A stretch of DNA of 64,000 nucleotides from a virus, in IMG/VR virus record IMGVR_UViG_3300037851_000553, positions 1 through 64,000 of that record. One strand, 5' to 3'. Below, piece after piece: positions 1 to 64,000 of the stretch. Each line of letters opens with the position of its first letter. Positions within the stretch are counted from its first letter, which is position 1. The notes below the pieces were generated by a model. The model had not been told where the DNA came from and did no database searches. It saw nothing but the letters and a program-made list of their open reading frames with translations. The position numbers were made by a program, and so were the translations under genes.

Positions 1-2
1 TT

Positions 3-281
3 GGTGCTGAGTGGTGCAATCCGTGTAGAAAAATGAAAAGTGAAACATGGAGCAATGAAGATCTAAAAAATTTTATGAAAGATAGGGGTATACAGATCAA
101 TTATTTTGATTACGACACTCCAGAACACAGAAAATACTTTTCATATTATGGAATAAAATCTTTTCCTACGGTTTTGTTTGTTGATCGCAACGATCTTAAT
201 AATCCGAAAGAAATACTTTCTGGATTTACTGATTCAGCTTCAATGTTATCTAATCTTAAAGAAGAATTAAATGAACAATAA
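3..281 (+). CDS. thioredoxin-fold protein, 5' end cut by window edge
   Basis: Frame is open from nt 3 and reads GAEWCNPCRKM (WCxPC redox motif). FPTVLFV cis-Pro loop follows. Lies upstream of nrdAB. Confidence 0.8.
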   Translation, partial: GAEWCNPCRKMKSETWSNEDLKNFMKDRGIQINYFDYDTPEHRKYFSYYGIKSFPTVLFVDRNDLNNPKEILSGFTDSASMLSNLKEELNEQ

Positions 282-621
282 CTCTCTGAAAGAAATTGCT
301 AACAGGGTTGGGGTTTATGCGAATGCAGAGAACGAAAAATTTACAATTGACCCTTTTACCATACTAGCAATCATCAATATGATATTGACACTCATTCGTA
401 TAATCTATGAGTGTAGAAACAATAGAGATTCTGCAAAAAAAATTATCAAGTCACCCGGACCTATATCAAAGTTTTTTTTACGCAGACAAGTAAACAGGAA
501 TTTTTCAGGAGAAGAACGAAAAGCCGTGTACAACGCAATGTTAACGGTTTCTGGTCAATTATCAGATATAGAAATTGACAACCTATTGGACCTTTTTGAT
601 GAATTGGAGGAAAATAAATGA
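271..621 (+). CDS. hypothetical protein
   Basis: 116 aa ORF overlapping the previous stop. Hydrophobic helix ILAIINMILTLIRIIY. No recognised motif. Confidence 0.4.
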   Translation: MNNNSLKEIANRVGVYANAENEKFTIDPFTILAIINMILTLIRIIYECRNNRDSAKKIIKSPGPISKFFLRRQVNRNFSGEERKAVYNAMLTVSGQLSDIEIDNLLDLFDELEENK

Positions 622-884
622 GCACATTTCAACTTGTAATGTTGGGCTTGGGAGTGCTTCTTGGGGTTGGTGCATTTTGGGATACCATCAAGTCTTGGAA
701 GTCAAAACAATCCGTCGATGTGGAAAATCACAAACACGACTCAGACAAAGACTCTTTGTGTGATGTTATTATTTGTTGGGAGAATCTTAATAAAGAATTA
801 AAAAGCAGGGGCTTGAAAAAGGCTTCTGATGAGCTACAAAAGATTTTTCCGCTTCTAGTAGTAAAAGATTCGGAGCTTAAATAA
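618..884 (+). CDS. hypothetical small membrane protein
   Basis: ATGA overlap with the upstream ORF. N-terminal TM segment LVMLGLGVLLGVGAFW. Confidence 0.45.
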   Translation: MSTFQLVMLGLGVLLGVGAFWDTIKSWKSKQSVDVENHKHDSDKDSLCDVIICWENLNKELKSRGLKKASDELQKIFPLLVVKDSELK

Positions 885-1360
885 TGAATAAAAATGTTCA
901 ATTTTTGTTGGCTATAGTTCTTGTGGTGGCTGGTTTGTTTGGAAAACAAGCGTTAGAACTTTTAAATAGTGTTGACGTTGTTCTTCCAAATCCAGTTCCG
1001 GTTGTTGTTGTGGATGAACCAACCGATACGTATAAAAACATGGTGAAGGATATTGTTAGTATCGACATAAAAAAAGATCACGCAAAACTTATTTCTGATT
1101 TCTTCTTGGAAGTTGCGTCTGTTATTGAAGATGATCCTGGCTTCCTAAAAACAACTGAGCAGTTTCGTAATTTTAATACCATGGCTGGACAATTGAACTT
1201 TTCTGGAACAGATATGAAGGGTCTATATCCAAACCTTGGACAAAAAATAGACGATGCATTTATGATGGCTGTTGGTAAAGAGAATTCTAAATTAGAGGGC
1301 GAAAAAAGAGCGGGTCTTGTGTCTGTTCTTAAGGCTATAGCCTGGGGTGTAAATCAATGA
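884..1360 (+). CDS. hypothetical membrane-anchored protein
   Basis: Coupled start. N-terminal TM FLLAIVLVVAGLF followed by a soluble domain. Confidence 0.5.
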   Translation: MNKNVQFLLAIVLVVAGLFGKQALELLNSVDVVLPNPVPVVVVDEPTDTYKNMVKDIVSIDIKKDHAKLISDFFLEVASVIEDDPGFLKTTEQFRNFNTMAGQLNFSGTDMKGLYPNLGQKIDDAFMMAVGKENSKLEGEKRAGLVSVLKAIAWGVNQ

Positions 1361-1539
1361 TCAACCGAATAATTGATGCCATAATTAAGCACTATGGGAT
1401 CAAGGAAGATCAGGTTGAAAAAATAAAATCTATCATTGATATGGTTGAATTCAAAGAAGAAAACGACCAGAAGTTTCTTTTTATTCGTCTTGGTGATGGT
1501 GTTGAGTTAAAAATAAAACAAGACGTTAAGGAAGATTGA
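1357..1539 (+). CDS. hypothetical protein
   Basis: 60 aa ORF, ATGA-coupled to the upstream gene. Confidence 0.35.
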   Translation: MINRIIDAIIKHYGIKEDQVEKIKSIIDMVEFKEENDQKFLFIRLGDGVELKIKQDVKED

Positions 1540-1585
1540 ATTATGTTTAAGCACGGCGGTTTAAAATAAATAAAGTTTAAATTTA

Positions 1586-1626
1586 AAGTCCTTTCGTTAC
1601 ATTTGTACGCGAGAGGACTTTTTTTA
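1586..1626 (+). terminator. rho-independent terminator
   Basis: 11 bp stem AAGTCCTTTCG / CGAGAGGACTT (one G-U pair), 13 nt loop, then a T-run at 1619-1625. Confidence 0.6.
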
Positions 1627-1636
1627 TACTTTTAGG

Positions 1637-1665
1637 TTGACATTAAGGTGTTTTTAGGATATTAT
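1637..1665 (+). promoter_or_regulatory. sigma70-type promoter upstream of nrdA
   Basis: TTGACA (1637-1642), 17 nt spacer, TATTAT (1660-1665). The spacer ends in TTTAGGA, like the two other promoters called below. Confidence 0.55.
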
Positions 1666-1722
1666 ATGGTATCTGTTTAGTGCAGTTAAAGATAAGGAGT
1701 GTTATTCTATGAGGGAAGTTAG

Positions 1723-3975
1723 ATGCAGGTAACAAAAAGAACGGGTAGTACAGAAAATTTTTCAGTAGAAAAGATACACAAGGTTGTAGAGTGGGCAACA
1801 AGCGGAATCAACGGCGTCAATCTGTCTGACATTGAAATGAACGCCAATCTTTCTATTTATGATAAAATTCCGACAAAAGAAATTCACAAAATTCTAATAA
1901 AAAGTGCCAACGATCTTATATCTACATCTTCACCAAACTATCAATATGTTGCTGCTAGACTTTTAAATATGGAATTGAGAAAAGAGGTTTGGGGCTGTGG
2001 CAATAAACCAACAGATTTTTTGTTGTTTTTAGAAAGAAATGTAGATAACGGAATCTATGATTCTAATTTTTTAGACAAGTGGATTGATAAAAGCACTCCT
2101 AACGACCCATATCACAAGATAAATCATCTTGGAAAGTATATAAATCATTCTCGTGATGATTTGTTTACATATGCTGGTTTGCAACAATTGATTGATAAAT
2201 ATCTTGTAAAAAATAGAAGCACAGGGGCGATATATGAAACGCCTCAGTTTGCTTATATGTGTATTGCTATGTGTTTGTTTGACAGCGTTGATAGTGTTAA
2301 GTCTGCTTATGATTGTTATTCTACCTTTAAAATCAATCTACCCACACCCATCATGGCCGGTGTTAGAACAAACATTAGACAATTTGCGTCTTGTGTTTTA
2401 GTTGATATCGGTGATAACTTGGATGCTATTTTCAGTTCCATACACGCTGTCGGAAAATACACGGCTAGACGGGCTGGAATAGGAATCAATATTGGCAGGA
2501 TGCGACCAATCAATTCGCCAATCAGGGGTGGTGAAGTTATTCACACGGGCTTGATTCCGTATCTAAAAAACTTTGAGAGTGCGGTAAAGTCTACAAGTCA
2601 AAACGGTTTGCGTGGCGGTTCTGCAACCGTCCATATTCCGTTCTGGCACTATGAGATTGAAGATATCATGGTACTAAAAAATAATGCTGGTACTGATGAT
2701 AACCGTGTTCGCAAACTAGACTATAGTGTTCAATTCTGCAAACTGTTTTATGACCGTTTGATTGCAAACGAAGATGTTACTTTATTTAGTCCGCACGAGG
2801 CCAAGGGTTTATATGAATCGTTTGGCAACAACGAAAAGTTTGAAGAATTGTATTTAAAATATGAAAATGTTCGCTCTATGAAATTTAGAAAGAAAGTTCC
2901 TGCTCGCAAAATAGCAGAAATTTTTGCCCGCGAAAGATTAGAAACTGGCCGCATTTACAGTATGAATATTGATAATGCCAACGAGCATGGATCGTGGAAT
3001 GTTCCAGTTTATATGTCTAATTTGTGCCAAGAAATTATTCATCCAACAAAACCAATTCAATCAATTGATGACAAGAACGGTGAAATTGGCATATGTATTT
3101 TGTCGGCATTAAATTTACTAGAATTGAACAACGAAAAGGACATTGAAAATGCTTGTCGTATAGCTGTTCGCACACTAGAATCTGTTATTGATTATCAAGA
3201 TTATCCAGTGGTTGCCGGTGAAAACTTTACAAAAAATCGACGCTCCCTGGGTATTGGTATTACAAATTTGGCCGGTTTTTTGGCAAAACACAAACTAAAG
3301 TATGGAGAACCAGCGGCCCTACAATTGATTCATGAAATAATGGAACAAATTCAATGGAATCTCATTAGTTCAAGTTGTGAATTGGCACAAGAAAAGGGTC
3401 CGTGTGCTAAATTTTCAGAAACAAAATATGCTGACGGACTACTTCCGATTGATTGGTACAAAAAGAGTGTTGATAAATTAGTTGAACCAGTATATAATAT
3501 GAACTGGGAAGAACTCAGAGAACGCGTCAAAAAATATGGCCTGCGACACTCTACGCTATCAGCTATCATGCCCTGCGAATCGTCTAGTGTTATTCAAAAT
3601 AGTACGAATGGCATAGAGCCTGTTCGTAGCCTTTTGATGCACAAGAAAGCTAAAAACGGTGTTCTAAAACAGCTTGTGCCAAATTTCCATATGCGTAAAA
3701 ATTTTTATACTTTGGCTTGGGAAATGCGTAGCAACAAAGCTATATTAGATACATCGGCCGTAATTCAAAAGTTTACAGATATGAGCATCAGTACAAACTT
3801 GTACTACAATTATGCTCATTATGAGGACGGTAATATACCGTTAAGTATTCTGATAAAAGATCAAATTTATGGCTATTCTTTGGGCTTAAAGAATTTCTAT
3901 TACGCCAACACGCCAGATGGTGACGGTGAAACAGAAAAAGACATGAACTGTGAATCTGGGGCGTGTGCTATATGA
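1723..3975 (+). CDS. nrdA: ribonucleoside-diphosphate reductase class Ia alpha subunit
   Basis: 750 aa, collinear with E. coli NrdA as I remember it. ATP-cone start VTKRTGSTE, LPTPIMAGVRT, SNLCQEI, C-terminal CESGACAI redox tail. Confidence 0.97.
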   Translation: MQVTKRTGSTENFSVEKIHKVVEWATSGINGVNLSDIEMNANLSIYDKIPTKEIHKILIKSANDLISTSSPNYQYVAARLLNMELRKEVWGCGNKPTDFLLFLERNVDNGIYDSNFLDKWIDKSTPNDPYHKINHLGKYINHSRDDLFTYAGLQQLIDKYLVKNRSTGAIYETPQFAYMCIAMCLFDSVDSVKSAYDCYSTFKINLPTPIMAGVRTNIRQFASCVLVDIGDNLDAIFSSIHAVGKYTARRAGIGINIGRMRPINSPIRGGEVIHTGLIPYLKNFESAVKSTSQNGLRGGSATVHIPFWHYEIEDIMVLKNNAGTDDNRVRKLDYSVQFCKLFYDRLIANEDVTLFSPHEAKGLYESFGNNEKFEELYLKYENVRSMKFRKKVPARKIAEIFARERLETGRIYSMNIDNANEHGSWNVPVYMSNLCQEIIHPTKPIQSIDDKNGEIGICILSALNLLELNNEKDIENACRIAVRTLESVIDYQDYPVVAGENFTKNRRSLGIGITNLAGFLAKHKLKYGEPAALQLIHEIMEQIQWNLISSSCELAQEKGPCAKFSETKYADGLLPIDWYKKSVDKLVEPVYNMNWEELRERVKKYGLRHSTLSAIMPCESSSVIQNSTNGIEPVRSLLMHKKAKNGVLKQLVPNFHMRKNFYTLAWEMRSNKAILDTSAVIQKFTDMSISTNLYYNYAHYEDGNIPLSILIKDQIYGYSLGLKNFYYANTPDGDGETEKDMNCESGACAI

Positions 3976-4036
3976 CACGTTTAGTTCCGACCGCCACAAC
4001 GACTTGTTTACCACTTACCTAAGACCACGTTAAATA

Positions 4037-5122
4037 TTGTACAGAAAAATGAAAACAATTTTCAATCTAAAAAATGTTGACCCAATGACCCAGCCGCTTT
4101 TTCTCGGAAAAGATTTGGGGGTACAACGATATGATGTTCTCAAGTATCCTGTTTTTAAGGAACTTGACAGCAAACAAATGATGAACTTTTGGCGTCCAGA
4201 AGAAATCGAACTCAAGAAAGATAGGGGCGATTTCAAAGAAATGTCAGATAATGAAAAGTTCATATTCACATCAAACCTAAAGTATCAAACAATGCTCGAC
4301 AGCGTTATTTGCCGTGGAGTACCTACGCTTTTAGAGTTTGTTACCAATACTGAACTGGAAGCGTGTTTGATGACATGGCAATTCTTTGAAAAAATCCACT
4401 CTCAAAGTTATTCCTATATAATACAAAATGTTTATGCCGATTCAAAAGAGGTTTTTGAAGGAATTTATGAAGATCAGGAAATAATCAAGCGTGCAAGAAA
4501 CGCTATTGAAGATTATAATAACCTGATGGGTATGCATTGTGATTCTAATAGTATAGAAGATTTGAAACGTCAAATCTATATGACCATCATAAGTATTAAT
4601 ATTTTAGAAGCTGTTAGATTCTATGTAAGTTTTGTTTGCAGTTTTGCTTTTGCCGAAAATAAAAAGATGGTTGGCAATGCAGATATTATAAAATTAATCA
4701 AACGAGACGAGGCTTTACACCTAACTAATACTCAAGAAATTCTTAAAATTCTTCAAAAAGAAGAAAGCGAGGGTTTTACTAAAATTGCAGAACAATGCCG
4801 CGACGACGCGGTGGAAATGTTTGTTAGGGCCGCACAAGAGGAAAAGGAGTGGGCATCATATCTATTTAAAGATGGGTCTATCATCGGTTTAAATGAGCAA
4901 GTTCTTCACCGATATATTGACTGGTTGTGCATGACACGAAGAAAGACTCTGGGTCTACCATACGAGCACACAGGAAAAAATCCTATTGCCGGATGGACAG
5001 AACATTGGATGAAAAGTAGTTCTGTACAAGTTGCTCCACAAGAACATGAAATAACAAGCTATAAAATTGGGGCTAGTAAAAACGATCTTGACAATATGGA
5101 CTTTGGAGATATGAAGCTATGA
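4037..5122 (+). CDS. nrdB: ribonucleoside-diphosphate reductase class Ia beta subunit
   Basis: FWRPEE, SNLKYQTMLDS, EAVRFYVSFVCSFAFAE, RDEALH, VQVAPQE. Collinear with E. coli NrdB. An alternative ATG lies at 4049. Confidence 0.95.
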   Translation: MYRKMKTIFNLKNVDPMTQPLFLGKDLGVQRYDVLKYPVFKELDSKQMMNFWRPEEIELKKDRGDFKEMSDNEKFIFTSNLKYQTMLDSVICRGVPTLLEFVTNTELEACLMTWQFFEKIHSQSYSYIIQNVYADSKEVFEGIYEDQEIIKRARNAIEDYNNLMGMHCDSNSIEDLKRQIYMTIISINILEAVRFYVSFVCSFAFAENKKMVGNADIIKLIKRDEALHLTNTQEILKILQKEESEGFTKIAEQCRDDAVEMFVRAAQEEKEWASYLFKDGSIIGLNEQVLHRYIDWLCMTRRKTLGLPYEHTGKNPIAGWTEHWMKSSSVQVAPQEHEITSYKIGASKNDLDNMDFGDMKL

Positions 5123-5523
5123 AAAATAACAACGATTGTTATCATGATCAACTAGCTAGAATGAAGATGCTGGAAGAACTAAATAATACATCCACGGATT
5201 TTGAATCTGATATTTATAGTCCAACAGAAAGTTATTTTATTGATAAGATTAGAAGATGGCATCACGATAGAAATCTTATCAAAGGTTCTTCGGATAAGGA
5301 TCAGTTTTGTAAGTTAATGCAAGAAGCCGGAGAATTGTCTGACAGTATTTGTAAAGGAAAAAGCGTTGCTGACGATATTGGTGATATGATTGTTGTCTTA
5401 ATTAATATAGCAGAGCGTAATAATTTAACACTAACCCAATGTTTAGAGCAGGCGTGGAATGAAATTAAAGATAGAAGGGGTAGGATGGTTGACGGCGTTT
5501 TCGTCAAGGAGTCTGATACATAA
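5119..5523 (+). CDS. mazG: MazG-like nucleotide pyrophosphohydrolase
   Basis: QEAGELSD and DDIGDMIVVLINIAERNNL helices typical of the MazG/NTP-PPase fold. ATGA-coupled to nrdB. Confidence 0.8.
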   Translation: MKNNNDCYHDQLARMKMLEELNNTSTDFESDIYSPTESYFIDKIRRWHHDRNLIKGSSDKDQFCKLMQEAGELSDSICKGKSVADDIGDMIVVLINIAERNNLTLTQCLEQAWNEIKDRRGRMVDGVFVKESDT

Positions 5524-5550
5524 TATTCTTTCTACCATACAAGGTTTTAT

Positions 5551-6213
5551 ATGAGAAAAACTAGAAACGCTAAAGACGCTGAAAAAAGCAAACTTGTTCC
5601 ACTAGAAGCAAAAACGCACAACCAAAAAGAATATATTCGTGCAATTATTGAAAACGATGTTATAATTTGTTCTGGACCTTCTGGTTCTGGTAAATCTTTT
5701 ATTGCTGCCGGTGTAGCTGCTCATAAATTGTATCGCGGCGAAATAGATAATATTATTGTTACTCGTCCTCTAGTGTGTACCGGTAAAGATCTTGGTTCGT
5801 TGCCAGGAGAAATAAACGAAAAAATTGCCCCATACTTATTGCCAATGAAAGAGAATTTAAAGTTCTTTTTAACGCAAGCGTATTATGGTCATTTTGAAAA
5901 CAACGGTGATATTCAGTATCGCCCACTAGAAGTGATGCGTGGTTCCACCTTTCATAACTCTTATATGATACTGGATGAAGCACAGAACTGTACAGTAGAT
6001 CAAATAAAAATGTTCATATCTAGAATGGGACAAAATTCAAAGGTTTTGATAAATGGAGACGTTCAACAGAACGATCTTCATGGTAGAAGCGGTTTAGAAC
6101 TTGTTATGAACAAACTTTCTAGGGTTCAGGGTTGTGCTGTTTGTCGCCTAAATTATGAAGATATCCAACGTCACGACTTGATTGGAAAAATATTAAACGC
6201 ACTGGAGAATTAA
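5551..6213 (+). CDS. phoH: PhoH-like ATPase
   Basis: Walker A GPSGSGKSF, Walker B ILDEAQN, typical PhoH length. Confidence 0.9.
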   Translation: MRKTRNAKDAEKSKLVPLEAKTHNQKEYIRAIIENDVIICSGPSGSGKSFIAAGVAAHKLYRGEIDNIIVTRPLVCTGKDLGSLPGEINEKIAPYLLPMKENLKFFLTQAYYGHFENNGDIQYRPLEVMRGSTFHNSYMILDEAQNCTVDQIKMFISRMGQNSKVLINGDVQQNDLHGRSGLELVMNKLSRVQGCAVCRLNYEDIQRHDLIGKILNALEN

Positions 6214-6218
6214 CGAAG

Positions 6219-6584
6219 ATGCCAACCTATGATTATGAATGTTCAAACTGTGAACATTTGGTACCAGATATTTATCAAAAGATTGATGATAAGCCGCTAA
6301 AAAAATGCCCATCGTGCGGAAAAAACAAATTATTTAAAGTGGTTACTGGAGGTTTGCACGCATCTGTTAAGAATATTAAAACGGTTGGTCAGTTAGCCGA
6401 CGCGAACGCAAAGAAAAATAAAAATAAACTTAACGAAATTGCTTCTAAAAAGAAAGAAGAAACACAACAGGAACCTAAGCCATGGTATCATGACCCTAAA
6501 TATGGTGAAAACGCCAGCAACAAAGAAATTAATAAAATGACAAAAGAACAAAAAATTAGATATGTAATGGAGGGGAAAAAGTGA
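6219..6584 (+). CDS. FmdB-type CxxC zinc-ribbon protein
   Basis: N-terminus MPTYDYECSNCEH ... CPSCG, followed by a lysine-rich tail. Confidence 0.6.
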   Translation: MPTYDYECSNCEHLVPDIYQKIDDKPLKKCPSCGKNKLFKVVTGGLHASVKNIKTVGQLADANAKKNKNKLNEIASKKKEETQQEPKPWYHDPKYGENASNKEINKMTKEQKIRYVMEGKK

Positions 6585-6943
6585 CAAACGAAAGAAAAAT
6601 AAAGTATATAGACAAAGACTCTTTCTTAGAAAAAAACACTAAAGAAATTTTATTTGACCGCACGGGCACACCACTTGACGCCGAAAGCAAACACAGAGTT
6701 CCTCATTACGCAAAAAGCATTGAAAGTATAAGTGGAGACAGTGGAACAAATTTAACCTATTATATTCGTATTTATCAGGGTACTCCGCTAGATCCAATGG
6801 GTCCGTATGCACGTAGAGAAAGAAATCTTGACACAAAACTACAGCGTGTTTCAAAAAATACGTTTGATCTTTATTTGACATATTTAAAAACCAATAATTC
6901 TATTTATTTAACAAAAGCACAGAGGGGTTTATTAAATGACTAA
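6581..6943 (+). CDS. hypothetical protein
   Basis: 120 aa ORF with a coupled start (GTG). Confidence 0.4.
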   Translation: MTNERKIKYIDKDSFLEKNTKEILFDRTGTPLDAESKHRVPHYAKSIESISGDSGTNLTYYIRIYQGTPLDPMGPYARRERNLDTKLQRVSKNTFDLYLTYLKTNNSIYLTKAQRGLLND

Positions 6944-7271
6944 AAAGGGACCACTAAGCAAAGCCGAAAAGTTTTACATTAAAAGTCATCCAGATCTAGA
7001 TATAGAACAACTTTGCAAAGATCTAGATCGTGCAAAGGCAACTGTAAATGAATTTATTAAAACGTTGCCAAAGATACCAAACACTTCAAAGCCACAGCCG
7101 GTGGAAAAAAAAGAAACCCCCTTATCAAAACAGTTTGCTAGAAATGATAAGGGTGGTGCAACCATAATGACACCAAACGCTTCTATTATGTCAGATGATA
7201 AGCGGTCAGAATTTCGCGGTGGAACCACAAAAAGATCGGAGCGTTGTATTACTAAAATACATAGGGATTAA
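6936..7271 (+). CDS. hypothetical protein, possible HTH
   Basis: 111 aa. The segment DIEQLCKDLDRAKATVNEFIK looks helix-turn-helix-like. Confidence 0.4.
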   Translation: MTKKGPLSKAEKFYIKSHPDLDIEQLCKDLDRAKATVNEFIKTLPKIPNTSKPQPVEKKETPLSKQFARNDKGGATIMTPNASIMSDDKRSEFRGGTTKRSERCITKIHRD

Positions 7272-7272
7272 T

Positions 7273-7719
7273 ATGGACAATCAAAAATGGGCAGACTTTT
7301 ATCGTAGTGATCGTTCGAACACCAAACATGTGTTCATTAAAGTAATGACCACGGATGGCGAACACTTCTTTTTTCACGACTATAATAAATGGTTTGAAAT
7401 AAAAGAATATTGCGAAAAAAATTCTGTCTTTATTAAAGATTTACATTTGCAATTTAGGTCCAACCGATGTATTATAGATATAGAGAATTCTGATGCGGTC
7501 TATCTTGTTCGTGCCGTTCTTGGTGCTTTAGGACAAGAAACAAGACACTATTTTACTGTTGGCACTTTACGTAATGGTAAAATGTTAAAACAAATGTACG
7601 TCGTTCCAGAGCTAGTAAAAGAAAAAGAGTATGAAGATGCTTTAAACAACTGTTTTGATGAGGCTTTGATATACGATGAAAAAAAGAAAACGAACAGAAA
7701 AAAGCAAGTACAAACATGA
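7273..7719 (+). CDS. hypothetical protein
   Basis: I chose the internal ATG at 7273, directly after the upstream stop (7269-7271). The track ORF starts at 7195. Confidence 0.45.
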   Translation: MDNQKWADFYRSDRSNTKHVFIKVMTTDGEHFFFHDYNKWFEIKEYCEKNSVFIKDLHLQFRSNRCIIDIENSDAVYLVRAVLGALGQETRHYFTVGTLRNGKMLKQMYVVPELVKEKEYEDALNNCFDEALIYDEKKKTNRKKQVQT

Positions 7720-8140
7720 GTCAACCGGAGATTATTGTACTTGTGCTGCATACGTTGCTGAAATTATGTGTCGTAAAAACGCTGAAAATAAAAACGAGGG
7801 TTCACTTCCATATAAATTCTGGAATAAAAAACCTTGGGACTGGACATTCAAACGTCAACTTTACGCAGCCAATAAACTTATAAAAGAATTTGGCGAACAC
7901 GCGGTGGTTAAGGCGATAAATTCAGACGAATTTAATGGTATATTTTCTTTAAATCACCCAAAAGCAAAATCTATTATAAAGAAATATCACATTATAGTTT
8001 CTGAACAAGAATCAAAGCCGAAACAAAAAATTGACTATGTAGAGGACGCAAAAACTAGAAGCAATTCTTATAGTTCTAAAAAAAGCATACTACAAAGACT
8101 GAGGAAAATTGAGAATGCCGAAGAAAAAGAGTTCGAATAA
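7676..8140 (+). CDS. hypothetical basic protein
   Basis: 154 aa ORF with ordinary protein-like composition. Overlaps the upstream gene by 44 nt. Confidence 0.45.
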   Translation: MKKRKRTEKSKYKHESTGDYCTCAAYVAEIMCRKNAENKNEGSLPYKFWNKKPWDWTFKRQLYAANKLIKEFGEHAVVKAINSDEFNGIFSLNHPKAKSIIKKYHIIVSEQESKPKQKIDYVEDAKTRSNSYSSKKSILQRLRKIENAEEKEFE

Positions 8141-9233
8141 ACCAGAATCAACGGGCGATTTATTGGTTGATGGTATCAATAAAAAATATGGTGCTATTAT
8201 TGAGTCTGGAAGCAGAGTTTTAGAAACGTTGGAAACTTATGATGTTATCAGCATTTCGCCAGCACTTGATATAGCTTTGGGCGGCGGTATCAGAGAGGGT
8301 CAATGTGTTGGTATGACCGGCGATCCAAAAACCGGAAAAACGACCACAGCACTTTATTTTGCGGCAAAGGCTCAAAAACTTGGCAAGCGTGTTTTTTATA
8401 TCAATACCGAGGGGCGTCTTACAAAAGAAAATTTTAAAGGAATAAAAGGTCTTGATATTGAAGCAATTCAAATCGTGCAAGCAACAGACGAAGAACCAAA
8501 AGTTTCTGCTGAAAAATACCTAAACACCCTTGAAACACTTATTAAACAAGAGCCTGGAATTGTCTGTATTGTTGATTCTGCCTCTAATATGGTTCCAGAA
8601 GAAGAACTAGACGGAGAAATAAGAACCGGGGTTCGAAACGCACTACCAAGATTGTTGTCAATGTTCTTTAAAAGAATAAGTGGCGATGTTTCAAGGATGA
8701 GGTCTATAGTTATTTTTATAACACATAATATTGCAAACACAAGCGGCAGCCGTTATGCACCATCCAAAATGTCAGATTGCGGAAACATGTTGCAATATCA
8801 AGTTAGTACAAACATGGTAATAACGCACCGTGGAAAGTGGGAAGTTCCAAAAGAATCTGGAAATCATGTTGGTCAAGTTGCTAATTGGAAAATTTTAACC
8901 TCTGCTGCTGGTGGACGCCCAAATAGCCTTGCAGAAAGCTGGATTAGATATGGGATTGGTATAGATGAAGCACAAGAAATTTGTCATATAGCAACTCAAT
9001 TTGCGTTAATTTCACCAAAAGGTGCTTGGTATACTATTTCGTCTTTTGTAGACAACAAAGACGATCCAACAATTCAGGCATATCTTCGAAAGAACGAGAT
9101 AGATCCAAACAATCAAGAAGAAGTTGAACGTGCTTTTAAGTTCAATGGAATGGATAATCTATCTTCATTTATTACGGAAAACGAAGAGTTACAACAGTTT
9201 TTGGTTCAACAGGTAAAAGATCTTTTACTATGA
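8115..9233 (+). CDS. RecA/UvsX-like recombinase ATPase
   Basis: Walker A GDPKTGKTT. Walker B region IVCIVDSASNMVPEEELDGE resembles RecA VVDSVAAL..EGE. ATG at 8115 is preceded by GAGGAAAA. Confidence 0.8.
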   Translation: MPKKKSSNKPESTGDLLVDGINKKYGAIIESGSRVLETLETYDVISISPALDIALGGGIREGQCVGMTGDPKTGKTTTALYFAAKAQKLGKRVFYINTEGRLTKENFKGIKGLDIEAIQIVQATDEEPKVSAEKYLNTLETLIKQEPGIVCIVDSASNMVPEEELDGEIRTGVRNALPRLLSMFFKRISGDVSRMRSIVIFITHNIANTSGSRYAPSKMSDCGNMLQYQVSTNMVITHRGKWEVPKESGNHVGQVANWKILTSAAGGRPNSLAESWIRYGIGIDEAQEICHIATQFALISPKGAWYTISSFVDNKDDPTIQAYLRKNEIDPNNQEEVERAFKFNGMDNLSSFITENEELQQFLVQQVKDLLL

Positions 9234-9646
9234 AGGTGCTTGGTCTTAACGGTAAAGAATACAATTTAGACTTAAAAAGATATTCAAAGGAACGTTCAAA
9301 TTGTTCTAAGTATCATGTTCGTGCAAGACAGGTCTTATTAGAAAAATTCAATGGATATTCTGTCTACGAAGAAGTGAAGTTGCCAGGAACGGTAAATCCA
9401 GCAAAAAAATCCGTTTTGTATCTTGACTTTTTTATTCCAAATGCTAAACTGGGGGTTGAGGTTCACGGCGAACAACACTATAAATTTATACCATATTTTC
9501 ATAAAACAAAAGCTGGTTGGTTATATTCTCAGATGCGTGATAGACAAAAGCTACAATGGTGCGAATTAAACAACTTAGAATTGATTGTTTTTAGATTTGA
9601 TACGTCCGAAGATTTTTGGAGAAAACAAATTGAGCATTGCTGCTGA
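9230..9646 (+). CDS. DUF559/Vsr-like (PD-(D/E)XK) endonuclease, possible free-standing homing endonuclease
   Basis: LYLDFFIPNAKLGVEVHGEQHY matches the DF....lvIEvDG.qH signature I associate with DUF559/Vsr-fold nucleases. Confidence 0.5.
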   Translation: MKVLGLNGKEYNLDLKRYSKERSNCSKYHVRARQVLLEKFNGYSVYEEVKLPGTVNPAKKSVLYLDFFIPNAKLGVEVHGEQHYKFIPYFHKTKAGWLYSQMRDRQKLQWCELNNLELIVFRFDTSEDFWRKQIEHCC

Positions 9647-10088
9647 TAGATTACAGGAATTTTTAGACAAGATAGATAATTATATTTCTTGTCAAAATAT
9701 TTCGTCTCCACGATTTAACGAAGAATTTGCTGTTGCAGAAACTTTTGATACAGAAACGCTATCATTATTGACGCAAGATGAATGTTTTAATTACGCATAC
9801 ATGCTGTATCAATATGCAGACCATGTAGCTAGCGAACGATCAAAACAAGAAAATGTGGTCAGATGGTGTGAATCTAGCTTAAATAGTATTCTAGCACAGG
9901 AAATGGACAATCAAGAAATTGCAAAATACGAAATTAAAGTCGCAAGAGTCTTGTTTGAGAACGAATTGGCAAAAAAAATAGACGAATGGAAAAAACATGC
10001 AGAGTCTAGGCTTGCAAAATTGGTGAGTCGAGAATATAATATACGTAGGAAGGCCGATATACTAATAGAAAAGGGGAAACGTAAATGA
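9585..10088 (+). CDS. hypothetical coiled-coil protein
   Basis: 167 aa ORF. Start is uncertain: it overlaps the upstream gene by 62 nt, and an in-frame TTG lies at 9630. Confidence 0.4.
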   Translation: MFLDLIRPKIFGENKLSIAADRLQEFLDKIDNYISCQNISSPRFNEEFAVAETFDTETLSLLTQDECFNYAYMLYQYADHVASERSKQENVVRWCESSLNSILAQEMDNQEIAKYEIKVARVLFENELAKKIDEWKKHAESRLAKLVSREYNIRRKADILIEKGKRK

Positions 10089-10501
10089 ACGATAGCGACC
10101 CGGTAAAAATATTGCTTGAATCTTTGACACCAGAACAAAGACAGCAACTTATCCGTGGGCTTATGGCTTCTAACGCACCCAAGGGCCTGACCAGTGAAGA
10201 AAAAATTCTTAATGAAGAAAAGGTGATTGTAAATGAAGATTTTACGGTTAGTCGTGTTAATGAACCTACAAATAGGAAGGTACCAGTGAGGGCTAAAAAG
10301 AATCGTTGGGTAGATGAGGGTTTTGATCGTGATCCAGATTTTGATCCGGTAAAATTTGAAAAGATGGGCCGCACCGCAAGGTCTAGATCTAAACCAGAAA
10401 AGGTAGATGTGACTTGTCATATCTGCGGTCGCTCGTTTAACATGAATCCAAATCTAATCTATGGTGAAAATATTAGATGTAATCGTTGTACGGGGCGATA
10501 A
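10085..10501 (+). CDS. hypothetical protein with C-terminal zinc ribbon
   Basis: C-terminal CHICG...CNRCTG. Directly upstream of dnaB. Confidence 0.45.
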   Translation: MNDSDPVKILLESLTPEQRQQLIRGLMASNAPKGLTSEEKILNEEKVIVNEDFTVSRVNEPTNRKVPVRAKKNRWVDEGFDRDPDFDPVKFEKMGRTARSRSKPEKVDVTCHICGRSFNMNPNLIYGENIRCNRCTGR

Positions 10502-10504
10502 ACC

Positions 10505-11962
10505 GTGGACAAACTTTGTGATCTTGGTTCAGAAAGAGCTGTTCTAGCAGGTCTTTTCAATCATGGATTTGATGCCTATGTTGAAATAAACGACCTAATC
10601 ACTCACAACAGCTTTGTACACCAAAACAATCAGATTCTATACAAGTGTATAGAAAAGATACTTCAAGGTGGTGCTACTATAGACCTAGCGTCTATATTAT
10701 CTGCTGCTAATCAACTTAATTTTTCTAATGTTATAAACACAGAGCAAGAATTAGAATACATTCGTTCTTTGATGGATTTTCCCGTCAAACAGGACAACGT
10801 ACCGTTTTTTGCTGCACAAATCAGAAAACTTGAGTTTGCAAGAAACGCAAAAAAAATAGCGAAAAGAATCGAACATAATATTGATGAAATCAATGGTGAT
10901 GAATCCATTGATGATATCATTAGTATGATTGAAACCCCGCTCATTGATTTTTTGCGTGACGATAATACTGGTCAAAAACCCGAACAGTTGGGAGACGACA
11001 TTGAGAACTATTTAGAGTTCTTGATAGAAAATAAATGTGATCAGATTGGATTGTCAACGGGTTTTCCAAGGTTTGACGCGGTTATTGGTGGTGGATTACG
11101 CCGCAAGTGTGTTGATCTTGTGTCTGCACGCCCAGGCGTTGGTAAATCTGTTTTTGCTGATAACGTAGCTTTACACAACGCACGCAAGGGTATTCCAGTA
11201 TTAATGTTGGATACTGAAATGTCAAAAGAAGATCATTTAAACCGTTTGCTTGCACACATTAGCGGAGTGCCCATTCAAGAAATCGCCACGGGTAAGTTTA
11301 CAAACGATCCAGAAAAATTAATTGCTGTGCGTGAGGCTGTTAAAGAAATAAAAAAACTGCCTTATACTTATGTTAGTGTTGCGGGTGCCCCATTTGAAAC
11401 AATTATCAACACCATCAAGCGGTGGATTCTACGCGAAGTTGGGCAAGACGAAAATGGTAAAACCAAAGACTGTCTGGTTATTTACGATTATTTGAAACTC
11501 ATGTCATCTTCTGGCATTACAAACAATCTTCAAGAATATCAGGCTCTTGGATTTCAAATTACAGATTTGCACAACTTGGCTGTCAAATACGATTTTGCTT
11601 GTTTATCATTTGTACAATTAAACCGTGACGGCATCACCAAAGAATCAACCGACACAGTAAGCGGTTCGGATCGTCTTATTTGGTTGTGTACTTCATTTTC
11701 TCAGTTTAAGGTAAAATCTCAAGAAGAAGTTGCTGAGGATGGTCCTCATGGTGGTAATCGTAAAATTGTGACACTAAAAGCACGCCACGGTGCAGGAATG
11801 ATGGAAGGAAATTATATCAACCTAAATATGGTTGGATCGCACGCACAGCTTTTTGAACTTGGAACTAGGGATGAATTACGCAATCAGCCACAAGGAATCA
11901 TTGAGGGTGCAGACGCACCGTTTGAAGAAGATGGTTATGAATGTCCGTTTGATCCAAACTAA
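10505..11962 (+). CDS. dnaB: DnaB-type replicative helicase
   Basis: GTG start. N-terminal SERAVLAGL, Walker A ARPGVGKSV, MLDTEMS, VQLNRD. Confidence 0.92.
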   Translation: MDKLCDLGSERAVLAGLFNHGFDAYVEINDLITHNSFVHQNNQILYKCIEKILQGGATIDLASILSAANQLNFSNVINTEQELEYIRSLMDFPVKQDNVPFFAAQIRKLEFARNAKKIAKRIEHNIDEINGDESIDDIISMIETPLIDFLRDDNTGQKPEQLGDDIENYLEFLIENKCDQIGLSTGFPRFDAVIGGGLRRKCVDLVSARPGVGKSVFADNVALHNARKGIPVLMLDTEMSKEDHLNRLLAHISGVPIQEIATGKFTNDPEKLIAVREAVKEIKKLPYTYVSVAGAPFETIINTIKRWILREVGQDENGKTKDCLVIYDYLKLMSSSGITNNLQEYQALGFQITDLHNLAVKYDFACLSFVQLNRDGITKESTDTVSGSDRLIWLCTSFSQFKVKSQEEVAEDGPHGGNRKIVTLKARHGAGMMEGNYINLNMVGSHAQLFELGTRDELRNQPQGIIEGADAPFEEDGYECPFDPN

Positions 11963-11977
11963 GAGGATGAACAAACA

Positions 11978-12151
11978 GTGGCAATCTTTGCAATCTCAGC
12001 AGCAACGTTTCTTTATATTTTGTGTGCAATTGATAATTTTAAAAAGGGCGATTATCCACATTCACTGACTTGGTTTGCATATTCATTAGCAAATTTAGGA
12101 TTACTTTGGTATGAATACGAAAAGTATTTCCAAAACAACGCCGATACATAA
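11978..12151 (+). CDS. unlisted small two-TM protein (GTG start)
   Basis: 57 codons, VAIFAISAATFLYILCAIDNFKKGDYPHSLTWFAYSLANLGLLWYEYEKYFQNNADT. AAGAGGA lies 10-11 nt upstream. Fills the dnaB-primase gap and overlaps the primase start by 41 nt. Confidence 0.35.
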   Translation: MAIFAISAATFLYILCAIDNFKKGDYPHSLTWFAYSLANLGLLWYEYEKYFQNNADT

Positions 12152-13145
12152 ATTAGATCTAAACAAAGTAAAGGATATTATATTTCAAGATATTTATAGA
12201 CTTTTAGACAGTTTTAGTTTGGAATATCGGCAAGACGGGGATAATATATTTATGTGTTGCCCAGTTCATTCTGGTAGTGACAACCCCACAGGATGTTCCA
12301 TTTCTAACAAGTTAAAACTGTGGAAATGTTGGACTCATAGTTGTCACGAACATTATGGGTCCGACATTTTTGGTTTTATAAAAGGGGTATTGGATACTAG
12401 CTCTTTTTCAGAAGTTTTGAGCTATATATCTAAAATATACAAACTAAAAGAAGCGGAAGGGCACACAAAACAAGACAATGTTATTGAGAATGATTTACAA
12501 AAAATTCTAAAACACTTTCGTGAACGCAGCGACGAGCCTTTTCGGTGTGATTTTTGCGAGGTTAATACGTGTGGTAGTTCTCCGTATTTTGAAAGTCGTG
12601 GCTTTAAACCAGAAACATTAAGACTGTTTGGTGTGGAAGATTGTAACGACAAAAACTCACCAATGAAGTTAAGGTCAATTATTCCTATTTATTTTCAAGA
12701 CAAACAAGTTGGATATATTGCTAGAGCAACAAAACCGTGGTTAAATCCTAAATATTTATTTTCTGACGGCTTTCGTAAGACAGATTATTTTTATAATTGG
12801 GATAAAGCAATAGAGCACTCGGTCTCTAAAAGAACAATGTTTTTAGTTGAGGGCCAGGGCGATGTTTGGAGAATGTATGAAGCAGGAGTAAAAAATTGTG
12901 TTGGTCTGTTTGGAAAAAGCATATCAGAACGGCAAAAAAGAATGCTATTAACAAACGAAATTACTAATCTTGTAATTTTAACAGATAATGATTCGGCTGG
13001 AAGGGAAGCTAAAACTAAAATCAAACGAGAATTCAACCGTTTGTTTAGACTAATTTTTCCACCAATGCACTCAAAAGACTTAGGAAACTTAACCGTTGAA
13101 AAGTTACAATCAGATATACTTTTAGGATTGAAGGATTTATATTAA
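12111..13145 (+). CDS. dnaG: DnaG-type primase (zinc finger plus TOPRIM)
   Basis: CCPVHSGSDNPTGCS...CWTHSC zinc finger. TOPRIM LVEGQGDVW and LTDNDSAGREA. Confidence 0.88.
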   Translation: MNTKSISKTTPIHKLDLNKVKDIIFQDIYRLLDSFSLEYRQDGDNIFMCCPVHSGSDNPTGCSISNKLKLWKCWTHSCHEHYGSDIFGFIKGVLDTSSFSEVLSYISKIYKLKEAEGHTKQDNVIENDLQKILKHFRERSDEPFRCDFCEVNTCGSSPYFESRGFKPETLRLFGVEDCNDKNSPMKLRSIIPIYFQDKQVGYIARATKPWLNPKYLFSDGFRKTDYFYNWDKAIEHSVSKRTMFLVEGQGDVWRMYEAGVKNCVGLFGKSISERQKRMLLTNEITNLVILTDNDSAGREAKTKIKREFNRLFRLIFPPMHSKDLGNLTVEKLQSDILLGLKDLY

Positions 13146-13146
13146 T

Positions 13147-13968
13147 ATGAAAATTATTGGAATTTCTGGAAAAAAACAGGCTGGAAAAAATACAGCGGCG
13201 AACATTCTTCACGGCCTTGTTCTGACACGATACGGTTTGATTAAAGATTGGGCTGTTGGATATTCTGGAGAACTTCTTGTTCTTACTAATAATCGCGACG
13301 GAAAAATGGGGTGGGGCGAATTAGACGTATCACGCAAAGACAAAGAATTTATAGAATATGCGGAAGTTAACATGTGGCCTTTTGTAAAGCTATATAACTT
13401 TGCTGATACGCTTAAGTGGATGTGTACCGAACTGTTCGAAATTCCACACGAATGTATTTGGGGAACAGACGAACAAAAGAATCGCTTGATGCCTCATTTA
13501 CTTTGGGAAAATATGCCAGGAGTAACAACAGAAAAAACCCCACAAGACCCAGTAAATGAAGTTGTTGCTGGTCGGCTTGGAAAATATTACGAAAAGGTTC
13601 TAAGCGGTATTGTATATCACGAACCAGGACCAATGACCGCCCGACAGTTTATGCAATTTTTGGGCACAGAAATTGGACGCAAAATGTATGCTTCTATTTG
13701 GGTAAATGCCACCATCAAAAAAATCAAACGAGAACAGTCCGAACTTGCAATTATTGCAGACGTTCGTTTTCCAAACGAGGCTAAAGCTATTGAAGATGCT
13801 GATGGAATGCTACTAAGACTTACAAGAAACGTTTTTGATGACAAGCATGACAGTGAAACAAGTCTAGATAATTATTGTTTTCAACACGTTATAGATAATG
13901 ACAAATATAACATATTTACGTATGCTCACAAAATAACGCAATTTTATGACACACACATTGGAAAATAG
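13147..13968 (+). CDS. deoxynucleoside monophosphate kinase-like P-loop protein
   Basis: P-loop GISGKKQAGKNT and ADVRFPNEA, as in T4 gp1-like dNMP kinases (from memory). Carries a long central insertion. Confidence 0.65.
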   Translation: MKIIGISGKKQAGKNTAANILHGLVLTRYGLIKDWAVGYSGELLVLTNNRDGKMGWGELDVSRKDKEFIEYAEVNMWPFVKLYNFADTLKWMCTELFEIPHECIWGTDEQKNRLMPHLLWENMPGVTTEKTPQDPVNEVVAGRLGKYYEKVLSGIVYHEPGPMTARQFMQFLGTEIGRKMYASIWVNATIKKIKREQSELAIIADVRFPNEAKAIEDADGMLLRLTRNVFDDKHDSETSLDNYCFQHVIDNDKYNIFTYAHKITQFYDTHIGK

Positions 13969-13982
13969 AACGGGGCATTGTT

Positions 13983-15023
13983 TTGATAGTTACATACATG
14001 CGTAGCTCAAGTTATAATAATTATGATTACTGTCAAATGCAGTATTTTATAACATATAATTTGGGCTGGTCTCCAGACAGCAACAAAAGAGCAGATCTTG
14101 GCACCATGGCTCATAAGGTTATGGAGACAATGGCCAAGTTTAAAAAATTTCATCAAGACAACCCTAGAAAGAAATATTTAGAGATAGAAGATGATGCTCT
14201 TGGTAAAATAAAAGTAGATAAAAACAGACTGTTGACCAAAGAGTTTTTGCACGAAATTGCTGATCTGAGTTTTGATAAATATAGACTACAATTTACCAAA
14301 CACAGATGGAGCAACAACGATAGAAAAGAAGTCAAACAGATAGTAGATATTTTTATAAATTGGAATCATGGTCAATTTGATCCAAGATTTCGTCATATTC
14401 ATCATGCAGAACCGCATTTTGACATTCCAATCGAAGAGGATTGGGCTAAGTTTGAATATGAAATAAATGGTAAAACGGTTGTTGGTCAATTAGCAATCAA
14501 GGGAACCATTGACCTTGTTACACTTGTTAATGATGACACAATCGAGGTTATTGACTGGAAAACCGGCAGACGTAAGAATTGGACAACTGGCGAAGAAAAG
14601 GACTTTAAAAAGCTGAACAATGATCCACAACTTTTGCTTTATTTCTATGCAATCTCTAAACTTTACCCAGATTATCCAAATCGCGTTATGAGCATATTTT
14701 TCTGTAAGAATCCTGACGGTGAATATGATCCAAAACCCTTTAGTTTGTGTTTTGACAAAAGCGATGAAGAAAAATTTTTGGTTATGCTAAGAAAAAGATT
14801 TGAAGAAATTAAAGCCAACAATTTTCCAAAACCGCTAGATTCAACTCGCAAAAACTTTAAATGCCAAAAAATGTGTCATTTTTGTAAAAATAACTGGAAG
14901 GATACAGACGAGAACATGTGTATATTTATAGAGAAGCATATTAAACAGCATGGCATAGAAGAAACAATAAAAAGGTGTACAAAGCCAGGGTTTGATATTG
15001 GCTTTTATGAATCGCCAGGATAA
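13983..15023 (+). CDS. PD-(D/E)XK nuclease, Cas4/RecB-like with Cys cluster
   Basis: GTIDLV...IEVIDWKTG, QLLLYFYA. One N-terminal Cys (YDYCQ) plus C-terminal CQKMCHFC, typical of Fe-S Cas4-like nucleases. TTG start. Confidence 0.75.
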   Translation: MIVTYMRSSSYNNYDYCQMQYFITYNLGWSPDSNKRADLGTMAHKVMETMAKFKKFHQDNPRKKYLEIEDDALGKIKVDKNRLLTKEFLHEIADLSFDKYRLQFTKHRWSNNDRKEVKQIVDIFINWNHGQFDPRFRHIHHAEPHFDIPIEEDWAKFEYEINGKTVVGQLAIKGTIDLVTLVNDDTIEVIDWKTGRRKNWTTGEEKDFKKLNNDPQLLLYFYAISKLYPDYPNRVMSIFFCKNPDGEYDPKPFSLCFDKSDEEKFLVMLRKRFEEIKANNFPKPLDSTRKNFKCQKMCHFCKNNWKDTDENMCIFIEKHIKQHGIEETIKRCTKPGFDIGFYESPG

Positions 15024-15033
15024 ATTTTTTGGT

Positions 15034-15050
15034 CAGCAAACAGTTTGCTG
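15034..15050 (+). terminator. weak hairpin after the nuclease gene
   Basis: CAGCAAA-cag-TTTGCTG: 7 bp stem, 3 nt loop, no adjacent T-run. Confidence 0.2.
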
Positions 15051-15083
15051 CATAGAATTACTTTTTTCACAGGTAGGTAAAAC

Positions 15084-16229
15084 ATGAGAAGCAGAAAGTT
15101 GGCCCTGGAAAGGGTAGAAGAACGGAATCTTATGGCAGGAGACGTATTTGTTAGCGATGGAACGCTATTTGTAGACGGTACGAACGGAAACGATTTCGTT
15201 CAAGTAGATCAAGTCGGGGGTACAAACACCGTAAGTGTTAACCTTAATGGCGAAAAATCTACATTTGATGGTGTTAGCAACATTTCAGTTACTGTTGGCA
15301 ATGGAGACGACAAAGTTTCAATCAATACTTTTGATGATCCAAACTTTTTGATTTCTTCAAGAGTTTTTGGTGGAAATGGTGACGATGTTCTACAAGGTGG
15401 TGGCGGAAGCGACTATCTTAACGGTGGCAACGGTGACGATATTGTTTCAAACTTTGTCACAGATGAAAATTATGCTCCGGTTGGCCGTGGTAGCAAAGAC
15501 GTTCTCATTGGAGGCAATGGTGACGACTCTTTGTGGGGCGGTTGGGGTCTACAAGATACAATCTTGGGTGGCCGTGGTAACGACACCATCTACGATATTG
15601 TTGGTGGAACAAATTTGATTGACGGAGAAGATGGCGATGATTTCATCATTGCTCGCGACGGTGCTGGTTTGCCAACAGACCCCCTAAATAATCCTGGGGG
15701 ATTGGTTTCTGACAATGTAGTTTTAAACAAGAGAGATTCTAGTGTTGTATTGTTTGATGCCGCAACACAAGCTGGTGGTCAACCGGTGTTGATTGGCAAT
15801 ACTCTATATGTTTTGAATCTTGACGGTGGAGACATTGCTGTAAATCAAGTCGGCAACAAGGTTGTTGTAACCTATGACGGTCAAGATTTTTCGTTTGACG
15901 CAGACGGTATCACGGCTGTTGCCGGTATCGGCGGTGCCACAAATGATTCGTTCGTAAACAACACAAACATCAAGTCTGTATTTTATGGGCAGGGTGGAAG
16001 CGATGTTTTGTTGGGCGGCTCGAATGATGACGTTTTGAAGGGCGGAAACGGCGATGACTACCTAGACGGTCGCGATGGAAAGGATGACATTACCGGTGAT
16101 GCTGGTTCGGATCTTCTTGTAGCTGCTGATGGCCTGAGCGATATCGTTCGCGTTGATGATTTGGACAGATTTTTTGTAGATTTGTCTTTGGATCGACTTG
16201 TGGTTAAGAGAAATTTGGCTTTTAGCTGA
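15084..16229 (+). CDS. RTX / hemolysin-type calcium-binding repeat protein
   Basis: Many GGxGxD units, for example GGNGDDVLQGGGGSDYLNGGNGDDIV, GGNGDDSLWGG, GGRGNDTIYD and GGSNDDVLKGGNGDDYLDGRDGKDDITGDAGSD. N-terminus is RKLALERVEERNLMAG. Confidence 0.85.
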   Translation: MRSRKLALERVEERNLMAGDVFVSDGTLFVDGTNGNDFVQVDQVGGTNTVSVNLNGEKSTFDGVSNISVTVGNGDDKVSINTFDDPNFLISSRVFGGNGDDVLQGGGGSDYLNGGNGDDIVSNFVTDENYAPVGRGSKDVLIGGNGDDSLWGGWGLQDTILGGRGNDTIYDIVGGTNLIDGEDGDDFIIARDGAGLPTDPLNNPGGLVSDNVVLNKRDSSVVLFDAATQAGGQPVLIGNTLYVLNLDGGDIAVNQVGNKVVVTYDGQDFSFDADGITAVAGIGGATNDSFVNNTNIKSVFYGQGGSDVLLGGSNDDVLKGGNGDDYLDGRDGKDDITGDAGSDLLVAADGLSDIVRVDDLDRFFVDLSLDRLVVKRNLAFS

Positions 16230-16248
16230 AATTACACCAAGCAAGTTT

Positions 16249-16275
16249 GCCGGTTCTTGTTAAAAACCGGCTTTT
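16249..16275 (+). terminator. rho-independent terminator
   Basis: GCCGGTT / AACCGGC stem followed by TTTT (16272-16275). Confidence 0.65.
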
Positions 16276-16299
16276 AATTCTACTTCTAGAGAGGCTACA

Positions 16300-16608
16300 A
16301 TGAGAAATTTATTGTTTGTTACTTTTTTGCTTTGTGCCATTTTATTTTCACAAGACGCGTTTGCTCAACAACGTCAAAATAATAACCAAAACAAGTTTAG
16401 GCCGTGGGTATTTAATTATCCCGCCGTTTATTATCAACCTCAAATTGTTTGGCTGCCACGGGGTCTTAGTTTGGATGTATACAACCCCCGCGTTTATACC
16501 TATCGCGGCCAAAGATACATTCAGTTTGGCATAAATTCTGGGTTTTACAACATTCCAAGGGTTGATACTTTCAATTTTTATAACGGTGAATACAGAAGGG
16601 GACGATAA
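16300..16608 (+). CDS. small secreted protein (signal peptide)
   Basis: MRNLLFVTFLLCAILFSQDAFA-QQ looks like a Sec signal with an AxA cleavage site. The mature part is rich in Y, N, R and Q. Confidence 0.5.
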   Translation: MRNLLFVTFLLCAILFSQDAFAQQRQNNNQNKFRPWVFNYPAVYYQPQIVWLPRGLSLDVYNPRVYTYRGQRYIQFGINSGFYNIPRVDTFNFYNGEYRRGR

Positions 16609-17102
16609 TGCCAATTCCATCAAGAAGAAGTGATGAGAAACCAAAGGATTTCATGTCTAGGTGCATGGGCGATCCAGTAATGAACAAGGAATACCCAGAT
16701 CAATCGCAAAGATCCGCCGTCTGCACGAGCAAGGCTTGTGAGGGCTTAACACACATTGAAAGCATGGATTTTCAGATAAAAGCTCCTGACTCTTACGAAG
16801 AGGGTCAAATGCAAAGAGAGCAATTAAACAAAATGCACGATCAGCTTATGGAAATAGTTGAATATATGGAGGGTGTTGTTTTTCAAGACTGGACAAAAGA
16901 CATGATTTCCAAGGCTGAAATTTATATTCAAAATATATACGACTTTGTAGAAGCAAACAGTCTAGAAGAATCAGAAGAAGAAGAATCTGAGGGTAAAAAG
17001 GGGTTTAAGTATAAAGACCCAATTACAAACGAAATCTTTCAATTTGACAGAAAGGGGCTTTATAAGAAAAACGGAAGAACACTTGTCCCGTTCGAAGATT
17101 AA
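16608..17102 (+). CDS. hypothetical acidic protein
   Basis: 164 aa. N-terminal DFMSRCMGDPVMNKEYPDQSQRSAVC motif. Acidic run EESEEEESE. Confidence 0.5.
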   Translation: MPIPSRRSDEKPKDFMSRCMGDPVMNKEYPDQSQRSAVCTSKACEGLTHIESMDFQIKAPDSYEEGQMQREQLNKMHDQLMEIVEYMEGVVFQDWTKDMISKAEIYIQNIYDFVEANSLEESEEEESEGKKGFKYKDPITNEIFQFDRKGLYKKNGRTLVPFED

Positions 17103-17111
17103 AATCTAATT

Positions 17112-18935
17112 ATGATAGACAAAATAGACTTTTCAAGATGCCGTTGTGAAAATGCTGGGTGGTGTAACTTATTTAAAAAAGAAATGCCGTCAAACCCTCC
17201 AAGTTGGCAATGGTGTCAGTCTATAACGCCATCACAGCGTGAAGAATATTATAAAAAGAATGTTATACAATCTTCTATGAAAAATATTAAAGACATGATT
17301 AGCAAAGTTGATATTGTTCAATTTTATGATAAGTTGCCAGAAATTCAAAGCGATTATGCTGTTTGTGTGATTCCAGCAAACCAAGACGCTGTTTCGTTAT
17401 TAGACGTAACAAGAGACAGTATTATCAGATATGCAAAAAAGTGTGGTGCTGATTATATAGAGTTGTCAGGAAATCAACACCCAGACTGGGTTATGGCAAA
17501 CAAGTACAGAGCTCATCAAGTATCTTCAAGATATAAAAAAACACTATATGTAGATTGTGATGTTGCTATAAAAGATGAAACACCAAATATCTTTCAGATT
17601 ACACCAGACGACAAAATATCGGCGTGTTCTGATTTTACAAGATTCAAAAAGTGGTCTGACACAGAATGGATAAGGAACGAACAAGAGTTAATTGTTCACA
17701 AAGTATTAAATTCTAATCATAAAAATATTAAAAATGGAAAATTCGAAGCAACGGAAATGCTTAATGGCGGATTTTTAGTAATACCGCAATCTTTAGCTGA
17801 TTATTATAAACAGCCATCAAAGCCATATCCTAGACAATGGTGTTTTGATCAAAATTATTTAACACTTACGCTTCCAGACGACAAACTGAATCTTTTATCT
17901 TTAAAATTTAATAACACAACCGTTGCGTCTACTAAATCTAAAGACACAATCATATGCTCAGAATTTTGGGAAGAATTAGACGAGTGTTACATTGTTCATG
18001 CAAATGGTATAAAAAATAACGAAATCAGAAAAGATATTTTAATAAGTTTTTTTGACGGTTCAATAAGAACAAAACAATCAACCGTAAAAACAAACACTCA
18101 GAACAATACGGACAAACCAAAAACAATACAACATAACCCATCCTGGGTTCTTGTTGTTGAACCAGAAGAACCGGTTATTGTGCCACAAAAAGATACGGCT
18201 GTTATCATGCTTGCGGCTGGTCCTTCTGGTAGAGAAATGGCACAATTTACAGGGCCAGCAGCTAAAAGATATGCCGAAAAAATTGGATCTGATTTTGTTA
18301 TGATAGGTGGCGAGGTTGCAAATCTAAAATTTCCATGCGGAGATAAGTTTAGGATACGTCATTATGCTAAATATTATCGTAGATCAATTTATATTGACGC
18401 TGATGTTTTTATAAGAAAAAACGCACCAAATCTCTTTGAAATCGTTCCAGAAGGAACGGTTGGTATGACAGACACATTTTTTACACACATAAAGCCATAC
18501 AAAAAACACCCAAATCCAAATTTTGACGTTATAAGAGACTGGGTTATTCCAGAAGTTTCTGAAATTATGTTGTCGCAGGGTGAAGAACCAACGCCTTCAC
18601 AAATCAAAAAACACTGGAATAGTGGGCTGATTGTTCTTGACCCTGATCTTGCTCAAAAATATTTTGAGCCCATGAAACGCCCATGTCCTCCGTTTTGGTG
18701 TTCAGAAGAGCATTGGTGCCGTAGAAATATTGATGTTCACGAATTAATTATAAGCGAAATTCCCACGAGTATACACTGGGGTTGGTGGTGGGATCAAGAT
18801 TTTAAAGAATTTGAACAAAGCAACGCAAGTTTTTTGCATTTGGCTGGAATGGGCCACAACGTTCCTTGGTGGGCAGCAACAGATATGGAGTGGAGAGTAA
18901 GAATTCTAAGAATACTAGGAACACTAGACAAATGA
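17112..18935 (+). CDS. two-domain GT8-like (GT-A) glycosyltransferase with N-terminal Cys4 module
   Basis: Two GT-A-like halves, each with a DxD (LYVDCDVAI and IYIDADVFI). N-terminal CRCENAGWC...WQWC. The N-terminal half is a paralog of 19558-21396. Confidence 0.65.
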   Translation: MIDKIDFSRCRCENAGWCNLFKKEMPSNPPSWQWCQSITPSQREEYYKKNVIQSSMKNIKDMISKVDIVQFYDKLPEIQSDYAVCVIPANQDAVSLLDVTRDSIIRYAKKCGADYIELSGNQHPDWVMANKYRAHQVSSRYKKTLYVDCDVAIKDETPNIFQITPDDKISACSDFTRFKKWSDTEWIRNEQELIVHKVLNSNHKNIKNGKFEATEMLNGGFLVIPQSLADYYKQPSKPYPRQWCFDQNYLTLTLPDDKLNLLSLKFNNTTVASTKSKDTIICSEFWEELDECYIVHANGIKNNEIRKDILISFFDGSIRTKQSTVKTNTQNNTDKPKTIQHNPSWVLVVEPEEPVIVPQKDTAVIMLAAGPSGREMAQFTGPAAKRYAEKIGSDFVMIGGEVANLKFPCGDKFRIRHYAKYYRRSIYIDADVFIRKNAPNLFEIVPEGTVGMTDTFFTHIKPYKKHPNPNFDVIRDWVIPEVSEIMLSQGEEPTPSQIKKHWNSGLIVLDPDLAQKYFEPMKRPCPPFWCSEEHWCRRNIDVHELIISEIPTSIHWGWWWDQDFKEFEQSNASFLHLAGMGHNVPWWAATDMEWRVRILRILGTLDK

Positions 18936-19546
18936 ACAAAAATATAGTTATATGCACATCACCCAGGTCTGGAAGTCAATGGTTGTCTGAATGTATTCGT
19001 CTTGGGGGGCTTGGTAAATGTGCAGAATGGATGGCAGAAGATATTGTCAACGGAAGAAAACACCCAACGCTTAACTTTCCGCTGGTTCTTCACGGATGGC
19101 TTGCGGCCAGAGCTTCTAAATACATAAATTGGAACAATGTTACAGTTGTTTACTTAAGACGGTTGGACATTGACGCACAAGCCGTTAGCTGGTTTCGTGC
19201 TATAATTGGTAAACGGTGGAACAGTGATTTTCCAGAGGACTCTTTATCGTTCGAACACTACAATTTTCATAGAATCATGGAACTCCGTTCGTCTATCTTG
19301 GAATATAGATCTGTGTGGCAATTGTTGTTCAAAAAACACAACATAAAACCAATAAAAGTTTCATACGAAAGACTTGCTGGTAACTGGTTTGAAATGGTCA
19401 ACCTAATCGAAAGACTTGGAGGAAAAATTGATCCCAATGGGCCAAGTCCACACCAAAAAATTCAACGCGACAACTTAAACAGAAAGTGGTTGGAACGGTT
19501 TAGACAAGAAGTAAAAGCCGGTTATCGTATTGAAATTCCTGTATAG
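18932..19546 (+). CDS. Stf0-type sulfotransferase
   Basis: VICTSPRSGSQWLSE (5'-PSB loop) and VYLRRLDIDAQAVSWFRA (3'-PB region). ATGA overlap with the upstream stop. Confidence 0.75.
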   Translation: MNKNIVICTSPRSGSQWLSECIRLGGLGKCAEWMAEDIVNGRKHPTLNFPLVLHGWLAARASKYINWNNVTVVYLRRLDIDAQAVSWFRAIIGKRWNSDFPEDSLSFEHYNFHRIMELRSSILEYRSVWQLLFKKHNIKPIKVSYERLAGNWFEMVNLIERLGGKIDPNGPSPHQKIQRDNLNRKWLERFRQEVKAGYRIEIPV

Positions 19547-19557
19547 GATTATACAAA

Positions 19558-21396
19558 TTGTCTCAAATAGATTTTTCAAAGTGCAACTGCGAAAATTCTG
19601 GGTGGTGTAAAACGTTTGACAAGGAAATGCCATCAAACCCCCCAAATTGGCAGTGGTGTCAATCTGCCACAGCAGAAGAGCGTGAAAATTTTTACAAAAA
19701 AAACCCAACAAAATTTTTACAAAGGATAAATAAAGCTGTTGAACCGGTTGAATTTTACGACGAATTACCAGAGATTAAAAGCGATTATGCCGCTTGTGTT
19801 ATTCCGGCAACAAGCGATGCTGCTGAACTGTTAGAAATAACCAGAGATGCTATTATAAAGTATGCAAAAAAATGTGGTGCAGACTACATTGAGTTGACCG
19901 GTAATCAAAATGAAAATTGGCCAATGTCCAATAAATATAGAGTTGAACAGGTTGCAAAAGTTTATAAAAAAACCCTGTATTTAGATTGTGATATTGTTGT
20001 TCGTCATGACTCTCCAAACATTTTTATAACTACGCCTGACGACAAAATATCAGCCTATGATGAGTGGGAGATTTGGGAGTCTAGAAAAGACACAGAGTGG
20101 ATAATCGAAGAACAAAAAATAATATCCAACAAGATGCTTGGTGGGGGTGGGAGCTCATTTGTTACAAATAAAATGCTCAACGGTGGAATCTTGGTGATAC
20201 CACAACGTATGGCACACTATTACAAACAACCAACCAGTGTATATCCTAAACAGTGGTGTTTTGATCAAAATTATTTAACACTTACGTTACCAGAAGATAA
20301 ACTTAATAGATTAAGCTACAAGTTCAACTGTGAATATGCAGACCAAAACTTTTATTCTAAACAAAAAGAATCTTATTTTGTTCATATAAATAATATTAAA
20401 AGATCTGATTCAGAAAAAAGAATAGATTTATTAAAAAAAATAAGTAATTATGTAGAGAATATTGATTCTGATCTGTGGATTCATGAAGATATATCTACTT
20501 CTAAAAAGTATCATAGTTGTAGTTTTGCTATAAAGAGACAGAAAAATGAAAACATTAAACTTAAAAAATACATCATCGAACAACAAGAAACTAAATACAC
20601 AGCAAATGATGTTTCCATTTTGTGTCTTGGGCATAAAAAAGAGCAATTTGATTCTATCAAACCCAGGCCATATCTGAAAAATATTAACTTAAATACTATT
20701 GATGCTGGCGAATTTTCTGGAAACGAGTGGGCAGAAGCAAGGGTGTTTTTGTCTAAAAATAATTTATTTGATTCGGACGCAAAATTTTACGGAATGGTTA
20801 CAGCCTCTTGGAACATGAAGTATTATTCTCAGTGTAGAATTGATGATTTTCATAATTGGTTTTCTGCTAAAGTGTTATTGAATTCTAAACCAGAAGATAG
20901 GGTTGTTCTTTGTGCCGACATGTATTGTTGGTGCAACTGGTTAAATGATAAAACTTGTTATAACAACAATAGAGTGATAAACTCGATTATGGACAAGGAC
21001 TACTATGATAATAAGTTAATATTGAGAAATTTTTTACGACTTATAAACTTTAATAGGAAGATACATAAACGTGTTCCGTTTTCAAACCAAATTATTTGTC
21101 ATAAACACTTGTTTCAGGATCTGGTAAACGAAATAAAAGAAAAAGATATAGCAGGAAAAATAAAATGGTTTATAAAAAAACACAACATAGTTAAGCACTT
21201 GTCTTATCCAGAGGGTCACTTTAAAAATATTCTAAATTATTCGTTAACAAGAGTGGAAGCATATTTTTTTGAAGTTTATACAATTGCGTGGTTCACCACA
21301 AACGATTGTAAAATTATAAGCAACACGACCAGATTAGAAAACTGGTATAGTTATCAAAGTATGACAAAAAGAATTATAAAAAATAAAAGTGAATAA
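19558..21396 (+). CDS. GT8-like glycosyltransferase with an unknown C-terminal domain
   Basis: TTG start. The first ~290 aa are a paralog of 17112-18935 (CNCENSGWC...WQWC, LYLDCDIVV, QWCFDQNYLTLTLP). The C-terminal ~300 aa are unrecognised. Confidence 0.65.
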   Translation: MSQIDFSKCNCENSGWCKTFDKEMPSNPPNWQWCQSATAEERENFYKKNPTKFLQRINKAVEPVEFYDELPEIKSDYAACVIPATSDAAELLEITRDAIIKYAKKCGADYIELTGNQNENWPMSNKYRVEQVAKVYKKTLYLDCDIVVRHDSPNIFITTPDDKISAYDEWEIWESRKDTEWIIEEQKIISNKMLGGGGSSFVTNKMLNGGILVIPQRMAHYYKQPTSVYPKQWCFDQNYLTLTLPEDKLNRLSYKFNCEYADQNFYSKQKESYFVHINNIKRSDSEKRIDLLKKISNYVENIDSDLWIHEDISTSKKYHSCSFAIKRQKNENIKLKKYIIEQQETKYTANDVSILCLGHKKEQFDSIKPRPYLKNINLNTIDAGEFSGNEWAEARVFLSKNNLFDSDAKFYGMVTASWNMKYYSQCRIDDFHNWFSAKVLLNSKPEDRVVLCADMYCWCNWLNDKTCYNNNRVINSIMDKDYYDNKLILRNFLRLINFNRKIHKRVPFSNQIICHKHLFQDLVNEIKEKDIAGKIKWFIKKHNIVKHLSYPEGHFKNILNYSLTRVEAYFFEVYTIAWFTTNDCKIISNTTRLENWYSYQSMTKRIIKNKSE

Positions 21397-22492
21397 ATTA
21401 GACTATATAATTGTTGGTGCTGGTTTGTCTGGTGCTACGTTTGCTAGATATGCAACCGATAGGGGTAAAAAATGCTTGGTTTTAGATAAAAGAAAGCATA
21501 TAGCTGGAAATATTTTTAGCCAAAACGTTGACGGCATCGAAGTTCACAAGTATGGACCCCACATTTTTCACACCAACTCTGAAAAAATTTGGAACTACGT
21601 AAATCAGTTTGCCGCTTTCAATGATTACAGACACAAGGTGCTGGTGAATTGTGGAGATGAGTTTTTCTCATTTCCAATCAATTTAAAAACACTAGAATCT
21701 TTGTGGGGTATCAAGGATGATGCAGAATTGATTAAAAAATTTGAAAACGGCAAGTCCAAACATAAACCCAAAGAAAATCTAGAAGATTGGGCTATAGCAG
21801 AGGTTGGTGAAGAAATCTATCGTAAGTTGATTTATGGATATACAAAAAAACAATGGGGTGTTTCACCGGCAAAATTACCACCATCAATAATAAGCAGAAT
21901 ACCGGTTAGACAAAACCGTAATGATGATTATCATAATTGCAAATTTTCTGGTATTCCGTTGTGCGGATACACAGATATGGTTGCGAATATGCTTTTTGGA
22001 ATAGAAGTTCAACTAGAAACAGATTATTTTCAAAAACGGTATTATTGGGATTCTATAGCAAAGAATATTATCTATACCGGGCCAATTGATGAATTCTTCG
22101 ATTACAAATACGGAGAAATGAAGTGGCGTTCTTTAAGATTTCAAGAACAAAGAATAAACCAGACGCTTGTTCAGCAAGTGGCACAAATAAATTTTGTACA
22201 AGAAAACGTTCCGTTTACCAGAAGCGTTGAGCACAAACACTTTATACCGTCTACACTTTTGGATAAAAAGTATACCATTATAACCAAAGAATATCCAGAA
22301 AAATATGTTCCTGGTTTAGAAAAATATTACCCGGTATGTAGCTGTTCTCAGGAAAATCTTCTGGCGAAGTATAAAAAACTTATACCTAGTAAATTTATTT
22401 TTATTGGTAGATTGGCCAAGTTTAAATATTACAACATGGATCAAGCGATTGCTTTGTCTCTATCTAAGGCTAGACTTGTAGTTGGAAACTAA
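21389..22492 (+). CDS. glf: UDP-galactopyranose mutase
   Basis: YIIVGAGLSGATFA, HKYGPHIFHT, YTKKQWG, IIYTGPIDEFFDY, SVEHKHF, GRLAKFKYYNMDQ. Collinear with E. coli Glf as I recall it. GTG start. Confidence 0.93.
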   Translation: MNKLDYIIVGAGLSGATFARYATDRGKKCLVLDKRKHIAGNIFSQNVDGIEVHKYGPHIFHTNSEKIWNYVNQFAAFNDYRHKVLVNCGDEFFSFPINLKTLESLWGIKDDAELIKKFENGKSKHKPKENLEDWAIAEVGEEIYRKLIYGYTKKQWGVSPAKLPPSIISRIPVRQNRNDDYHNCKFSGIPLCGYTDMVANMLFGIEVQLETDYFQKRYYWDSIAKNIIYTGPIDEFFDYKYGEMKWRSLRFQEQRINQTLVQQVAQINFVQENVPFTRSVEHKHFIPSTLLDKKYTIITKEYPEKYVPGLEKYYPVCSCSQENLLAKYKKLIPSKFIFIGRLAKFKYYNMDQAIALSLSKARLVVGN

Positions 22493-22516
22493 TTTTACAA
22501 AAACCTGAAAATCCTA

Positions 22517-22545
22517 TTGACTTAACACCGGCTTTAGACTATCAT
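22517..22545 (+). promoter_or_regulatory. sigma70-type promoter
   Basis: TTGACT, 17 nt spacer, TATCAT. The spacer ends in TTTAGAC. Confidence 0.45.
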
Positions 22546-22622
22546 ATGGTGGTCGGAAACCGTGTCGTGGAACCAAGAACATTAAGAAGCCAAAATATTA
22601 TTCTTGTCGAGAGATAGCCTAT

Positions 22623-23168
22623 TTGCATACGCTACCAAGAAATGGCGTTGGTGCAGAACTTGGTGTTTGTAAGGGCGAAAACGCTGTTAACCTATTGCAC
22701 TATAGTAGAGCCAAAAAACTCTACTTGGTAGACCCCTGGGACAACAAAGAACCGCTTGGAGAAGAGGGAAACCCAAATCATATCACAGCACCAGAATATT
22801 TTTTGTTTGAAAAATATGGAAGAAATTATCAAACTTTGGTACAAAAGATATTCAAAGACGAAGTTGAGTCTGGTAAAGTTGTAACTATTCGTAGCTACGC
22901 AAAGCCATGGCTAGATAGTTGCAACATATTGTTTGACTGGATTTACATAGACACTACACACACGTTTGACGAGACCTTCGAAACGGTTGAGAGCAGCGTT
23001 AATGTCCTAAAAAAGGGCGGGGTACTTGGGATTCACGATTATGAGACTGGGTTTCCTTGCGGATGGGACACAATGACCCCGGTTATGTATTTTATGGGAA
23101 CATTTTTATATCCGGTAGCCTGGGCTGGCGTTGATCGCGGCATAACACTATTTTGTAAAAAAATATAG
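22623..23168 (+). CDS. class I SAM-dependent methyltransferase
   Basis: AELGVCKGENAV, LYLVDPW, IYIDTTHTFDET, GIHDY. Paralog of 32293-32922. TTG start is uncertain because the frame is open from 22521 with no ATG. Confidence 0.6.
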   Translation: MHTLPRNGVGAELGVCKGENAVNLLHYSRAKKLYLVDPWDNKEPLGEEGNPNHITAPEYFLFEKYGRNYQTLVQKIFKDEVESGKVVTIRSYAKPWLDSCNILFDWIYIDTTHTFDETFETVESSVNVLKKGGVLGIHDYETGFPCGWDTMTPVMYFMGTFLYPVAWAGVDRGITLFCKKI

Positions 23169-23176
23169 GACAAAAA

Positions 23177-24805
23177 ATGAAGTGGTTTCCTCTCTGTAAT
23201 TATACACACTATTCTTTACAAATTGGCTTTTCCAAACCAAAGCAATTAGCCAAGAAATGCTCTGAAAATTCTTATCCAGCGTGCGGAATCGCTGATTACA
23301 AAAGCATTTCCGGTGCCGTTTCTTTTTATCAAGCTTGTCTGGAAAACAACATCAAGCCAATTATTGGTTGTTCGTTTGATGGGTTTTCTCTTTTTGCAAA
23401 AAATAAGAAGGGTTGGCTTGAATTAATTCGTATAGCATCTACCATAGACGCCGATGGAAACGTCGATAAACCAATGCTAATAAAACTAGCAAACAACGGC
23501 AACATGATTTGCGTTGCAGAAAACGAATTTTTATCTCCTATAACAGGAAGCGACTTTTACGTAAAAAGCGAAGCGTTTCCAAACACGTATTATGTGGAAA
23601 AAGAACAAGCAGAACTCCATAGAATTTTGTTGTGCTCTGGTATGAAAACAACTTTACCAGATATAAACAAACAGCTAGGAAACAGAAAGAGTGTAGACAA
23701 TCAGATTTTCTTTGAGAGCAATGATTTTTATCTTAAAAATCGCATGGAGATATCAAAGATGCTGACAGACGATCCAAAAATGGAAGTCTTTGAGGAAATT
23801 TTTAATAAGATTGAGAATTATAACATTTTAAATAAGCCTATGTTGCCAAATTTTCCAACACCAAACGGGGTCACAGAGCGTGATTATCTAGAAAAACTCT
23901 GCAACGCCGGGTGGAATAGAATGGTAAAAAACGGTGAAATAACAGACCAAAATAAAGACGAATACCACAGACGCTACAAGCACGAATTTGAAGTTATTGA
24001 AAATGCAAATCTTTTTGGTTATTTCTTGATCGTGTGGGACATTTTGAACTATTGTAGAACCAACGGCTGGATGGTTGGTCCTGGCCGTGGAAGTTCTGCT
24101 GGCTGTTTGATTTCCTATTTGATTGGCATTACTTTAATTGATCCAATTAAATACGACCTATTGTTTGAGAGATTTTATAACCCTGGTCGCAACACAGAAG
24201 ATCATATATCGCTTCCCGATATTGATGTAGATGTTCCAACGGGAAAACGTGACCAAATTATCAATGAATTAAAAGACAAATATGGTCACGACAATGTTAG
24301 TCAAATGTGTACGTTTGGCCGTTTGCAGGGTCGTAGTGCCATAAAAGAAGTGCTACGTGTAAATAACGCTTGTGGTTTTGGTGAAATGAACGAAATAACT
24401 AAATATATCCCAGACGAAGCTGCTATTTCGGATCAATTGGCTGAAATGGACGAAGAAGATCGTAGCATAATTCGTTGGGCACTATTGAACCACGCAGACG
24501 ATTTGCGTGATTATTGTTATATTGACCAAGAAGGTAATTTGCGTGGAGACTATTCAGAATTTTTTGAACAAGCCATTCAAATTGAAGGGACGTTTAAGAC
24601 TCAGGGCAAACACGCTGCCGGTGTCGTTATCTCAAAAGAGCCTCTGTATCTAGTGTGCCCAATGGTCAATCAAAAACATGGTACAGAAAAAATTGCAGGA
24701 TTAGAAATGGCAGACCTTGAGGCTTTGGGTCATGTTAAGTTTGATGTATTGGGGATAAATCTCCTTGATAAATTGATGTATATCGAGGATTTACTAGCAA
24801 AATGA
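23177..24805 (+). CDS. dnaE: DNA polymerase III alpha subunit, N-terminal fragment (PHP-like plus palm)
   Basis: GPGRGSSAGCLISYLIGIT, PDIDVDV, GKHAAGVVIS, VKFDVLGI. Ends at the point equivalent to just after E. coli KFDFLGL. Confidence 0.92.
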   Translation: MKWFPLCNYTHYSLQIGFSKPKQLAKKCSENSYPACGIADYKSISGAVSFYQACLENNIKPIIGCSFDGFSLFAKNKKGWLELIRIASTIDADGNVDKPMLIKLANNGNMICVAENEFLSPITGSDFYVKSEAFPNTYYVEKEQAELHRILLCSGMKTTLPDINKQLGNRKSVDNQIFFESNDFYLKNRMEISKMLTDDPKMEVFEEIFNKIENYNILNKPMLPNFPTPNGVTERDYLEKLCNAGWNRMVKNGEITDQNKDEYHRRYKHEFEVIENANLFGYFLIVWDILNYCRTNGWMVGPGRGSSAGCLISYLIGITLIDPIKYDLLFERFYNPGRNTEDHISLPDIDVDVPTGKRDQIINELKDKYGHDNVSQMCTFGRLQGRSAIKEVLRVNNACGFGEMNEITKYIPDEAAISDQLAEMDEEDRSIIRWALLNHADDLRDYCYIDQEGNLRGDYSEFFEQAIQIEGTFKTQGKHAAGVVISKEPLYLVCPMVNQKHGTEKIAGLEMADLEALGHVKFDVLGINLLDKLMYIEDLLAK

Positions 24806-24846
24806 GTATAATGGTATGTCAACCTTAACTTTTACGGAGTCATACC

Positions 24847-25521
24847 ATGAACAAAAAAGAGCTAGAGACTTTGATCTACACTGAAAACAAAACTCAAAGA
24901 GAGGTAGCAAAAGAAAAGGGGGTGAGCGAGGCTTGTGTGTCAAAATGGATGAAAAGACACGGCATCGTCAAAACATCAGAAAGAAGATGGATTGGAAAAA
25001 CCTATGGATCGTTAACTGTTTTGAGCGTTTCTGGAAAAGACAAGTATTCCCACGCCATTTTAGACTGTGTATGTGAGTGTGGAACCAAAATATCTGTATT
25101 AAATCACAGCCTTACTAGCGGTAACACAAAAACGTGCGGTTGCAAATCTAGAAAACGAGGTAGTCAACACCCACATTTCAAAGGGTTCGAGAGGATTCAA
25201 GCTAGTCATTGGGGGCAATACATCTCTGGTGCGACCAAGAGAGGTCTAGATTTTGACATTACTATGGAATACGCCTGGGGGATTTACATTAACCAAAACC
25301 GTTTGTGTGCCTTATCGGGTCAGCCTATCTATTTTCCACGAACGAGAAAACAAAAAACACAATCCACAGCATCGTTGGACAGAATAGACAGCAGCAAAGG
25401 ATACATACCAGGGAATGTTCAATGGATTCATAAAGAGATCAACAGGATGAAATCAAGCCTGTCAGAAAAAGATTTTTTACAATTCATCAGGCAAATCGCT
25501 GAGTACAAGCAGCTTGTATGA
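24847..25521 (+). CDS. HNH homing endonuclease with N-terminal HTH
   Basis: TQREVAKEKGVSEACVSKWM (HTH), a Cys-rich CVCECG...CGC segment, and SLDRIDSSKGYIPGNVQWIHKEINRMK (HNH-type). Confidence 0.85.
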   Translation: MNKKELETLIYTENKTQREVAKEKGVSEACVSKWMKRHGIVKTSERRWIGKTYGSLTVLSVSGKDKYSHAILDCVCECGTKISVLNHSLTSGNTKTCGCKSRKRGSQHPHFKGFERIQASHWGQYISGATKRGLDFDITMEYAWGIYINQNRLCALSGQPIYFPRTRKQKTQSTASLDRIDSSKGYIPGNVQWIHKEINRMKSSLSEKDFLQFIRQIAEYKQLV

Positions 25522-25523
25522 GT

Positions 25524-25565
25524 TTGGACAAACTTATGTACATTGAGGAACTAATCAAACAATGA
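25524..25565 (+). pseudogene. displaced duplicate of the dnaE-N 3' end
   Basis: Encodes LDKLMYIEELIKQ*, compared with LDKLMYIEDLLAK* at 24764-24805. Its TGA overlaps the exonuclease ATG (ATGA). Confidence 0.6.
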
Positions 25566-26236
25566 ATAGGGATATTGTCGTTTTCGATTTTGAAACGGGT
25601 GGAAGAAACCCGCTTCGTTGTCAACCCACACAAATTGCTGCTATCGCATTAGACGGTAGAAACTTTACACCAAAGGGCGAGTTTAATAGCTTGATGCGTC
25701 CGATATTGGATGATGAAAAAGCTATCGCTCTTGGTCTTGATCCGGTTGAAGATGAAGCACTGAAAAAAACAAGAAAGACCAGGGATGAACTTGCCAAAGC
25801 ACCACTACCAAAAACCGTGTGGAAAAAATTCTCTTCTTTTGTAGAACGTTACAATTGGCAGGGTACACCATATTTTGCACCAATTCCGTGCGGATTTAAT
25901 ATAATAGGATTTGATATGCCCATTGTTAACCGTTTATGTAAAGAATATGGACCCTGGGATGAAAAAAGATCGTGTCATAAATTGTTTCACCAAATTTATA
26001 AAATTGATGTAATGGATGATATCTGGCTGTGGACAGAGGGTGATCCAAATGTAAAATCTATAAGCATGGATTCACTTAGAGAGAGGATGGGGCTTTCTAT
26101 GGAAAATGCTCACGATGCCTTGCAGGACGTTAAAGATATAGCGAACATCTTTATCAAGCTGCAAAAGTCAAGAAGAGCAATCTATCGTAATATGAAGTTT
26201 GACAAAGCGTTCGCAGACGGAAAACTATTTGTATAG
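25562..26236 (+). CDS. DnaQ-like DEDDh 3'-5' exonuclease
   Basis: Exo I FDFETGG, Exo II GFNIIGFDMPIV, Exo III HDALQDV. Confidence 0.85.
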   Translation: MNRDIVVFDFETGGRNPLRCQPTQIAAIALDGRNFTPKGEFNSLMRPILDDEKAIALGLDPVEDEALKKTRKTRDELAKAPLPKTVWKKFSSFVERYNWQGTPYFAPIPCGFNIIGFDMPIVNRLCKEYGPWDEKRSCHKLFHQIYKIDVMDDIWLWTEGDPNVKSISMDSLRERMGLSMENAHDALQDVKDIANIFIKLQKSRRAIYRNMKFDKAFADGKLFV

Positions 26237-26248
26237 GAGCTAATAACA

Positions 26249-26515
26249 ATGTGTAATTTGCTTAAGAAAGTAGAAAACAAAAACAAATACAAATCAGCCG
26301 ACCCATTTTATTATCATTTGAGGGATGGGGATGTTGATTATCTTTTTTCTGATTATCAACTAGAAGCAGCAAAGAATCGTGCTCTTAGCAATCCAGAAGA
26401 TGTTGCAGATTATGAAGAGCCACCAAATGATTTTTGGGTTGGATTTGGTTCTGGTGTGGTTGCTTGTAGTTTCCTTGTTGCTTTTATTTATATTCTTATT
26501 CGCCTGTTGAGTTAA
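26249..26515 (+). CDS. small tail-anchored membrane protein
   Basis: 88 aa. C-terminal TM VGFGSGVVACSFLVAFIYILIRLL. Confidence 0.45.
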   Translation: MCNLLKKVENKNKYKSADPFYYHLRDGDVDYLFSDYQLEAAKNRALSNPEDVADYEEPPNDFWVGFGSGVVACSFLVAFIYILIRLLS

Positions 26516-26516
26516 G

Positions 26517-28082
26517 ATGATTGATTTTAATGATAAGAAAACTTGGTCTCTATATTGGAACGGACTGACAAAGGGCGTTTTCCAACTGGAAAGCAATCTT
26601 GGTAGGTCTTGGTCAAAAAAATTAGCACCAGAGAACATTGAAGAACTGGCAGCACTTATCGCCTTGATCAGGCCGGGGTGTTTGAAGGCTATCATTGATG
26701 GAAAGTCAATGACACAAAGATTTATTGATCGTAAGCACAAAAGAGAGCCTATTACTTATATTCACGACTCTTTGGAAAGTATTCTAAAAACAACCTATGG
26801 AGTTCTTGTCTACCAAGAGCAGGCAATGAAAATTGCTGTCAAACTTGCTGGGTTTAATGAACAAGAGGCAGACAATCTTCGTAAAGCCATTGGCAAAAAG
26901 AAGGCCAAGCTGATGATTGAAATTCGCGAACAATTTATAAAGGGTTGTTTAAAGGTTGGAATAGTAGATGAAGATACGTCTAAAGAGATTTTTAGCTGGA
27001 TTGAAAAATCTTCAAGATACTCTTTCAACAAGTCTCATGCCGTGGCATATGCAGTAAACTCATACTGGTCTGCTTGGTATAAAGCAAATCACACAGAGGA
27101 ATTTTTTACATCATATTTATACCACTCCAATGAAAAACAAGACCCTCATGAAGAAATTTATGAATTAGTTTCTGAGGCAAAATTGTTTGATATACATGTA
27201 AAGATATCAAAATTGTCATCTTTTAGTGAAAAATTTAAAAACAATAAAGATGGAATCTGTTTTGGTATAAAAGATATTAAAGGTTTGGCCGGTGTAAATG
27301 GGGACAACGTAATTTTTGTCATTCAAGAAACATCCAATATAATTAAAAAGAACCCAAAAGATTTTACGTGGATGGACGTTTTGATTTTTCTTTCTCCAAA
27401 AATCAATTCAACGGCTTTCAAGTCTTTGGCTAGCGTTGGGTTTTTTTCAACTTTATCAACGGGTGTCAGCAGAAACAGGGCTTTGTATGAATATTTGATC
27501 TTTAAAGAATTGACAAAAACTGAACAATCTTGGATTTTAGATAATTACGAAAAAAAACAGTGGAACAGCCTATATGACTGTCTAACTTCTTTGGCACCGG
27601 TAAAGAAACTTGGCGGTGGAACAAGCAACCATAGTCGTAGTCAAATAGTTTCAAATGAAGCAGAAATGGTGCTACATCCACCATATAAACTTTCAGACGA
27701 TCCATCTTGGATAGTCGAAATGGAAAAAAAGTTTTTGGGTTGTCCGGTCTCGTTGTCAAAGATTGATGCCGTTGACACATCTGTTGCGAACACTACTTGC
27801 AAAGACGTTTTAAATGGAAAACGTGGAAAAGACATATGTATAGTAGCAAGCGTAACAAGGGTTGCAAATCATAAGATAAAGAAAAAGGGAAGCAAACAGT
27901 TTGGTAAATTAATGTCGTTTTTAACGATTGAAGATTCAACCTGTTCATTGGATAGCGTTGTTGTGTTTCCAGACGCAAGAGAAAAGTATCAATATATTTT
28001 ATATGAAGGAAATAATCTTATGCTTTGTGGAGAAGTAGAAAATGGAAATTCTTTTGTTGTTGACAAAATTCATGAAATTTAA
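26517..28082 (+). CDS. dnaE: DNA polymerase III alpha subunit, C-terminal fragment (fingers plus OB-like tail)
   Basis: VFQLES, ALIRPG, FIDRKH, VLVYQEQAM, LRKAIGKKK, YSFNKSHAVAYA. Collinear with E. coli DnaE from about the IPLDDKKSF region onward. Confidence 0.92.
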   Translation: MIDFNDKKTWSLYWNGLTKGVFQLESNLGRSWSKKLAPENIEELAALIALIRPGCLKAIIDGKSMTQRFIDRKHKREPITYIHDSLESILKTTYGVLVYQEQAMKIAVKLAGFNEQEADNLRKAIGKKKAKLMIEIREQFIKGCLKVGIVDEDTSKEIFSWIEKSSRYSFNKSHAVAYAVNSYWSAWYKANHTEEFFTSYLYHSNEKQDPHEEIYELVSEAKLFDIHVKISKLSSFSEKFKNNKDGICFGIKDIKGLAGVNGDNVIFVIQETSNIIKKNPKDFTWMDVLIFLSPKINSTAFKSLASVGFFSTLSTGVSRNRALYEYLIFKELTKTEQSWILDNYEKKQWNSLYDCLTSLAPVKKLGGGTSNHSRSQIVSNEAEMVLHPPYKLSDDPSWIVEMEKKFLGCPVSLSKIDAVDTSVANTTCKDVLNGKRGKDICIVASVTRVANHKIKKKGSKQFGKLMSFLTIEDSTCSLDSVVVFPDAREKYQYILYEGNNLMLCGEVENGNSFVVDKIHEI

Positions 28083-28111
28083 TTGGTATAAATTAGAATT
28101 TAGACTATTAT
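28083..28111 (+). promoter_or_regulatory. sigma70-type promoter ahead of the long glycan operon
   Basis: TTGGTA, 17 nt spacer, TATTAT. The spacer ends in TTTAGAC. Confidence 0.45.
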
Positions 28112-28146
28112 AAGTTATACTATCATTTCACAAATATGGAGGAATC

Positions 28147-28602
28147 ATGAGGTCTTTGAATTCGGAAAGAAAGGTTGTGGTAAAAAAGACAAGGCTTCTT
28201 AATGCATTAAGAAAAAATCTTGAGAAGCATATCAACGATTATTTAGAAGCTGTCGCGGGATATAAAGAAGAAGCAAAGGTAAAGCTAGAAGCTGAAAAAG
28301 AAAAGGCTATTGAAAAACTGTCGCGTGCTTATACAAAAACTCTTGGTGAGATTGATAACTTTGATCCTGAAAAATCAACAGACGTTATAGTTTTTTGCGA
28401 TTCGATCCGATTTGATTTGGTAGCCCCAAAGAATTTTTCTGATGCTTATCAACAGGCAATAGAAATGTTGGAGTGGGAAGAAAGAGACGAAGTAGAATTG
28501 ACGACCTATGAATTTCGATGTTTTGTTATGGATAAGTGGGATTGGATGGAAGATTTTATAAAGAGCAATTCTAGATATCTATTAAAGAACAAGGCTCTAT
28601 GA
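28147..28602 (+). CDS. hypothetical protein
   Basis: 151 aa, GGAGG RBS, coiled-coil-like N-terminal half. Confidence 0.45.
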   Translation: MRSLNSERKVVVKKTRLLNALRKNLEKHINDYLEAVAGYKEEAKVKLEAEKEKAIEKLSRAYTKTLGEIDNFDPEKSTDVIVFCDSIRFDLVAPKNFSDAYQQAIEMLEWEERDEVELTTYEFRCFVMDKWDWMEDFIKSNSRYLLKNKAL

Positions 28603-28793
28603 TGGTCTGGCGTAAAGATGATCCGCCCTTTAATTTTGGTAAACCGCTAGAGTCTGTGCTTGAACGCAGACTGTATAGATTATCCATTCTAGAAAAAAAG
28701 CGGCCAGGAAAATTTACAGAACAATTACTGGAAGCAAGACAAAAATGGATTAAAGAATTTGAATATAATATAAATATTGATCTTGCTCTTTAA
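28599..28793 (+). CDS. hypothetical protein
   Basis: 64 aa, ATGA-coupled. Confidence 0.35.
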   Translation: MMVWRKDDPPFNFGKPLESVLERRLYRLSILEKKRPGKFTEQLLEARQKWIKEFEYNINIDLAL

Positions 28794-28826
28794 GATAAAG
28801 ATACTTATGGACAAAGAAGGGTAAAA

Positions 28827-30515
28827 ATGAGGCGTAAGCGTGTACTTTTTTGTAGTGAAGCTACATTTTTAAATACTGGATACGCGACGTATACCAGAGA
28901 AATTTTAAATCAACTACATAACACTGGAAAATATGAAATAGCTGAAATGGGTGCCTACGGTCAGAGAAACGACCCAAGGGCGGTTGAAATCCCATGGAAA
29001 TATTATGGTGTTGCACCAAACACAGAGTGTGAGCCAAAGGCAACAGAACAAGAGCTACAGGCTTATAATTCTTCTGGGACAAACCAATTTGGTGAATGGA
29101 TTTTTGAGCATGTTTGCTTGGATTTTTTGCCAGACATTGTTTGTGATATTCGCGATTTTTGGATGCTTGACTTTGCAGAAAGATCCCCATATAGAAATTA
29201 CTTTAGGTGGGCTATAATGCCAACGGTTGACGCACGACCACAAGCAAGACAATGGATTGCTACATATGCTAGTGCAGACGCTGTTTTGACCTATTCTGAT
29301 TGGGCTGGCGGTGTTTTGTCTGATCAATCTGGTGGTAAGATAAAGTATTGGGGAAGTTCTCCACCCTCTGCACACCACGCGTATAGACCAGTTCCAGACA
29401 AGCGAGCACACAAGCTACAATATGGAATAAATCCAGATTACAAAATAATCGGAACGGTTATGCGTAATCAAAGACGAAAATTGTATCCAGATTTGTTCGA
29501 AGCGTTTAGGAAATTTTTAGACAAAGCAAAGAGCAAACAGTATTATCTATATTGTCACACTTCATACCCAGATCTTGGTTGGGATATTCCAGAACTTATC
29601 TTGCAATACGACCTTGCAGCACACGTACTGTTTACATATATTTGTCCAGAAACAAAGAAACCATTTCCTTCACTGTTTAAGGGGGCCGTTGCTCAATCGC
29701 CCTTTACGGGGCGTTGGGGGTCTACTCTTTCGAATGTGAAGAACGGGGTGTCATATGAGAATTTATCAAATATTATAAATTTGTTTGATCTTTATGCTCA
29801 ATATGCAAACTGTGAAGGTTTTGGGCTTCCACAGGTTGAAGCCGCTGCCTGTGGAGTACCCGTTTGTGGTACAGATTATTCTGCTATGGAAAGCGTGCTT
29901 CGTCAGCTTGGGGGTCATCCAATTAGACCAGCCGCTCTTTACAAAGAACTTGAAACGGGGTGTTTTCGTGCTGTACCAAACAACGAAGAAGCCGCACGCC
30001 ATTTTTTGAAATTCTTCGAAGAAACAAGCGAAGAAGGTAGAAAAGCAATTGGTTTACAAACAAGAAAAAATTTTGAGAAATATTTTAGATGGGACATGAG
30101 TGCCGGAAAGTGGGCTGCTATTTTTGATAGCTTTGAAGAAATTCCAATCGAAAGAACGTGGGCGTCTCCACCGAAAATTCATCAACCATCACCGCCACTG
30201 ACAAAAGAACAGGTGAACGGTTCTGATCCAACGCAGTTGGCAAGATGGTTGATAGTAGAAGTTCTTGGAGACGTTTCAAAATTGAATACTTTTTTTGAAT
30301 CAAGGCTTGCTAGAGACTTAACATATCGTTCTTCGACTAGCTCTACAGGTGGAATGTATTTCAACGAATCTTCTGCTGCTTTTGAGGGTATTAATTTTCG
30401 TTTACACTTCGATTTTGACATTGCTTACAATCAACTAAAGGCCCAGTGTGAAAGAAGAAACGCTTGGGAACAGCGTCGTGTACAGGTAATGCAAGAAAGG
30501 AGACTGCTACGATGA
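28827..30515 (+). CDS. GT4-like (GT-B) glycosyltransferase
   Basis: CEGFGLPQVEAAACGVPVCGTDYSAMESV (E-x7-E region). Confidence 0.8.
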   Translation: MRRKRVLFCSEATFLNTGYATYTREILNQLHNTGKYEIAEMGAYGQRNDPRAVEIPWKYYGVAPNTECEPKATEQELQAYNSSGTNQFGEWIFEHVCLDFLPDIVCDIRDFWMLDFAERSPYRNYFRWAIMPTVDARPQARQWIATYASADAVLTYSDWAGGVLSDQSGGKIKYWGSSPPSAHHAYRPVPDKRAHKLQYGINPDYKIIGTVMRNQRRKLYPDLFEAFRKFLDKAKSKQYYLYCHTSYPDLGWDIPELILQYDLAAHVLFTYICPETKKPFPSLFKGAVAQSPFTGRWGSTLSNVKNGVSYENLSNIINLFDLYAQYANCEGFGLPQVEAAACGVPVCGTDYSAMESVLRQLGGHPIRPAALYKELETGCFRAVPNNEEAARHFLKFFEETSEEGRKAIGLQTRKNFEKYFRWDMSAGKWAAIFDSFEEIPIERTWASPPKIHQPSPPLTKEQVNGSDPTQLARWLIVEVLGDVSKLNTFFESRLARDLTYRSSTSSTGGMYFNESSAAFEGINFRLHFDFDIAYNQLKAQCERRNAWEQRRVQVMQERRLLR

Positions 30516-31540
30516 GAAGCGTGATAGTTACCGGTTGTGCTGGATTGTTTGGAAGTCATTTTAGTCGCCATCTTATAAAGCGTGGTTATAAAGTGGTTGG
30601 AATTGATGATCTTAGCGGTGGATACGCCGACTACTTGCCGTTGGATGGGCCAGATCGTTTTGAGTTTTGGCCAATTGATTTGTCTGACGGAAAGTGGTCC
30701 CCCAAATGTTTAGAGCATATCTTCATTGATCCCAAACGAGATGAAATTGCTGCATGTTTTCATTTTGCCGCTTATGCCGCAGAAGGATTGTCACCGTTTA
30801 TCCGGCGTTTTAATTATAGCAACAACGTTTTGGCCAGTGCCAACGTTATCAACGCTTGCATCAACCGTGGTGTTAAATTAATTTTTACTTCTTCTATGGC
30901 CGTTTACGGTAATCAACTGGCACCGTTTACAGAGTCAATGGAGCCAAAGCCTATTGATCCATACGGCGTTGCAAAGTATGCTGTTGAAATGGACATTAAA
31001 ATAGCAGCTTCACAACACAAGCTAGAGTATACAATAGTTCGCCCACACAACGTTGTTGGCATCTATCAAAATATTTGGGACAGATATCGTAATGTGGCAG
31101 GTATCTTTATACGCAAGGTTCTAGACGGAGAACCAATGTTGATTTATGGTGACGGCGAACAAACTCGTGCGTTTTCTGATATCAAATATTACATGGAACC
31201 ACTTGAGAAAATGATAGACGCACGCGGTGTTGAATCTAATCGTACTGTGAACATTGGTGCTGACAAAGTATACACCATCAACGAATTGGCCGATACTGTA
31301 CAGCGTGTGGCCAAAAAGAATGGTTATGAAGCAACAAAAAAATACGTAGAGGGACGACACGAAGTAAAACACGCACACTGTGATCATTCTGTTGCTAAAT
31401 CTATTTTTGGTTTTCGTGATGACACCAATCTTGAAGAATTGATAGATGAAATGTTCAAGTGGGCCATGTTACAACCCAAGCGTGATCAAAAGAAGATGCC
31501 GTATGAAGTGGAACAGGGAATCTATGACTACTGGAAGTAA
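30512..31540 (+). CDS. NAD-dependent sugar epimerase/dehydratase (extended SDR)
   Basis: VTGCAGLFGSH Rossmann motif, SSMAVYG, YGVAKYAVE (YxxxK). ATGA overlap and AAGGAG RBS. Confidence 0.85.
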   Translation: MRSVIVTGCAGLFGSHFSRHLIKRGYKVVGIDDLSGGYADYLPLDGPDRFEFWPIDLSDGKWSPKCLEHIFIDPKRDEIAACFHFAAYAAEGLSPFIRRFNYSNNVLASANVINACINRGVKLIFTSSMAVYGNQLAPFTESMEPKPIDPYGVAKYAVEMDIKIAASQHKLEYTIVRPHNVVGIYQNIWDRYRNVAGIFIRKVLDGEPMLIYGDGEQTRAFSDIKYYMEPLEKMIDARGVESNRTVNIGADKVYTINELADTVQRVAKKNGYEATKKYVEGRHEVKHAHCDHSVAKSIFGFRDDTNLEELIDEMFKWAMLQPKRDQKKMPYEVEQGIYDYWK

Positions 31541-32360
31541 ACTGAATCTACAACATGTAACAATCTTTACGTTTTGTTGGGGCACAGAACACGTTGGTCT
31601 TTCTCTTAGGGCCATGTTAATTGGTTTGGATCAAGTAAATTTTGGTAAAAGGATTTTAATTACAGACCCAGAAAAAACAGATTTGAGTTTGTTTGAACAA
31701 ATTATTGATCGTAACAACATAGAGGTATACGACATGAGCGTAGACCTCAACAGCAACCTAAAGAATGATGATACAAACCGCTCTGGATTTTGTGAGTCGT
31801 TTGTTCAACAAACAAATCGTTATATTACTGGAGATTTTTGTTTGAATGTTCAACACGATTCGACTATAATAGATAGCACGAAGTGGGACGACAAGTTTCT
31901 GGATTATGACTACATTGGAGCACCGTGGCCAATGGAAATAATTCAAGCTAGTGATATGGTTGCTGGTAGGATAAAGGAAATTCCCAACGTTGTTGGCAAC
32001 GGGGGGTTTTCCTTGAGAACGCGAAAATTTGTTGAAGAATCGGCCAAGCTGGGGTGGCAACACAAGAACGAAGATTTAAATATTTGCGTTTTCAATTATC
32101 AACGAATGACTGATTCCGGCGTTAAGTTTGCACCACCACAATTGGCCGCCAAATTCTCGGTTGAGCACCCAACACCATATAAGAAATTTTATAGAGACCT
32201 GTTGTTTAGCTATGGGTCGTTTGGTTTTCATGGTGAATTCAACACGGCAGGAATGAAGTTTATAAATAACTATAAATTAGGAAAAGAAAAAGATGAAGAT
32301 AGTGACAAACAGAGACGCTTATCTAGAACACATCAAAACACAGCTTCCAACAAATCCTAA
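31524..32360 (+). CDS. DUF5672-like putative glycosyltransferase
   Basis: YDYIGAPWP and VGNGGFSLRTRKF motifs. I chose the ATG at 31524. Confidence 0.55.
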   Translation: MTTGSKLNLQHVTIFTFCWGTEHVGLSLRAMLIGLDQVNFGKRILITDPEKTDLSLFEQIIDRNNIEVYDMSVDLNSNLKNDDTNRSGFCESFVQQTNRYITGDFCLNVQHDSTIIDSTKWDDKFLDYDYIGAPWPMEIIQASDMVAGRIKEIPNVVGNGGFSLRTRKFVEESAKLGWQHKNEDLNICVFNYQRMTDSGVKFAPPQLAAKFSVEHPTPYKKFYRDLLFSYGSFGFHGEFNTAGMKFINNYKLGKEKDEDSDKQRRLSRTHQNTASNKS

Positions 32361-32922
32361 AGTATTGGAAATTGGGGTAGAAGCCGGATATTTCTCTAAA
32401 CAACTGCTAGATGTTTTGAATCCATCAGAACTACATTTACTAGACCCTTGGAAAGTAAACCCGTTTAATGGTAAAATATACTCTGAGGGACATATGAAAA
32501 ATGTTCCAACGGCACACAGCAATGTGAACATGCAAATTAAAATTGAAAGAACGTATGAAGAAGAAATTAAAAACGGTAAAATTCATATTCACCGTGGATA
32601 TTCATATGAACTTGCAGACAGGTTTGATCCAGAATATTTTGATTTCATTTATTTAGATGGCTGTCACCTTTACGAGTCAGTAAAACAAGATTTGATTGAC
32701 TATATCCCAAAAATAAAGCCACAAGGAGTTTTTGGTGGTCACGATTATATCAGCAAAGAAACCCTCTTTACTCAAGAGGGCGTTGTCTATACAAACCAGC
32801 TTGGTTATGGTATAAAACAGGCCGTTGACGAATTTTTAAGTTGCAGACCAGACCTAGAAATGATTGTCCTGGTAAGTGATGATATTCCGTTTCCAGACTG
32901 GGCTATTAGGAGAAAACAATGA
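32293..32922 (+). CDS. class I SAM-dependent methyltransferase
   Basis: LEIGVEAGYFS, LHLLDPW, IYLDGCHLYESV, GGHDY. Paralog of 22623-23168. Confidence 0.65.
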   Translation: MKIVTNRDAYLEHIKTQLPTNPKVLEIGVEAGYFSKQLLDVLNPSELHLLDPWKVNPFNGKIYSEGHMKNVPTAHSNVNMQIKIERTYEEEIKNGKIHIHRGYSYELADRFDPEYFDFIYLDGCHLYESVKQDLIDYIPKIKPQGVFGGHDYISKETLFTQEGVVYTNQLGYGIKQAVDEFLSCRPDLEMIVLVSDDIPFPDWAIRRKQ

Positions 32923-34043
32923 AGGTATTATACATAGGTTATTATAGAGAGGATAGTGACTGGGGTAGACAAACGGTCAATCAAATTTTAGCTTTAGAAA
33001 AGGCTGGTGTAGACATTGTTTGTCGCAGCATTGATCTTGGTGGCAGCAAGCGAACCCCAGAATCAATAGGGCATCTAGAAGATAAAGATGTTTCAAACGC
33101 GGATTACTGCATTCAACATGTGTTTCCAGAACACATGGTAGGAAGCAATAAGTTCAAGAAAAATGTTGGATATTTCACCAATAATTTCGTAAACATCAAA
33201 CACAGCACTTGGATAGAGAAATTATCGTTGATGGACGAAGTTTGGATGCCTTATAAGGTAGATTATACCCCTTTTGTTGGTATAAATTCATTAAAATTTA
33301 TTCCATTTGCTTTTGATATTAGTATTTTTAACAAGCGTCACAATAATATAAACATTAAAGAAGCAGAAAATACTTTTAAAGTATATTCTATTGCTAACCC
33401 AAACGAGCCGGGCCTAGATTGGTTGTTGACTTCATTTCATTCTGAGTTTGACGTTTCAGAACCAGTGTCTCTTGTGATTTTGGTAAAAACAGAATCTATA
33501 GACGGAAAACAAGAACTTGCAATCGTAAACGAGCGTTCACAAAAAATAAAATCTTTACTTAGGTTATATCCAAATCTCAGCGGCTACAAGCGTGATATTA
33601 TTATTGCTTCTCCCTCGTTGACGCAAGAAAACATTTTTGAACTTCATCAATATTGTGATTGTTATGTATCTACAAGCACACAGGCCCTGTTTCCAACAAC
33701 AGAAATTGAAGCTGCTGGATTTGGAAATAATCCAATAGTATCTGATAAAAGTGTTATTTTACAATATCTTCCACCTGAATGTAGGCGGCACGTTCCTTCT
33801 ATTTATCAAGTTTTACAAACAAGGGGTGGGGTTTTTCCAGATACAAACAATGGAAGAGATTATTATATTCGTCCAGATGAACACTACATAAAAATGGCTA
33901 TGCGTACTTCATACAAACGATGGATAGACGAAACACCAATGAAGCACAAAATTAATAATAAGACACAAACGCTAAACGAACTATCAAAGCGTTTTTCGTT
34001 AGAAAGTGTTGGACAGAAAATGAAGGAGGCTTTGAGTGTTTAA
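32919..34043 (+). CDS. GT-B-like glycosyltransferase (degenerate GT4 motif)
   Basis: CDCYVSTSTQALFPTTEIEAAGFGNNPIVSD in the position of the GT4 E-x7-E region. Confidence 0.5.
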   Translation: MKVLYIGYYREDSDWGRQTVNQILALEKAGVDIVCRSIDLGGSKRTPESIGHLEDKDVSNADYCIQHVFPEHMVGSNKFKKNVGYFTNNFVNIKHSTWIEKLSLMDEVWMPYKVDYTPFVGINSLKFIPFAFDISIFNKRHNNINIKEAENTFKVYSIANPNEPGLDWLLTSFHSEFDVSEPVSLVILVKTESIDGKQELAIVNERSQKIKSLLRLYPNLSGYKRDIIIASPSLTQENIFELHQYCDCYVSTSTQALFPTTEIEAAGFGNNPIVSDKSVILQYLPPECRRHVPSIYQVLQTRGGVFPDTNNGRDYYIRPDEHYIKMAMRTSYKRWIDETPMKHKINNKTQTLNELSKRFSLESVGQKMKEALSV

Positions 34044-35019
34044 ACAATTAAAAATTATAAACGATGTTGATAGAACCGATAAAAAATACAACATTCTAAC
34101 GTTCAACACACACGAGCGTTATCAGACACAAGTTGCAAAAACGGGGCACAATTTTTACGCGTTTAATTTTGATGGGGGAAAAGATTGGTTTGATAAACAC
34201 GCCCCAATGCCATCGAATTATTATCAATTACCAAAAAATTCGATGTACCCAGGAATTGTTTTTGATTTTATTTTTGTTAACAGTAAGTTTGGACAATTTC
34301 AAACAGCTTCTCAAATTAATCAAAGACTACAACTTCCAATGGTAGTTCTAGAACATACCCTACCACTACCAAACTGGCCCAACGAACAGTTAAGAATGTT
34401 TCAGAACATGAAGGGCGATATTAATGTATTTATTACAGAATACTCAAAGCGACAGTGGGGAATGTCTGGCGATGTTATTTATCATTCGATTGATACCGAC
34501 CTATTCAAACCAATTGAAGGAGAATGGATACGAAAGAATCAAGTTTTAACAGTTGCTCACGACTTTATCAAAAGAGACTATGCACTAAATTATTATGGTT
34601 GGGAAAGAATTACAAAAGGACTTCCAAGGGTTGTTGTTGGAGATACGCCAGGATTATCTAAACAAAGCGAATCGGTTGAAGATCTTGTAAAAACATATCA
34701 AGAAAGCCTTATTTATATCAACCCAAGCGTTTTGAGTCCAGTTCCAACGAGCATGTTGGAGGCCATGGCGTGTGGCTGTGCGGTTGTTTCAACGGCAACC
34801 TGTGAGATTCCAAACATCATTGAAAACGGTGTGAATGGATTCTTGTCAAACAACGAAGAGGAACTAAGGATGATAATTAATAAACTTCTTGAAAATTCAG
34901 AGTTGGCAAGCAAAATAGGGCAAAATGCAAGAAAAACAATTTTGGAAAAATTTTCGGAACAAAAGTTTATTGACAGTTGGAACACGGTTTTTAACAAAGT
35001 AATTAATATGAGGAAATAA
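34036..35019 (+). CDS. GT4-like glycosyltransferase
   Basis: PVPTSMLEAMACGCAVVSTATCEIPNIIENGVNGFL. Confidence 0.8.
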   Translation: MFKQLKIINDVDRTDKKYNILTFNTHERYQTQVAKTGHNFYAFNFDGGKDWFDKHAPMPSNYYQLPKNSMYPGIVFDFIFVNSKFGQFQTASQINQRLQLPMVVLEHTLPLPNWPNEQLRMFQNMKGDINVFITEYSKRQWGMSGDVIYHSIDTDLFKPIEGEWIRKNQVLTVAHDFIKRDYALNYYGWERITKGLPRVVVGDTPGLSKQSESVEDLVKTYQESLIYINPSVLSPVPTSMLEAMACGCAVVSTATCEIPNIIENGVNGFLSNNEEELRMIINKLLENSELASKIGQNARKTILEKFSEQKFIDSWNTVFNKVINMRK

Positions 35020-35021
35020 AA

Positions 35022-35444
35022 ATGAAGTTACAAATATTAGGTAGGGGACAAGCATCTATTGGCGGATACAATACGCTTATTATTGATAGAAACGATATGG
35101 ATTTAAGTTCCATTACAGACAACGAGTGTGATTTTATTTTAGCGTCAGATGTTGCGGATTTTTTCCCGGCAAATTTTATTGAACGGGTTATTGCAGGAAT
35201 CGTGCAAAAACTTAGACTAAACGGTGAAGTTGTTTTTGGGGGTACGGATGTGCGTTTGTTTTCTAAGGCGGTGTTTAATGGTTTGATTACCGAAGAAAAC
35301 GCTTCAAATATTGTAACGTCTGTTAATTCTATGACTTCTAGCGAGCAAGTAAAAAACATTTTTCAAAAAATGGGATTACAAATTTTGTCCGTCTATATTG
35401 ACGGACTACACTACGAAGTCAAAGCAAAAAGGTTGCCACAATGA
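35022..35444 (+). CDS. hypothetical protein (possibly a truncated methyltransferase-like fold)
   Basis: 140 aa. DFILASDV...LRLNGEVVFGG faintly resembles the C-terminal half of a class I methyltransferase. Confidence 0.3.
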   Translation: MKLQILGRGQASIGGYNTLIIDRNDMDLSSITDNECDFILASDVADFFPANFIERVIAGIVQKLRLNGEVVFGGTDVRLFSKAVFNGLITEENASNIVTSVNSMTSSEQVKNIFQKMGLQILSVYIDGLHYEVKAKRLPQ

Positions 35445-36163
35445 ATTGCAACGGCTGTGTTTTTGCGTTGATGGATAAAAACGAAGAACAAATTGGCTGT
35501 GAATGTTCTCGTATAGAAACGTTTAAAAACAGGGGTGAAGCACATAAACCAGCAGACAAACCATATTATGAATTAACAAAATTTTGCAATATGTATAGAA
35601 CAGAAGAGTGGAAAAGCAAACACACAGATTGCGACCATGCTGCGGTTGCACGCAATGAAATAATGCCGCTGTTTGGAATTGCTGTTTTAGATGATTCACA
35701 GTCTAGTTTTGATATGCTTGAAAATACGGCGATGCAAATTGCAAATATAGACTATCCACTAAAAAAGATAAAAGTTGTTGTTTCAACATTTAATGCTCGC
35801 GGCGTTGGTAAGATTGCGGATTTGATAAACCGCCTACAAAAAAACAATGTTAACTCGTTGGCAACTTTTCATATTTTTAACAACAGTAAATTTAAAGACA
35901 CAGAAGTATTTAAAAAGTTAGTACAAGCAACTTTCTTTGTTAGTATAAAATCTGGTAGTGTTATACCATATGATTTGTTTAAAAAAATAAATCGCTCGAT
36001 GAATGATGATCTAGACAGGGTGTGCATGTGGGAGGGCGATGGTTATGCAATTATAAATAAACATATAGCAGATTCTTTATACTTAAATTTTAATAACTAT
36101 GAAAAAATGGTAGAATATATCAAAAAACTTGCTATAGAACAAAATGTGTACAAAACAGTATGA
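35441..36163 (+). CDS. GT2-like protein with N-terminal Cys4 module
   Basis: MNCNGC...GCEC, then FGIAVLDDSQSSFDMLENTAMQIANIDYPLKKIKVVV (GT-A-like). Confidence 0.4.
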   Translation: MNCNGCVFALMDKNEEQIGCECSRIETFKNRGEAHKPADKPYYELTKFCNMYRTEEWKSKHTDCDHAAVARNEIMPLFGIAVLDDSQSSFDMLENTAMQIANIDYPLKKIKVVVSTFNARGVGKIADLINRLQKNNVNSLATFHIFNNSKFKDTEVFKKLVQATFFVSIKSGSVIPYDLFKKINRSMNDDLDRVCMWEGDGYAIINKHIADSLYLNFNNYEKMVEYIKKLAIEQNVYKTV

Positions 36164-36924
36164 GACAAAATATTCGTTATATTACAAGCCCAAAAAACGT
36201 TGGTTCAGAAGCTAAACGTGATGAAAAAATGACGTTTATTCTTTTGGCCGAAAACTACGGCTATCGTATGAAATCATACGGTCCACTTCCTCTTATAAAC
36301 ATAGGAGACAAAACGCTTATAGAGCATCAAATAAACGCCATATCTTCAACATTTATTGATTTTGAAATTATTCTTTGTTCCGGTTTTGAAACTCACAGAA
36401 TCTATCATTATTTACATTCTAATTTTCCACAAAGTCTACCAATTCGCATTGTAGAGAATCAGGTCTATTATCATAGCAACTGTTGCGAGGGTTTAAGACT
36501 ATGTATGAACAACACAAGAAACAATAGAATTGTTGTGTGCGGTGGAGGCGTTTTACTTACTATTCCGTATTTGAAATCATTGAATATAAAGAAATCGTCG
36601 ATTCTATATCAAGAAAATGATAAAGAATCTACTTTTGATGTTGGCGTAATTGAAAACGGAGACCGGTTAGAAAATTTATCTCTAGCAGTAAAAGACAAGG
36701 TGTGGACAGATCTTTTGTACTTAAATGGCGATGTTATGATAAAATCGTTTTATAACACAATTTCAAAGCCAGAGCTAAAAACCAAGTTCTTGTTTGAGGC
36801 TATAAATCTTTGGCGTGGCAAAAGACAGATTTACCTGTCAGAAAATAAAGATGAAAAAATATTAAAAGTTGATAACATAAAAACATTAAAAAGGATTACA
36901 GACAATGAAAATATTGTTTCATAA
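36160..36924 (+). CDS. sugar-phosphate nucleotidyltransferase-like protein
   Basis: ILLAENYGYRMKSYGPLPLINIGDKTLIEH resembles the LAaGxGxRm..PK.l..i NTP-transferase N-terminus but is degenerate. Confidence 0.45.
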   Translation: MRQNIRYITSPKNVGSEAKRDEKMTFILLAENYGYRMKSYGPLPLINIGDKTLIEHQINAISSTFIDFEIILCSGFETHRIYHYLHSNFPQSLPIRIVENQVYYHSNCCEGLRLCMNNTRNNRIVVCGGGVLLTIPYLKSLNIKKSSILYQENDKESTFDVGVIENGDRLENLSLAVKDKVWTDLLYLNGDVMIKSFYNTISKPELKTKFLFEAINLWRGKRQIYLSENKDEKILKVDNIKTLKRITDNENIVS

Positions 36925-37801
36925 CTATTCAAACGAAACAACAACAGAGCCAGCATATTTGTGTGCCGCCCTACAAAAAAGCGGCGTTGATGCAAAGCTA
37001 TGGTCAGACCCAAGAATGAGTGCTTTTGACGCCTTTGATTTAACTCAGCCAGACGTATTTGTTACAAGCTATCAAACCATTACTCCAGATATCTTAAAAT
37101 ATATAGAGTTAAACAATAAAAAAATTGACCTTGTTTTAAATGTTACGGGAGTTTCTGATGCACAAATGGAAGATATAGAGAGCGTAATAAAAAATCTTAA
37201 AATAAATGTTCCGTTGGTTTTTATTAATAGTTTTAGCTACAAGAGGCGGCCAAAAACATCTTTAAAGTGTGAGCGTCTGTTTCCAGCTTTTGATCTGTTT
37301 AATATTCGTAGAACCGGCGAGAAGGCTCTGTGTGAAGAGGCTGTGCTTGCCACCAAGCCAAGTGAAAAACTAACAGAGGTTCTTTCAAAGAAACGGGTAT
37401 ATCATTTGGTACAAATAACCAATGGTAAAAAGGACGAAGAATTTGACATACGTGCTAACGCACCCTCGATGCAAGACTTGTTTAAGTATTATCGAAAATG
37501 GAGTTTGGTTGGTGACGCAGATTTTTGTTCTTCACAAATCTTCTTTGATCTAAACTTTAATGTTCACAATATTGTTGTTGCAGCAGAAGATGGCGAAAAC
37601 TTTGATAAGTTTTTAGAAGAAATATTTGAAGATAAAGATTCTGGTGAAGATATCGGGGTTCAAATAAAAAACCAATTGAAATTAAGACATACCCCATTTC
37701 ATCGTGCCGCAACACTTATGAAATATTTGAAATTCAAAGATGGAATGTCTCAGGTTGAACACGTAAAAACACAGCTTTCAGATATGTTAAAGGGATTATA
37801 A
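36905..37801 (+). CDS. hypothetical protein
   Basis: 298 aa ORF within the coupled operon. Confidence 0.4.
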   Translation: MKILFHNYSNETTTEPAYLCAALQKSGVDAKLWSDPRMSAFDAFDLTQPDVFVTSYQTITPDILKYIELNNKKIDLVLNVTGVSDAQMEDIESVIKNLKINVPLVFINSFSYKRRPKTSLKCERLFPAFDLFNIRRTGEKALCEEAVLATKPSEKLTEVLSKKRVYHLVQITNGKKDEEFDIRANAPSMQDLFKYYRKWSLVGDADFCSSQIFFDLNFNVHNIVVAAEDGENFDKFLEEIFEDKDSGEDIGVQIKNQLKLRHTPFHRAATLMKYLKFKDGMSQVEHVKTQLSDMLKGL

Positions 37802-38526
37802 TGGCTAGATTGTTAATTCAATTTCCAACATATGGTCGTGGAGAAAAGTTTTTAAATGCTTTAGCAAAATTTGTTAGAAAAGCAAGCAAGGAAAATCTTT
37901 TGTTTTTTAATATAAATTGTGATTTGTCAGATTTGACAATGACAAATGCTTATATTCAAAAACGTATTGAGTACATTTTTTCAAACTGCCCAAACGCAGC
38001 ATACAGTTTAAACTTTGACGCAAGCACAACAAAGATAAGTGCAATCAATAGCCACATTCCTCAGCAAGATGGTTGGGATTGGGATATTGTGATTATTTTA
38101 AGTGATGATATGGTTCCAAGGGTAGATGACTGGGACAAAGAAATCTCAGACGCTATGGAAAAACATTTCCCAGGAAGAGACGGATGTGTTTATTTTGATG
38201 ATGGTAGTCACAGTGCAAAAGATTTGATTACTCTATCTATTGTTGGTCGTGAACTATATAACCGGCTTGGTTATCTCTATCATCCAGATTATAAGAGTTT
38301 GTATTGTGATAATGAATTTACAGAAGTGGTTAAAAATCTAGGTGTTTCAAAATACATAGACAAGAAGATAATTACACACGAACATTGGAGCATAGAAGGG
38401 TCAGAAAATTACAACCAAGTAGATATTGCTGTTCAAAAGACACTACACTATTCTGGACGAGACAAGCAGGTGTATGAACGTAGAAAATCAATTGGTTTTC
38501 CAAAGGAAAGGATAACGAATGACTGA
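37801..38526 (+). CDS. possible GT-A-like glycosyltransferase
   Basis: LIQFPTYGRGEKFLNAL ... IVIILSDDMVP (DxD-like). Confidence 0.35.
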   Translation: MARLLIQFPTYGRGEKFLNALAKFVRKASKENLLFFNINCDLSDLTMTNAYIQKRIEYIFSNCPNAAYSLNFDASTTKISAINSHIPQQDGWDWDIVIILSDDMVPRVDDWDKEISDAMEKHFPGRDGCVYFDDGSHSAKDLITLSIVGRELYNRLGYLYHPDYKSLYCDNEFTEVVKNLGVSKYIDKKIITHEHWSIEGSENYNQVDIAVQKTLHYSGRDKQVYERRKSIGFPKERITND

Positions 38527-39274
38527 TTATAGTGTTGGGATTGTAACATTTGAACATAGATTTGAAAGATTTTTTAAACCACTTATAAATAAAATCAAAG
38601 AACTCAGACCAAATATAGAAATTGTTGTTGCTGTAAACGGCGAATACAAATGTAACTTCAATCAGAAGTACAGAAAAGAAATACTAAATTTTATTTCTGA
38701 ACACGATAATGTATTTCCAAACGTTTATACAGAATTTAGATCTTTAGCAAAGCTATGGAATAATTTATTAATAAATTCTAGTAATCATTTGGTTTTGATG
38801 CTAAACGACGACCTAACGATCACAAGTGAAAATTTTTTTAATACATTAGAATCTATTATTGATTCTGGTGAAAATTTTTTCAAAATCAACGGTAGCTGGA
38901 GTCATACGCTTTTAGACAGAAGAGTAGTAGCACAATTAAACTGGTTCGACGAAAGATTTCTTGGTGTTGGAGAAGAAGATGGCGACATGGAGTGGGAAAT
39001 TGGAAATGCAACCGGTGGTAGGTTTATCAAATCTTTAAACGTTCCAGATATTGTAAACATTGTAGACGCAGAGAATGTTTTGAAGAACATTAGGAAAGCA
39101 AACGTGAAATACACACAATTTAATGTTGACATGGCTCACGGTTATAAATATCGAATTGATCCAAAAGAAGGCAAGAGTTACGGTATAAACCCAAGGCCAT
39201 TAGTTTTGATAAGACCAAAACCTCCGCTTCATACTACAGAGTCTTTCTATTGGGAAAATAAAAATAACTTATGA
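38519..39274 (+). CDS. GT2-like glycosyltransferase
   Basis: YSVGIVTFEHRFERF...IEIVVAVNG, LMLNDDLTI, GVGEEDGDMEWE. Confidence 0.55.
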   Translation: MTDYSVGIVTFEHRFERFFKPLINKIKELRPNIEIVVAVNGEYKCNFNQKYRKEILNFISEHDNVFPNVYTEFRSLAKLWNNLLINSSNHLVLMLNDDLTITSENFFNTLESIIDSGENFFKINGSWSHTLLDRRVVAQLNWFDERFLGVGEEDGDMEWEIGNATGGRFIKSLNVPDIVNIVDAENVLKNIRKANVKYTQFNVDMAHGYKYRIDPKEGKSYGINPRPLVLIRPKPPLHTTESFYWENKNNL

Positions 39275-40476
39275 AAATAAGCAAACTGGACGCAGCTTCA
39301 AATAAACCGTTTTTACCAACCGACAAGAACGGAAGATCAATTAGTATTTATAATCTTGATCAAGCGGAGTTGGTTGGTGATATTTTTTATCCAAACGCCC
39401 TTGTGTATTCGCATATAGAAAATGTTTTATACAACCCAATAAACGAAAGAACAATGTCTTTGGGAGACAACAAGCGAACAGATTTTTTGTGGTCTCCACG
39501 GAACCGTATTGATGTAATTGAAACGCCTGTTTTTTTCTTTCTCTATAATACAGACAATTACTATCATTTTGTATACGACACACTTCCTTATCTTATTAGC
39601 TATTTTGAAGCAAAAAAGACATATCCAGATTTAAAGCTGCTGATAACAAAACCAAACCCAAACGTAGATATTTACCCCTTTGTAGCAGAGTTTTTAGAGC
39701 TAGCTGGTGTTAAAAAAGAAGAACTTTTGTTCGCACAACGCGATATTACATATAATAAAATGTTGGTATCCGATTCTTATACCCATGGACACGACTCCAA
39801 TTTACCACCAAGATCAGAAATATATTCTTTCTTACAAAGTCTAACAAAAAAGGTAGAAGAGGTAGAATCTTATGGTAAAAAGATATATGTGTCTAGAAGA
39901 TCGTGGATACACAACGACACATCAAACATTGGAACAAATTATACGAACAGAAGAAAATTAGAAAATGAAGATAAATTGGTTGCTTTTCTAACATCCTTGG
40001 GATATAATGAACTGTTTACTGAACTTTTATCTACAAAAGAAAAACTTGGCGTATTCAAACAGGCAACTCATGTGGTTGGTGCTATTGGTGGTGGAATGTG
40101 TAACACCCTTTTCTCACCGTCAGAAACTCGCGTTGAGTGTATTGTGTCTCCATATTTTTTAGATATAAATGCTAGATTTAGGTATTGTTTTAATAGCAAC
40201 ACAAGATACTGGACCGATACAAAACATACTGAAAAAGGCAAATTTAAAAAATATATGAGGGTAAAATTTGAAGGAAACAAAGTTGGCGAAATAAACGATA
40301 TAAACGGCGATCAAGCTACGGTCGCTTTTGCTGAATCAACAGTTTCTGGATGGAACTCAAGTGTCGCCTGGAACCTAAAACAAATCAATATCAATGAACT
40401 CGAAAAGATAGACGATGGCTTAAACAGTGAATGGTCTATGAATCTTGAAGTGTTCCAAGAAAATTTAGAAAAATGA
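39271..40476 (+). CDS. GT61/DUF563-like glycosyltransferase
   Basis: NYYHFVYDTLPYL motif. Extra C-terminal ~80 aa beta-rich segment. Confidence 0.6.
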   Translation: MKISKLDAASNKPFLPTDKNGRSISIYNLDQAELVGDIFYPNALVYSHIENVLYNPINERTMSLGDNKRTDFLWSPRNRIDVIETPVFFFLYNTDNYYHFVYDTLPYLISYFEAKKTYPDLKLLITKPNPNVDIYPFVAEFLELAGVKKEELLFAQRDITYNKMLVSDSYTHGHDSNLPPRSEIYSFLQSLTKKVEEVESYGKKIYVSRRSWIHNDTSNIGTNYTNRRKLENEDKLVAFLTSLGYNELFTELLSTKEKLGVFKQATHVVGAIGGGMCNTLFSPSETRVECIVSPYFLDINARFRYCFNSNTRYWTDTKHTEKGKFKKYMRVKFEGNKVGEINDINGDQATVAFAESTVSGWNSSVAWNLKQININELEKIDDGLNSEWSMNLEVFQENLEK

Positions 40477-41090
40477 ATTCTGCAATTGCTATATGCGGAG
40501 ACTCTGGAAGTGGTAAAACAACCATGTCTCTTTTTCTGTGTCAACAACTTAAAAATTGTACAATTCTTGAGTGTGACAGATACCACAAGTGGGAGCGTGG
40601 AGATTATCATTGGAGGTATTTTACACAATTAGATCCATCTGCGAACGAAATTGATTTAATGAAAAGCGATGTTAAGCGTTTAAAAGACGGCTTCTCAATA
40701 CAAAGAAAAGATTACGATCATTCAAAAGGAAAATTTACAGAACCAAAATTGATAGAACCAAATGAATACATCTTGGTTGTTGGGTTACATTCTATCAAAG
40801 CAGACGTAGATCTAAAAATATTCATTGACACACAAAAAGATTTAAAATACTTATGGAAAATAAACAGAGATTTTAAAGAAAGAGGACACTCGATTGAGGC
40901 AATTATAGAAAACATAAAAAATAGGGAAGTAGATTTTCAAAATTATATATTACCACAAAAACATCGTGCTGATATCATTGTGACACACTTTTGGGATAAA
41001 AAACAAAAACAAAGAATTGAAATAGTCAAGGAAAATACACTTTCAAAAAGAATAGCGAGAATATTAAATGAACAAGTACACACAGATTGA
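40473..41090 (+). CDS. PRK/uridine-kinase-family P-loop kinase
   Basis: IAICGDSGSGKTT, ECDRYHKWERGD. Confidence 0.65.
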   Translation: MNSAIAICGDSGSGKTTMSLFLCQQLKNCTILECDRYHKWERGDYHWRYFTQLDPSANEIDLMKSDVKRLKDGFSIQRKDYDHSKGKFTEPKLIEPNEYILVVGLHSIKADVDLKIFIDTQKDLKYLWKINRDFKERGHSIEAIIENIKNREVDFQNYILPQKHRADIIVTHFWDKKQKQRIEIVKENTLSKRIARILNEQVHTD

Positions 41091-41802
41091 TATTTGCAAC
41101 AACAACACAAAAAACCTTCTTAGCGAAGAAATATACGAAGCGTTTAATAAGTTTATTTTTTCAAACGACATTAAGCTGATTGGTAAGCTATTGCACAGGT
41201 TTCATTTTTTCGAACAGACGCGACATTTGCCAGGAGATATTGTAGAGATTGGAGTTTTCAAGGGGTCTGGAGTGGCAACGTTCGTAAAGTTTTTAGAAAT
41301 TTTTATGCCAAACTCAAACAAGAAAGTAATAGGATTTGATATCTTTGATACAAGTGAAGGTTCTTTTATTCTAAAAACAAGAGATACGGAAATTGATAAA
41401 AATAGTATGGAAACTGTCTATAGTAAAGTTGATGCTAACGAACTTTCAATAGAAGCTGTTGAAGCTCGCCTACTTGGTATTTCAAACAACGTTCAAAACA
41501 AAATAAAACTTATCAAGGGGGATGTACAAGAAACATTACCAATATTTCTGGAAGAAAACCCAGGATTTAGGGCTTCTCTGATTTATATTGATGTAGATAT
41601 AGAGCGTCCAACATATCACGCGTTGACTAATCTTTGGGACAGGCTGCTTCCTGGTGGTGTTATTTTGTTTGATGAATATGAATACCACCTATTCAGTGAG
41701 AGCGTTGGTGTCGATAAATTCTTAAAAGAAAAGAACCTTAAATACAATGTGATAACTACAGATTGGTTTGCTCCAACAGCATATATGAGGAAAGAAGCAT
41801 GA
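41068..41802 (+). CDS. TylF/macrocin O-methyltransferase family protein
   Basis: GDIVEIGVFKGSGVATF, VIGFDIFD, IYIDVDIERPTYHAL...PGGVILFDEY. Confidence 0.75.
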   Translation: MNKYTQIDICNNNTKNLLSEEIYEAFNKFIFSNDIKLIGKLLHRFHFFEQTRHLPGDIVEIGVFKGSGVATFVKFLEIFMPNSNKKVIGFDIFDTSEGSFILKTRDTEIDKNSMETVYSKVDANELSIEAVEARLLGISNNVQNKIKLIKGDVQETLPIFLEENPGFRASLIYIDVDIERPTYHALTNLWDRLLPGGVILFDEYEYHLFSESVGVDKFLKEKNLKYNVITTDWFAPTAYMRKEA

Positions 41803-42485
41803 AGAAGCAGATATGGAAAAATATGGAAGCAAAAAGTAAATACTTTGCAGAATTGGCATACATGGCAAAAAGTCTTGAAAAATATGTTGTTGGTGTTGAG
41901 GGTAATCTGTCAGCACGAACAGAAGATGGTTTTTGTATAAAAGCTAGCGGAAAATCATTTCAGGATATTAAAAACCTAGACGGCTTGTCAATATCTTTTT
42001 GTGACACACGCGGTACTTGTGTTGGTGGGTCCAAGCCAAGCATGGAAGTAGAGTTTCATACGCTTCTATACAAGTTGAACCCAAATATTAACTTTATAGC
42101 ACACACACATCCCATAAACTGTCTTAAAATTTTGGTATGTAAAGAAGATACTGATAAATTTGCAAATGAAAGATACTTTCCAGATCAGGTAATATTCAAT
42201 GGTGTAAAATCTTGTGTTGTTCCGTATGCTAAGCCAGGAAAAATGCTAGCACAAGAGATATCTTATGCAACAAAAGAGTCTGGTTTTGTTGTGCCGGAAG
42301 TTTTTTTATTGAGAAACCATGGAATTATTTGTTGCGGAAAGACAGCAAAACAGTGTGTGATAGCAACAGAAATTTGTGAAAAGGCGGCAGCGTGCTTTTC
42401 TAGAACAGCAACCCCGCTGACAAAAAAAGAGATTGAAGAATTAATAAATGACAAAGAAGAACAATTTAGAAAAAATTTGATATGA
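41799..42485 (+). CDS. class II aldolase/adducin-N family protein (aldolase, epimerase or dehydratase)
   Basis: EGNLSAR, PSMEVEFHTLLY, IAHTHP, LRNHGIICCG. ATGA overlap with the upstream gene. Confidence 0.75.
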   Translation: MKKQIWKNMEAKSKYFAELAYMAKSLEKYVVGVEGNLSARTEDGFCIKASGKSFQDIKNLDGLSISFCDTRGTCVGGSKPSMEVEFHTLLYKLNPNINFIAHTHPINCLKILVCKEDTDKFANERYFPDQVIFNGVKSCVVPYAKPGKMLAQEISYATKESGFVVPEVFLLRNHGIICCGKTAKQCVIATEICEKAAACFSRTATPLTKKEIEELINDKEEQFRKNLI

Positions 42486-42790
42486 ACATACGTGTAGATA
42501 TAGATGAAACCATTTGTTTTTATGAAGAAAAAATACCACTAGACGGCAAAAGGGACTACTCAAAAGCAATACCAAGCCACGATAATATAGCCAAAATCAA
42601 TAAATTGTTTGATGATGGTCATTATATTGTTTATTGGACAGCGAGAGGAAGCAGAAGCGGTATTGATTGGAATGATTTTACTAGAAAACAATTAGAATCC
42701 TGGGGATGTAAATTCCACGAATTATTTTGCGATAAACCCTATTACGACTTGTTTATAGAGGATAGAAGTAAAAGGGTAGAAGAAATATGA
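42482..42790 (+). CDS. HAD-superfamily phosphatase-like protein
   Basis: VDIDETI (DxDxT motif I) and YWTARGS (motif II). Confidence 0.55.
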   Translation: MNIRVDIDETICFYEEKIPLDGKRDYSKAIPSHDNIAKINKLFDDGHYIVYWTARGSRSGIDWNDFTRKQLESWGCKFHELFCDKPYYDLFIEDRSKRVEEI

Positions 42791-43641
42791 GAAAAATGGT
42801 TAAAATTCAATTGTTGTATGGTATATCTCTTTATATGGAATATTTTTCCATCTTTAGGGGGCACCCAGAAATTGATTTTGAAGTAGTTTATGATGATAGA
42901 CTGATACGTTCTCTAAGGCGTGAATATGACGATAGATACAGTCAACGCATGAAAGTGCTATTGACTGATATGGCAAACAGTCTTGATAATGTAAGAATAA
43001 CAGACAATAAAGAGGGAACAATATCGTCTCCATTTCTAGTTGATATTCTACCGCACGATTTAGCCAATTATCTGAAAACAAAACCAAATTCTCTTAAACC
43101 CGCTTTTGATCCTATAGAACAGAAGAACAAAGATCCTTATATAGTAATGAACACCAAATGTATAACGGTTCAAGACTTTGGATTAAAAGAAAGATGGACA
43201 GCTTTAAAAGACCCTCTATTTAATTTGTTTAACAAGTACAATACAAAAATTAAAATTGTAGGAGAAAAACAGCCGTCAGATTGTACAGAATACAAAATAC
43301 ATGGCACGTTTTCTATTTATAATGATATAATAAATGGTGGATTATTGAACCTAGAAGATGAAACACTCTCAGACACGGTGGCGTTATACAGTCTAGAATC
43401 TATTTCCAGAAATATCAATATCTTAAGACGATCAATGTTTAATGTTCATATTGGTGAAGGTGGTGGATATGTTCTGTATACACATTGCAACAACCTGCTT
43501 GCTTTCACAAATAAAAAGATCCCAATGTTAGATTTTATAAACAATCCAAATTTTCATTACAAAACTTTTGATCAAGCTGGCTTTTTGCGTTTGATAGAGG
43601 AGAAACTTATTGATGTTAAAAATAATATCACACAGGGGTAA
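42787..43641 (+). CDS. hypothetical protein
   Basis: 284 aa, coupled start, no recognised motif. Confidence 0.4.
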   Translation: MRKMVKIQLLYGISLYMEYFSIFRGHPEIDFEVVYDDRLIRSLRREYDDRYSQRMKVLLTDMANSLDNVRITDNKEGTISSPFLVDILPHDLANYLKTKPNSLKPAFDPIEQKNKDPYIVMNTKCITVQDFGLKERWTALKDPLFNLFNKYNTKIKIVGEKQPSDCTEYKIHGTFSIYNDIINGGLLNLEDETLSDTVALYSLESISRNINILRRSMFNVHIGEGGGYVLYTHCNNLLAFTNKKIPMLDFINNPNFHYKTFDQAGFLRLIEEKLIDVKNNITQG

Positions 43642-44107
43642 TCTCAACGGACCAATACCCGAAAAGGAAAACTCAATAGATTACATTGACAAAGCAATAA
43701 GAACGGGATATGATGTTGAAGTTGACGTTCGAACAAAAGACGGGTCTCTGCATCTTGGACACGATTTTGCACAAAATAAAATCTCATACAACGAACTTGC
43801 TTACAGAGAGGGTAGTTTGTGGGTACACTGTAAAGATATAGACTCTTTTTTTGTTTGTAGAAACTTAAGATCTTTTTGCCACACAGCAGACCCGTTTTGC
43901 TTGATACACAATTACTCACCGATAAATAATTACCTACCTTTGGTTTGGGTTCATGATCTTAGTTTAAATTTAAATCATATAAGTGTAATACCACTTTTAT
44001 CAATACAAGATATCGACAATTTTGATTTAGGACAAGCAAAAAATATATATGGAATATGTACAGATTACCCAAACTATTTAAGTGAGAAACTGTATGGACA
44101 AAAATAA
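43613..44107 (+). CDS. glycerophosphodiester phosphodiesterase (GDPD)-like protein
   Basis: ISHRGN...ENSIDYIDKAIRTGYDVEVDVRTKDGSLHLGHD. Confidence 0.6.
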   Translation: MLKIISHRGNLNGPIPEKENSIDYIDKAIRTGYDVEVDVRTKDGSLHLGHDFAQNKISYNELAYREGSLWVHCKDIDSFFVCRNLRSFCHTADPFCLIHNYSPINNYLPLVWVHDLSLNLNHISVIPLLSIQDIDNFDLGQAKNIYGICTDYPNYLSEKLYGQK

Positions 44108-45641
44108 CATTCAGTTGATCGTTCCAATGTCTGGAACGGGAAAAAGATTTGTAGACGCTGGATACAAAGAGCCAAAACCACTAATAGAAGTAGACGGAAA
44201 ACCAATTATAGCCCATGTTCTAGATATATTTCCTGGCGTAAACGATGTTACTTTTATCTGTAATGAAGATCACGTTCAAAATACCAACATTGTAGAGATT
44301 TTAAACAAACATTGTCCTGATGGTAAAATTATAACAATCCAGGGTCACAAGAAGGGGCCTGTTTATTCTGTATTGCAGATTTTTGACAAAATTGATGATC
44401 AAAAACCAGTAATTGTTAGCTATTGTGACTATGGCACAGTTTGGAATTTCTATAAGTTTTTAGAATCTGTTGACGGGTTTGACGGTGGAATTCCATGTTA
44501 TACCGGGTTTCATCCTCATATGCTTGGTTCTGATAACTATGCTTTTTGTAAAGAAAACAATTTGGTTTTACAAGACATAAAAGAAAAAGAACCGTTTACA
44601 AAAAACAAAATGAAAGAATATGCTTCAAATGGTACATATTTTTTTGCTTCTGGAAAGATTCTTAAAAAATATTTTCAAAAAACCGTTGATGAAAACCTGA
44701 ATCTTAATGGTGAATTTTATGTAAGCCTTGTGTACAAGAAGCTGCTTGAGGATGGATTAAAAACAAAAATCTTCGAAATTGAAAAAATGCTACAGTGGGG
44801 CACTCCTTACGATCTAGAAATTTACAAAAAGTGGTCTAGCTGTTTTTCAGATTTGAAATTAAAGAAAGAAAAAGCACCAGAACAAAATTTTACATTGATC
44901 CTTCCTGTGGCAGGAAAGGGTGAAAGATTTTCTGTAGAAGGATATAAAAAACCTAAACCGATGGTTGTTGTAGATTCATATCCAATGGTCATTGCTGCTG
45001 TAAAAAGTTTACCAAATTTTAAAGAATCTTATTTTATTTGTTTGGAAAATCACGTTTTAGAGCATAATATAGATAGGGAAATACAGAACTATTATCCGAA
45101 CTCTAAAATAATTTCATTGTCAAAAGTTACCGAGGGTCAGGCTTGCACCTGCGAATTGGCTATAAAAAAAATAAATCCTCAAGATTCTATTCTAATCTCA
45201 GCCTGTGACAACGGGGCTTGCTACGACGAATCTGAGTTTTTAAAAATGATAAGTTCAGATGTTGATGTTGTTGTCTGGACGTTCAGAAACAATCAAACCA
45301 GCAAAATAAAGCCAAATATGTATTCGTGGGTCGAAGTAGACGAAAATAACAATGTTCTAAGCGTATCGTCTAAAAAATTTACTGGTGGTGACCCGCTAAA
45401 AAAACATGCAATTATAGGCACCTTTTATTATAAAAGAGCACAAGATTTTGTTAACGGTTTGAACGAAAATTATAGAAGAAATATTCGTACAAACGGAGAG
45501 TTTTTTGTTGACGATATTATAAACCGAAACGTAGAGTCTGGATTAAAAGTAAAGGTTTTTGAAGTAAATCATTATATTTGTTGGGGAACGCCAGACGACT
45601 ACAGAACATATAATTATTGGAGAGAACACTTTGTCAAATAA
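44094..45641 (+). CDS. tandem double nucleotidyltransferase-domain protein
   Basis: Two repeats of the same N-terminal signature: IVPMSGTGKRFVDAGYKEPKPLIEVDGKPII and ILPVAGKGERFSVEGYKKPKPMVVVDSYPMV. Confidence 0.7.
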   Translation: MDKNNIQLIVPMSGTGKRFVDAGYKEPKPLIEVDGKPIIAHVLDIFPGVNDVTFICNEDHVQNTNIVEILNKHCPDGKIITIQGHKKGPVYSVLQIFDKIDDQKPVIVSYCDYGTVWNFYKFLESVDGFDGGIPCYTGFHPHMLGSDNYAFCKENNLVLQDIKEKEPFTKNKMKEYASNGTYFFASGKILKKYFQKTVDENLNLNGEFYVSLVYKKLLEDGLKTKIFEIEKMLQWGTPYDLEIYKKWSSCFSDLKLKKEKAPEQNFTLILPVAGKGERFSVEGYKKPKPMVVVDSYPMVIAAVKSLPNFKESYFICLENHVLEHNIDREIQNYYPNSKIISLSKVTEGQACTCELAIKKINPQDSILISACDNGACYDESEFLKMISSDVDVVVWTFRNNQTSKIKPNMYSWVEVDENNNVLSVSSKKFTGGDPLKKHAIIGTFYYKRAQDFVNGLNENYRRNIRTNGEFFVDDIINRNVESGLKVKVFEVNHYICWGTPDDYRTYNYWREHFVK

Positions 45642-46485
45642 GAACGGATTTGTATATTTCCATCAAGGCATGACAGATCTAGTTATCTGCATGGGGTTGA
45701 TAGATTATTATAGAGAATTATACAAGAATATAAAGGTGTTATTAAGATCCGACGCCAAAGAAATGATGGATTTCTATATTCGTGGAAAAGACAATGTAGA
45801 GCCAATTTATTTTAATGGAGACGACGGTAGATATTATGGAACAATATCAAAAACAGATATAGTTACAAATTCAGACTATTTTTTTTGTCCTTCTGATTTG
45901 AATGGTTATGGTAATTTGTGGCTAAACCCAAGTTATGCGATGCTTACGCACGCAGAACATGACAAATGGAGAGAAGATTGTCACGCCTTTTATTGGTACA
46001 GACAAAACAAAAAGCCAGCAGCATATTTTTCCGAGGCTTTTTATACTTTTTATGATATTCCATACACAACAAGAATAAATAAATTTAATGTAAACAGAGA
46101 CCTTGATTTAGAACAAAGTGTCTACAACCAGTTTATAAAAGAAAACGGTACAGATTATATATTGTATCACGATGATCCAAACAGGGACGCAACACCAGTA
46201 AAAGGTGTTCCTTATAGATCAACAAAAATCAATTTTGATTCTATTGACGAAAACTATAAATATGTAAACCTTCATAGAAAATCAAAGATATTTTTTGATT
46301 ACATAAAAGTGATCGAAAACGCAAAAGAATTGCACCTTGTTGATTCTGTTTGGGCGTGCTTGATATATCAACTAGACTGTAGATACGAATTGTTCAGAAA
46401 CAAAAACATAAATATCTATTGTCAACGCGGCCATTACAACCTATTTTCTAATCCAATTGTACTTCCAAACTGGAGACTAATATGA
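45631..46485 (+). CDS. hypothetical protein
   Basis: 284 aa, TTG start, no recognised motif. Confidence 0.4.
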   Translation: MSNKNGFVYFHQGMTDLVICMGLIDYYRELYKNIKVLLRSDAKEMMDFYIRGKDNVEPIYFNGDDGRYYGTISKTDIVTNSDYFFCPSDLNGYGNLWLNPSYAMLTHAEHDKWREDCHAFYWYRQNKKPAAYFSEAFYTFYDIPYTTRINKFNVNRDLDLEQSVYNQFIKENGTDYILYHDDPNRDATPVKGVPYRSTKINFDSIDENYKYVNLHRKSKIFFDYIKVIENAKELHLVDSVWACLIYQLDCRYELFRNKNINIYCQRGHYNLFSNPIVLPNWRLI

Positions 46486-47315
46486 AGGTACATGCTAATG
46501 TGCCGTTTCGCAACGAGGCGGTATTATTAAAACATCTTGTTCCAATTTGGAATAAATATCCAATTGATGAGTGGGTTTTCTTTAACGATAGATCAACAGA
46601 CAATAGTGTAGAAATTGTTAAAACTTTAGACGCTAAAGTTACAATAATTGATAACACAGAAGCTATAGCTGGCGGCGAGTGGCACGAAACAAAGTGTAGA
46701 CAGGTCATGCTAGATTACAGTAGAAAAAATAAAGCAGAACTTATTTTTGCTATTGATGCAGATGAATTCTTATCTTCCAACATGGTTAAAAACTGGGATG
46801 AACTAATAAACATACTGAGCGACATGAGTTTGAACACATACTGGTATAACTTTGTAGATGACACACAGCATATAAGACAAGATTCACAATATTTACATAA
46901 TTATAAAACTTTTATTATGCACGTTCCAAGTGTGTTAAATTTTACTGGCAATCTACTCAAACACACGCCAAGAACCCCGTTTACAGTGCAGAACCAAGTT
47001 AAAACCAAAACATACGGACTTATGCATCTACAATCCATGAATGTTAAGTTTTATGCACTAAAACAGTTGTGGTATAAACACTGGGAATATCACGTAGAAA
47101 AGCGTCCTATAGAATTTATCAACAGAAGATACGATCCGGTGGTAAACAACCTAGATTTTAATAAAACAAGAATAGAACATTATCTTGTAGAAGGAATAAG
47201 TTTAGATCCTAGCATTTTCGATGAATTGTTAGAAGTCAAGGGATATAAAAAATATATCTTAGAGAACCTAGTTCCAGAACTTGTAACATTTGGTAAAGAA
47301 TTTTTGGAGGATTAA
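46482..47315 (+). CDS. GT2-like glycosyltransferase
   Basis: VFFNDRSTDNSVEIV and IFAIDADEFL. Confidence 0.6.
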   Translation: MKVHANVPFRNEAVLLKHLVPIWNKYPIDEWVFFNDRSTDNSVEIVKTLDAKVTIIDNTEAIAGGEWHETKCRQVMLDYSRKNKAELIFAIDADEFLSSNMVKNWDELINILSDMSLNTYWYNFVDDTQHIRQDSQYLHNYKTFIMHVPSVLNFTGNLLKHTPRTPFTVQNQVKTKTYGLMHLQSMNVKFYALKQLWYKHWEYHVEKRPIEFINRRYDPVVNNLDFNKTRIEHYLVEGISLDPSIFDELLEVKGYKKYILENLVPELVTFGKEFLED

Positions 47316-48281
47316 ATGAAGGTCTTGCTAACCGGTGGGAGTGGATTTTTGGGAAGAAATATTCAAGAATATTTCAAAAGCCTAAAGGGGTATGATTTGA
47401 TATCAGTTTCTAGTCGTGATTATGACCTGCGTGATAGTCGTGCTTGCTGTAAGATGTTAGAAAAACACCGACCAGATGCTATTGTTCACGCCGCCGGAAG
47501 CGTTGGCGGAATTTTAGCAAACAGCAAAAACCCTGGCAAATTCATGTATGACAACCTTGCTATGGGTATAAACATGATTGAAAACACCAGAAGATATAGA
47601 GATAACCATCTTTATAAAGTAAAATTTATAATGATAGGAACCGTCTGTTCTTACCCAAAGCACACACCGGTACCGTTCAAAGAAGAAAGCCTGTGGGACG
47701 GTTATCCAGAAGAAACAAACGCTCCATACGGAATCGCTAAAAAGACACTGATGAAACTTTGTGAAACTTATCACCAACAATACGAACTAGATATTGTAAA
47801 TTTGATTCCGGTGAATATGTATGGCCCACACGACCATTTTAATCTAACAACAAGCCACGTTATACCAGCTTTAATTTTAAAATTTTATTCAGCAATCAGG
47901 AATAAAAGAAAAAAAATAGAGGTATGGGGCACCGGCGAGGCGTCTAGAGAATTTTTATACGCAAAAGATTGTGCCAGAGCAATAGAGTCTGTTCTTTACT
48001 ACAATTGGGATAGAACCATTGGGCCAGAACCTATAAACATTGGTACCGGACAAGAAATCACCATCAAAGACCTTGTTGATGAAATTGGTGAACAAATGGG
48101 TTTTAAAGGAACAATTGAGTGGGATTTTTCTAGACCAGACGGACAACCACGACGCTGCTTAGATGTTGGTAGTGCCAAAAAGCGTCTTGGTTTTAAAGCA
48201 GAAACAGATTTAAAAACCGGACTAAGACAAACCATTGATTGGTTTTTGACAACCAAAAAACAAAAAGAAACTGGAGAATGA
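47316..48281 (+). CDS. fcl: GDP-L-fucose synthase
   Basis: LTGGSGFLG, AAGSVGGILAN, GTVCSYPK, NAPYGIAKK, NMYGPHDHFNLTTSHVIPAL, WGTGEASREFLY, RPDGQPRRCLDV. Collinear with E. coli Fcl as I recall it. Confidence 0.9.
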   Translation: MKVLLTGGSGFLGRNIQEYFKSLKGYDLISVSSRDYDLRDSRACCKMLEKHRPDAIVHAAGSVGGILANSKNPGKFMYDNLAMGINMIENTRRYRDNHLYKVKFIMIGTVCSYPKHTPVPFKEESLWDGYPEETNAPYGIAKKTLMKLCETYHQQYELDIVNLIPVNMYGPHDHFNLTTSHVIPALILKFYSAIRNKRKKIEVWGTGEASREFLYAKDCARAIESVLYYNWDRTIGPEPINIGTGQEITIKDLVDEIGEQMGFKGTIEWDFSRPDGQPRRCLDVGSAKKRLGFKAETDLKTGLRQTIDWFLTTKKQKETGE

Positions 48282-48283
48282 TA

Positions 48284-48730
48284 ATGAAACTAGGGTTTTA
48301 TTTAGAGACAAACGGCGGAACACCACAAAACACTGAAATTTATAATTTCTTAAACAGAGAAATAGAAAATGGTAACCTAAGAGACGCAGCAGTATTTTTT
48401 AACTCTGTTAATTTTAATCCGATTACAACAAAATTTGGAATGTTTGACGCAACAGAACTATGGCACTTTACTGGTAAGCTGGTTACTACATCGGTACTAA
48501 ATACGGTTAGAGCCAAAAATGTAGTAAACAAATTTGATATGGCTTATATCTTCAACTCACAAGACAAGAACGAACAGACAATTTTTGAACTTGTTAGAAT
48601 TGGAAAAACAATGCCGGTTATAGTTACCAACGAATTAGAAAGAAAAGAATTTTATAGACTAACCGGTATAGAGCCAAAGTTACTAGACGGTTTCTCATTA
48701 GAAAAATTTGGAGAAATTTTCCATGAATGA
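48284..48730 (+). CDS. hypothetical protein
   Basis: I chose the ATG at 48284, just after the fcl stop. Confidence 0.4.
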   Translation: MKLGFYLETNGGTPQNTEIYNFLNREIENGNLRDAAVFFNSVNFNPITTKFGMFDATELWHFTGKLVTTSVLNTVRAKNVVNKFDMAYIFNSQDKNEQTIFELVRIGKTMPVIVTNELERKEFYRLTGIEPKLLDGFSLEKFGEIFHE

Positions 48731-49487
48731 ATTTGACAAAACCGTAATCAGTATGTACAATGAACGAAACAAGAGTACATACGAAATTGCTAAAGAATTA
48801 AAAACATATCCAAACAAGATCAGAAGAACCCTGATAAAGCATGGATATGAACTAAAAGATAAAAGCGAAGCACAAAAAACAGCCTTGAAGTCTGGGCGTA
48901 GCACACACCCAACCGCTGGAAAAAAACGCACAGCAGAAGAACGTGTTGCAATAAGCAGCAGCTTGGTTGATTATTGGGAAAAAATGAACAAAAAAGAACG
49001 AGAAAAACGTATCGAAGCAGCAAAATCTAATTGGCAAAACATGACAGAAAGCCAAAGAGAAACGATGCGTTCAAAGGGAATCGCTGCTATTCGTGCTGCG
49101 GCGGTTGGCGGCTCTAAATTAGAAAAATTCTTTCAAGAAAGAATTCAAGAAGCTGGATATTCTGTTGAAGCCCACAAACTACTAATTCCCGTAGAAAATC
49201 TAGAAATTGATTTGTACATCCCCAAAATCAAGACTATAATAGAGGTAGATGGACCATCGCACTTCTTGCCAATCTGGGGAGAAGAAAAGTTACAAAAACA
49301 AGTGAACGCCGACCTAAGAAAAAGCGGCGTTTTGTTGAGCAAAGGATACGCAGTGATTCGTGTAAAGTCACTGGGACAAGAATCGTTGGCAAAGAAAGAA
49401 CAGTTGATCGAACAGGTACTAACCCATATCTATGAAATTGACAAGGCTTTCCCGCCACGCAACAAACGTTTTATAGAGGTTGAATAA
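48723..49487 (+). CDS. HTH plus DUF559/Vsr-like endonuclease, possible homing endonuclease
   Basis: N-terminal STYEIAKELKTYPNKIRRTLIKHG (HTH). C-terminal LEIDLYIPKIKTIIEVDGPSHF, the same nuclease signature as 9230-9646. Confidence 0.5.
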   Translation: MNEFDKTVISMYNERNKSTYEIAKELKTYPNKIRRTLIKHGYELKDKSEAQKTALKSGRSTHPTAGKKRTAEERVAISSSLVDYWEKMNKKEREKRIEAAKSNWQNMTESQRETMRSKGIAAIRAAAVGGSKLEKFFQERIQEAGYSVEAHKLLIPVENLEIDLYIPKIKTIIEVDGPSHFLPIWGEEKLQKQVNADLRKSGVLLSKGYAVIRVKSLGQESLAKKEQLIEQVLTHIYEIDKAFPPRNKRFIEVE

Positions 49488-50290
49488 TGAAAGATTTTAG
49501 TGATTTTGGTTCAAAAGACATTTTTGAAGGTTTAGATCTTGCAATTCCTACGTCTACACCGGGAGAAAATGGTAGCCCAGTAATCGACAAGATCGTGGTT
49601 TGTATTCCAAAGAGAACTTCTCCAGAGTGGAACGATTATGTTCTTTCTCTTTTTGAAGAAAACGAAATGTTTGAGGGTCGCCCACTTTGTGCTGGTCTAA
49701 GAAGGGTCGCAGAATTGGTCATGGGTCCAATCATGATTAGTAGGCCAACGCAAGTGTTTCCACCAAAAGAAAGCGACGGCGTTGGTCGTGCTACCGTTGT
49801 TTGGGAGGTCGTGTTCGAAACTGGGCACTTGTTTTCAGATGTTGCTGACTGCTGGGAAGGAAACACAGACGACGCTTTCTGTGTTTTCAATACGGCAACC
49901 GCCGCAACAAGAGCAGAAGGGCGTGCTCTAAGAAAGGCATTGGGTCTAAAGACTGTTGCAGCAGAAGAAATGACAAACAAAAATACTGCCAGCGTGGCCA
50001 AAGAATTGAGCATAAAGAAGAACACTTCAACAGAGGGTGAGTATGACGAATCCCAAAGAATGACTGATGCTCAAGCAAATTTCATTGATGTTAAAGCCAA
50101 GCAGCTTGATATAAACGTAGCAGCGTTTTTTAAACAGGTTTTTTCTATAAATGTAAACCGTAAAATTGACAAGCGACAGGCTAGTGCTGCCATTGAGCGT
50201 TTGAATGAATATCAACAAGACAAAACGTTAATACCAACAATTCCTAGTATCAAAGGCTATCAAAATGATTGGAGAAGTACAGTAAGATGA
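49487..50290 (+). CDS. hypothetical protein, possibly a Rad52-like annealing protein
   Basis: ATAATRAEGRALRKALGL loosely resembles the Rad52-family A.TDA.KRA...fG helix. Weak. Confidence 0.3.
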   Translation: MKDFSDFGSKDIFEGLDLAIPTSTPGENGSPVIDKIVVCIPKRTSPEWNDYVLSLFEENEMFEGRPLCAGLRRVAELVMGPIMISRPTQVFPPKESDGVGRATVVWEVVFETGHLFSDVADCWEGNTDDAFCVFNTATAATRAEGRALRKALGLKTVAAEEMTNKNTASVAKELSIKKNTSTEGEYDESQRMTDAQANFIDVKAKQLDINVAAFFKQVFSINVNRKIDKRQASAAIERLNEYQQDKTLIPTIPSIKGYQNDWRSTVR

Positions 50291-50619
50291 AAGTTAATTA
50301 TCAAACAAGAGACGGGCGTTTGAGTGTTGAGCTAGAAGGCGATTCTCAAAAGGATATCTTTCAAGAAATCAGCCGTTTTCAAGAAGTGTTTGAGGAAAGC
50401 ACTTGTGGAAAATGTTCTAGTGATAATCTACGTTACGTAGTTCGTAACGTTGATGATAATCTATATTATGAACTTAGGTGCGGCGAATGTCATGCCAAGC
50501 TATCTTTTGGTGTTCACAAAAAGGGCGGCGGATTGTTTCCCAAGAGAAAAGAAGGGGAAACTTGGCTTCCTGATCGCGGTTGGGTCAAGTGGAATCCAAA
50601 GACAGAACAAAACGAATAA
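50287..50619 (+). CDS. hypothetical zinc-ribbon protein
   Basis: CGKC...CGEC. ATGA overlap with the upstream gene. Confidence 0.4.
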   Translation: MKVNYQTRDGRLSVELEGDSQKDIFQEISRFQEVFEESTCGKCSSDNLRYVVRNVDDNLYYELRCGECHAKLSFGVHKKGGGLFPKRKEGETWLPDRGWVKWNPKTEQNE

Positions 50620-50631
50620 CAGGAACAAGTC

Positions 50632-50943
50632 ATGGAAGATAAATATGTTGCCGTGATAGAACCCGTCATTGGAATAATTAGGGTTTTTAAGCACGATCAA
50701 GTCGCAATGGTAGATCCCTATGAATTTTCTGCCACCGTACTTTACTCAGAAAATGGAGAAGTTGCAGAACTAGCCGGTGCAACAAGCAAGGGCGGAATAT
50801 CATTTATACATTTTAGAGAAGCGATTTTTAAAGAGTTATACAGGCTTGGTGTAAAGCATCTGAAATGGAATAGAAGATCAAAAAATCGTGACAAAAGATA
50901 CGTAATGATTGATGTGTTGTCGTACCTAGAAAGAAGAAGTTAA
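50632..50943 (+). CDS. hypothetical protein
   Basis: 103 aa. Last gene of the + strand block. Confidence 0.4.
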   Translation: MEDKYVAVIEPVIGIIRVFKHDQVAMVDPYEFSATVLYSENGEVAELAGATSKGGISFIHFREAIFKELYRLGVKHLKWNRRSKNRDKRYVMIDVLSYLERRS

Positions 50944-50944
50944 G

Positions 50945-50977
50945 AAAAAACCCCGTCCTTTTTGGGCGGGGTCTTTT
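50945..50977. terminator. bidirectional rho-independent terminator between convergent modules
   Basis: CCCCGTCC-ttttt-GGGCGGGG hairpin flanked by AAAAAA upstream and TTTT downstream, so it can serve both strands. Confidence 0.7.
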
Positions 50978-51002
50978 CATTTTAAAACAAGCGGGTGTTG
51001 TA

Positions 51003-51767
51003 TTACAGGTATTCCAGCGTAAAATACAGACCAAAATCTGTCTTGCTGCCTATACTGTCTGGCGAAGCACTCAGTGCAATATACCAGTCGTGTCTTGTTG
51101 CACGACAAGATTCTCCAGATTGCGAAATCCAATTTATATAGGTGCCATCACCAGTTGCTAGAATTTCATCTGAGCTAGTGTTCAAACCGCTTGGACCTGG
51201 GCCTGGGGTCAACACCATGTCAGCCATAGTAAAGCCATCTGCAAACTGCACCCAGCCGTGTTGATTTGATACACCACGATGACGAAGCGGACCAATGTTA
51301 GATGCGAAATTTACCCCCTCTACCGGGTGTGGATGACGTACTTCGTAGACCTGTGTTGTCACCCCGCTGGCGTGGTTAGAAATATCGTTACGATCAAAAA
51401 TACGCAGCTTGCAATTTTGAACTCTAACACCTTCGTCGTGCTCAAAACGAATATTTAGCGGTGCGGCAATATTTGGGATGCCAGACGTACCGGTTGTGGT
51501 TGTGCTGCTTTGAATCCAAACGCCGCTGTTTGGAAACGCTACCGTATCACGATATTTTGTATTTGAGCATCTTACACCAGACGCCGTACCGTTAGAATTG
51601 GTAACATATGTGCTGCTTTGATACTCGTTCACTGGAACAGAAATTCCAAAACCGCCGCCAAAAAACCCTAGCCCAGACCCCGCTGTATGATTTATTAAAT
51701 CTGGTGGGGTGCTTGGACTCCCAGGATAGATATTTGTATTATTAGCATGAAATGTAATTGTCGCCAT
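51003..51767 (-). CDS. hypothetical virion-associated protein, Ser/Thr/Gly-rich
   Basis: 254 aa with a strong AAAGGAG RBS. Has SSTTTTGTSG and GFFGGGFG segments. Last gene of the - strand operon. Confidence 0.5.
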   Translation of the reverse strand: MATITFHANNTNIYPGSPSTPPDLINHTAGSGLGFFGGGFGISVPVNEYQSSTYVTNSNGTASGVRCSNTKYRDTVAFPNSGVWIQSSTTTTGTSGIPNIAAPLNIRFEHDEGVRVQNCKLRIFDRNDISNHASGVTTQVYEVRHPHPVEGVNFASNIGPLRHRGVSNQHGWVQFADGFTMADMVLTPGPGPSGLNTSSDEILATGDGTYINWISQSGESCRATRHDWYIALSASPDSIGSKTDFGLYFTLEYL

Positions 51768-51819
51768 TTAAAATCTCCTTTTTGAAAGATTATCTGTATT
51801 ATTATACACAAAAAACTAA

Positions 51820-54800
51820 TTATCGCGGATTAATTCTCACAGTAACGTGCTGTTCCGCACACTCTGTAATATTTCTAAAATCTCCATGAAAATCTGAGTT
51901 GGACGCCAACCAAGTCATAGAGATATCGTTATGAAAATGAAAAAAAACATCATATTGTCTGTTTTCAGATAGCAGTGTCTGATCCAAAATATATAAAACT
52001 TCATGAGACTTATCAATAAACGCCCCGTTCTCTGCGGCTGGCGTAAACCCCGTTGTCAAATGCGTCCCCTGTGGCTCTGGGGCGGCGATTCGCACTATTT
52101 CCTGGCCGTCTCGTTTCATAAGGTATGGCTTTGAATCTACATAAACCTTTGAATAAACTCTTCCGGCCACAAAATATGCTTCAAAATCTTCACCGGCGGC
52201 AGTATCAATCGTTCGAATCGTTATTTGGCCACTTGAGTTTGGACCAAAAACGTCTTGCTTCGCAGCAAAAGATGAAAAATTTGTGATAACGCCTGGGCTT
52301 ATACATTTTAATCCAGCAACTGATCCTCCAACGCCGGTCGCGGTTACTTCAAAACTAATTTGTAAACTAGAAGAACCAACAACGTCTCCAACGGCATAAC
52401 TATTTCCAGCGTTTTTAATAACAATTTTATTCAATAGGTTCTCTACCGGAGTATCATTCAAACTAGCAGAGTCAATAACCCTGTCGCCATTAGAAAAATT
52501 AATAACTTCATTTTCCTCAAAACTAACACCAACCGTTAGGCGTCCATATTTATATGGCAACAACTTACCAACACGGTTACTGTTTACATGCCAAAATCTT
52601 TGATTGTTAATAACTGCTGGTAAAAATTGACCATTATAACAAGCATCCAACAAAACATATTCGCCGGTTGTCAAAACAACGCTTTGATAATTTTCTCCGT
52701 CCTCATGGCTATCTGTTTCATATCTAGAAATTTCTCTAAAATCAACCGTACTAAATGTTTTTGTAGAAGAATAAAAAAACGTAATAGGATTACCATTTTC
52801 GTCTCTACCACTAAGTTCAACGTTTTCTGTTTCTCTGTTGAAATCCTCAACCGTTCCGTCGTCTTTTACAAACTTATTGTTTGCATATCTTACGTCTGGA
52901 TTAAAATGATGAACCGCGAACGTTCTTGGGTCATACAACAGTTGATCCCTTGGATGCTGTTGATAGATACGAACACTCAAATCAATGATATTCTCTTGTC
53001 TATAAGAATCAAGAAATGACGCAACGCCCCATGTTTTATCTTGACCGGTGTTTCCAGCAGAAACGCTAAATCTACCATTTGCAGCAGCACCCATACCGTA
53101 AATATTATCAGTAATAAAATTAATCTGCGAGTTTGCAGAAACGGTCGTAAAAGTTGTAATGACACCAAATGCACCGGCACCACGCCAATTTCCATTCAAC
53201 GATCTTGTCCACGTTAAAGCACCCCCATTTTCAGCTTCCCAATATGAGAACTCGTGCAAGTTAGTATAAGAAGGTTTATAACTAAGATCTCCACCCCACT
53301 TTAATCCATGGTCCGGTTGATACAATAATTCAAAATAATCAGAATTAAGCTGAGTTTCTCTATCTTCAACAAAATATGAACATGGACGCTTGCCGTCTTT
53401 TTGTGTTCTATGTGCCTCAACACAAAAACCTACTCTGCTTCCGTGTGATCCGGTGTTTACAGATAGGTCTTTAACTTTTTCAAAAGCCGCCGCGTTGTTT
53501 GCATCTCTGCCAAATTGAACATATCCTTCCATCTTTAGTGGGCGAAACGTCAAAGATTGTCTATTTACTGGAAGCAAATCAAACGCACTATCACCTTTTG
53601 TATAGCGATTTTCTTCTTCATCCTCGTCCGATAGGCTTTCTTTACTAAGCCAACATGCCTGTAAAAAGGCTCTTGATGCTTCTAGGTGTTTGTCGGCACT
53701 TGGATTGTAAAAGTTTTTAAACCTATGAACCGAATATATAGGGCTACCATTTTCGCCTGTTGGGGAAGCGTTCAACATAACATCTGCTGGCATTTGAGGA
53801 AATGTTAACGCTGTATTCTGAACCTGTTCAGCAAAAAGATTGGCACTATAGCGGTCGTCATATCTAGACCAACTGTTGTTGTTTTCTGTAAGCTCTTCTA
53901 GTGGATCTGCAACGGCTGGTTGACGACAATTGTTTCTGTCGCTAGTAGCGTTTGCGGCACGAAGCGGATACGATGAATAATTCTCACCCTGTGTCCAAAA
54001 AAATACACTAGGATCAACAATGGAACCGGTGGTGCTTCCTATAATGTTCCAATTTCTAGCTTGAATAAACTGTGTTGTGTTATTGTAACCCTCTGGAAAA
54101 AAGCAACCAAAAAATAATCCTGCGTGTGCGGCATTTCTTGTTGCAAATTGTGGATTTGGTTTTGGAATTTCTCGACCAGCACTATTTTTTATAGCACTCG
54201 TTGTAGAAATTGAACATAGATCTTCTCCAGCCTGTCCTATAAAACTCCCCGGCACGCCCCTGATACCAAAAAGTTTTTTATCTAGATAATCAAAAGATGT
54301 TGTCTGAAAATATCCATGAGCAATCTGTGTTGGAATAAAACCTACGGTATTAAATGGTTGCTCTTTGTTATAACCGCCACTTACACCATAATCAGTATTC
54401 TCATTCAGAGAATCTCCTTGATAGTACAGTTTATGAAACGATAATTCTGCGTCTCTTGGTGAAAACCTTGCACCATTTTCTGTTCTAAAAAAGAACTCAC
54501 TATTTGTGGCCATATAAGTAAATTCACCCCAACGGTTAACTCCAGCAACAACAGCGTCACCTTCGTCGGTTCCAGCCCACAAAGGAATAACGTGCCACTG
54601 ACCGTCTATACGCGACAACAAAACTTCTTCGTCTCTTTTGAATCTTCTACGCGTATTATAATTATAAACAACTATAGTTTCTTTTTTCTTGTTGGTTGCG
54701 TCTCTACATCTTACATCGTCTGAATCTAAATAATTTGGCTGCCACTGTAAAGGATTACCATTTTGAGGGCGAATTGGCATAGCAATTCCGCTGGCTGGAA

Positions 54801-55920
54801 TAAATTTTGATTCTTCAAATTCTTCACTATCTAAATCTTCTGCAACATCATTTGTTTCAAGACGGTCCACCTTTGGTACTGTTGGAAGCCCAATATCTGT
54901 AACCAGTTTAGCGAACAACTGCGGAGTTCCACTTTCCCACTTTTTTGTAACACCGTTGTAGCTAAGATCAATTTCAGATGCACCAAGAGTAGACGGAGAA
55001 TCTGGATCAAAATCAGAATAACCCCCATCAGACGATGAACTAAAAACTTTTCCGTTAACATCTCTTTTGGGTGCTACATATGTAAGATTTTTTAAAGTTA
55101 CCGCTTTGTTGGCTGTTGTAGACGTAATATCATCAAACAAATAAAGTTTAAATGGAACCCACTCGGTAATAGAACAATTTAAAGTCCCGTTGTTTTCATT
55201 GATATAAAATGTGAGTTCACCACTCCACTCAATATATGGACCAAATTTAGAAGATTTTATTTCTGTTAATAATTCATGAGAAGCAAAAATCTTGTTTGTC
55301 TCTTTTCCACCGATGGTATCCGAATCTTTATCCCAAGTAGATCTTGGAAAAAAATCATCAAATGAATTCATATAACGATTCATATTGATGAGCGATGAAA
55401 GAGGTCGTATGTCTAAAAGGCTTGGGTTTGGAGATCTTGCCACGGTTTTGATAAAACTGGTCGCATTTTCGTTAAGAGTTCCCCCAACAATCGGGGTTGT
55501 TGCGTCAAAACTTTCAGAAAGAAGATCTGAAACACTAACAACACCAACAGCAGACTCAAAGCTCCAAGGGTTTGAACCACCGGTATTTGCGTCTGATAAA
55601 TCCTGTTTCTTGTAAACGCCAGCGTTTTGCAACTCTTTGTTTGGTTTCCACCCATACCAAAAGAATTCGGTCTCGTTGGTTATACCAAGCACAGAATAAA
55701 TTCCGTTATCTGGATTAGATAGCTCTTCTTTATTTCTTGTGTTGTTAAAAAGCGTTCTATTTAAATAATAACCATCGAAAGTTACATCGTTCCACCAAGC
55801 GTATAAAGTCCCGGTAGTAAACATACCAAGACCAACCTCAATCATATATGGATGATTTGTAACAAATAAATGATGGTCACTAACATCCTGGTTCATTAAT
55901 TTTTCAGTAAAAAATGACAT
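51820..55920 (-). CDS. very large hypothetical virion (tail/baseplate-type) protein
   Basis: Uninterrupted 1366 aa ORF. The function guess rests only on size and on being in an operon with other large proteins. Confidence 0.6.
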   Translation of the reverse strand: MSFFTEKLMNQDVSDHHLFVTNHPYMIEVGLGMFTTGTLYAWWNDVTFDGYYLNRTLFNNTRNKEELSNPDNGIYSVLGITNETEFFWYGWKPNKELQNAGVYKKQDLSDANTGGSNPWSFESAVGVVSVSDLLSESFDATTPIVGGTLNENATSFIKTVARSPNPSLLDIRPLSSLINMNRYMNSFDDFFPRSTWDKDSDTIGGKETNKIFASHELLTEIKSSKFGPYIEWSGELTFYINENNGTLNCSITEWVPFKLYLFDDITSTTANKAVTLKNLTYVAPKRDVNGKVFSSSSDGGYSDFDPDSPSTLGASEIDLSYNGVTKKWESGTPQLFAKLVTDIGLPTVPKVDRLETNDVAEDLDSEEFEESKFIPASGIAMPIRPQNGNPLQWQPNYLDSDDVRCRDATNKKKETIVVYNYNTRRRFKRDEEVLLSRIDGQWHVIPLWAGTDEGDAVVAGVNRWGEFTYMATNSEFFFRTENGARFSPRDAELSFHKLYYQGDSLNENTDYGVSGGYNKEQPFNTVGFIPTQIAHGYFQTTSFDYLDKKLFGIRGVPGSFIGQAGEDLCSISTTSAIKNSAGREIPKPNPQFATRNAAHAGLFFGCFFPEGYNNTTQFIQARNWNIIGSTTGSIVDPSVFFWTQGENYSSYPLRAANATSDRNNCRQPAVADPLEELTENNNSWSRYDDRYSANLFAEQVQNTALTFPQMPADVMLNASPTGENGSPIYSVHRFKNFYNPSADKHLEASRAFLQACWLSKESLSDEDEEENRYTKGDSAFDLLPVNRQSLTFRPLKMEGYVQFGRDANNAAAFEKVKDLSVNTGSHGSRVGFCVEAHRTQKDGKRPCSYFVEDRETQLNSDYFELLYQPDHGLKWGGDLSYKPSYTNLHEFSYWEAENGGALTWTRSLNGNWRGAGAFGVITTFTTVSANSQINFITDNIYGMGAAANGRFSVSAGNTGQDKTWGVASFLDSYRQENIIDLSVRIYQQHPRDQLLYDPRTFAVHHFNPDVRYANNKFVKDDGTVEDFNRETENVELSGRDENGNPITFFYSSTKTFSTVDFREISRYETDSHEDGENYQSVVLTTGEYVLLDACYNGQFLPAVINNQRFWHVNSNRVGKLLPYKYGRLTVGVSFEENEVINFSNGDRVIDSASLNDTPVENLLNKIVIKNAGNSYAVGDVVGSSSLQISFEVTATGVGGSVAGLKCISPGVITNFSSFAAKQDVFGPNSSGQITIRTIDTAAGEDFEAYFVAGRVYSKVYVDSKPYLMKRDGQEIVRIAAPEPQGTHLTTGFTPAAENGAFIDKSHEVLYILDQTLLSENRQYDVFFHFHNDISMTWLASNSDFHGDFRNITECAEQHVTVRINPR

Positions 55921-55926
55921 ATCCTA

Positions 55927-58900
55927 TTACTCCTGGTTTTTATTGTCCAAACGATCATTAAACCAACGACCAACATATGGTTCGACACTAGGCAAAACGC
56001 TGTTTGGCAAATTAGAATAAGCCTGAAGTATGGAAGCCATTGGTGCAATAACGTTTTGTCCAAACTGTCTGGCCAACGTATTACGGTCCATAAGACCAAA
56101 CAAACGTGTTGCATCTTCTTTGGTCATAACCGCACCGTTGTTATCACCAACAGAAATTATGGTATCCTGAATTTCTCTGCCAAGTTTTTCGTTCGTGTTG
56201 ATTTGTCTTGTGATTTCACTGGCTATATCTGAAATACGTTTTCCTCCAGCTTGCATTACTGTGTTTACAAGGTCAGCACTTGTTTGCCTCTTGCCCAAAC
56301 CTCTACGAATAGCATTATTTTTTTCGTCAAGCAAACGTTGTCTTTCGCGAGCTATTTGACTTATAGCCATTTCTTTTTGTTTTTGTAGTTTTCCAAACCG
56401 CGATGTATAAAGATCCATTTTTACGGTCGTTTTAACACCGTTTGTTGGATCAACCTGAATACCAATAGACGTTATCAGCGGACCACCATCCTTTAGTGCT
56501 GTGGCTAAGGCTATGCCCGTGGGTGCGTCTGGAATAACAAAACCACCACGTTCACTAAAAAGCAACAAGCTGTTAGAAAACTGTGCTTGCAAACTTCCAG
56601 CCTGATCCATAAGTTGATACCCAGCATAATTCCACGGTGCTAAATTTTCATCCTTGATAAATTCTACTCTACCACCAATGTTCGAATATTTTATTCTAGC
56701 ATCGGCAGATGAATCAAGTTGACTTGCAGACAACCAAGGCCCATAACAACGCTCTTGAGACATAAGAGGAATTGCTATCAAGTCTGGAAACACGGGCGAA
56801 GGGCTTGTAAATCCAAGCTCTATTTGGGGTTGACCCAAAGCAAAGCCTTTTAACACCTTCTTTGTAATTCTCCTGGCAGAAGAAATTTCTTCCAAAGAAA
56901 TCTTGATCCAATCATCTTCTAGACCGGGGCTATATCCAACTGGCTGTTTACCACCGCCATTTTTTTCTCTTTCAACATCTTTGGGCGTTGGTCTTTGGTG
57001 AGAACCAATCAAGCCATAATTTTTAGCTTCTTGTTCTGCCTGTTCTTGAGTTTCATAAACTGGTGCTGGACCACACGGAAGCATAGTTCTTGTCAAATCA
57101 GCAGATGGTAAACTTGGCTTAGAAAATTCTGGAATTTTAACAACATCTTGTGTCATAAGATGCTTTATTCTCCACGTATTATAAGCCTGCATTGGGCCGT
57201 CTTTCCATCTAACATCAATTGTGCTTTTTATTCTTCCTGGGACCGTAATAAGTGCATACACATGCTCATCATCAAGCTGTGGAATGTCTGTATTTACAAT
57301 CCATCCGTTTAAATTTTCATCCCATCGACGCTCAAAATCTGTCCAAGAAGCAGACGAGCCATCCTTGCCGCCATTTCTTGGAACAGAAAATACCGGTAAG
57401 GCCCTGGGAAATTCATTTCTAAAACCACCAGTACAATCTTCTTTGATTTCTCTAACAAGTTTCATTTCTGGGAAAGAAAATTTCATTTCATACTCGTTGG
57501 CCCACACATCAAGATTTTTTTTCTGAAGTTTTGGTGGTAGATACAGTCTTTCTTCTATTTCGCACTTGACAAACGCTACAGAATCTTTTTTACGTTCTAA
57601 CAATCTTTGATCTTTTGTTAGTTCGTTGATAGAATCAAACGAAGTTTCTGCGTCAATATTGTTGTTTGGTAAAGACTCCACAATATCTGGAACAAATTGA
57701 CCACCAAATTCTATTGTTTGCTGTGTTATATCTTCTGGATTAACGCCGGTAAAATCCAAAGTATGACTATGATTATACTTTACATAACACTGCATTCTGT
57801 TGGAATCTGACAATAAATTTTGAACATCAATTGGAAGCAATCCTTGTTGCATAACCAGGGGCAAACTAGAAAACGGAATTCTACCATTTAAATATTCTAA
57901 TGAAGTTAAATTTGTGCCAAACAAACTGTGGCTATAAAATCCTCCTTGTGGTTCTGGTTTATAATTCCACTCCCAAGATTCTGAGAATGGATTATAATTT
58001 CCTTTTAAGGCACCATTTGTATAATTAGAAGAAATACCAAGTTTAAACCCGTTGTCTGGAAACGCAGAGTTGGTATAATCTTCTAAGTAATGGTGAAACA
58101 AACTTTCTTCAGAAATAAGACGCGAAAATTTTATTTGGTCAATTTCTAGTTGAAACAGTGGGCTTGAAGCGTAGTTTGGATCAGCGTTGATTGGTCTTGG
58201 AACAAAACCAAACGGGCCAGTAGCCACATTATATGGTTGTGTCCCGGTAAATGTGTTTACAGAAACATTATAATTAAGATTGCAAGCCTTCGGAATTCTA
58301 ACAAGAAATTTTTTACCCAAACATTCGTCAGCAATCTTACGAATAAACTCATATACCTTTTTAGCGTTTTCTGTGTGTTTTCTTGCCGTTTTTTCAATAT
58401 TAAAAAGTGTTGTTGCCAGACTTCCGTTCTCAGGCTTGTCTAAATTTTCAACCAACGAAATTAAGCCCTTGGTAGCAAGTGCATTTGACTTTAACTCATC
58501 AAAATTATTCAATATTGAGACTGCTTCTTCCTTCTTTTCTATCAAACTTCTATATATCGGGGTATTTTTGTATGAATCATCTTTTTTACCCTTTGCAAGA
58601 TTCTGCAACTGTTTTGAAATTTCATTGTTGTATTTGTCCAAACGATCTTTCCCAAGATTTAAAAGCGGTGAATTTTTATTTTCAAATTGCTTTTTAAGAT
58701 CTTCTATATCGGAAACAACACGGGTTTTTGTGTTTAACACACTTATGACACCAGCCTCAACTATACCAATGCGTGTTGCACGCTTGTAGTATAACGGATA
58801 ACCAAACGGTGGAGAACAAGGGCTGGCTGGATATCCATCTTCTGTCATATACGGTCTATCAGAATCCCAAACACATCTTGGTACCGTAACCGCAAATTGA

Positions 58901-61056
58901 CGATTTTTTAACAAATCCAAGTATTCTTCTATTCTTTGTTTTGGAATTCCTTCTTCCAACGAATCAAAATTAACATTTGCTTTAAATTGATCAAGCACCC
59001 TGTTTATTTGATCATTTTCTGTAGAAAGTGCATCAAAAAATGCTGAGTGTTCTGATATATCTTCAATGTAAACGTCGTTGTATGACAACAAGAAATTTTT
59101 CCATGTATCAAACGAAACAAGTGCAGCACGAAGCTCTAATTCTGTTGCTACATAATAGTTTCCAACGCCAAAAGCATCTAATTCTCTTGCGTCAAGTAAA
59201 ATCTGTTGAAAAGAACCAAAGCCTCTTGGAATTGAAACAGCCTTGTTTCCTAAAAGCCCATAATATGGGATTAATTGTTGTTGTAGCTGAGTTCTTAAAT
59301 CCCACTGCTGCATTTGTAGAATATTTAAATTGTCTGCGTTTTCTTCCAGCTTCCATAATGTATCTCTATCTCTTTCTGTAGAAAATAAATACATGTCAAC
59401 TTCTTGTGCTCCAACAACAAATTTGTCAGTAACAACATTTGACAATTCAAATCCAACATCTTGATTTTCTACATGTATACCCCTATCTTCTAGCTCGTCC
59501 AAATACGATTTTATAGCACCATATCTTGGTTGCGTTGTACGATCAATAGCATCCAAACGTATGATGCCAGCAACAATATTTTCTGGTCTTTTTGCTTTTA
59601 CTTGTTCTTGGTTGTATTTCCAAAGAAAATCACAAGCTGGATGATCAATCACAGGAAGCAAAGTAACATAAAGATCATGACTTATTATGTCACACAACTC
59701 TTGTGCTAAACTCAATAAATCAATCTTATCAAAGTCCATATAATATAACAACGGAATTCTTTCTGTTGGAATTCCACCAAAGTCTACTACATAATTATAT
59801 CCACGGAAATTTATTTGTCCACCAAAACCTGCGTTTACATATTCTTGTGGTAAGAACCCATAATATTGAAAAATAGCAGCTAGCCCATGAGAAATTCTAT
59901 ACCAAGGCATACCCTTATCGCTGCGTCTAGAAAAACCCTGACCAGTAATTGGAAAGAACTCTGGTTTTACACTACCGTTAAAAGCATTTAAACCAAAATA
60001 ATATTGATCTTGTAGATTTACAACTCTGCCAGGAATAAACACTTCTGATAAACCGGTCTTTGTCCAAGTAAAATCGTTTGTTAGCACATTTGCTAAAGAT
60101 TTATTTGGATCTGTTTCCCATCCATCAACACTGTTCCAATTAGCAGAAATTCCAAAATAATCAAGGTTACCAAAACCGTCAACAAATTTTTCTACAATTC
60201 CAGCCATTATTTGAGAATTTCTAAAATCTTGCAGCAGTACCGTAGAAGGGTCATATTCTAAAAACCCATAGAGATTGATGATATTTTTGTTGTTAAATAC
60301 TGTTCCCTGATAATTGTTTAAAAGTACCTCTACGCTAGCAAGAATTTCTCGCGGATCAACAACGGTAACAGAAAAAAGAGACCCCTCCAAACTTTTATTT
60401 TGCGTATAGCTTTGTAAAATACCACCAAAAACAAAGTGGTTTCTTCCACGCCAAGATGTATTGCTGTTCCACAATATGCTACGATCTTCAATAACGTTTC
60501 TGGTCAAATCAACAAAATTATATCGTTCTAGTTGATTAAAATTTTCTGGATCATATGGTGTTTCTGGAAAATCCCAACCCCAAGCATTGTTTCGATTTGT
60601 TTTAGTTGGTAATGTTTGAACTTTGTATAGATTATCAAAAGTTTGACGAAAAGCCTGTTCAATGTTCGCGAAATTTTTTCCAAACTTAAAATAAACAGGG
60701 CTTCCAACAATTGGAGGTAAAAATGTATCTTGTACACCGCTATGATATGGGTCGTCACCCATCCCAATTGGTGTTCCGTCTGAACTATTGAATTCGTCAT
60801 TAACAATTTGAACATTAAGTGTTGACGTAGTATCACCAAAACCGGCATTTAAATCAAAGCTGCGTACAGAACCGCCAAGAAAAGTTTGTTGAATAAAACC
60901 TTCGTTTCCAACGTTTTTTTGCAAAATATTGTCAATTGTCCAGCCGCCAGTAGACAACGATCCGCTAGCACCAGCCGGAATATTATGGTGTACGGGCCAG
61001 TTTTTCCCAAACTCGCCCGACGGCGGAACAATGCCGTAATTATTTTCTAGTGTCAT
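55927..61056 (-). CDS. very large hypothetical virion protein
   Basis: Uninterrupted 1709 aa ORF with a central coiled-coil-like region. No catalytic motif recognised. Confidence 0.6.
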   Translation of the reverse strand: MTLENNYGIVPPSGEFGKNWPVHHNIPAGASGSLSTGGWTIDNILQKNVGNEGFIQQTFLGGSVRSFDLNAGFGDTTSTLNVQIVNDEFNSSDGTPIGMGDDPYHSGVQDTFLPPIVGSPVYFKFGKNFANIEQAFRQTFDNLYKVQTLPTKTNRNNAWGWDFPETPYDPENFNQLERYNFVDLTRNVIEDRSILWNSNTSWRGRNHFVFGGILQSYTQNKSLEGSLFSVTVVDPREILASVEVLLNNYQGTVFNNKNIINLYGFLEYDPSTVLLQDFRNSQIMAGIVEKFVDGFGNLDYFGISANWNSVDGWETDPNKSLANVLTNDFTWTKTGLSEVFIPGRVVNLQDQYYFGLNAFNGSVKPEFFPITGQGFSRRSDKGMPWYRISHGLAAIFQYYGFLPQEYVNAGFGGQINFRGYNYVVDFGGIPTERIPLLYYMDFDKIDLLSLAQELCDIISHDLYVTLLPVIDHPACDFLWKYNQEQVKAKRPENIVAGIIRLDAIDRTTQPRYGAIKSYLDELEDRGIHVENQDVGFELSNVVTDKFVVGAQEVDMYLFSTERDRDTLWKLEENADNLNILQMQQWDLRTQLQQQLIPYYGLLGNKAVSIPRGFGSFQQILLDARELDAFGVGNYYVATELELRAALVSFDTWKNFLLSYNDVYIEDISEHSAFFDALSTENDQINRVLDQFKANVNFDSLEEGIPKQRIEEYLDLLKNRQFAVTVPRCVWDSDRPYMTEDGYPASPCSPPFGYPLYYKRATRIGIVEAGVISVLNTKTRVVSDIEDLKKQFENKNSPLLNLGKDRLDKYNNEISKQLQNLAKGKKDDSYKNTPIYRSLIEKKEEAVSILNNFDELKSNALATKGLISLVENLDKPENGSLATTLFNIEKTARKHTENAKKVYEFIRKIADECLGKKFLVRIPKACNLNYNVSVNTFTGTQPYNVATGPFGFVPRPINADPNYASSPLFQLEIDQIKFSRLISEESLFHHYLEDYTNSAFPDNGFKLGISSNYTNGALKGNYNPFSESWEWNYKPEPQGGFYSHSLFGTNLTSLEYLNGRIPFSSLPLVMQQGLLPIDVQNLLSDSNRMQCYVKYNHSHTLDFTGVNPEDITQQTIEFGGQFVPDIVESLPNNNIDAETSFDSINELTKDQRLLERKKDSVAFVKCEIEERLYLPPKLQKKNLDVWANEYEMKFSFPEMKLVREIKEDCTGGFRNEFPRALPVFSVPRNGGKDGSSASWTDFERRWDENLNGWIVNTDIPQLDDEHVYALITVPGRIKSTIDVRWKDGPMQAYNTWRIKHLMTQDVVKIPEFSKPSLPSADLTRTMLPCGPAPVYETQEQAEQEAKNYGLIGSHQRPTPKDVEREKNGGGKQPVGYSPGLEDDWIKISLEEISSARRITKKVLKGFALGQPQIELGFTSPSPVFPDLIAIPLMSQERCYGPWLSASQLDSSADARIKYSNIGGRVEFIKDENLAPWNYAGYQLMDQAGSLQAQFSNSLLLFSERGGFVIPDAPTGIALATALKDGGPLITSIGIQVDPTNGVKTTVKMDLYTSRFGKLQKQKEMAISQIARERQRLLDEKNNAIRRGLGKRQTSADLVNTVMQAGGKRISDIASEITRQINTNEKLGREIQDTIISVGDNNGAVMTKEDATRLFGLMDRNTLARQFGQNVIAPMASILQAYSNLPNSVLPSVEPYVGRWFNDRLDNKNQE

Positions 61057-61059
61057 ATT

Positions 61060-61614
61060 TTATCCTCCTCCAAATCCTACCCAACCATTATAAGCATTAA
61101 AGTCTATAGCCACCCTATATGTTGATATATATGGAATCCTAATTGGTGGCGGTAGGGGTCTTGAGCGATTAGACGGATATCTCTCATGATGAATGTAATC
61201 ATTAAAAATTGTAAAATCTTCTATTTCTTTAGTATCAGAATCAACAGCGTTAGAAAATTGAGATAAGAACTCGTTAAAGTGAAAAATTCCAGATTCTCTT
61301 TCTTCGTCTACTAAAGCGTCTTGATCCGGTCCATATGTTTTTATTATACCAGAAGCGTCCCACCAATCGTTACTGAACTGATCTGGAAACATTCCCCTGT
61401 TTGTACCAGACGTAAAAGCAAGATCGTTTGGGGTTGACAGATTTGGATATGGAAATGGCTCATTTATGTTAACCTGTCTAAAATCAAATCCGTTTGATTC
61501 GCCAGAAGGCAATACGCCAGAAACCATTTGAACCCTTTGTTGTGGGGTCAATGGTAATTGTGGTCCAAGTCCAGCGTTATAAAAATCATTCCACGTTGGT
61601 GTTGGGTCGGCCAT
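61060..61614 (-). CDS. hypothetical virion protein
   Basis: 184 aa, 3 nt gap to the downstream gene. Confidence 0.5.
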   Translation of the reverse strand: MADPTPTWNDFYNAGLGPQLPLTPQQRVQMVSGVLPSGESNGFDFRQVNINEPFPYPNLSTPNDLAFTSGTNRGMFPDQFSNDWWDASGIIKTYGPDQDALVDEERESGIFHFNEFLSQFSNAVDSDTKEIEDFTIFNDYIHHERYPSNRSRPLPPPIRIPYISTYRVAIDFNAYNGWVGFGGG

Positions 61615-63338
61615 TATTTATCCAGTTCATATGTGAAAGAGACATTGAACGAATAAGCACCGTCTTTTGGTGTCCAATTCTCTGTCGGTGGCGATATGAA
61701 ATATTTCCTAACTCCTGGTTCACCCTGTGGACTAAGTTCTTTTAATAGCTGTGCGATCTGACTAGCCGTTGGTTCTACCAGGCTGGGTTTCTTCAAAACA
61801 AGAGAGCGTCTATCTCCACTATAAGGAATTTTTGTATAATCCATAATAAGATTAATAGATATTTCTCTACGATATTCTGTTCTTCCGCCCATATATTGTA
61901 AAACTGGGCCGGTTTTTCTTCCAAGCACAGGAATTATAGCAAAAACATCGCCAGGATATGTATCATTAATTTGTATATTTTCAGAAACAACTCCAGAAAT
62001 AATATTTGTTGGTCTATTATCAAAAGATACGTTGTATGTAATGTCGCCAGTAAATTGATTTGTTCCAACACTTAAAGAAACAGGCTGAGAATTTAATTGA
62101 ACGGCAACAAGGTTGTTTGCTCTTTTATAAACATCGCTAGTCAAACCAAACAAACCGCTATTAGAAATTTGATTATACTTATTGAGTGCGTTTGTATAAG
62201 CACCACTAGCCGATGTAAGTGTCGGGTCTCCCAATTTGTCTGGTGGAACTTGAGACAAACCCTTGATAGTTCCATCAATAGACACTGTTACAAACGGGCT
62301 ACTGTTTGATATAGAGGTTGTCATACTGTAATTTTCTGTAGACAACCCGCTACTCAGTAACCAATTTTCTGTGACAGAATATGTACCGGCTGTTTCGTTT
62401 ATTTGTTCTGTTCTTACATGATTATAGCCACCATAAGAATTAACCAAACTAACAGTACCAGAGCCAATTAAACCAACAACGTTTGGATAATAGCCGCTTG
62501 GATTTAATGACAATCTTGTTAGGACAAAGTTTCTAGCCTGCTGCCAAGCCGGTTTGTGTATTTTACCCTCCCAATCATATACGGTCTTACCAGTAGCATT
62601 CAAAGAGTGTGATATTCTATATGATCTAGGGTTCGCTACAGATTCTCCAACAGAATCATCGGTTTCTAGAGTCCAATCCTCATTGTAATCCTCTATAAAA
62701 AACGTACTGTCGCTTTCAAGAAGCTGCTGAAATTCTGTGTTTATGGTTCTTAATTCGCCACTATTAGCATACGTTCCTTCAAAATCAACCAGAGCGTTTT
62801 CGTCTGTGCCAGCATTGTCTCTAAGTAGATAGTCAGCTTCTAGAACAATTGTATACTGACACGTTGTAACGTAAGCACCGTCTGTAAAATCAATACTAAT
62901 GACCCTTGGGTAACATATGATCGTTGCCCCAGCATCATCAAAAATATCAGAAAGCTCTATTCTTTGTCCATCTTGTGCAAACAAAGCACGCAAAGCACGT
63001 TGTTTGCTTAACATAGCACTAGAATTTTTATTGTCCACTTTTTGCCGCCACGGTTTAGGACGACTACTTATAGGCTCTTTATCAAAAAGACCGTATGGAC
63101 CAATAAATTCAGACGGCTCGTGTGATACCTCAAAAAAACCAAAAGGCGTGTTTGTGGCAGGATTTAACGCATACGGGGTTCCGTGGTCAGCAAGCAGTGT
63201 TCCAGTCAAAGTAATCGTATACGTTACACCAAAATTTCCCTCTTTATTTTTAAGAACATTTTCAGAAATTTGTATGAAAGGCGTTGGCCTTATCGTACAA
63301 TCCTGATTTGGGTCGTTTTGATAGCGTACTCGAAGCAT
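61614..63338 (-). CDS. hypothetical virion protein
   Basis: 574 aa. Start and stop each overlap a neighbouring gene by 1 nt. Confidence 0.55.
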   Translation of the reverse strand: MLRVRYQNDPNQDCTIRPTPFIQISENVLKNKEGNFGVTYTITLTGTLLADHGTPYALNPATNTPFGFFEVSHEPSEFIGPYGLFDKEPISSRPKPWRQKVDNKNSSAMLSKQRALRALFAQDGQRIELSDIFDDAGATIICYPRVISIDFTDGAYVTTCQYTIVLEADYLLRDNAGTDENALVDFEGTYANSGELRTINTEFQQLLESDSTFFIEDYNEDWTLETDDSVGESVANPRSYRISHSLNATGKTVYDWEGKIHKPAWQQARNFVLTRLSLNPSGYYPNVVGLIGSGTVSLVNSYGGYNHVRTEQINETAGTYSVTENWLLSSGLSTENYSMTTSISNSSPFVTVSIDGTIKGLSQVPPDKLGDPTLTSASGAYTNALNKYNQISNSGLFGLTSDVYKRANNLVAVQLNSQPVSLSVGTNQFTGDITYNVSFDNRPTNIISGVVSENIQINDTYPGDVFAIIPVLGRKTGPVLQYMGGRTEYRREISINLIMDYTKIPYSGDRRSLVLKKPSLVEPTASQIAQLLKELSPQGEPGVRKYFISPPTENWTPKDGAYSFNVSFTYELDK

Positions 63339-64000
63339 TAGTATCCCCGCATTCTAAGTGGAAGTGAACTCGTGGTCTGCGTATTGGTTACATTCAAATT
63401 CAAGATTCCAGAGTGCCCACTTGGAGCCTCAGTGAACAATGAAACATTTCCACTAGATAGACCAAGAATAGCAGATTGATACAAATTCACTGTATTATAC
63501 ACATTTGCACGATCTGGACCAACTAGAACCAGATTCATATCTTCAGAAATTGGTGCCTGACTACCAGAAGCCACAAGGTTAAATACGCCACTGTTTGACA
63601 GCGGTGGATATAGTTGAAGCTCAACCTTTTCAACGTATGGTCTGTGTGCAACAAAACCCTTGGCTGACGGGTCAAACCCAGAAACCTCCAAGAAGATTTC
63701 GCCGTTCTTGTTGGTGAAAATTATACCAGAAACTTTATAAGTTTGCGATTCACCAGAAACGTTTTGGTATACCCTCATTTCAACCCTATCGGTCGCGTTT
63801 CTGTCTCTCTTTTGTCCAAATACATGAGCGTCAATCCATCCTCCACTGTTTGGAATTGACGGAATTTGTTCTCTAAGCATAGCGTCAAAACAATATGCGG
63901 CACCAGCATCAACAAGCTCTTGGGATGGGTGATTTCCACTTGTTGGCCAATAATGCCTTGGGGCACCAACCACCAATGTATAATCACTATCTCCGCGAGC
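63338..64000 (-). CDS. hypothetical virion protein with FG-GAP-like motif, N-terminus outside window
   Basis: The frame stays open to the window edge (ARGDSDYTLVVGAPRH...AGAAYCFD). The track start at 63976 is an internal TTG. Confidence 0.55.
   Translation of the reverse strand, partial: ARGDSDYTLVVGAPRHYWPTSGNHPSQELVDAGAAYCFDAMLREQIPSIPNSGGWIDAHVFGQKRDRNATDRVEMRVYQNVSGESQTYKVSGIIFTNKNGEIFLEVSGFDPSAKGFVAHRPYVEKVELQLYPPLSNSGVFNLVASGSQAPISEDMNLVLVGPDRANVYNTVNLYQSAILGLSSGNVSLFTEAPSGHSGILNLNVTNTQTTSSLPLRMRGY

Follow-up and report, generated by a model that had tools for sequence, protein, structure and literature searches.

Why would a phage carry some 28 genes for carbohydrate chemistry on both sides of its replicase, and on what would their products act? 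This question is raised by positions 17112-48281 of the window, the 64,000 nucleotides of IMG/VR virus record IMGVR_UViG_3300037851_000553 analysed here. This island contains 35 ORFs, all co-oriented on the + strand and named below by their start positions. Seven of the 35 belong to the dnaE block (23177-28793), leaving 28 non-replicase ORFs. Pfam gathering scores for sugar-related families were reached by 16 of the 28, five more (19558, 32919, 36160, 42482 and 43610) had indirect support from orthologues, paralogy or profiles, and one (45631, GT-B-like) was supported by fold only. The remaining six (35022, 35441, 36905, 37801, 38519 and 42787) had no Pfam-assignable family. Pfam and profile searches thus returned overwhelmingly sugar-active enzymes, bearing out the preliminary description of about 28 sugar genes flanking the replicase of a phage. 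Its count of at least 10 glycosyltransferases was reached only with motif-level hints; seven were firm, nine when the DUF5672 protein and the fold-only case were included, and at most 12 with the hints. Three of the four SAM methyltransferases it listed were firm by Pfam (22623, 32293 and 41068) but the fourth was not. Its three nucleotidyltransferase domains were correctly counted because ORF 44082 contains two of them in tandem, and the motifs it quoted, NYYHF and GNGGFSLR, were both found in the sequence. The surrounding backbone genes (RNR, PhoH, RecA, DnaB, primase, dNMP kinase and split DnaE) agreed with the viral setting it reported, although its "giant virion proteins" had no Pfam or PHROG match and the MazG-like ORF was weak. 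The phage lineage is uncultured, probably marine, and has a split DnaE polymerase.

To be informative the island must be a genuine part of this genome, and not "stuffer" DNA, as raised for cyanophage clusters by Sullivan et al. 2010, or a polysaccharide locus of bacterial origin joined to phage sequence by mis-assembly. The six ORFs without assignable function would fit such cargo. However, all ORFs were intact, 28 of the 35 junctions overlapped or were no more than 10 bp apart, and GC and codon usage matched those of the backbone (r = 0.95-0.97). In a second sample, a 67-kb contig (SRR12687326_1324591) spanned the island by coordinates, from about -14.7 kb to +52.6 kb of the window, and was 99.5% identical over the 21.6 kb compared. 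Three IMG/VR relatives from other metagenomes retained synteny from 28827 to 50619 at 40-81% amino-acid identity. Together these results show that the island is not a mis-joined bacterial locus. It is also under selection and not filler, as its pN/pS was 0.27 against a co-occurring strain and its sugar genes were as conserved as DnaE in the two related loci L001 and L002 (80% identity for 28827, 81% for 41068 and 78% for 36160, compared to 71-74% for DnaE). Non-functional cargo or an artefact is therefore very improbable and already largely refuted.

The replicase block (23177..28793) comprises dnaE-N, an HNH-like ORF, an RNase_T exonuclease, dnaE-C and three small ORFs, as assigned by Pfam, with the PHP/NTPase half of dnaE first and the finger-domain half as dnaE-C. 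It was kept in 31-44 related loci and belongs to the backbone, outside the glycan set. Directly downstream of dnaE-C a core of about eight genes was found throughout this uncultured phage clade, consisting of the GT-B protein 28827, one or two more GT1-family transferases, an IspD/MobA-like nucleotidyltransferase and small proteins. The 562-aa GT-B/GT4 glycosyltransferase (28827..30515; Pfam GT1-family, 6e-10) had homologues in 29 of 44 clade loci and more than 3,600 in metagenomes, 71-84% identical across more than 120 90%-identity clusters, and none in deposited phages. Its AlphaFold model (pLDDT 77.6) matched GT4 structures at 1e-15 to 1e-13. The two GT1-family (GT-B) genes of the core (32919..35019) were present in 24 and 16 clade loci, respectively; 34036 was assigned by Pfam at 1e-17, and 32919 matched weakly (0.007) with an L011 orthologue that matched GT1 at 4e-10. 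Two small ORFs without a Pfam match, 35022 and 35441 (35022..36163), travel with the core and had homologues in L001, L002 and a few other loci of the clade (L008, L012, L015, L018 and L021). The nucleotidyltransferase (36160..36924) was likewise weak in Pfam (0.0012), its L011 orthologue matched NTP_transf_3 at 2e-7 and IspD at 8e-6, and homologues were found in 22 clade loci.

Comparison with simpler relatives showed how the island was assembled. In L011 and nine similar loci the PD-(D/E)XK gene abuts dnaE-N, and dnaE-C is separated from the homologue of 48708 by about 6.8 kb as compared to 20.6 kb here. The island is composite, made of the clade core and insertions that expanded the region downstream of dnaE-C from about 7 to about 20 kb. 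It had been described as wrapped around the replicase; genes do lie on both sides of dnaE, but at two separate variable sites, one of which holds the conserved core.

The left site, between the PD-(D/E)XK nuclease gene and dnaE-N, was hypervariable from strain to strain. It begins with a 607-aa protein of two tandem GT8-like domains (17112..18935; Pfam GT8 34.1 bits over residues 412-513, cut-off 24.3). Both of its halves resemble the N-domain of 19558: the N-terminal one was 54% identical to it, and the C-terminal one could be aligned with it. The 612-aa product of 19558 (19558..21396) was assigned a GT8-like N-domain by this paralogy and its DxD motif (DCD); metagenomic homologues join this domain to GT8, GT1 or GT2 domains, and the 320-aa C-domain had no match in Pfam or PDB. 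Between the two is an Stf0-type sulfotransferase (18866..19546; Pfam Sulphotransf, 4e-16) with no homologue in 50,697 phage records or in related loci and no close relative in IMG/VR. The module ends with a UDP-galactopyranose mutase (21389..22492; Pfam GLF, 5e-64, plus NAD_binding_8), homologues of which were present in 90 phage records, and a class I SAM methyltransferase (22623..23168; Methyltransf_24, 1e-10).

Downstream of dnaE-C, a sublineage insertion (30464..32922) carries an SDR epimerase/dehydratase (30464), the DUF5672 protein (31446) and a Methyltransf_24 protein (32293), all assigned by Pfam. Its homologues were limited to L001, L002, L047 and L049 and missing from more distant clade members. 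Three further ORFs, 36905, 37801 and 38519 (36905..39274), gave nothing in PDB profile searches or with hhalign against the GT2 family. The latter two travel with the GT61 cassette described below and showed GT-A hints at the motif level only (SDDM in 37801; NDD plus GEEDGD and a Glyco_tranf_2_2 match at E=0.013 in 38519).

The cassette consists of a GT61 transferase, a PRK-like kinase, a class II aldolase, a mini-HAD, a GDPD-like protein and a tandem nucleotidyltransferase. Its transferase, GT61/DUF563 (39271..40476; Pfam 1e-13), had relatives at 38-52% identity in 39 IMG/VR loci and, among deposited phages, in S-SM2 and Bellamy only. The truncated phosphoribulokinase-like P-loop kinase (40473..41090; PRK/uridine kinase, Pfam PRK 3e-37) matched cyanobacterial and plant PRK in PDB at 9e-33. 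It is followed by a TylF-like O-methyltransferase (41068..41802; TylF/Methyltransf_24, Pfam TylF 6e-13) and a class II aldolase/epimerase/dehydratase-family enzyme (41763..42485; Pfam 6e-28) that matched PDB aldolases down to 1e-16 and reached no NCBIfam equivalog. The 102-aa capless HAD phosphatase (42482..42790), recognised by its DxDxT motif and a profile match to PDB 9iqw, a "capsule biosynthesis protein" (5e-22), was 61% identical to SSM2_207 of S-SM2, and D6, D8, T10, K85, D89 and D94 were invariant in 24 sequences. A 284-aa ORF without Pfam or NCBIfam match (42787..43641) precedes the short GDPD-like protein (43610..44107), which has an HRGN motif, a Pfam GDPD score below cut-off (20.3 bits), a weak profile match to PDB 3i10 (0.003) and conserved residues H8, R9, G10, N11, E20, E37, D39 and H51. 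The tandem sugar-phosphate nucleotidyltransferase (44082..45641; two stretches matched by Pfam and NCBIfam) was 45% identical to SSM2_204; 35 viral loci carry it, as do at least 105 genomes of bacteria.

Here the cassette is accompanied by extra transferases and an Fcl-like SDR. The first, 45631 (45631..46485), is probably a glycosyltransferase of an orphan family: its compact GT-B-like AlphaFold model (pLDDT 93.5) best matched GT9 heptosyltransferases in PDB (3tov, prob 0.99, E 2e-3, TM 0.5; 1psw), which is weak evidence, and its 53 homologues were all metagenomic, none with a Pfam match. A GT2 (GT-A) glycosyltransferase follows (46482..47315; Pfam Glyco_tranf_2_4, 2e-7). The last gene (47316..48281; Pfam Epimerase, 3e-53), previously called a GDP-fucose synthase, encodes a GDP-L-fucose-synthase-like SDR of the 3,5-epimerase/4-reductase type; it scored 280 bits with NCBIfam GDPFucSynFcl, under the 500-bit equivalog cut-off.

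The cassette was found in 30-39 unrelated IMG/VR viral loci and in the cultured cyanophages S-SM2 and Bellamy. The IMG/VR loci shared no replication-backbone gene except for a PhoH homologue in eight, showing that the cassette is mobile. The kinase and tandem nucleotidyltransferase occurred together in 56 of 80 bacterial loci, and the bacterial version of the biosynthetic part adjoins GtrA/GT2 and an EpsG-like membrane domain, supporting a role as a nucleotide-sugar pathway. In the phage cassette a soluble GT61 stands in place of the membrane components.

No island protein had a 19-residue Kyte-Doolittle window of 1.6 or more, i.e. none had a predicted transmembrane helix, and the island therefore encodes neither export nor lipid-carrier machinery. 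No clear GDP-mannose 4,6-dehydratase was detected using NCBIfam, and PAPS synthesis, an initiating transferase, flippase, polymerase and transporter were absent from the island, so that "near self-sufficient" was an overstatement. As a whole, we tentatively favour a composite island for cytoplasmic glycan synthesis on a phage-specified acceptor. The only strong intrinsic-terminator-like hairpin (50950..50972, + strand; 9-bp stem, 7 G-C pairs, T-run) closes the + strand gene array where + and - strand genes converge, with no comparable site inside the island. From this and the tight junctions we infer that the island may be co-transcribed with the replication genes. UDP-Galf, an NDP-6-deoxyhexose and one further NDP-sugar, made in the order kinase, phosphatase, nucleotidyltransferase, would be produced in the cytoplasm of the infected cell. 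Soluble transferases would then build a heteroglycan, methylated and possibly also sulfated, on an acceptor accessible from the cytoplasm, the inner part coming from the conserved core and the outer part diversified by the variable modules.

Envelope remodelling, the usual explanation for the "LPS" clusters of cyanophages and pelagiphages (PMC3037559, PMC7029224, PMC12801897), is possible but somewhat unlikely here. The enzymes would modify either undecaprenyl-linked precursors of the host's O-units or capsule, or its lipid A-core, on the cytoplasmic side of the inner membrane. Host flippases, transporters and ligases would export the altered glycan and so change the surface of the infected cell, with superinfection exclusion or progeny kept off infected cells and debris as examples of conceivable benefits. 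GT8, GT4 (WaaG-like), GT9-like and GT2 families are typical of LPS core and O-unit building, the GtrA/GT2/EpsG-like neighbourhood of the bacterial set indicates surface-glycan decoration, and the left module varies between strains as O-antigen loci do. LPS core and O-units, too, are normally assembled by soluble or peripheral transferases, so that the lack of membrane proteins is compatible with a host lipid-linked acceptor. However, the island has no candidate for an initiating phosphoglycosyltransferase, GtrA/B/C, Wzx, Wzy, WaaL, an ABC transporter or any TM protein, the cassette has exchanged its membrane components for GT61, and the export machinery of the host would have to accept a heavily altered repeat unit. 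A conserved first acceptor, e.g. Und-PP-GlcNAc, could account for the conserved core. Also against envelope remodelling, the core transferase is as conserved as DNA polymerase in a clade presumably infecting varied hosts.

For the phage-specified acceptor, the weakest step of our favoured reading, the most likely candidate appears to be a virion surface protein rather than a host lipid-linked glycan or DNA. Conservation of the core transferase (71-84%) while the periphery varies even among strains points to a conserved acceptor. Virions are glycosylated in chloroviruses, mimiviruses and mycobacteriophages; we know of no marine phage for which this has been shown. The mycobacteriophage transferases adjoin capsid and tail genes, whereas those here lie in the replication module, on the strand opposite the putative structural genes, a placement that counts against a virion acceptor. 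The large minus-strand ORFs had no Pfam or PHROG match and no mucin-like Ser/Thr tracts. The best structural neighbours of 28827 include the small-molecule transferases BshA, MshA and sucrose-phosphate synthase, which also count against a glycan on the virion.

DNA as the acceptor seems distinctly unlikely. At least the dnaE-adjacent core, and perhaps the kinase/HAD/nucleotidyltransferase cassette, would glycosylate hydroxymethylated pyrimidines in phage DNA against restriction. The core lies in a replication/nucleotide-metabolism module with dNMP kinase, RNR and the weak MazG-like ORF, a dCMP deaminase and then another GT1-family transferase lie 5-6 kb upstream of the window, and in T4 beta-gt and gene 42 adjoin the DNA polymerase gene. 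Gene clusters for DNA glycosylation in phages can combine a HAD/kinase enzyme with a cytidylyltransferase and a GT-B transferase, and the sugars attached can be heptose, Kdo or trihexose (bioRxiv 10.1101/2023.12.21.572611). If the acceptor were universal, this would account for how strongly 28827 is conserved, and the CxxC...CxxC insert in many of its orthologues was also counted in favour. However, tblastn (E up to 10) of the window, the 9 kb on either side of it and the clade loci detected neither a thymidylate-synthase-like hydroxymethylase nor any sequence resembling T4 beta-GT, and Pfam returned no C5-methyltransferase or TET/JBP match. T4 beta-GT was not among the top 50 structural matches of the GT4-like 28827 model, and 7-12 transferases with O-methylation, sulfation and Galf far exceed any described DNA glycan.

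The scale of the island had been thought new for tailed phages, which was not borne out. Large "LPS" clusters in cyanophages were reported in 2010 (PMC3037559), GT8 genes are abundant in pelagimyophages (PMC7029224), and S-SCSM2R carries 22 genes of this kind, 13 of which encode glycosyltransferases (PMC12801897). The cultured T4-like cyanophages S-SM2 and Bellamy have 26 and 29 clustered sugar genes, respectively. Comparably large clusters are thus already described in cultured marine cyanophages, which in part refutes the preliminary description; what S-SM2 and Bellamy share with the island is one gene cassette, from GT61 to the tandem nucleotidyltransferase. To the similarly large clusters already known, the island adds an uncultured split-DnaE lineage with a clade core.

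The island at 17112-48281 held 35 ORFs, all on the plus strand (ORFs are named by their start), of which seven formed the replicase block (23177-28793) and 28 lay around it. Pfam gathering scores for carbohydrate-related families were reached by 16 of these 28: a GT8 protein (17112), an Stf0 sulfotransferase (18866), a UDP-galactopyranose mutase (21389), three Methyltransf_24/TylF methyltransferases (22623, 32293 and 41068), two GT1-family transferases (28827 and 34036), two SDR epimerase/dehydratases (30464 and 47316), a DUF5672 protein (31446), a GT61 protein (39271), a PRK-like kinase (40473), a class II aldolase (41763), a nucleotidyltransferase (44082) and a GT2 protein (46482). With five more assigned indirectly and one by its fold, 22 of the 28 were assigned to sugar-related families. 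Pfam at relaxed thresholds gave no usable match for ten unassigned ORFs, and six of the 28 ended without a family. The GT8-like N-domain of 19558 was 54% identical to that of 17112 and contained the DxD motif, and the orthologues of 32919 and 36160 in a distant clade locus (L011) matched GT1 (4e-10) and NTP_transf_3/IspD (2e-7), respectively. 42482 was a 102-aa DxDxT HAD phosphatase whose profile matched the 'capsule biosynthesis protein' PDB 9iqw (5e-22), and 43610 kept the GDPD-type HRGN motif. 45631 belonged to an orphan family of 53 proteins, all metagenomic, and its AlphaFold model (pLDDT 93.5) showed a weak likeness to GT9 heptosyltransferases (prob 0.99, E 2e-3, TM 0.5). Profile searches of the PDB with 45631, 37801 and 38519 returned nothing useful, and hhalign comparisons of 37801 with 38519, and of either with the GT2 family of 46482, gave probabilities below 1%, so the GT-A status of these two ORFs was based on motifs only. 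Using phmmer, nothing was found in the PDB for 31446 or 19558.

The gene inventory of the preliminary description was essentially right, including the motifs NYYHF and GNGGFSLR, which were both present, and its three nucleotidyltransferase domains, two of them in tandem in 44082. Its count of at least ten glycosyltransferases held firmly for seven, with totals of nine to twelve depending on weaker evidence, and three of its four SAM methyltransferases were firm while the fourth was not. The proposed GDP-fucose synthase, 47316, did match the Fcl (GDP-fucose synthase) equivalog model but at 280 bits, below the cut-off of 500. The Gmd and Fcl pair of a GDP-L-fucose pathway was not found, as the GDP-mannose dehydratase partner was absent; 30464 scored only 18 bits on the gmd model TIGR01472 and had a GalE-like best match. 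The UDP-Galp mutase family was present in 90 phage records. In metagenomic homologues of 19558 the GT8-like N-domain (~290 aa) was joined to varied second domains (GT8, GT1/GT4, GT2 and Nucleotid_trans), a modular two-domain transferase family reminiscent of bifunctional polysaccharide polymerases. The Galf mutase gene lay directly 3' of 19558. A WbbM/Glf-like galactan polymerase was considered for 19558 and 21389, but the C-domain of 19558 had no match to DUF4422 or to any other family, which leaves this reading speculative.

A mis-joined bacterial polysaccharide locus had been raised as an alternative origin of the island. Two independent Logan contigs, syntenic relatives and a backbone-like composition showed that it was not mis-joined. 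Contig SRR12687606_1429225 (127 kb) was 100% identical over 20257-38082, and SRR12687326_1324591 (67 kb), from another run, was 99.5% identical over the 21.6 kb fetched and by its coordinates reached from a point 14.7 kb outside the left end of the window to ~52.6 kb. Three close relatives from other metagenomes in IMG/VR (L047-L049) kept the gene order of 28827-50619, with amino-acid identities of 40-81%. Both halves of the island matched the backbone in GC (0.35-0.37) and codon usage (r = 0.95-0.97), and pN/pS of the island against a co-occurring strain was 0.27. Together these data effectively excluded that the island was 'stuffer' DNA or came from a chimeric assembly. When 17112-40000 was compared by megablast with 50,697 phage records, nothing matched; the identity of DnaE-N to deposited phages did not exceed 31% by tblastn, and the core transferase 28827 had no homologue in deposited phages; there was therefore no cultured relative to rely on.

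The island was part of one long plus-strand array, from 33 to 50943, that met a minus-strand operon at a terminator-like hairpin. This hairpin (50950-50972; 9-bp stem with 7 G-C pairs, followed by a T-run) was the only strong intrinsic-terminator-like site in 13-52.5 kb, and no strong terminator was found inside the island array. Promoter-like sites did not exceed shuffled expectation and no tRNAs were found. Genes were tightly packed, with 28 of 35 junctions overlapping or at most 10 bp apart. The replicase block (23177-28793, plus strand) encoded the PHP/NTPase half of DnaE, an ORF with HTH and HNH-like regions, an RNase_T exonuclease, the finger-domain half of DnaE and three small ORFs. Across the clade DnaE was split into two genes with the RNase_T exonuclease gene between the halves. 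The HTH/HNH-like ORF (24847-25521, plus strand), situated 3' of dnaE-N and 5' of the exonuclease gene, combined an HTH at its N-terminus with a Cys-rich central part and an HNH-like C-terminal region; it was sporadic among relatives (L001, L013-L016), resembling a mobile homing endonuclease. Flanking genes encoded the large and small RNR subunits, PhoH, RecA, DnaB, a Toprim/zinc-ribbon primase, a T4-type dNMP kinase and a PD-(D/E)XK nuclease. Roughly 5-6 kb upstream of window position 1 (locus L090, 3243-4849) a dCMP deaminase gene was immediately followed by that of a 361-aa GT1-family glycosyltransferase, with SSB and thioredoxin genes nearby. This protein had no BLAST similarity to window proteins and adds a transferase to those of the island, encoded outside it among nucleotide-metabolism genes.

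To survey the clade, IMG/VR was searched with DnaE-C, which produced 44 loci (L001-L044). The backbone order RecA ... DnaB, primase, dNMP kinase, PD-(D/E)XK, DnaE-N, exonuclease, DnaE-C was kept in 34 of them. In distant members such as L011 the nuclease gene abutted dnaE-N, and the 6.8 kb 3' of dnaE-C in L011 contained SSB, a 550-aa orthologue of 28827, a GT1-family transferase, three small ORFs, an IspD/MobA-like nucleotidyltransferase, two ORFs and a homologue of 48708. This block of about eight genes after dnaE-C is a clade-wide core. Orthologues of 28827 were present in 29 of the 44 loci and were conserved as well as the polymerase or better (80% vs 71-74% in L001/L002, 56% vs 46-54% in L010). 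A collection of 5.8 billion proteins held more than 3,600 homologues, the best 120 of which were 71-84% identical and all metagenomic, some of them from Tara. Many distant orthologues of 28827 had a CxxC...CxxC (zinc-ribbon-like) insert between the Rossmann domains, around residues 270-300 of the alignment; the subclade of the window had lost these cysteines, and the matching segment was the low-confidence part of the model.

In the sublineage of the window the stretch from dnaE-C to 48708 measured 20.6 kb, as compared to 6.8 kb in L011, and was enlarged by two insertions, 30464-32922 (SDR, DUF5672 and methyltransferase) and 36905-48730. A second variable site lay on the left, between the nuclease gene and dnaE-N, and held an RTX-repeat protein, two small ORFs and a module of GT8, sulfotransferase, Galf mutase and methyltransferase genes. 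L002 had five different ORFs there and shared the GT8-like domain alone. The sugar genes had been described as wrapped around the replicase genes; both sides were indeed occupied, but the arrangement was that of two insertion hot spots flanking dnaE. Strain variation was concentrated on the left. About three quarters of the 101 SNPs that separated the window from a 99.5%-identical co-occurring strain (L045) fell in 17112-23168, while the dnaE block and 28827-35444 were almost invariant. Against this strain pN/pS was 0.65 for the sulfotransferase, 0.38 for 17112 and 0.08 for the mutase. The left module is thus a hot spot of strain-level diversity. The Stf0 sulfotransferase had no counterpart in deposited phages and no close relative in IMG/VR. 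The RTX-repeat protein (15084-16229, plus strand; 381 aa) was Gly/Asp-rich with RTX/HemolysinCabind calcium-binding repeats (Pfam 3e-17), had a GC content of 0.447 compared to ~0.36 around it and lacked homologues in all related loci. On the right, the sugar region was bounded by 48708-49487 (plus strand), a DUF559/PD-(D/E)XK-like endonuclease domain with an N-terminal HTH-like region and homologues in 16 fetched loci (13 among L001-L044, plus L047-L049).

Six genes of the right-hand insertion, GT61 (39271), PRK-like kinase (40473), aldolase (41763), mini-HAD phosphatase (42482), GDPD-like protein (43610) and tandem nucleotidyltransferase (44082), recurred together as a cassette. IMG/VR was searched with GT61, which identified 39 loci, three of them close, syntenic clade relatives. 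The other 36 had none of the replication-backbone genes in common with the window except for a PhoH homologue in eight. Homologues of the kinase were present in 36 of the 39 loci, of the tandem nucleotidyltransferase in 35, of the mini-HAD phosphatase in 34, and of the aldolase-family enzyme and the GDPD-like protein in 31 each. Among deposited phages the tandem nucleotidyltransferase matched 20 records, 19 of them Synechococcus phages, and GT61 was found in S-SM2 and Bellamy only, both cultured T4-like cyanophages. SSM2_204-208 of S-SM2 were 36-61% identical to 44082, 39271, 41763, 42482 and 43610 and lay inside a 26-gene sugar cluster; genes 209-213 of Bellamy were the same five homologues, in a cluster of 29 genes and 24 kb.

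In bacteria the tandem nucleotidyltransferase occurred at no fewer than 105 loci of a one-genome-per-species collection (at least 105), and 80 of these loci included the PRK-like kinase in 56 cases and the aldolase in 20. The bacterial set (80 loci, L092-L171) was widely scattered, being frequent in Lysobacter and Obscuribacterales; single-cell genomes of Prochlorococcus had it as well. A Leptospira ognonensis locus (L105, 6247-12647) encoded an EpsG-like membrane domain fused to the kinase, HAD, aldolase, tandem nucleotidyltransferase, GtrA and GT2. This type of layout is typical of surface-glycan decoration via a lipid carrier. The bacterial set is apparently a pathway for an activated sugar used in such decoration. 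The phage cassettes kept the soluble sugar-activation enzymes and had a soluble GT61 in place of the membrane part. Kinase 40473 was nearest to cyanobacterial and plant phosphoribulokinase (PDB, 9e-33), and by analogy with NDP-heptose synthesis we infer that kinase, phosphatase and nucleotidyltransferase would act in that order on a sugar phosphate. None of the cassette enzymes reached an NCBIfam equivalog, a literature search for a kinase/aldolase/nucleotidyltransferase pathway returned no paper and one for PDB 9iqw yielded nothing relevant, so the cassette sugar was left unnamed. The cassette is a discrete unit that travels among bacteria and unrelated phage lineages.

None of the 28 proteins had a transmembrane-helix candidate, nor did any ORF in 16608-50943 except the 88-aa ORF 26249 in the dnaE block, and the island encoded no initiating transferase, flippase, polymerase, ligase or transporter. 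Because membrane proteins, export machinery and strong internal terminators were all lacking, the enzymes are most likely co-expressed with the replication genes and active in the infected cell's cytoplasm. Their activated sugars would be UDP-Galf, an NDP-6-deoxyhexose and the NDP-sugar of the cassette, from which the transferases could assemble a methylated, possibly sulfated heteroglycan, with PAPS supplied by the host. Bacterial surface-polysaccharide loci such as L105 contain the same families and a homologous kinase, HAD, aldolase and tandem nucleotidyltransferase, but they also carry GtrA, polyprenyl-phosphate GT2, EpsG-like domain and Wzx/Wzy/ABC components, and the island carried none of these. 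It had neither a transmembrane candidate nor a Pfam family matching a Wzx/Wzy or ABC-transporter locus, and GtrA, a GtrB-like polyprenyl-phosphate GT2 and GT-C, the three Gtr components, were absent from the window. Building the glycan on host lipid-linked precursors, which is the default view in the literature (PMC3037559, PMC12801897, PMC7029224) and fits the enzyme families and the strain-level hypervariability, would require the host export machinery to take the product, and we consider this acceptor possible though rather unlikely.

The position of the core in the replication and nucleotide module suggested phage DNA as another acceptor. In T4 the beta-gt gene adjoins the polymerase gene, and DNA glycosylation systems (T4 alpha/beta-GT; Pyle et al., bioRxiv 10.1101/2023.12.21.572611) likewise place transferases among replication genes, the clusters of Pyle et al. 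being built from modules of kinase/HAD, cytidylyltransferase and GT-B. These systems, however, need an adjacent hydroxymethylase, or a C5-methyltransferase with 5mYOX, and have far fewer transferases. No hydroxymethylase, C5-methyltransferase or dioxygenase was present in the ~80 kb inspected, about half of the genome, or in any clade locus; tblastn with T4 gp42 matched nothing in the window, in its flanking sequence or at the 91 related loci, and Pfam detected none either. T4 beta-GT had no sequence match, and the 28827 model matched GT4 enzymes, with no T4 beta-GT entry in its top 50 PDB hits; the core transferase is GT4-like and not beta-GT-like. Foldseek of this model did not discriminate between acceptor classes. 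As the enzyme complexity is also far beyond any known DNA glycan, DNA appears a distinctly improbable acceptor.

Our choice, held tentatively and at less than even chances, is a protein specified by the phage itself. A highly conserved core with a variable periphery and the solubility of all the enzymes argue for this, as do precedents in giant viruses and mycobacteriophages. The chlorovirus glycan has a conserved inner part and a variable outer part. Giant viruses (chloroviruses, Megavirinae) share with the island soluble, in some cases multi-domain, transferases, nucleotide-sugar synthesis and sugar methylation, and their machinery works without host ER/Golgi or lipid carriers (PMC4691112, PMC9614988, PMC10117803). 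The gene set for autonomous glycosylation (soluble transferases, nucleotide-sugar synthesis and sugar-modifying enzymes) was present in the island, and the second-best PDB neighbour of the 28827 model was a chlorovirus NY-2A transferase, a likeness generic to GT4. Giant viruses differ in having eukaryotic hosts and a proven acceptor (capsid/fibril), against a putative one for the island. Mycobacteriophages use their own transferases to glycosylate capsid and tail-tube proteins (Freeman et al. 2023, as reported in PMC12619734); they have 1-4 transferases beside structural genes and no nucleotide-sugar pathway, compared to 7-12 in the replication module here. Against a phage protein as acceptor, the island genes appear not to adjoin structural genes and the neighbouring giant ORFs (1366, 1709 and 4141 aa) could not be annotated and had no mucin-like tracts. 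These ORFs belong to the minus-strand operon at 51003-63976 (254, 1366, 1709, 184 and 574 aa, then the 4141-aa ORF, which runs past the window end). The large proteins were Ser/Thr/Gly/Asn-rich and Lys-poor, and the 4141-aa ORF, which filled the entire stretch fetched to the right (L088/L089), had a faint FG-GAP_2 match. The giant ORFs had no match in PHROGs or Pfam, making a virion role putative; mucin-like Ser/Thr tracts were not found in the downstream giant proteins, and no capsid or tail genes were identified within the window with Pfam and PHROGs.

Reports of large sugar-gene clusters in marine phages date back to 2005-2010. The 'LPS' clusters of T4-like cyanophages (S-SM2, Bellamy, S-SSM7, P-SSM2, S-SCSM1 and S-SCSM2R), lytic marine phages with 20-30 clustered sugar genes, resemble the island in gene types, sharing transferases, nucleotide-sugar epimerases, kinases, phosphatases, nucleotidyltransferases and methyltransferases. 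With clustered sugar genes in a phage context and shared homologous genes, the island belongs to this class. The backbones differ, split DnaE/RecA/DnaB in the island phage versus T4-type gp43 in the cyanophages, and part of the island is a clade-wide core in the replication module, so that it is more than a hypervariable AMG island. The island also adds the Stf0 sulfotransferase and the UDP-Galp mutase. The clusters of S-SSM7, S-SM2 and P-SSM2 were described in 2010 with their function noted as unknown (PMC3037559), and S-SCSM2R (2025), with 13 glycosyltransferases among its 22 genes of this type, was described as having 'maybe the highest number' in a marine phage (PMC12801897). Pelagimyophages, uncultured marine phages, carry many LPS-type genes in glycosyltransferase-rich host-recognition regions, with GT8 the commonest family, that have been read as surface modification (PMC7029224); these adjoin tail-fibre genes in T4-like genomes, whereas the island genes flank dnaE. 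The earlier suggestion that a gene set of this scale was associated with giant eukaryotic viruses was not supported, given the large cyanophage clusters and the many LPS-type genes of pelagimyophages (PMC3037559, PMC12801897, PMC7029224).

What is new is the uncultured DnaE-type lineage without a deposited relative, a core distinct from acquired modules, the cross-lineage cassette and the Stf0 sulfotransferase. The island is unsurprising in kind, yet it gives concrete handles on the long-standing question of the targets and purpose of the sugar clusters of marine phages. It extends these clusters beyond T4-like cyanophages and pelagiphages to an abundant, uncultured and probably marine DnaE-type lineage, in which some of the genes form a conserved core block and are not disposable cargo. 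The presence of the cassette in the cultured phages S-SM2 and Bellamy makes its product and acceptor accessible by experiment there, and the consistent lack of bacterial membrane components in the phage versions narrows the mechanistic options. A more specific scenario, which we regard as unlikely, is that the dnaE-adjacent core (28827, the second GT-B and the IspD-like protein) glycosylates a universal phage-specified acceptor, either a virion protein or DNA, the latter by a route that does without a hydroxymethylase or has not yet been seen, with the variable modules, among them the Stf0 sulfotransferase and the NDP-sugar cassette, diversifying the glycan in an arms race. If true, a tailed marine phage would for the first time be credited with a complex 'self' glycan that is both sulfated and methylated, and an acceptor in the virion or the DNA would call for a reinterpretation of these 'auxiliary metabolic genes' in ocean viromes.

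Follow-up and report, generated by a model that had tools for sequence, protein, structure and literature searches.

The cyanobacterial dnaE-n/dnaE-c split intein and the metagenomic 'fractured genes' (Dassa et al. 2009, PMC2677866) are, like the locus reported here, cases of a DnaE-type DNA polymerase III alpha subunit produced from two genes and, in the 'fractured genes', the pieces are also neighbours with another gene between them. They differ from our locus as follows. First, their products are re-ligated into one chain by protein trans-splicing, whereas the window (the whole 64-kb stretch of viral DNA analysed here) has neither intein fragments nor a +1 nucleophile. Second, the split-intein DnaE proteins break at later, fingers or post-fingers positions, whereas the break in the window follows the palm. 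Third, the gene between the 'fractured' pieces is a homing endonuclease, whereas here it is the presumed proofreader of the polymerase itself.

Splits that do not involve inteins occur in T4-related phages, where Aeromonas phages 25 and 44RR have the gp43A/gp43B polymerase and phage Aeh1 has a split nrdA-mobE, and a review indicates that 43A and 43B co-purify and are active (PMC2988022; PMC3045599). There too, a replicative enzyme made as two polypeptides needs non-covalent reassembly, as would be the case here, and homing endonuclease genes stand at the junction in some T4-type splits, as in some of our loci. The T4-type splits concern family B polymerases or a ribonucleotide reductase, in a few phages, with an endonuclease gene or an untranslated spacer at the junction; in contrast, the present split concerns family C, in a very large clade, with the gene of a presumed partner subunit. 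As to group 2.2 jumbo phages, they possess a minimal split polymerase III alpha module, predicted to be a two-protein C-family catalytic module (Iyer et al. 2021, PMC7824862). This module lacks the PHP and other domains, is encoded by distantly located genes, is cut between its NTP-binding and Mg/DNA-binding subdomains and accompanies a family B polymerase, whereas the enzyme described here would span PHP to OB, judging from relatives for the OB fold, is cut after the palm, is parted only by the exonuclease gene in its minimal form, and has no family B polymerase seen beside it within the 64-kb window.

In Microbacterium cluster EF phage AnnaSerena, DnaE is annotated as two adjacent genes, gp56/gp57 (PMC7302621), encoding 345 and 767 aa with nothing between them; from these lengths, the cut lies further upstream, at about the PHP/palm boundary. 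In Alicyclobacillus phage MMB025, DnaE is likewise annotated as two genes (735 + 286 aa); the cut falls within the fingers, and the pieces are parted by an endonuclease gene. Unlike the window, neither phage has a proofreader between the halves, and their DnaE proteins are at most ~36% identical to that of the window. Split C-family polymerases are therefore not wholly without precedent (PMC7824862, PMC2677866, PMC7302621), which makes the novelty of the present one somewhat lower. We found no description, in the literature or in cultured phages, of a split with a proofreader gene between the halves, and a break at this site, combined with a proofreader gene nested in it, appears to be undescribed.

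PolC of Firmicutes contains its exonuclease as a domain placed within PHP, on one and the same polypeptide. Similarly to PolC, our locus has a DEDDh module embedded in the linear order of a C-family polymerase, an echo that the original prediction had framed as an analogy and that holds as one. Unlike PolC, the exonuclease is here a separate gene and protein located between palm and fingers, and the PHP domain is uninterrupted; we take the resemblance to be analogy only, having seen no sign of common origin. In Escherichia coli, alpha consists of one chain, and the dnaQ and dnaE genes are not linked. Judging from its sequence, the viral system would share with the E. coli polymerase III core (alpha, epsilon and theta) an inactive PHP domain and a separate DEDDh exonuclease. 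The E. coli epsilon subunit is described as tethered by its C-terminal tail (PMC3664792, PMC2528190), and no sequence similarity was detected between the tail of the viral exonuclease and epsilon's C-terminal segment.

Anatomy of the split dnaE locus

Features of the split dnaE locus (positions within the window)
Feature	Position	Strand	Basis
dnaE-N, N half of DnaE-type polymerase III alpha, 542 aa	23177..24805	+	Pfam and 2HNH alignment
Free-standing HNH endonuclease, 224 aa	24847..25521	+	PHROG endonuclease and HNH families
Insertion scar, 15-codon mini-ORF (MSLDKLMYIEELIKQ then stop)	25518..25565	+	direct sequence reading
DEDDh (DnaQ/epsilon-like) 3'-5' exonuclease, 224 aa	25562..26236	+	Pfam RNase_T, PHROG 192
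Small ORF, 88 aa, hydrophobic C-terminal segment	26249..26515	+	direct sequence reading
dnaE-C, C half, 521 aa, own ATG	26517..28082	+	Pfam DNA_pol3_finger and E. coli alpha alignment

The five ORFs of the original prediction are all present on the plus strand where it had placed them. The dnaE-N product comprises a shortened PHP domain (Pfam PF02811, E 6.5e-14, profile positions 6-100 of 164 only), the palm, the thumb and the first helix past KFDVLG; it matches DNA_pol3_alpha over the full profile (1-260, E 3.5e-69) and aligns with residues 238-566 of 2HNH. The dnaE-C product matches DNA_pol3_finger (PF17657, E 1.3e-46), aligns with E. coli alpha residues 589-842 and weakly with 970-1055, and has no tau-binding extension. 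Within the PHROGs family phrog_405, dnaE-N covers positions 245-612 and dnaE-C positions 626-1055, and the halves are therefore contiguous. Pfam, PHROGs and the alignment thus agree with the claim that polymerase III alpha is split in two genes, with PHP and palm on the N half and fingers on the C half.

The alignment equates D348, D350 and D523 of dnaE-N with E. coli alpha D401, D403 and D555, as had been proposed, and the three aspartates are invariant in the 15 diverse N halves compared. The VFQLES, RPG, DRKH, YQEQ and FNKSH motifs announced for the C half were all located on dnaE-C, and 19 of its homologues all retain the FQ, RPG, YQEQ, RKAxGKKK and FN motifs unchanged. With the catalytic aspartates on one half and the fingers motifs on the other, the active site is indeed divided over two polypeptides. 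The OB-like tail also ascribed to dnaE-C is a weak match in the window, where it appears only as a second phmmer stretch (i-Evalue 1.7), but the OB fold (PF01336) is clear in relatives (P0243, P0277 and the C piece of the sister lineage L170), and relatives of dnaE-C also give clear HHH_6 matches in Pfam. As to the PHP domain, its motif I reads CNY...QIG in the window and HxH...D in P0245-type relatives and in M. tuberculosis DnaE1; in the window's subclade other residues stand in place of the metal ligands, and the motif is degenerate.

The DEDDh exonuclease gene predicted between the halves was recognized by both Pfam (RNase_T, PF00929, E 6.9e-11) and PHROGs (phrog_192, 'DNA polymerase exonuclease subunit', 7e-27), its sequence similarity to solved structures being weak (best E 1e-4). 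The Exo I (DxE), Exo II (D) and Exo III (Hx4D) motifs are all present; 20 diverse homologues all retain D9, E11, D118, H184 and D189, and the C-terminal tail past the catalytic domain is conserved. From these motifs, the PHROG label, the genomic linkage and the co-divergence reported below, we presume that this protein is the proofreading subunit.

The dnaE-N gene stops at 24803-24805 and a new ATG occurs at 26517, so that the catalytic subunit is not a single polypeptide. Since residue 534 of dnaE-N aligns with E. coli alpha 566 and residue 2 of dnaE-C with 589, the break is placed, on 2HNH/E. coli alpha, in the loop equivalent to residues ~575-588. A re-joining of the halves by some undetected mechanism (a divergent split intein, an intron, trans-splicing or ribosomal bypass) would have parallels in this clade, where inteins are common in DnaE genes (P0181, P0263, P0279, P0374) and where L170 possesses a true split-intein 'fractured' dnaE with a Hint/intein N fragment and a Vsr-like/NUMOD3 endonuclease. 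It is nevertheless extremely unlikely here for the following reasons. First, dnaE-N ends 8 residues past its last DnaE-homologous residue and dnaE-C begins (MIDF) at a DnaE-homologous position, which leaves no space for intein fragments of 30-100 aa; each residue of the linker of unsplit relatives is covered by the N tail and the C head. Second, the start of dnaE-C lacks a +1 Cys/Ser/Thr nucleophile, and Pfam found no Hint/intein domain in either half. Third, Rfam found no group I or II intron family over 22500-28800 (E up to 1), and the interval between the halves is occupied by conserved protein-coding ORFs with spacers of about 0-41 nt (41, 40, 12 and 1 nt of non-coding DNA in the window). 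The absence of intein and intron asserted in the original prediction is thereby upheld, and re-joining is largely refuted by the missing signatures and the missing space.

Conservation of the gene order across the viral clade

A survey for the same split revealed that, among the 150 nearest clusters at 50% identity, 141 have an N half ending at the same residue, and that 129 of 130 distinct viral loci share the order dnaE-N, DEDDh exonuclease, dnaE-C. These loci extend to a distant subclade whose proteins show about 40% (N), 33% (exonuclease) and 42% (C) identity. All of the 120 best N-half homologues have lengths of 537-563 aa; the best C-half homologues measure about 516-564 aa, the exceptions being an intein-bearing protein of 707 aa and two truncated proteins. 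Metagenome assemblies often contain frameshift-split genes, and the split could in principle be such an artefact, or a decaying pseudogene. However, the same break recurs in hundreds of independent assemblies (ENA, JGI, Logan, NCBI, Tara), which rules out an assembly error at the junctions, and both halves and the exonuclease retain their length and all catalytic motifs down to about 40% identity. These comparative data refute the artefact and pseudogene readings, to which we attach next to no probability.

The two halves, 1.7 kb apart in the window, come as close as ~0.7 kb in relatives. The dnaE-N stop overlaps the exonuclease start in 44 loci, and the exonuclease stop overlaps the dnaE-C start or lies within 30 nt of it in 90. 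In the distant subclade, dnaE-N and the exonuclease gene are set apart by a spacer of ~150-220 nt that contains a small ORF, and strict coupling is therefore not universal. The pairwise divergences of the N half, the exonuclease and the C half correlate with each other (r = 0.93-0.94), and in a Mantel test none of 300 permutations reached the observed value.

The exonuclease gene had been described as inserted between the halves, a term that presupposes too much about its history. The few unsplit relatives already carry the homologous exonuclease gene just upstream of dnaE, one gene upstream of it or ~2 kb downstream, which makes the event a rearrangement of an existing exonuclease/dnaE module and not the capture of a foreign gene.

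Variable genes at the two junctions

Three genes had been predicted between the halves, and they are not equivalent. Only the exonuclease gene is conserved, and the HNH and membrane protein genes are sporadic, the commonest, minimal arrangement being the exonuclease gene alone. The HNH protein matches phrog_3322 (1.6e-24) and phrog_374 (4e-20). Its homologues occupy the dnaE-N/exonuclease junction in only five loci (L018, L034, L037, L053, L058), a sixth (L188) retains an HNH remnant there, and the majority of the split loci have no HNH gene.

By analogy with mobE in the Aeh1 nrdA gene, one may ask whether an HNH endonuclease invaded an intact dnaE and left it as a gene in pieces, with the exonuclease as a passenger. 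In at least five loci besides the window an HNH gene lies precisely on the dnaE-N/exonuclease junction, which would fit, as would the scar of the window, which looks like a target duplication, and endonuclease-split DnaE genes are known elsewhere (MMB025 and L170). The scar itself, however, points the other way. This mini-ORF is a duplicate of the last dnaE-N codons (28 of 41 nt identical to 24766-24805, the LDKLMYIE.L residues being kept); it starts with an ATG overlapping the HNH stop and ends with a stop codon overlapping the exonuclease ATG, while in HNH-free relatives such as L004 dnaE-N is joined to the exonuclease gene by the same stop/start overlap. As the scar duplicates the dnaE-N tail behind the HNH gene, that gene entered an arrangement already split and coupled to the exonuclease. 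Furthermore, in the HNH-free majority dnaE-N directly overlaps the exonuclease start, and the deeply divergent P0245-type subclade has the same split with no HNH gene between the halves. We thus regard an HNH-caused split as very unlikely; the HNH gene, which is variable, inserted later between dnaE-N and the exonuclease gene.

The 88-aa ORF has no family match, and only L001-L003 and L018 contain homologues of it (38-42% identity). This membrane ORF is a variable, later accessory insertion at the exonuclease/dnaE-C junction. Both genes would be selfish or accessory arrivals at the gene junctions.

A proposed three-protein polymerase core

We propose that the C-family catalytic subunit is made as two polypeptides, cut in a surface loop just past the palm, that would come together non-covalently at the native interface of palm and fingers. 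The N piece would supply the three metal-binding aspartates, and the C piece, in its fingers, the residues for binding of template and incoming dNTP; with these residues so distributed, polymerase activity would need both pieces to be associated. The exonuclease would act as an epsilon-like proofreader, probably docking by its conserved C-terminal tail and, because the PHP domain of the window's subclade has lost its metal ligands, it would be the sole proofreader there. Stop and start codons that overlap or stand very near each other point to probable translational coupling, which would yield equal amounts of the three chains, produced side by side. Since promoter and terminator scans were uninformative, it is the spacing of the genes that points to an operon, and a translationally coupled operon for a three-protein core is the most likely reading.

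Alternatively, the halves might hold separate roles, the N half as a PHP/nucleotidyltransferase module and the C half as a DNA-binding factor, while another polymerase replicates the genome. Iyer et al. proposed that some jumbo phages have a minimal split polymerase III module alongside a family B polymerase (PMC7824862), and our survey for a second polymerase spans 64 kb of a ~173-kb genome. Against it, the catalytic carboxylates and the fingers motifs are both invariant, which makes sense only if the halves act together; the divergence of N follows that of C (r = 0.94); the halves are always neighbours on the same strand; and the replication module of the window (DnaB, a DnaG-type primase, a RecA-like protein and ribonucleotide reductase) has no other polymerase. 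Separate roles are, in our opinion, very unlikely.

Together, these data confirm the observation made in the original prediction and partly support its interpretation. The split is no one-off and marks a very large clade of uncultured aquatic dsDNA viruses, in which dnaE-N, the DEDDh exonuclease gene and dnaE-C very probably constitute a selectively maintained three-gene replicase module, whose products would form a non-covalent polymerase core.

A DnaE gene divided just past the palm

Five closely packed ORFs occupy positions 23177-28082 of the + strand of the window. The full-length phage polymerase family phrog_405 is matched at positions 245-612 by dnaE-N (the PHP/palm/thumb half) and at positions 626-1055 by dnaE-C (the fingers and C-terminal half). 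Judging from these matches, the two genes together encode one DnaE-type polymerase III alpha from which only a short linker is missing, with an exonuclease gene lying between its halves, as first predicted. That prediction was essentially right; it needs correcting on the intervening genes and on the history of the exonuclease.

Features of the polymerase module and its surroundings in the window
Feature	Position	Strand	Length	Family matches and remarks
dNMP kinase (DNMK)	13147-13968			in the replication module
Glycan/sugar-nucleotide gene island	15084-23168			flanks the polymerase module
RTX-repeat protein	15084-16229
dnaE N half	23177-24805	+	542 aa	PHP and complete DNA_pol3_alpha domain (Pfam)
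HNH endonuclease	24847-25521	+	224 aa	HNH endonuclease families
Mini-ORF	25518-25565		15 codons	immediately behind the HNH stop
DEDDh exonuclease	25562-26236	+	224 aa	RNase_T (Pfam); 'DNA polymerase exonuclease subunit' family
Small ORF	26249-26515	+	88 aa	no family match
dnaE C half	26517-28082	+	521 aa	DNA_pol3_finger (Pfam)
Conserved protein	28827-30515		562 aa	weak GT1 match
Glycan/sugar-nucleotide gene island	28827-~50300			flanks the polymerase module
Three very large ORFs	51820-63338	-	1366, 1709 and 574 aa	no Pfam or PHROGs match

When dnaE-N is aligned with E. coli Pol III alpha (2HNH, 5FKU), its D348, D350 and D523 correspond to D401, D403 and D555; its residue 534 corresponds to residue 566, and the N half ends 8 residues after it. 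Residue 2 of dnaE-C corresponds to residue 589, from which the alignment runs on through the fingers to residue 842; a second stretch aligns weakly with the OB region (970-1055). The cut therefore falls in the loop at about residues 575-588 (E. coli numbering), just past the first helix after the KFDxLG aspartate. The catalytic carboxylates are located on the N chain, and the FQLES, RPG, YQEQ, RKAxGKKK and FNKSH motifs on the C chain, in agreement with the aspartate equivalences and the distribution of motifs originally put forward.

The split is genuine, not an assembly or frameshift artefact, since the same break recurs in independent assemblies. Of the 150 nearest clusters (37-65% identity) that an exhaustive search among 1.84 billion cluster representatives gave, 141 stop at this same position. 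The best 120 dnaE-N homologues in a collection of 5.8 billion proteins are all 537-563 aa long, and the best 120 dnaE-C homologues in the same collection measure about 516-564 aa, except for one that bears an intein and two that are truncated. The sources of these homologues are assemblies of ENA, JGI, Logan, NCBI and Tara, with contigs of up to 173 kb.

The following lines of evidence agree with the earlier claim that neither an intein nor an intron interrupts the gene. First, no Hint/intein domain was found by Pfam in either half. Second, dnaE-C starts with M-I-D, and thus the splicing nucleophile is absent at the +1 position. Third, the dnaE-N tail and the dnaE-C head together cover every residue of the linker of the unsplit relatives (those in which dnaE is uninterrupted at this site), which leaves no space for intein fragments. 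Fourth, an Rfam E-value scan of positions 22500-28800 detected no intron; its two matches, to 5.8S rRNA and a snoRNA, were at chance level and were rejected.

Conserved gene order and later insertions

The order dnaE-N, exonuclease, dnaE-C was observed in 129 of the 130 distinct viral loci possessing all three genes. In its minimal form, found in related contigs, the module consists of these genes, with the dnaE-N stop overlapping the exonuclease ATG (ATGA) and about 10-20 nt separating the exonuclease stop from the dnaE-C ATG. Among the 130 loci, the exonuclease stop overlaps the dnaE-C start, or lies at most 30 nt from it, in 90, and the dnaE-N stop overlaps the exonuclease start in 44. A spacer of 146-222 nt with a small ORF separates dnaE-N from the exonuclease gene in 61 loci, mostly of the distant subclade (split relatives of the P0245 type), and larger insertions occur at the first junction in 20 loci and at the second in 30. 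The distant subclade has the same gene order, at identities to the window of about 40% (N), 33% (exonuclease) and 42% (C), and its N halves, of about 620 aa, have a canonical PHP motif. The exonuclease DEDDh residues (D9, E11, D118, H184 and D189) are invariant. The pairwise divergences of the three proteins are correlated (r = 0.93-0.94; 98 loci; Mantel 0/300), indicating that they are inherited and constrained as a unit. The split module is a conserved and abundant feature, that of a split replicative polymerase.

The small ORF of the distant subclade, of about 62 aa, is conserved between dnaE-N and the exonuclease gene (7878-8066 in locus L200; loci L192-L271) and matches no family; it could perhaps encode a fourth component, theta-like for instance.

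Three genes had been noted between the halves in the window, of which the exonuclease gene alone is integral to the arrangement, whereas the HNH gene, a late invader, and the 88-aa ORF are sporadic, later additions. At the dnaE-N/exonuclease junction, HNH homologues were found only in the window and in five other loci (L018, L034, L037, L053 and L058), with a remnant in L188; homologues of the 88-aa ORF occur in a few loci only. The mini-ORF (MSLDKLMYIEELIKQ, then the stop) is a diverged copy of the dnaE-N tail, with which it shares 28 of 41 nt. The stop of this copy overlaps the exonuclease ATG, as the true dnaE-N stop does in HNH-free relatives, and it links the HNH gene to the exonuclease gene through successive stop/start overlaps. 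We therefore regard it as the scar of the insertion of an HNH cassette, which invaded the last codons of an already split, exonuclease-coupled dnaE-N. This tail duplicate is present only in the window; it is absent from the other HNH-bearing loci, whose dnaE-N tail diverges past LDKLMYI.

Unsplit relatives and the history of the split

Five of the 150 nearest clusters are uninterrupted through the break site. P0243 (1102 aa), P0277 (1151 aa) and P0374 (1396 aa, with an intein) are full length, P0350 (801 aa) is shorter, and P0244 has, further downstream, a split intein and a Vsr-like/NUMOD3 endonuclease gene. In L170, a locus of a sister lineage (6001-10687; IMG/VR 3300042879_003909), dnaE is also continuous at the window's site and has a split intein downstream (Hint/Intein_splicing, residues 792-872), the pieces being separated by a Vsr-like/NUMOD3 endonuclease gene. 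Both L170 and P0244 are 'fractured genes' in the sense of Dassa et al. 2009 (PMC2677866), here in the window's own viral clade.

Full inteins, some with LAGLIDADG domains, are present in many relatives (P0181, P0263, P0279, P0374 and other N halves of about 1000 aa) at several positions of the N half (PHP, palm) or the C half (fingers); the window is not among them. The polymerase of this clade is a hotspot for selfish elements. In P0338 (762 aa), the N half reaches the usual break site and is fused there to a circularly permuted YpsA/SLOG domain.

The unsplit genomes share a syntenic backbone of PDDEXK nuclease, dnaE, SSB and a glycosyltransferase of about 530-560 aa, and they possess a homologous exonuclease gene directly upstream of dnaE (L272, L170), one gene upstream (L276) or about 2 kb downstream (L277). 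What took place was therefore the rearrangement of an exonuclease/dnaE module that already existed, and the original prediction is to be corrected in that the exonuclease was a linked partner before the rearrangement.

In a neighbour-joining tree rooted with cellular DnaE (100 bootstraps), the viral clade is monophyletic in 100/100 replicates, and both the monophyly of the split forms and a basal position of the unsplit ones score 0/100. The unsplit forms appear at three places, with weak local support (23-66% local support in the tree). There are two candidate histories: one ancestral fission with a few later re-fusions, or a split allele that arose, or spread, more than once. The linkers of the unsplit forms show neither a 'Met fossil' nor another scar of fusion. 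As to the route, a tandem exonuclease-dnaE duplication, in which copy 1 then lost its C part and copy 2, in complementary fashion, its N part, would directly give the N, exonuclease, C order. It predicts an exonuclease, N, exonuclease, C intermediate, and no second exonuclease copy upstream of dnaE-N was present in the fetched loci.

The virus and its three-protein polymerase core

The window encodes ribonucleotide reductase subunits, PhoH, a RecA-like recombinase, DnaB, a DnaG-type primase, a dNMP kinase and a PDDEXK nuclease, and no tRNAs. Comparison of a 7-kb region (blastn) with 50,697 cultured or GenBank phage records gave no match, and tblastn of N, C, the exonuclease, the helicase and the downstream glycosyltransferase gave about 30% identity at best over most of the query, at most 37% on partial matches, or nothing; no close relative of any tested window gene was found in these records. 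DnaE halves do not flank the top exonuclease matches, which are in Bacteroides phage DAC19 and Virus Rctr197k. The 185,579 GTDB species genomes lack the clade; they returned ordinary cellular DnaE only (at most 33% identity) and hence no lead to a host or prophage. In IMG/VR the clade is abundant, with at least 573 confirmed members (573 of 600 among the pattern matches listed). Under the labels Verrucomicrobiales and SAR202, some of its contigs have been deposited within bacterial MAGs; they are probably viral contigs mis-binned into bacterial genomes; the dnaE-C halves P0172 (MBG88426.1) and P0179 (MQF98124.1), from such MAGs, are 'hypothetical protein' entries at NCBI.

The gene islands flanking the module comprise GT1 and GT8 glycosyltransferases, a sulfotransferase, an NTP-transferase, a methyltransferase and an epimerase-like gene, and relatives carry a hypervariable block upstream of dnaE-N (DUF1501, PAP2, sulfotransferase, GT29, QueF). 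The 562-aa protein is always encoded shortly downstream of dnaE-C, past SSB or a small ORF, and has no tblastn match in the 50,697 phage records. The three large minus-strand ORFs may encode structural or fibre proteins of an uncharacterised virion.

We propose that the two halves come together at the native palm/fingers interface as a complete alpha-like subunit, for which the DEDDh protein would be the proofreader. PHP motif I of the window's subclade lacks the histidine and aspartate ligands (CNY...QIG instead of HxH...D), and thus proofreading would come from the separate exonuclease, as in E. coli. The C-terminal tail of the exonuclease, KF[DE]KAFA[DN]G.[LY][YF]V, is conserved in split and unsplit lineages alike and, in analogy to E. 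coli epsilon and its C-terminal segment, is a candidate polymerase-docking peptide. The stop/start overlaps suggest a translational coupling, which would produce equal amounts of the chains side by side. A promoter and terminator scan returned counts equal to the shuffled expectation.

It is tempting, though we consider it improbable, to view the fission as a new polymerase design rather than a neutral accident, by which the ancestor of this viral radiation made a single-chain Pol III alpha an obligate core of three chains whose fingers can open or exchange independently of the palm, the proofreader being built in during co-translational assembly. Tolerance of modified nucleotides is one possible benefit of such a design; an engineered split in the fingers of Pfu polymerase is reported to have improved the use of bulky nucleotide analogues (PMC3061061). 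If the three-chain design were true, the unsplit relatives nested among split ones would be natural re-fusions and would document a rare thing, the reversible fission and fusion of the gene of an essential enzyme. A dNMP kinase gene also occurs in L276 and L277, and QueF is encoded directly upstream of dnaE-N in one relative (L007/L008, 5618-5968); together with the dNMP kinase of the window, they hint at modified nucleotides in the genomes of the clade.

Precedents for divided polymerase genes exist. They include the cyanobacterial DnaE split inteins and metagenomic fractured genes (PMC2677866); the intein-less split gp43A/B of Aeromonas phages and the split nrdA of Aeh1 (PMC2988022, PMC3045599); the minimal Pol III module of group 2.2 jumbo phages, split into distantly encoded proteins (PMC7824862); the two adjacent DnaE genes of Microbacterium cluster EF phages, with nothing in between (PMC7302621), whose 345 and 767 aa place the cut further upstream than in the window; and the DnaE of Alicyclobacillus phage MMB025, interrupted by an endonuclease. 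None of them combines an intein-free, post-palm cut with a proofreader gene nested between the halves, and in surveys of viral replicases the C-family polymerases of viruses are presented as single chains of the E. coli type (PMC3201878, PMC4889955). We found no description of such an arrangement in full-text searches of literature largely outside the subscription journals, and an earlier description may exist.

The names given to the halves by annotation pipelines are 'DNA polymerase III alpha' or 'hypothetical protein'. A natural, intein-free cut that parts the catalytic metal site from the nucleotide-binding fingers would prove tolerable to the Pol III alpha fold, and two chains would be the norm among a very abundant group of environmental viruses. 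The module is a natural test case for polymerase structure/function work and for gene fission. It would provide a natural template for engineered split C-family polymerases, a tractable system for the co-translational assembly of operon-encoded subunits, and a clear case of an essential gene fissioned around the gene of its partner, for which the split, unsplit and split-intein states can be compared in related genomes.

Follow-up and report, generated by a model that had tools for sequence, protein, structure and literature searches.

So-called mORF "gene hybrids" have been described in fungal mitochondria, in atp6 of Allomyces macrogynus and in atp6, atp9, cox2, and nad3 of Glomus sp. (PMC3630166, citing Paquin et al. 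1994). The two C-terminal copies of atp6 in Glomus are 63.5% identical at the nucleotide level and 91% identical at the amino acid level (PMC3630166). In phages, there are split genes with endonuclease genes: nrdA with mobE in Aeh1, gene 39/60 with mobA in T4, and gene 43 with a seg gene in phage 25 (PMC2988022). The restriction enzyme PacI uses a tyrosine as the general base and an aspartate and an asparagine for the metal (PMC4081073).

Here we analyze a viral locus in which the 3' end of dnaE-N, which encodes part of DNA polymerase III alpha, is found on both sides of an HNH-like gene. Our main reading, with a probability of roughly 0.7, is that this repeat is the scar of a PacI-like HNH homing-endonuclease cassette that was acquired at the junction of dnaE-N and the exonuclease gene (exo) of an already split polymerase. 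If so, the locus preserves a natural trace of intron-less homing in uncultured marine phages that is unusually easy to read.

The split polymerase and the HNH gene

The window (the whole stretch of viral DNA that we analyzed, 64,000 nucleotides) encodes DNA polymerase III alpha in two pieces, and all of the features that we describe are on the + strand. The N-terminal piece, dnaE-N (23177..24805), contains the PHP and palm domains: it matches PHP and positions 1-260 of 260 of DNA_pol3_alpha in Pfam, and positions 245-612 of PHROG 405. The C-terminal piece, dnaE-C (26517..28082), runs from the fingers domain onward and matches Pfam's DNA_pol3_finger from profile position 25 and PHROG 405 at positions 626-1055. 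dnaE-N ends 16 amino acids past the palm domain, and the fingers domain starts at residue 2 of dnaE-C. Between the two pieces are the HNH-like gene (24847..25521), then exo (25562..26236), which encodes a DnaQ-like 3'-5' exonuclease (Pfam RNase_T; PHROG 192, "DNA polymerase exonuclease subunit"), and then an 88-amino-acid ORF with a hydrophobic C-terminus (26249..26515). This last ORF lies outside the scar and has no family match, and it shows weak conservation in some relatives.

The order dnaE-N, exo, dnaE-C is kept in about 100 loci. dnaE-N directly abuts exo in 73 of 100 related junctions, with overlapping stop and start codons in 70, and all 73 of these HNH-less junctions have the split with exo between the halves. 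This implies that both the split and the coupling of dnaE-N to exo are ancestral, and an initial annotation of the locus had proposed the latter. Judging from these junctions, the split was not caused by the HNH gene. The initial annotation had also described homing "into" the polymerase gene, and on this point we disagree, as the HNH gene sits at the junction between two genes, and the polymerase was in pieces beforehand. With Pfam, we found no Hint domains or intein halves at the window's split. (A true fractured dnaE is present in the outgroup L029/L032, and the dnaE of L029 has Hint and Intein_splicing domains.) Overlapping tblastn segments in L017, L029/L032, and L030 were considered as further duplications and rejected; they reflect inteins (L017 and L029) or a 263-nt insert (L030). 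A search of 22500-28500 against Rfam gave no intron or other credible RNA family (E <= 1), and the genes on either side of the HNH gene each have their own stop and start codons, which is not the arrangement of an intron-encoded endonuclease.

The free-standing HNH-like gene encodes a protein of 224 amino acids with an N-terminal HTH, a cysteine cluster, and a beta-beta-alpha core. It matches PHROG 3322, 374, and 1035 with E values of 1e-24 to 1e-17, and its matches to "HNH endonuclease / endonuclease" families of PHROG span 1e-24 to 1e-13 overall. No model in Pfam or NCBIfam matched it, and neither did any sequence in PDB. In the AF2 model (pLDDT 92), strands at 175-179 and 191-195 are followed by a helix at 196-202. 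The top matches from Foldseek in PDB were HNH nucleases without exception: PacI, HNH domains of Cas9, Gme HNH, and T4 endonuclease VII. The best of these, PacI, is a weak match (E = 5.9e-3, TM-score 0.33-0.49, 20% sequence identity). The family alignment has the core motif SLDRID...GY...N.QW.HK..N..K. The canonical general-base histidine of the HNH motif is absent: D178-R179 is invariant across the family, with arginine in place of the first histidine. D178, Y186, and N190 are all invariant, and by analogy they may correspond to the catalytic set of PacI, with Y186 as the base. Within the HNH / His-Me finger superfamily, the protein therefore fits only as a PacI-like variant, and it is predicted to be a nuclease. 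The ending Y-x-N/K-L is general in the family (L038 is the exception). We also considered whether the 3' end of the HNH gene (KQLV-stop, ATGA) was an older junction of a native tail with exo, but the similarity was not significant, and we rejected this idea.

The HNH gene is preceded by a 41-nt leader (24806..24846) with a conserved GTATAAT and a hairpin in which 24811-24818 pairs with 24841-24848. In the predicted fold (-10.3 kcal/mol in the window, z = -2.15), the hairpin would hide the ribosome-binding site and the start codon of HNH, as the end of GGAG and the AU of the start codon are buried in it. L001, L036, L038, and L119 have a conserved version of this leader, for which RNAalifold predicts a stem of 10 bp that includes one compensatory pair. 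Two other alleles (L128 and L131) have equivalent stems with different sequences. The hairpin is predicted to restrict translation of the HNH gene on read-through mRNA. We rejected a sigma-70 promoter at the conserved TATAAT, as we found no partner at -35 and no second occurrence of the motif in the window.

Two ends of dnaE-N

Copy 1 (24764..24805) is the functional end of dnaE-N: its 13 codons, which encode LDKLMYIEDLLAK, are in frame, and its stop codon completes the 542-amino-acid ORF. Copy 2 (25524..25565), which encodes LDKLMYIEELIKQ and a stop codon, follows the HNH gene and lies outside any long ORF. Its TGA overlaps the ATG of exo at 25562. The repeat reads exactly as the initial annotation had reported, including the six synonymous codon pairs (copy 1/copy 2: ctt/ttg, gat/gac, ttg/ctt, tat/tac, atc/att, and tta/cta, at codons 1, 2, 4, 6, 7, and 10). 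Codons 3, 5, and 8 are aaa, atg, and gag in both copies, and codon 9 is gat or gaa, so the first 10 codons have 9 nucleotide differences and just one amino acid difference. The last three codons are cta, gca, and aaa in copy 1 and atc, aaa, and caa in copy 2, with tga after each; across all 13 codons, 14 of 39 nucleotides and 4 amino acids are different.

If changes were unconstrained, then 9 nucleotide changes with one amino acid change would have P <= 5e-6. In other words, the two copies diverged under protein-level constraint, as functional gene ends, and their mainly synonymous differences are a sign of foreign origin. This makes it very unlikely that insertion of the HNH gene created a target-site or tandem duplication of 42 nucleotides on the spot and that the copies then drifted apart. 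The repeat does directly flank the insert, as a target-site duplication would, but copy 2 is outside any gene, and copy 1 has a haplotype that is common to cassettes in other lineages (see below). Also, the two copies are 70% identical at the nucleotide level, and any two sampled relatives are 65-78% identical. As this is the background divergence between genomes, ordinary divergence between donor and recipient accounts for the recoding, which the initial annotation had linked to immunity from cleavage.

We give almost no credence to coincidence or to a chimeric assembly as the source of the repeat; its short length is the one argument for them. No other sequence in the window, in any of six frames, matches LDKLMYIEDL at 7 or more of 10 positions, and none did in 20 shuffles of the 64 kb. 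When the 45 nucleotides upstream of exo are compared to native tails, the score is 51, while the maximum in 200 shuffles was 26. Moreover, 24701-25620 is identical in three independent assemblies (Logan SRR12687326, Logan SRR12687606, and JGI 3300037307), two of which carry 22-24 SNPs relative to the window outside of this region. Independent assemblies were a check that the initial annotation had named.

The HNH family appears to be mobile. All 8 of the HNH homologs whose context we examined are directly 3' of dnaE-N (at 100, 83, 73, 70, 62, 54, 53, and 50% identity), so this previously unannotated PacI-like family has followed a single junction among phages as far apart as about 50% identity. 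The closest other cassette to the window's is that of L036/L037, at 83% identity. The phylogenies of HNH and dnaE-N conflict: three-taxon site patterns differ, with p = 5e-4 to 5e-8. Other junctions hold a decayed allele with just a degenerate leader and a "spacer 2" (L009, 66 nt), a 190-nt remnant of a second HNH type (L013/L047), or nested elements (L001).

The clearest view of the flanks comes from a near-identical pair of loci with and without the HNH gene. L036 (HNH+) and L011 (HNH-) are about 99% identical (6 mismatches in 545 nt) up to 25 nt before the ATG of LDKLM. Beyond -25, they have clustered and almost only synonymous differences through the tail, and again in exo at +5..+53. We read these differences as a synonymous co-conversion tract on either side of the cassette, which is visible base by base in this pair. 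In the window's own dnaE-N, which has no close relative, a long tract of this kind would not stand out: synonymous sites are saturated, and in a sliding-window comparison to 14 relatives identity stayed level at 65-78%.

Copy 1 appears to have been brought in by the cassette. Its best nucleotide matches are cassette-linked tails (29/33 for L009, and 27/33 for each of L013, L036, and L038). Across alleles, a synonymous haplotype, aaT ctC ctt gaT aaA ttg atg tAt (24758..24781), is associated with the cassette. For example, position -13 (24763) is C in 9 of 11 cassette-linked alleles and in 1 of 56 direct alleles (p = 1.2e-8), and -16, -7, -3, -1, and +3 are likewise associated, but cassette-linked alleles are not phylogenetically independent, so these p-values are optimistic. 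The haplotype positions also differ between L036 and L011. Together, the tract and the haplotype bear out the proposal in the initial annotation that the cassette carries a recoded dnaE end. Shared ancestry may account for some of the haplotype, as the 12-mer gataaattgatg is also found in two HNH-less relatives (L132 and L135). A shared 15-mer, gataaattgatgtat, was considered as proof of co-conversion, and this is weakened, as its first 12 nucleotides are present in the same two relatives. The initial annotation had set the presence of the copy-1 version in HNH-less relatives against its own account. Copy-1-like tails do occur in such relatives (L106, LDKLMYIEDLV), so this check does not discriminate.

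Copy 2 is best read as the gene end from before the insertion, as the initial annotation had it. It keeps the overlap of stop and start codons, and at the nucleotide level it comes closest to the native tail of L110, which lacks the HNH gene (29/33 nucleotides and 11/11 amino acids). Among 20 distinct insert-bearing types of junction, it is the sole remnant of this kind; on this reading, the displaced gene end has survived in one lineage.

We propose that the mobile unit comprises the donor's dnaE-N 3' end (copy 1), the 41-nt leader, and the HNH ORF, and that copy 1 became the working end of dnaE-N, with its stop codon. In related phages, the unit would have spread by double-strand-break repair, and the co-converted stretch would be about 25-70 nt long in dnaE-N and about 50 nt long in exo. 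In the lineage of the window, the join on the right would fall immediately after the stop codon of HNH, 13 codons ahead of the recipient's stop codon, which would explain why the recipient-type end survived as copy 2. This suggests a homologous join on one side and an illegitimate join on the other. The target of the nuclease may lie near the N-L/L-D codons of dnaE-N. This is a testable prediction (codons N-L/L-D-K-L-M), with the synonymous change from CTT to CTC as a candidate resistance mark.

Alternatively, copy 2 might be part of the mobile cassette. In that case, the scar would date from a previous host, and tail 1, leader, HNH, and tail 2 would later have homed together into the window's lineage by homologous exchange within dnaE-N and exo. 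The 5' end of the window's exo has two cassette-associated variants, G at +8 (in 0 of 47 direct alleles, and present in L001, L013, L036, and L038) and C at +23 (in 6 of 47 direct alleles). These suggest that the right flank was converted too and that copy 2 may have entered with the cassette. The relative branch lengths for dnaE-N and exo also differ. However, one-codon indels in L119, L125, and L128 confound the test of association in exo, so +8 and +23 are the only usable positions, and no other sampled cassette has copy 2, not even the closest one (L036/L037). We consider this scenario unlikely, though it is the strongest of the alternatives, and its founding event would still be the one that we propose.

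The nearest relatives of this phage are at most 88% identical in exo and at most 80% identical in dnaE-N, and the closest by exo (87-88%) have no HNH gene and a direct junction. Against GenBank phages, megablast with the locus gave no match, and all tblastn matches were below 31% identity. We found no HNH-less sibling with the copy-2 tail, and degenerate DNA patterns for sequences ending in DKLMYIEELI(KQ-stop) had no match in genomes from IMG/VR or GTDB. Because the collections lack a close HNH-less sibling, we infer, rather than prove, that copy 2 originated in the window's own genome. For the same reasons, the initial annotation went too far in calling the event datable.

The start of the exonuclease gene

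Under our main reading, copy 2 no longer codes for DnaE and would persist as the translation-initiation region of exo, with its GAGGA (25545-25549) and the overlap of stop and start codons. In HNH-less relatives, the Shine-Dalgarno sequence of exo lies in the tail itself, in codons K-E (AAGGAG). GAGGA in copy 2 is 12 nt upstream of the ATG of exo; the spacing in native alleles is shorter, about 5-8 nt. All of the other cassette-bearing alleles have a conserved block of ~35 nt, with AGGAA, directly upstream of the ATG. Copy 2 was probably retained as the ribosome-binding region of exo. More broadly, ~35-45 nt ahead of exo is always kept, whatever has inserted, and the landing sites open to selfish genes are limited by the overlapping stop/start junctions in essential operons.

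We also considered if "spacer 2" of the other cassette alleles was a decayed native tail. We rejected this, as 12-183 of 200 shuffles reached the alignment scores. Spacer 2 and copy 2 share only ACTTAT...CATT...AGGAA, which may hint at kinship.

The initial annotation missed an ATG at 25518 that overlaps the HNH stop codon (gtATGA) and opens a mini-ORF of 15 codons (25518..25565; MSLDKLMYIEELIKQ and a stop codon, as read from the sequence). The mini-ORF encloses copy 2, and its TGA overlaps the ATG of exo (caATGA). Translation might be relayed from the HNH stop/ATG through the mini-ORF to the stop/ATG of exo, which would make the HNH gene hard to lose, as a kind of translational "addiction" of the host. 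Exo translation would then depend in part on ribosomes that had read the HNH gene, and a deletion of HNH that also took the remnant would cut the expression of an essential proofreading exonuclease. We doubt this. It is more improbable still that the mini-ORF is under selection, either for such a relay or for a free peptide that mimics the tail of DnaE-N. The frame is intact and there are overlaps at both ends, but no Shine-Dalgarno sequence precedes the ATG at 25518, and any relay would be weakened by the predicted effect of the leader hairpin, which is to limit translation of HNH. A recent event explains the intact frame equally well, and the three assemblies are invariant here.

Comparison to known systems

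The fungal mORFs are the closest precedent, and they are similar to this locus, as we read it, in that an endonuclease ORF arrives with a foreign C-terminal segment, which becomes the expressed end of the gene, while the native C-terminus is left downstream. In both cases, the copies are far closer in their amino acids than in their nucleotides. The native copy of the mORFs matches relatives, and copy 2, with its best match in HNH-less L110, would be its counterpart. The mORFs are in organelles and encode LAGLIDADG or GIY-YIG endonucleases, whereas here we have a phage, a PacI-like HNH protein, and a segment of 13 codons. Also, here the leftover abuts the next essential gene via the stop/start overlap and is probably its ribosome-binding region.

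The mobE, segB, and segG genes of T4-like phages, which are known for "intronless homing" (PMC2988022, PMC2790892), resemble the HNH gene as free-standing nuclease genes that lie between conserved replication genes, are sporadic, and bring co-conversion of their flanks. They also have a leader hairpin or a promoter arrangement that limits their own translation. In those cases the flanks are replaced, while here they are duplicated, and the protein, a putative homing nuclease, belongs to another family, which lacks Pfam coverage.

The split genes of Aeh1, T4, and phage 25 likewise have a replication enzyme in pieces with an endonuclease gene in between, and gene 43 of phage 25 was proposed to be already split before the invasion. 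Here, the split, with exo between the halves, clearly did not arise from this HNH gene. The "fractured genes" of marine phage metagenomes (Dassa et al. 2009, PMC2677866) include replication genes, dnaE among them, with a free-standing endonuclease cassette that gives a stop codon to the upstream piece and start signals to the downstream piece (PMC2677866). The window's split differs in having no split-intein halves.

As for the protein, its best structural neighbor, PacI (PDB 3ldy), has a beta-beta-alpha-metal fold, cysteine-bound zinc, no canonical general-base histidine, and a similar set of tyrosine, aspartate, and asparagine (PMC4081073). PacI is a restriction enzyme, while the protein in the window has an added N-terminal HTH and behaves as the product of a mobile gene. 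Overall, the locus shows cleanly, in a phage, a kind of event that was already known; the mechanism is not new, and this type of scar has been documented in fungal mitochondria.

The repeated end of dnaE-N

The first part of the split polymerase gene, dnaE-N (23177-24805), encodes 542 amino acids with PHP and complete Pol III alpha palm domains, as identified by domain search. It ends with LDKLMYIEDLLAK and a stop codon (copy 1, 24764-24805). After a 41-nt spacer comes the HNH ORF (24847-25521, 224 amino acids), and two bases past its stop, the gene end recurs as LDKLMYIEELIKQ and a stop (copy 2, 25524-25565; ttg gac aaa ctt atg tac att gag gaa cta atc aaa caa tga). The TGA of copy 2 overlaps the ATG of exo, which encodes a DnaQ-like 3'-5' exonuclease (25562-26236). 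Downstream of exo are an ORF of 88 amino acids (26249-26515) and then dnaE-C (26517-28082), whose product starts within the fingers domain.

The sequence of the repeat is as the initial annotation gave it. That annotation did not notice that the HNH stop is overlapped by an ATG (25518), which places copy 2 inside a 15-codon mini-ORF. In their first ten codons, the copies differ at 9 of 30 nucleotides and 1 of 10 amino acids; over the full length, they differ at 14 of 39 nucleotides and 4 of 13 amino acids. No other repeat with at least 7 of 10 matches was found in the six frames of the window or in 20 shuffles. Independent assemblies had been proposed as a check, and the same 920 nt are present in two Logan assemblies and one JGI assembly, two of which have 22-24 SNPs relative to the window elsewhere. 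Because the shuffles were empty and three assemblies contain the repeat, we rejected chance resemblance and assembly artefact.

The 88-amino-acid ORF has a hydrophobic C-terminal segment and no family match; some relatives encode a weakly conserved version (37-44%) and others lack it. The window, which is part of a ~173 kb parent contig, also contains a phage replication and nucleotide-metabolism module (1723-3975, 10505-11962, 19558-22492, and 28827-31540; RNR large subunit, DnaB-like helicase), interleaved with glycosyltransferase, UDP-galactopyranose mutase, and methyltransferase genes. A related exonuclease is labeled "SAR202 MAG" at NCBI, which is probably due to mis-binning.

The split operon and its junction

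We found no close relatives among GenBank phages, and we assembled over 130 related loci (L-numbers) from IMG/VR, a metagenome scan, and contig look-ups. The gene order dnaE-N, exo, (small ORF), dnaE-C is conserved among them. Leaving out the window's own copies, dnaE-N adjoins exo directly at 73 of 100 resolved junctions, and at 70 of those 73, the dnaE-N stop overlaps the exo ATG (-4, -5, -8, -11, or -16 nt). The tails at direct junctions include LLDKLM-x-IKEL(I/V)..., LLDKLMYIEELINES (L110), DKLMYIEELIEKDKNE (L108/109), and LDKLMYIEDLVKEQNE (L106), the last three each followed by a stop. The tail's K-E codons, AAGGAG, lie 5-8 nt before the exo ATG and thus serve as the Shine-Dalgarno sequence of exo. 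Given the conserved order and the many overlapping direct junctions, both the split of dnaE and the coupling of dnaE-N to exo are ancestral. The initial annotation's account of the coupling is thus borne out, and it was not the HNH gene that divided dnaE. The window's split leaves no space for split-intein halves, and a domain search found no Hint domain there.

In an outgroup (L029/L032, 43% identical), dnaE is contiguous across this split point, and exo is upstream of dnaE. In this region (5312-10687 of L029; also in L032), a single ORF runs through PHP, palm, and fingers, so the gene is unsplit where the window's is split. Further on, it is broken by a split intein (Hint module at amino acids 792-872), with a free-standing NUMOD3 + DUF559 (Vsr-like) ORF between the pieces (8715-9602 of L029), making it a typical "fractured gene" as described by Dassa et al. 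2009. The dnaE-C of L017 (8331-10676) has a contiguous intein at a different site, RPG|C (C-VSGDTLV ... IVHN|C). In L030, a 263-nt insert in dnaE-N (5350-5614), between ...FERFY..GRN and VSLPDIDIDV, may be a small intron, but a frameshift or an assembly problem would also explain it.

The dnaE-N/exo junction is a hot spot for accessory genes in general and also hosts many unrelated inserts (L004/L064/L065, L012, L019/L066, L026-L028, L058, and L114-L118): a YopX-domain ORF, a DUF4326 ORF, a 166-amino-acid ORF without a family, a 76-amino-acid ORF, and inserts of ~740 nt. In L119, a TnpB-like gene (Cas12f1-like_TNB, 308-1666) lies just upstream of dnaE-N and an Endonuclease_7-family gene (4887-5309) lies between exo and dnaE-C, so there are more mobile or nuclease genes around the same operon.

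The HNH gene as a probable homing element

Sequence searches of Pfam, NCBIfam, and PDB did not recognise the nuclease domain of the 224-amino-acid ORF. PHROG families annotated as "HNH endonuclease / endonuclease" do match it (E = 1e-24 to 1e-13). In an alignment of 69 family members, a Cys cluster is invariant, the motif is T-A-S-L-D-R-I-D...G-Y...N-x-Q-W-x-H-K-x-x-N-x-x-K, and Arg takes the position of the canonical general-base His. The AlphaFold model (pLDDT 92) has a beta-beta-alpha core, and its best PDB neighbours are all HNH nucleases, with PacI first, at modest scores (E = 5.9e-3). PacI is an HNH enzyme with Tyr in place of the His and with its metal held by Asp/Asn (PMC4081073); the invariant D178, Y186, and N190 fit this set. 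We class this as a PacI-like HNH-fold protein and a putative active nuclease.

All eight homologs whose context we examined (100% down to 50% identity) lie directly 3' of dnaE-N, and exo follows wherever the contig runs on. In three-taxon site-pattern tables, the window's HNH gene groups with that of L036 while its dnaE-N leans to L001 (p = 5e-4), and the HNH gene of L001 groups with that of L119, yet the dnaE-N of L119 is the outgroup (p = 5e-8). The two histories conflict. Decayed copies are present as well: L009 keeps only a degenerate leader and "spacer 2" (66 nt), and 190 nt of a second HNH type persist in L013/L047. This second subtype (43-46% identical over the C-terminal half) occurs at the same junction in L016, L061-L063, L068, and L073, with remnants in L013/L047 and L001 (8688-8831). 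L001 has nested elements at the junction, and second-type leftovers follow the window-type HNH gene in L001 and L036, which implies serial invasions of one site.

The conserved 41-nt leader contains GTATAAT and a hairpin that occludes, with its 3' arm, the end of GGAG and the first two bases (AU) of the HNH start codon. Close alleles show one compensatory pair, and distant alleles have equivalent stems with different sequence. We found no sigma-70 -35 box for GTATAAT, and the window has no second copy of the motif. The arrangement resembles the self-limiting expression of T4 I-TevI and mobE, and it reportedly also resembles that of the cassettes in a study of marine "fractured genes." With one site, a discordant history, decayed copies, and a conserved leader, the HNH gene behaves like a homing element. 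This part of the initial proposal of homing into the polymerase gene stands, but dnaE was already split and the insert is at the dnaE-N/exo junction.

Origin of the two copies

Co-conversion is directly visible on both sides of the cassette (dnaE-N end, leader, and HNH ORF). Over 300 amino acids, L036 (with HNH) and L009 (which has lost it) share 98-99% identity with L011 and L010, which lack it. L036 and L011 have 6 mismatches in 545 nt columns before clustered changes begin at -25, -22, -16, -13, -7, -4, and +4 from the ATG of LDKLM, and then through the tail; these are synonymous except for F->Y and the variable tail end. Beyond the cassette, changes run from +5 to +53 of exo, and the sequences are identical thereafter. 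The same positions distinguish the cassette-linked alleles (with the cassette or its leftovers; 11 distinct) from the direct ones (56 distinct). The association is strongest at the first Leu codon of N-L-L-D, whose third base is C in 9/11 cassette-linked versus 1/56 direct alleles (p = 1.2e-8, which is optimistic because alleles are not independent). Copy 1 has this haplotype (aaT ctC ... gaT aaA ttg atg tAt), and the left edges of the duplication (24764, 25524) are immediately right of the haplotype C (24763). Together with the L036/L011 tract, this agrees with the earlier suggestion that the recoded end came with the cassette.

Nine substitutions with one amino acid change and no stop are improbable without coding constraint (P ≤ 5e-6), so the copies diverged in separate genomes, each as a working gene end, before they came together; duplication in place followed by drift is rejected. 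Copy 1's best nucleotide matches are cassette-linked tails. Copy 2 had been described as the native gene end, and it does look like one: it keeps the stop/start overlap with exo, its codons are of the naive (HNH-less) type (gac, ctt, tac), and its best match is the native tail of HNH-less L110 (29/33 nt, 11/11 amino acids). Its GAGGA (25545-25549), 12 nt before the exo ATG, and the overlap suggest that it was retained for translation initiation of exo.

Of the 20 distinct junction types that bear an insert, the window's alone has such a dnaE-N-end remnant. All other cassette-bearing or ex-cassette alleles share a mutually conserved block of ~35 nt before exo, ending AGGAAATAA(C/T)T-ATG, which in L016, L013, and L001 is the 3' end of the second HNH type. 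It follows that the newcomer always spares 35-45 nt before the exo ATG; in the window, the spared stretch happened to be a naive gene end. L038 has a second scar of this type, shorter than the window's: the six codons that end its dnaE-N tail (KELIGN) are repeated in frame at the 3' terminus of its HNH ORF (4661-4678 versus 3939-3956), with 16/18 nt identical and both differences synonymous, which 0/2000 shuffles reached. L001 has a more decayed version of this repeat (KELI).

Alternatively, copy 2 may have come from an earlier host as part of the mobile unit. The exo start (25562-25590) has an Arg codon agG (+8) and a Phe codon ttC (+23), both cassette-associated: G at +8 is in none of 47 distinct HNH-less alleles but is in cassette-linked L001, L013, L036, and L038, and C at +23 is in 6/47. 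These variants hint at a cassette-associated history for the right flank as well. We consider arrival of copy 2 within the unit unlikely. The window's nearest relatives are just 88% (exo) and 80% (dnaE-N body) identical, and pattern searches found no naive ...MYIEELI(KQ) allele with its stop. With the lineage so poorly sampled, the event is not datable, contrary to the initial annotation, and the identification of the recipient is tentative.

In the mechanism we propose, the HNH enzyme would cut or nick naive alleles near the N-L|L-D-K-L-M codons, the region's most conserved part, and repair would copy the donor tail, leader, and HNH gene. The second exchange would normally be within exo, as in L036/L011. 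In the window's lineage, the right-hand join would be just past the HNH stop, at the recipient's second Leu codon, which points to one-sided homologous repair plus an illegitimate join. A target wholly within copy 2 and the exo start would mean self-cutting, so the site would have to extend left of 25524, or copy 2 would be naturally resistant. The synonymous differences can be explained without recoding for immunity, since 70% nucleotide identity is background divergence; specific positions such as -13 could plausibly have a role in resistance. Overall, the outline of the original homing account largely holds, while immunity, datability, and "into the polymerase gene" were overstated.

Scars of this type, with a foreign C-terminus and endonuclease ORF inserted and the native C-terminus left downstream, are known for fungal mitochondrial mORFs, where the copies differ mostly synonymously (PMC3630166, which cites Allomyces atp6). 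In T4-like phages, free-standing endonucleases with co-conversion are known, as are endonuclease genes located in polymerase genes that had been split beforehand (PMC2988022). Marine "fractured genes" include cassettes that bring stop and start signals (PMC2677866). The insertion in the window is a known kind of event with an unusually clear footprint, involving a PacI-like HNH family that, in marine phages, keeps to a single junction of a split Pol III alpha operon.
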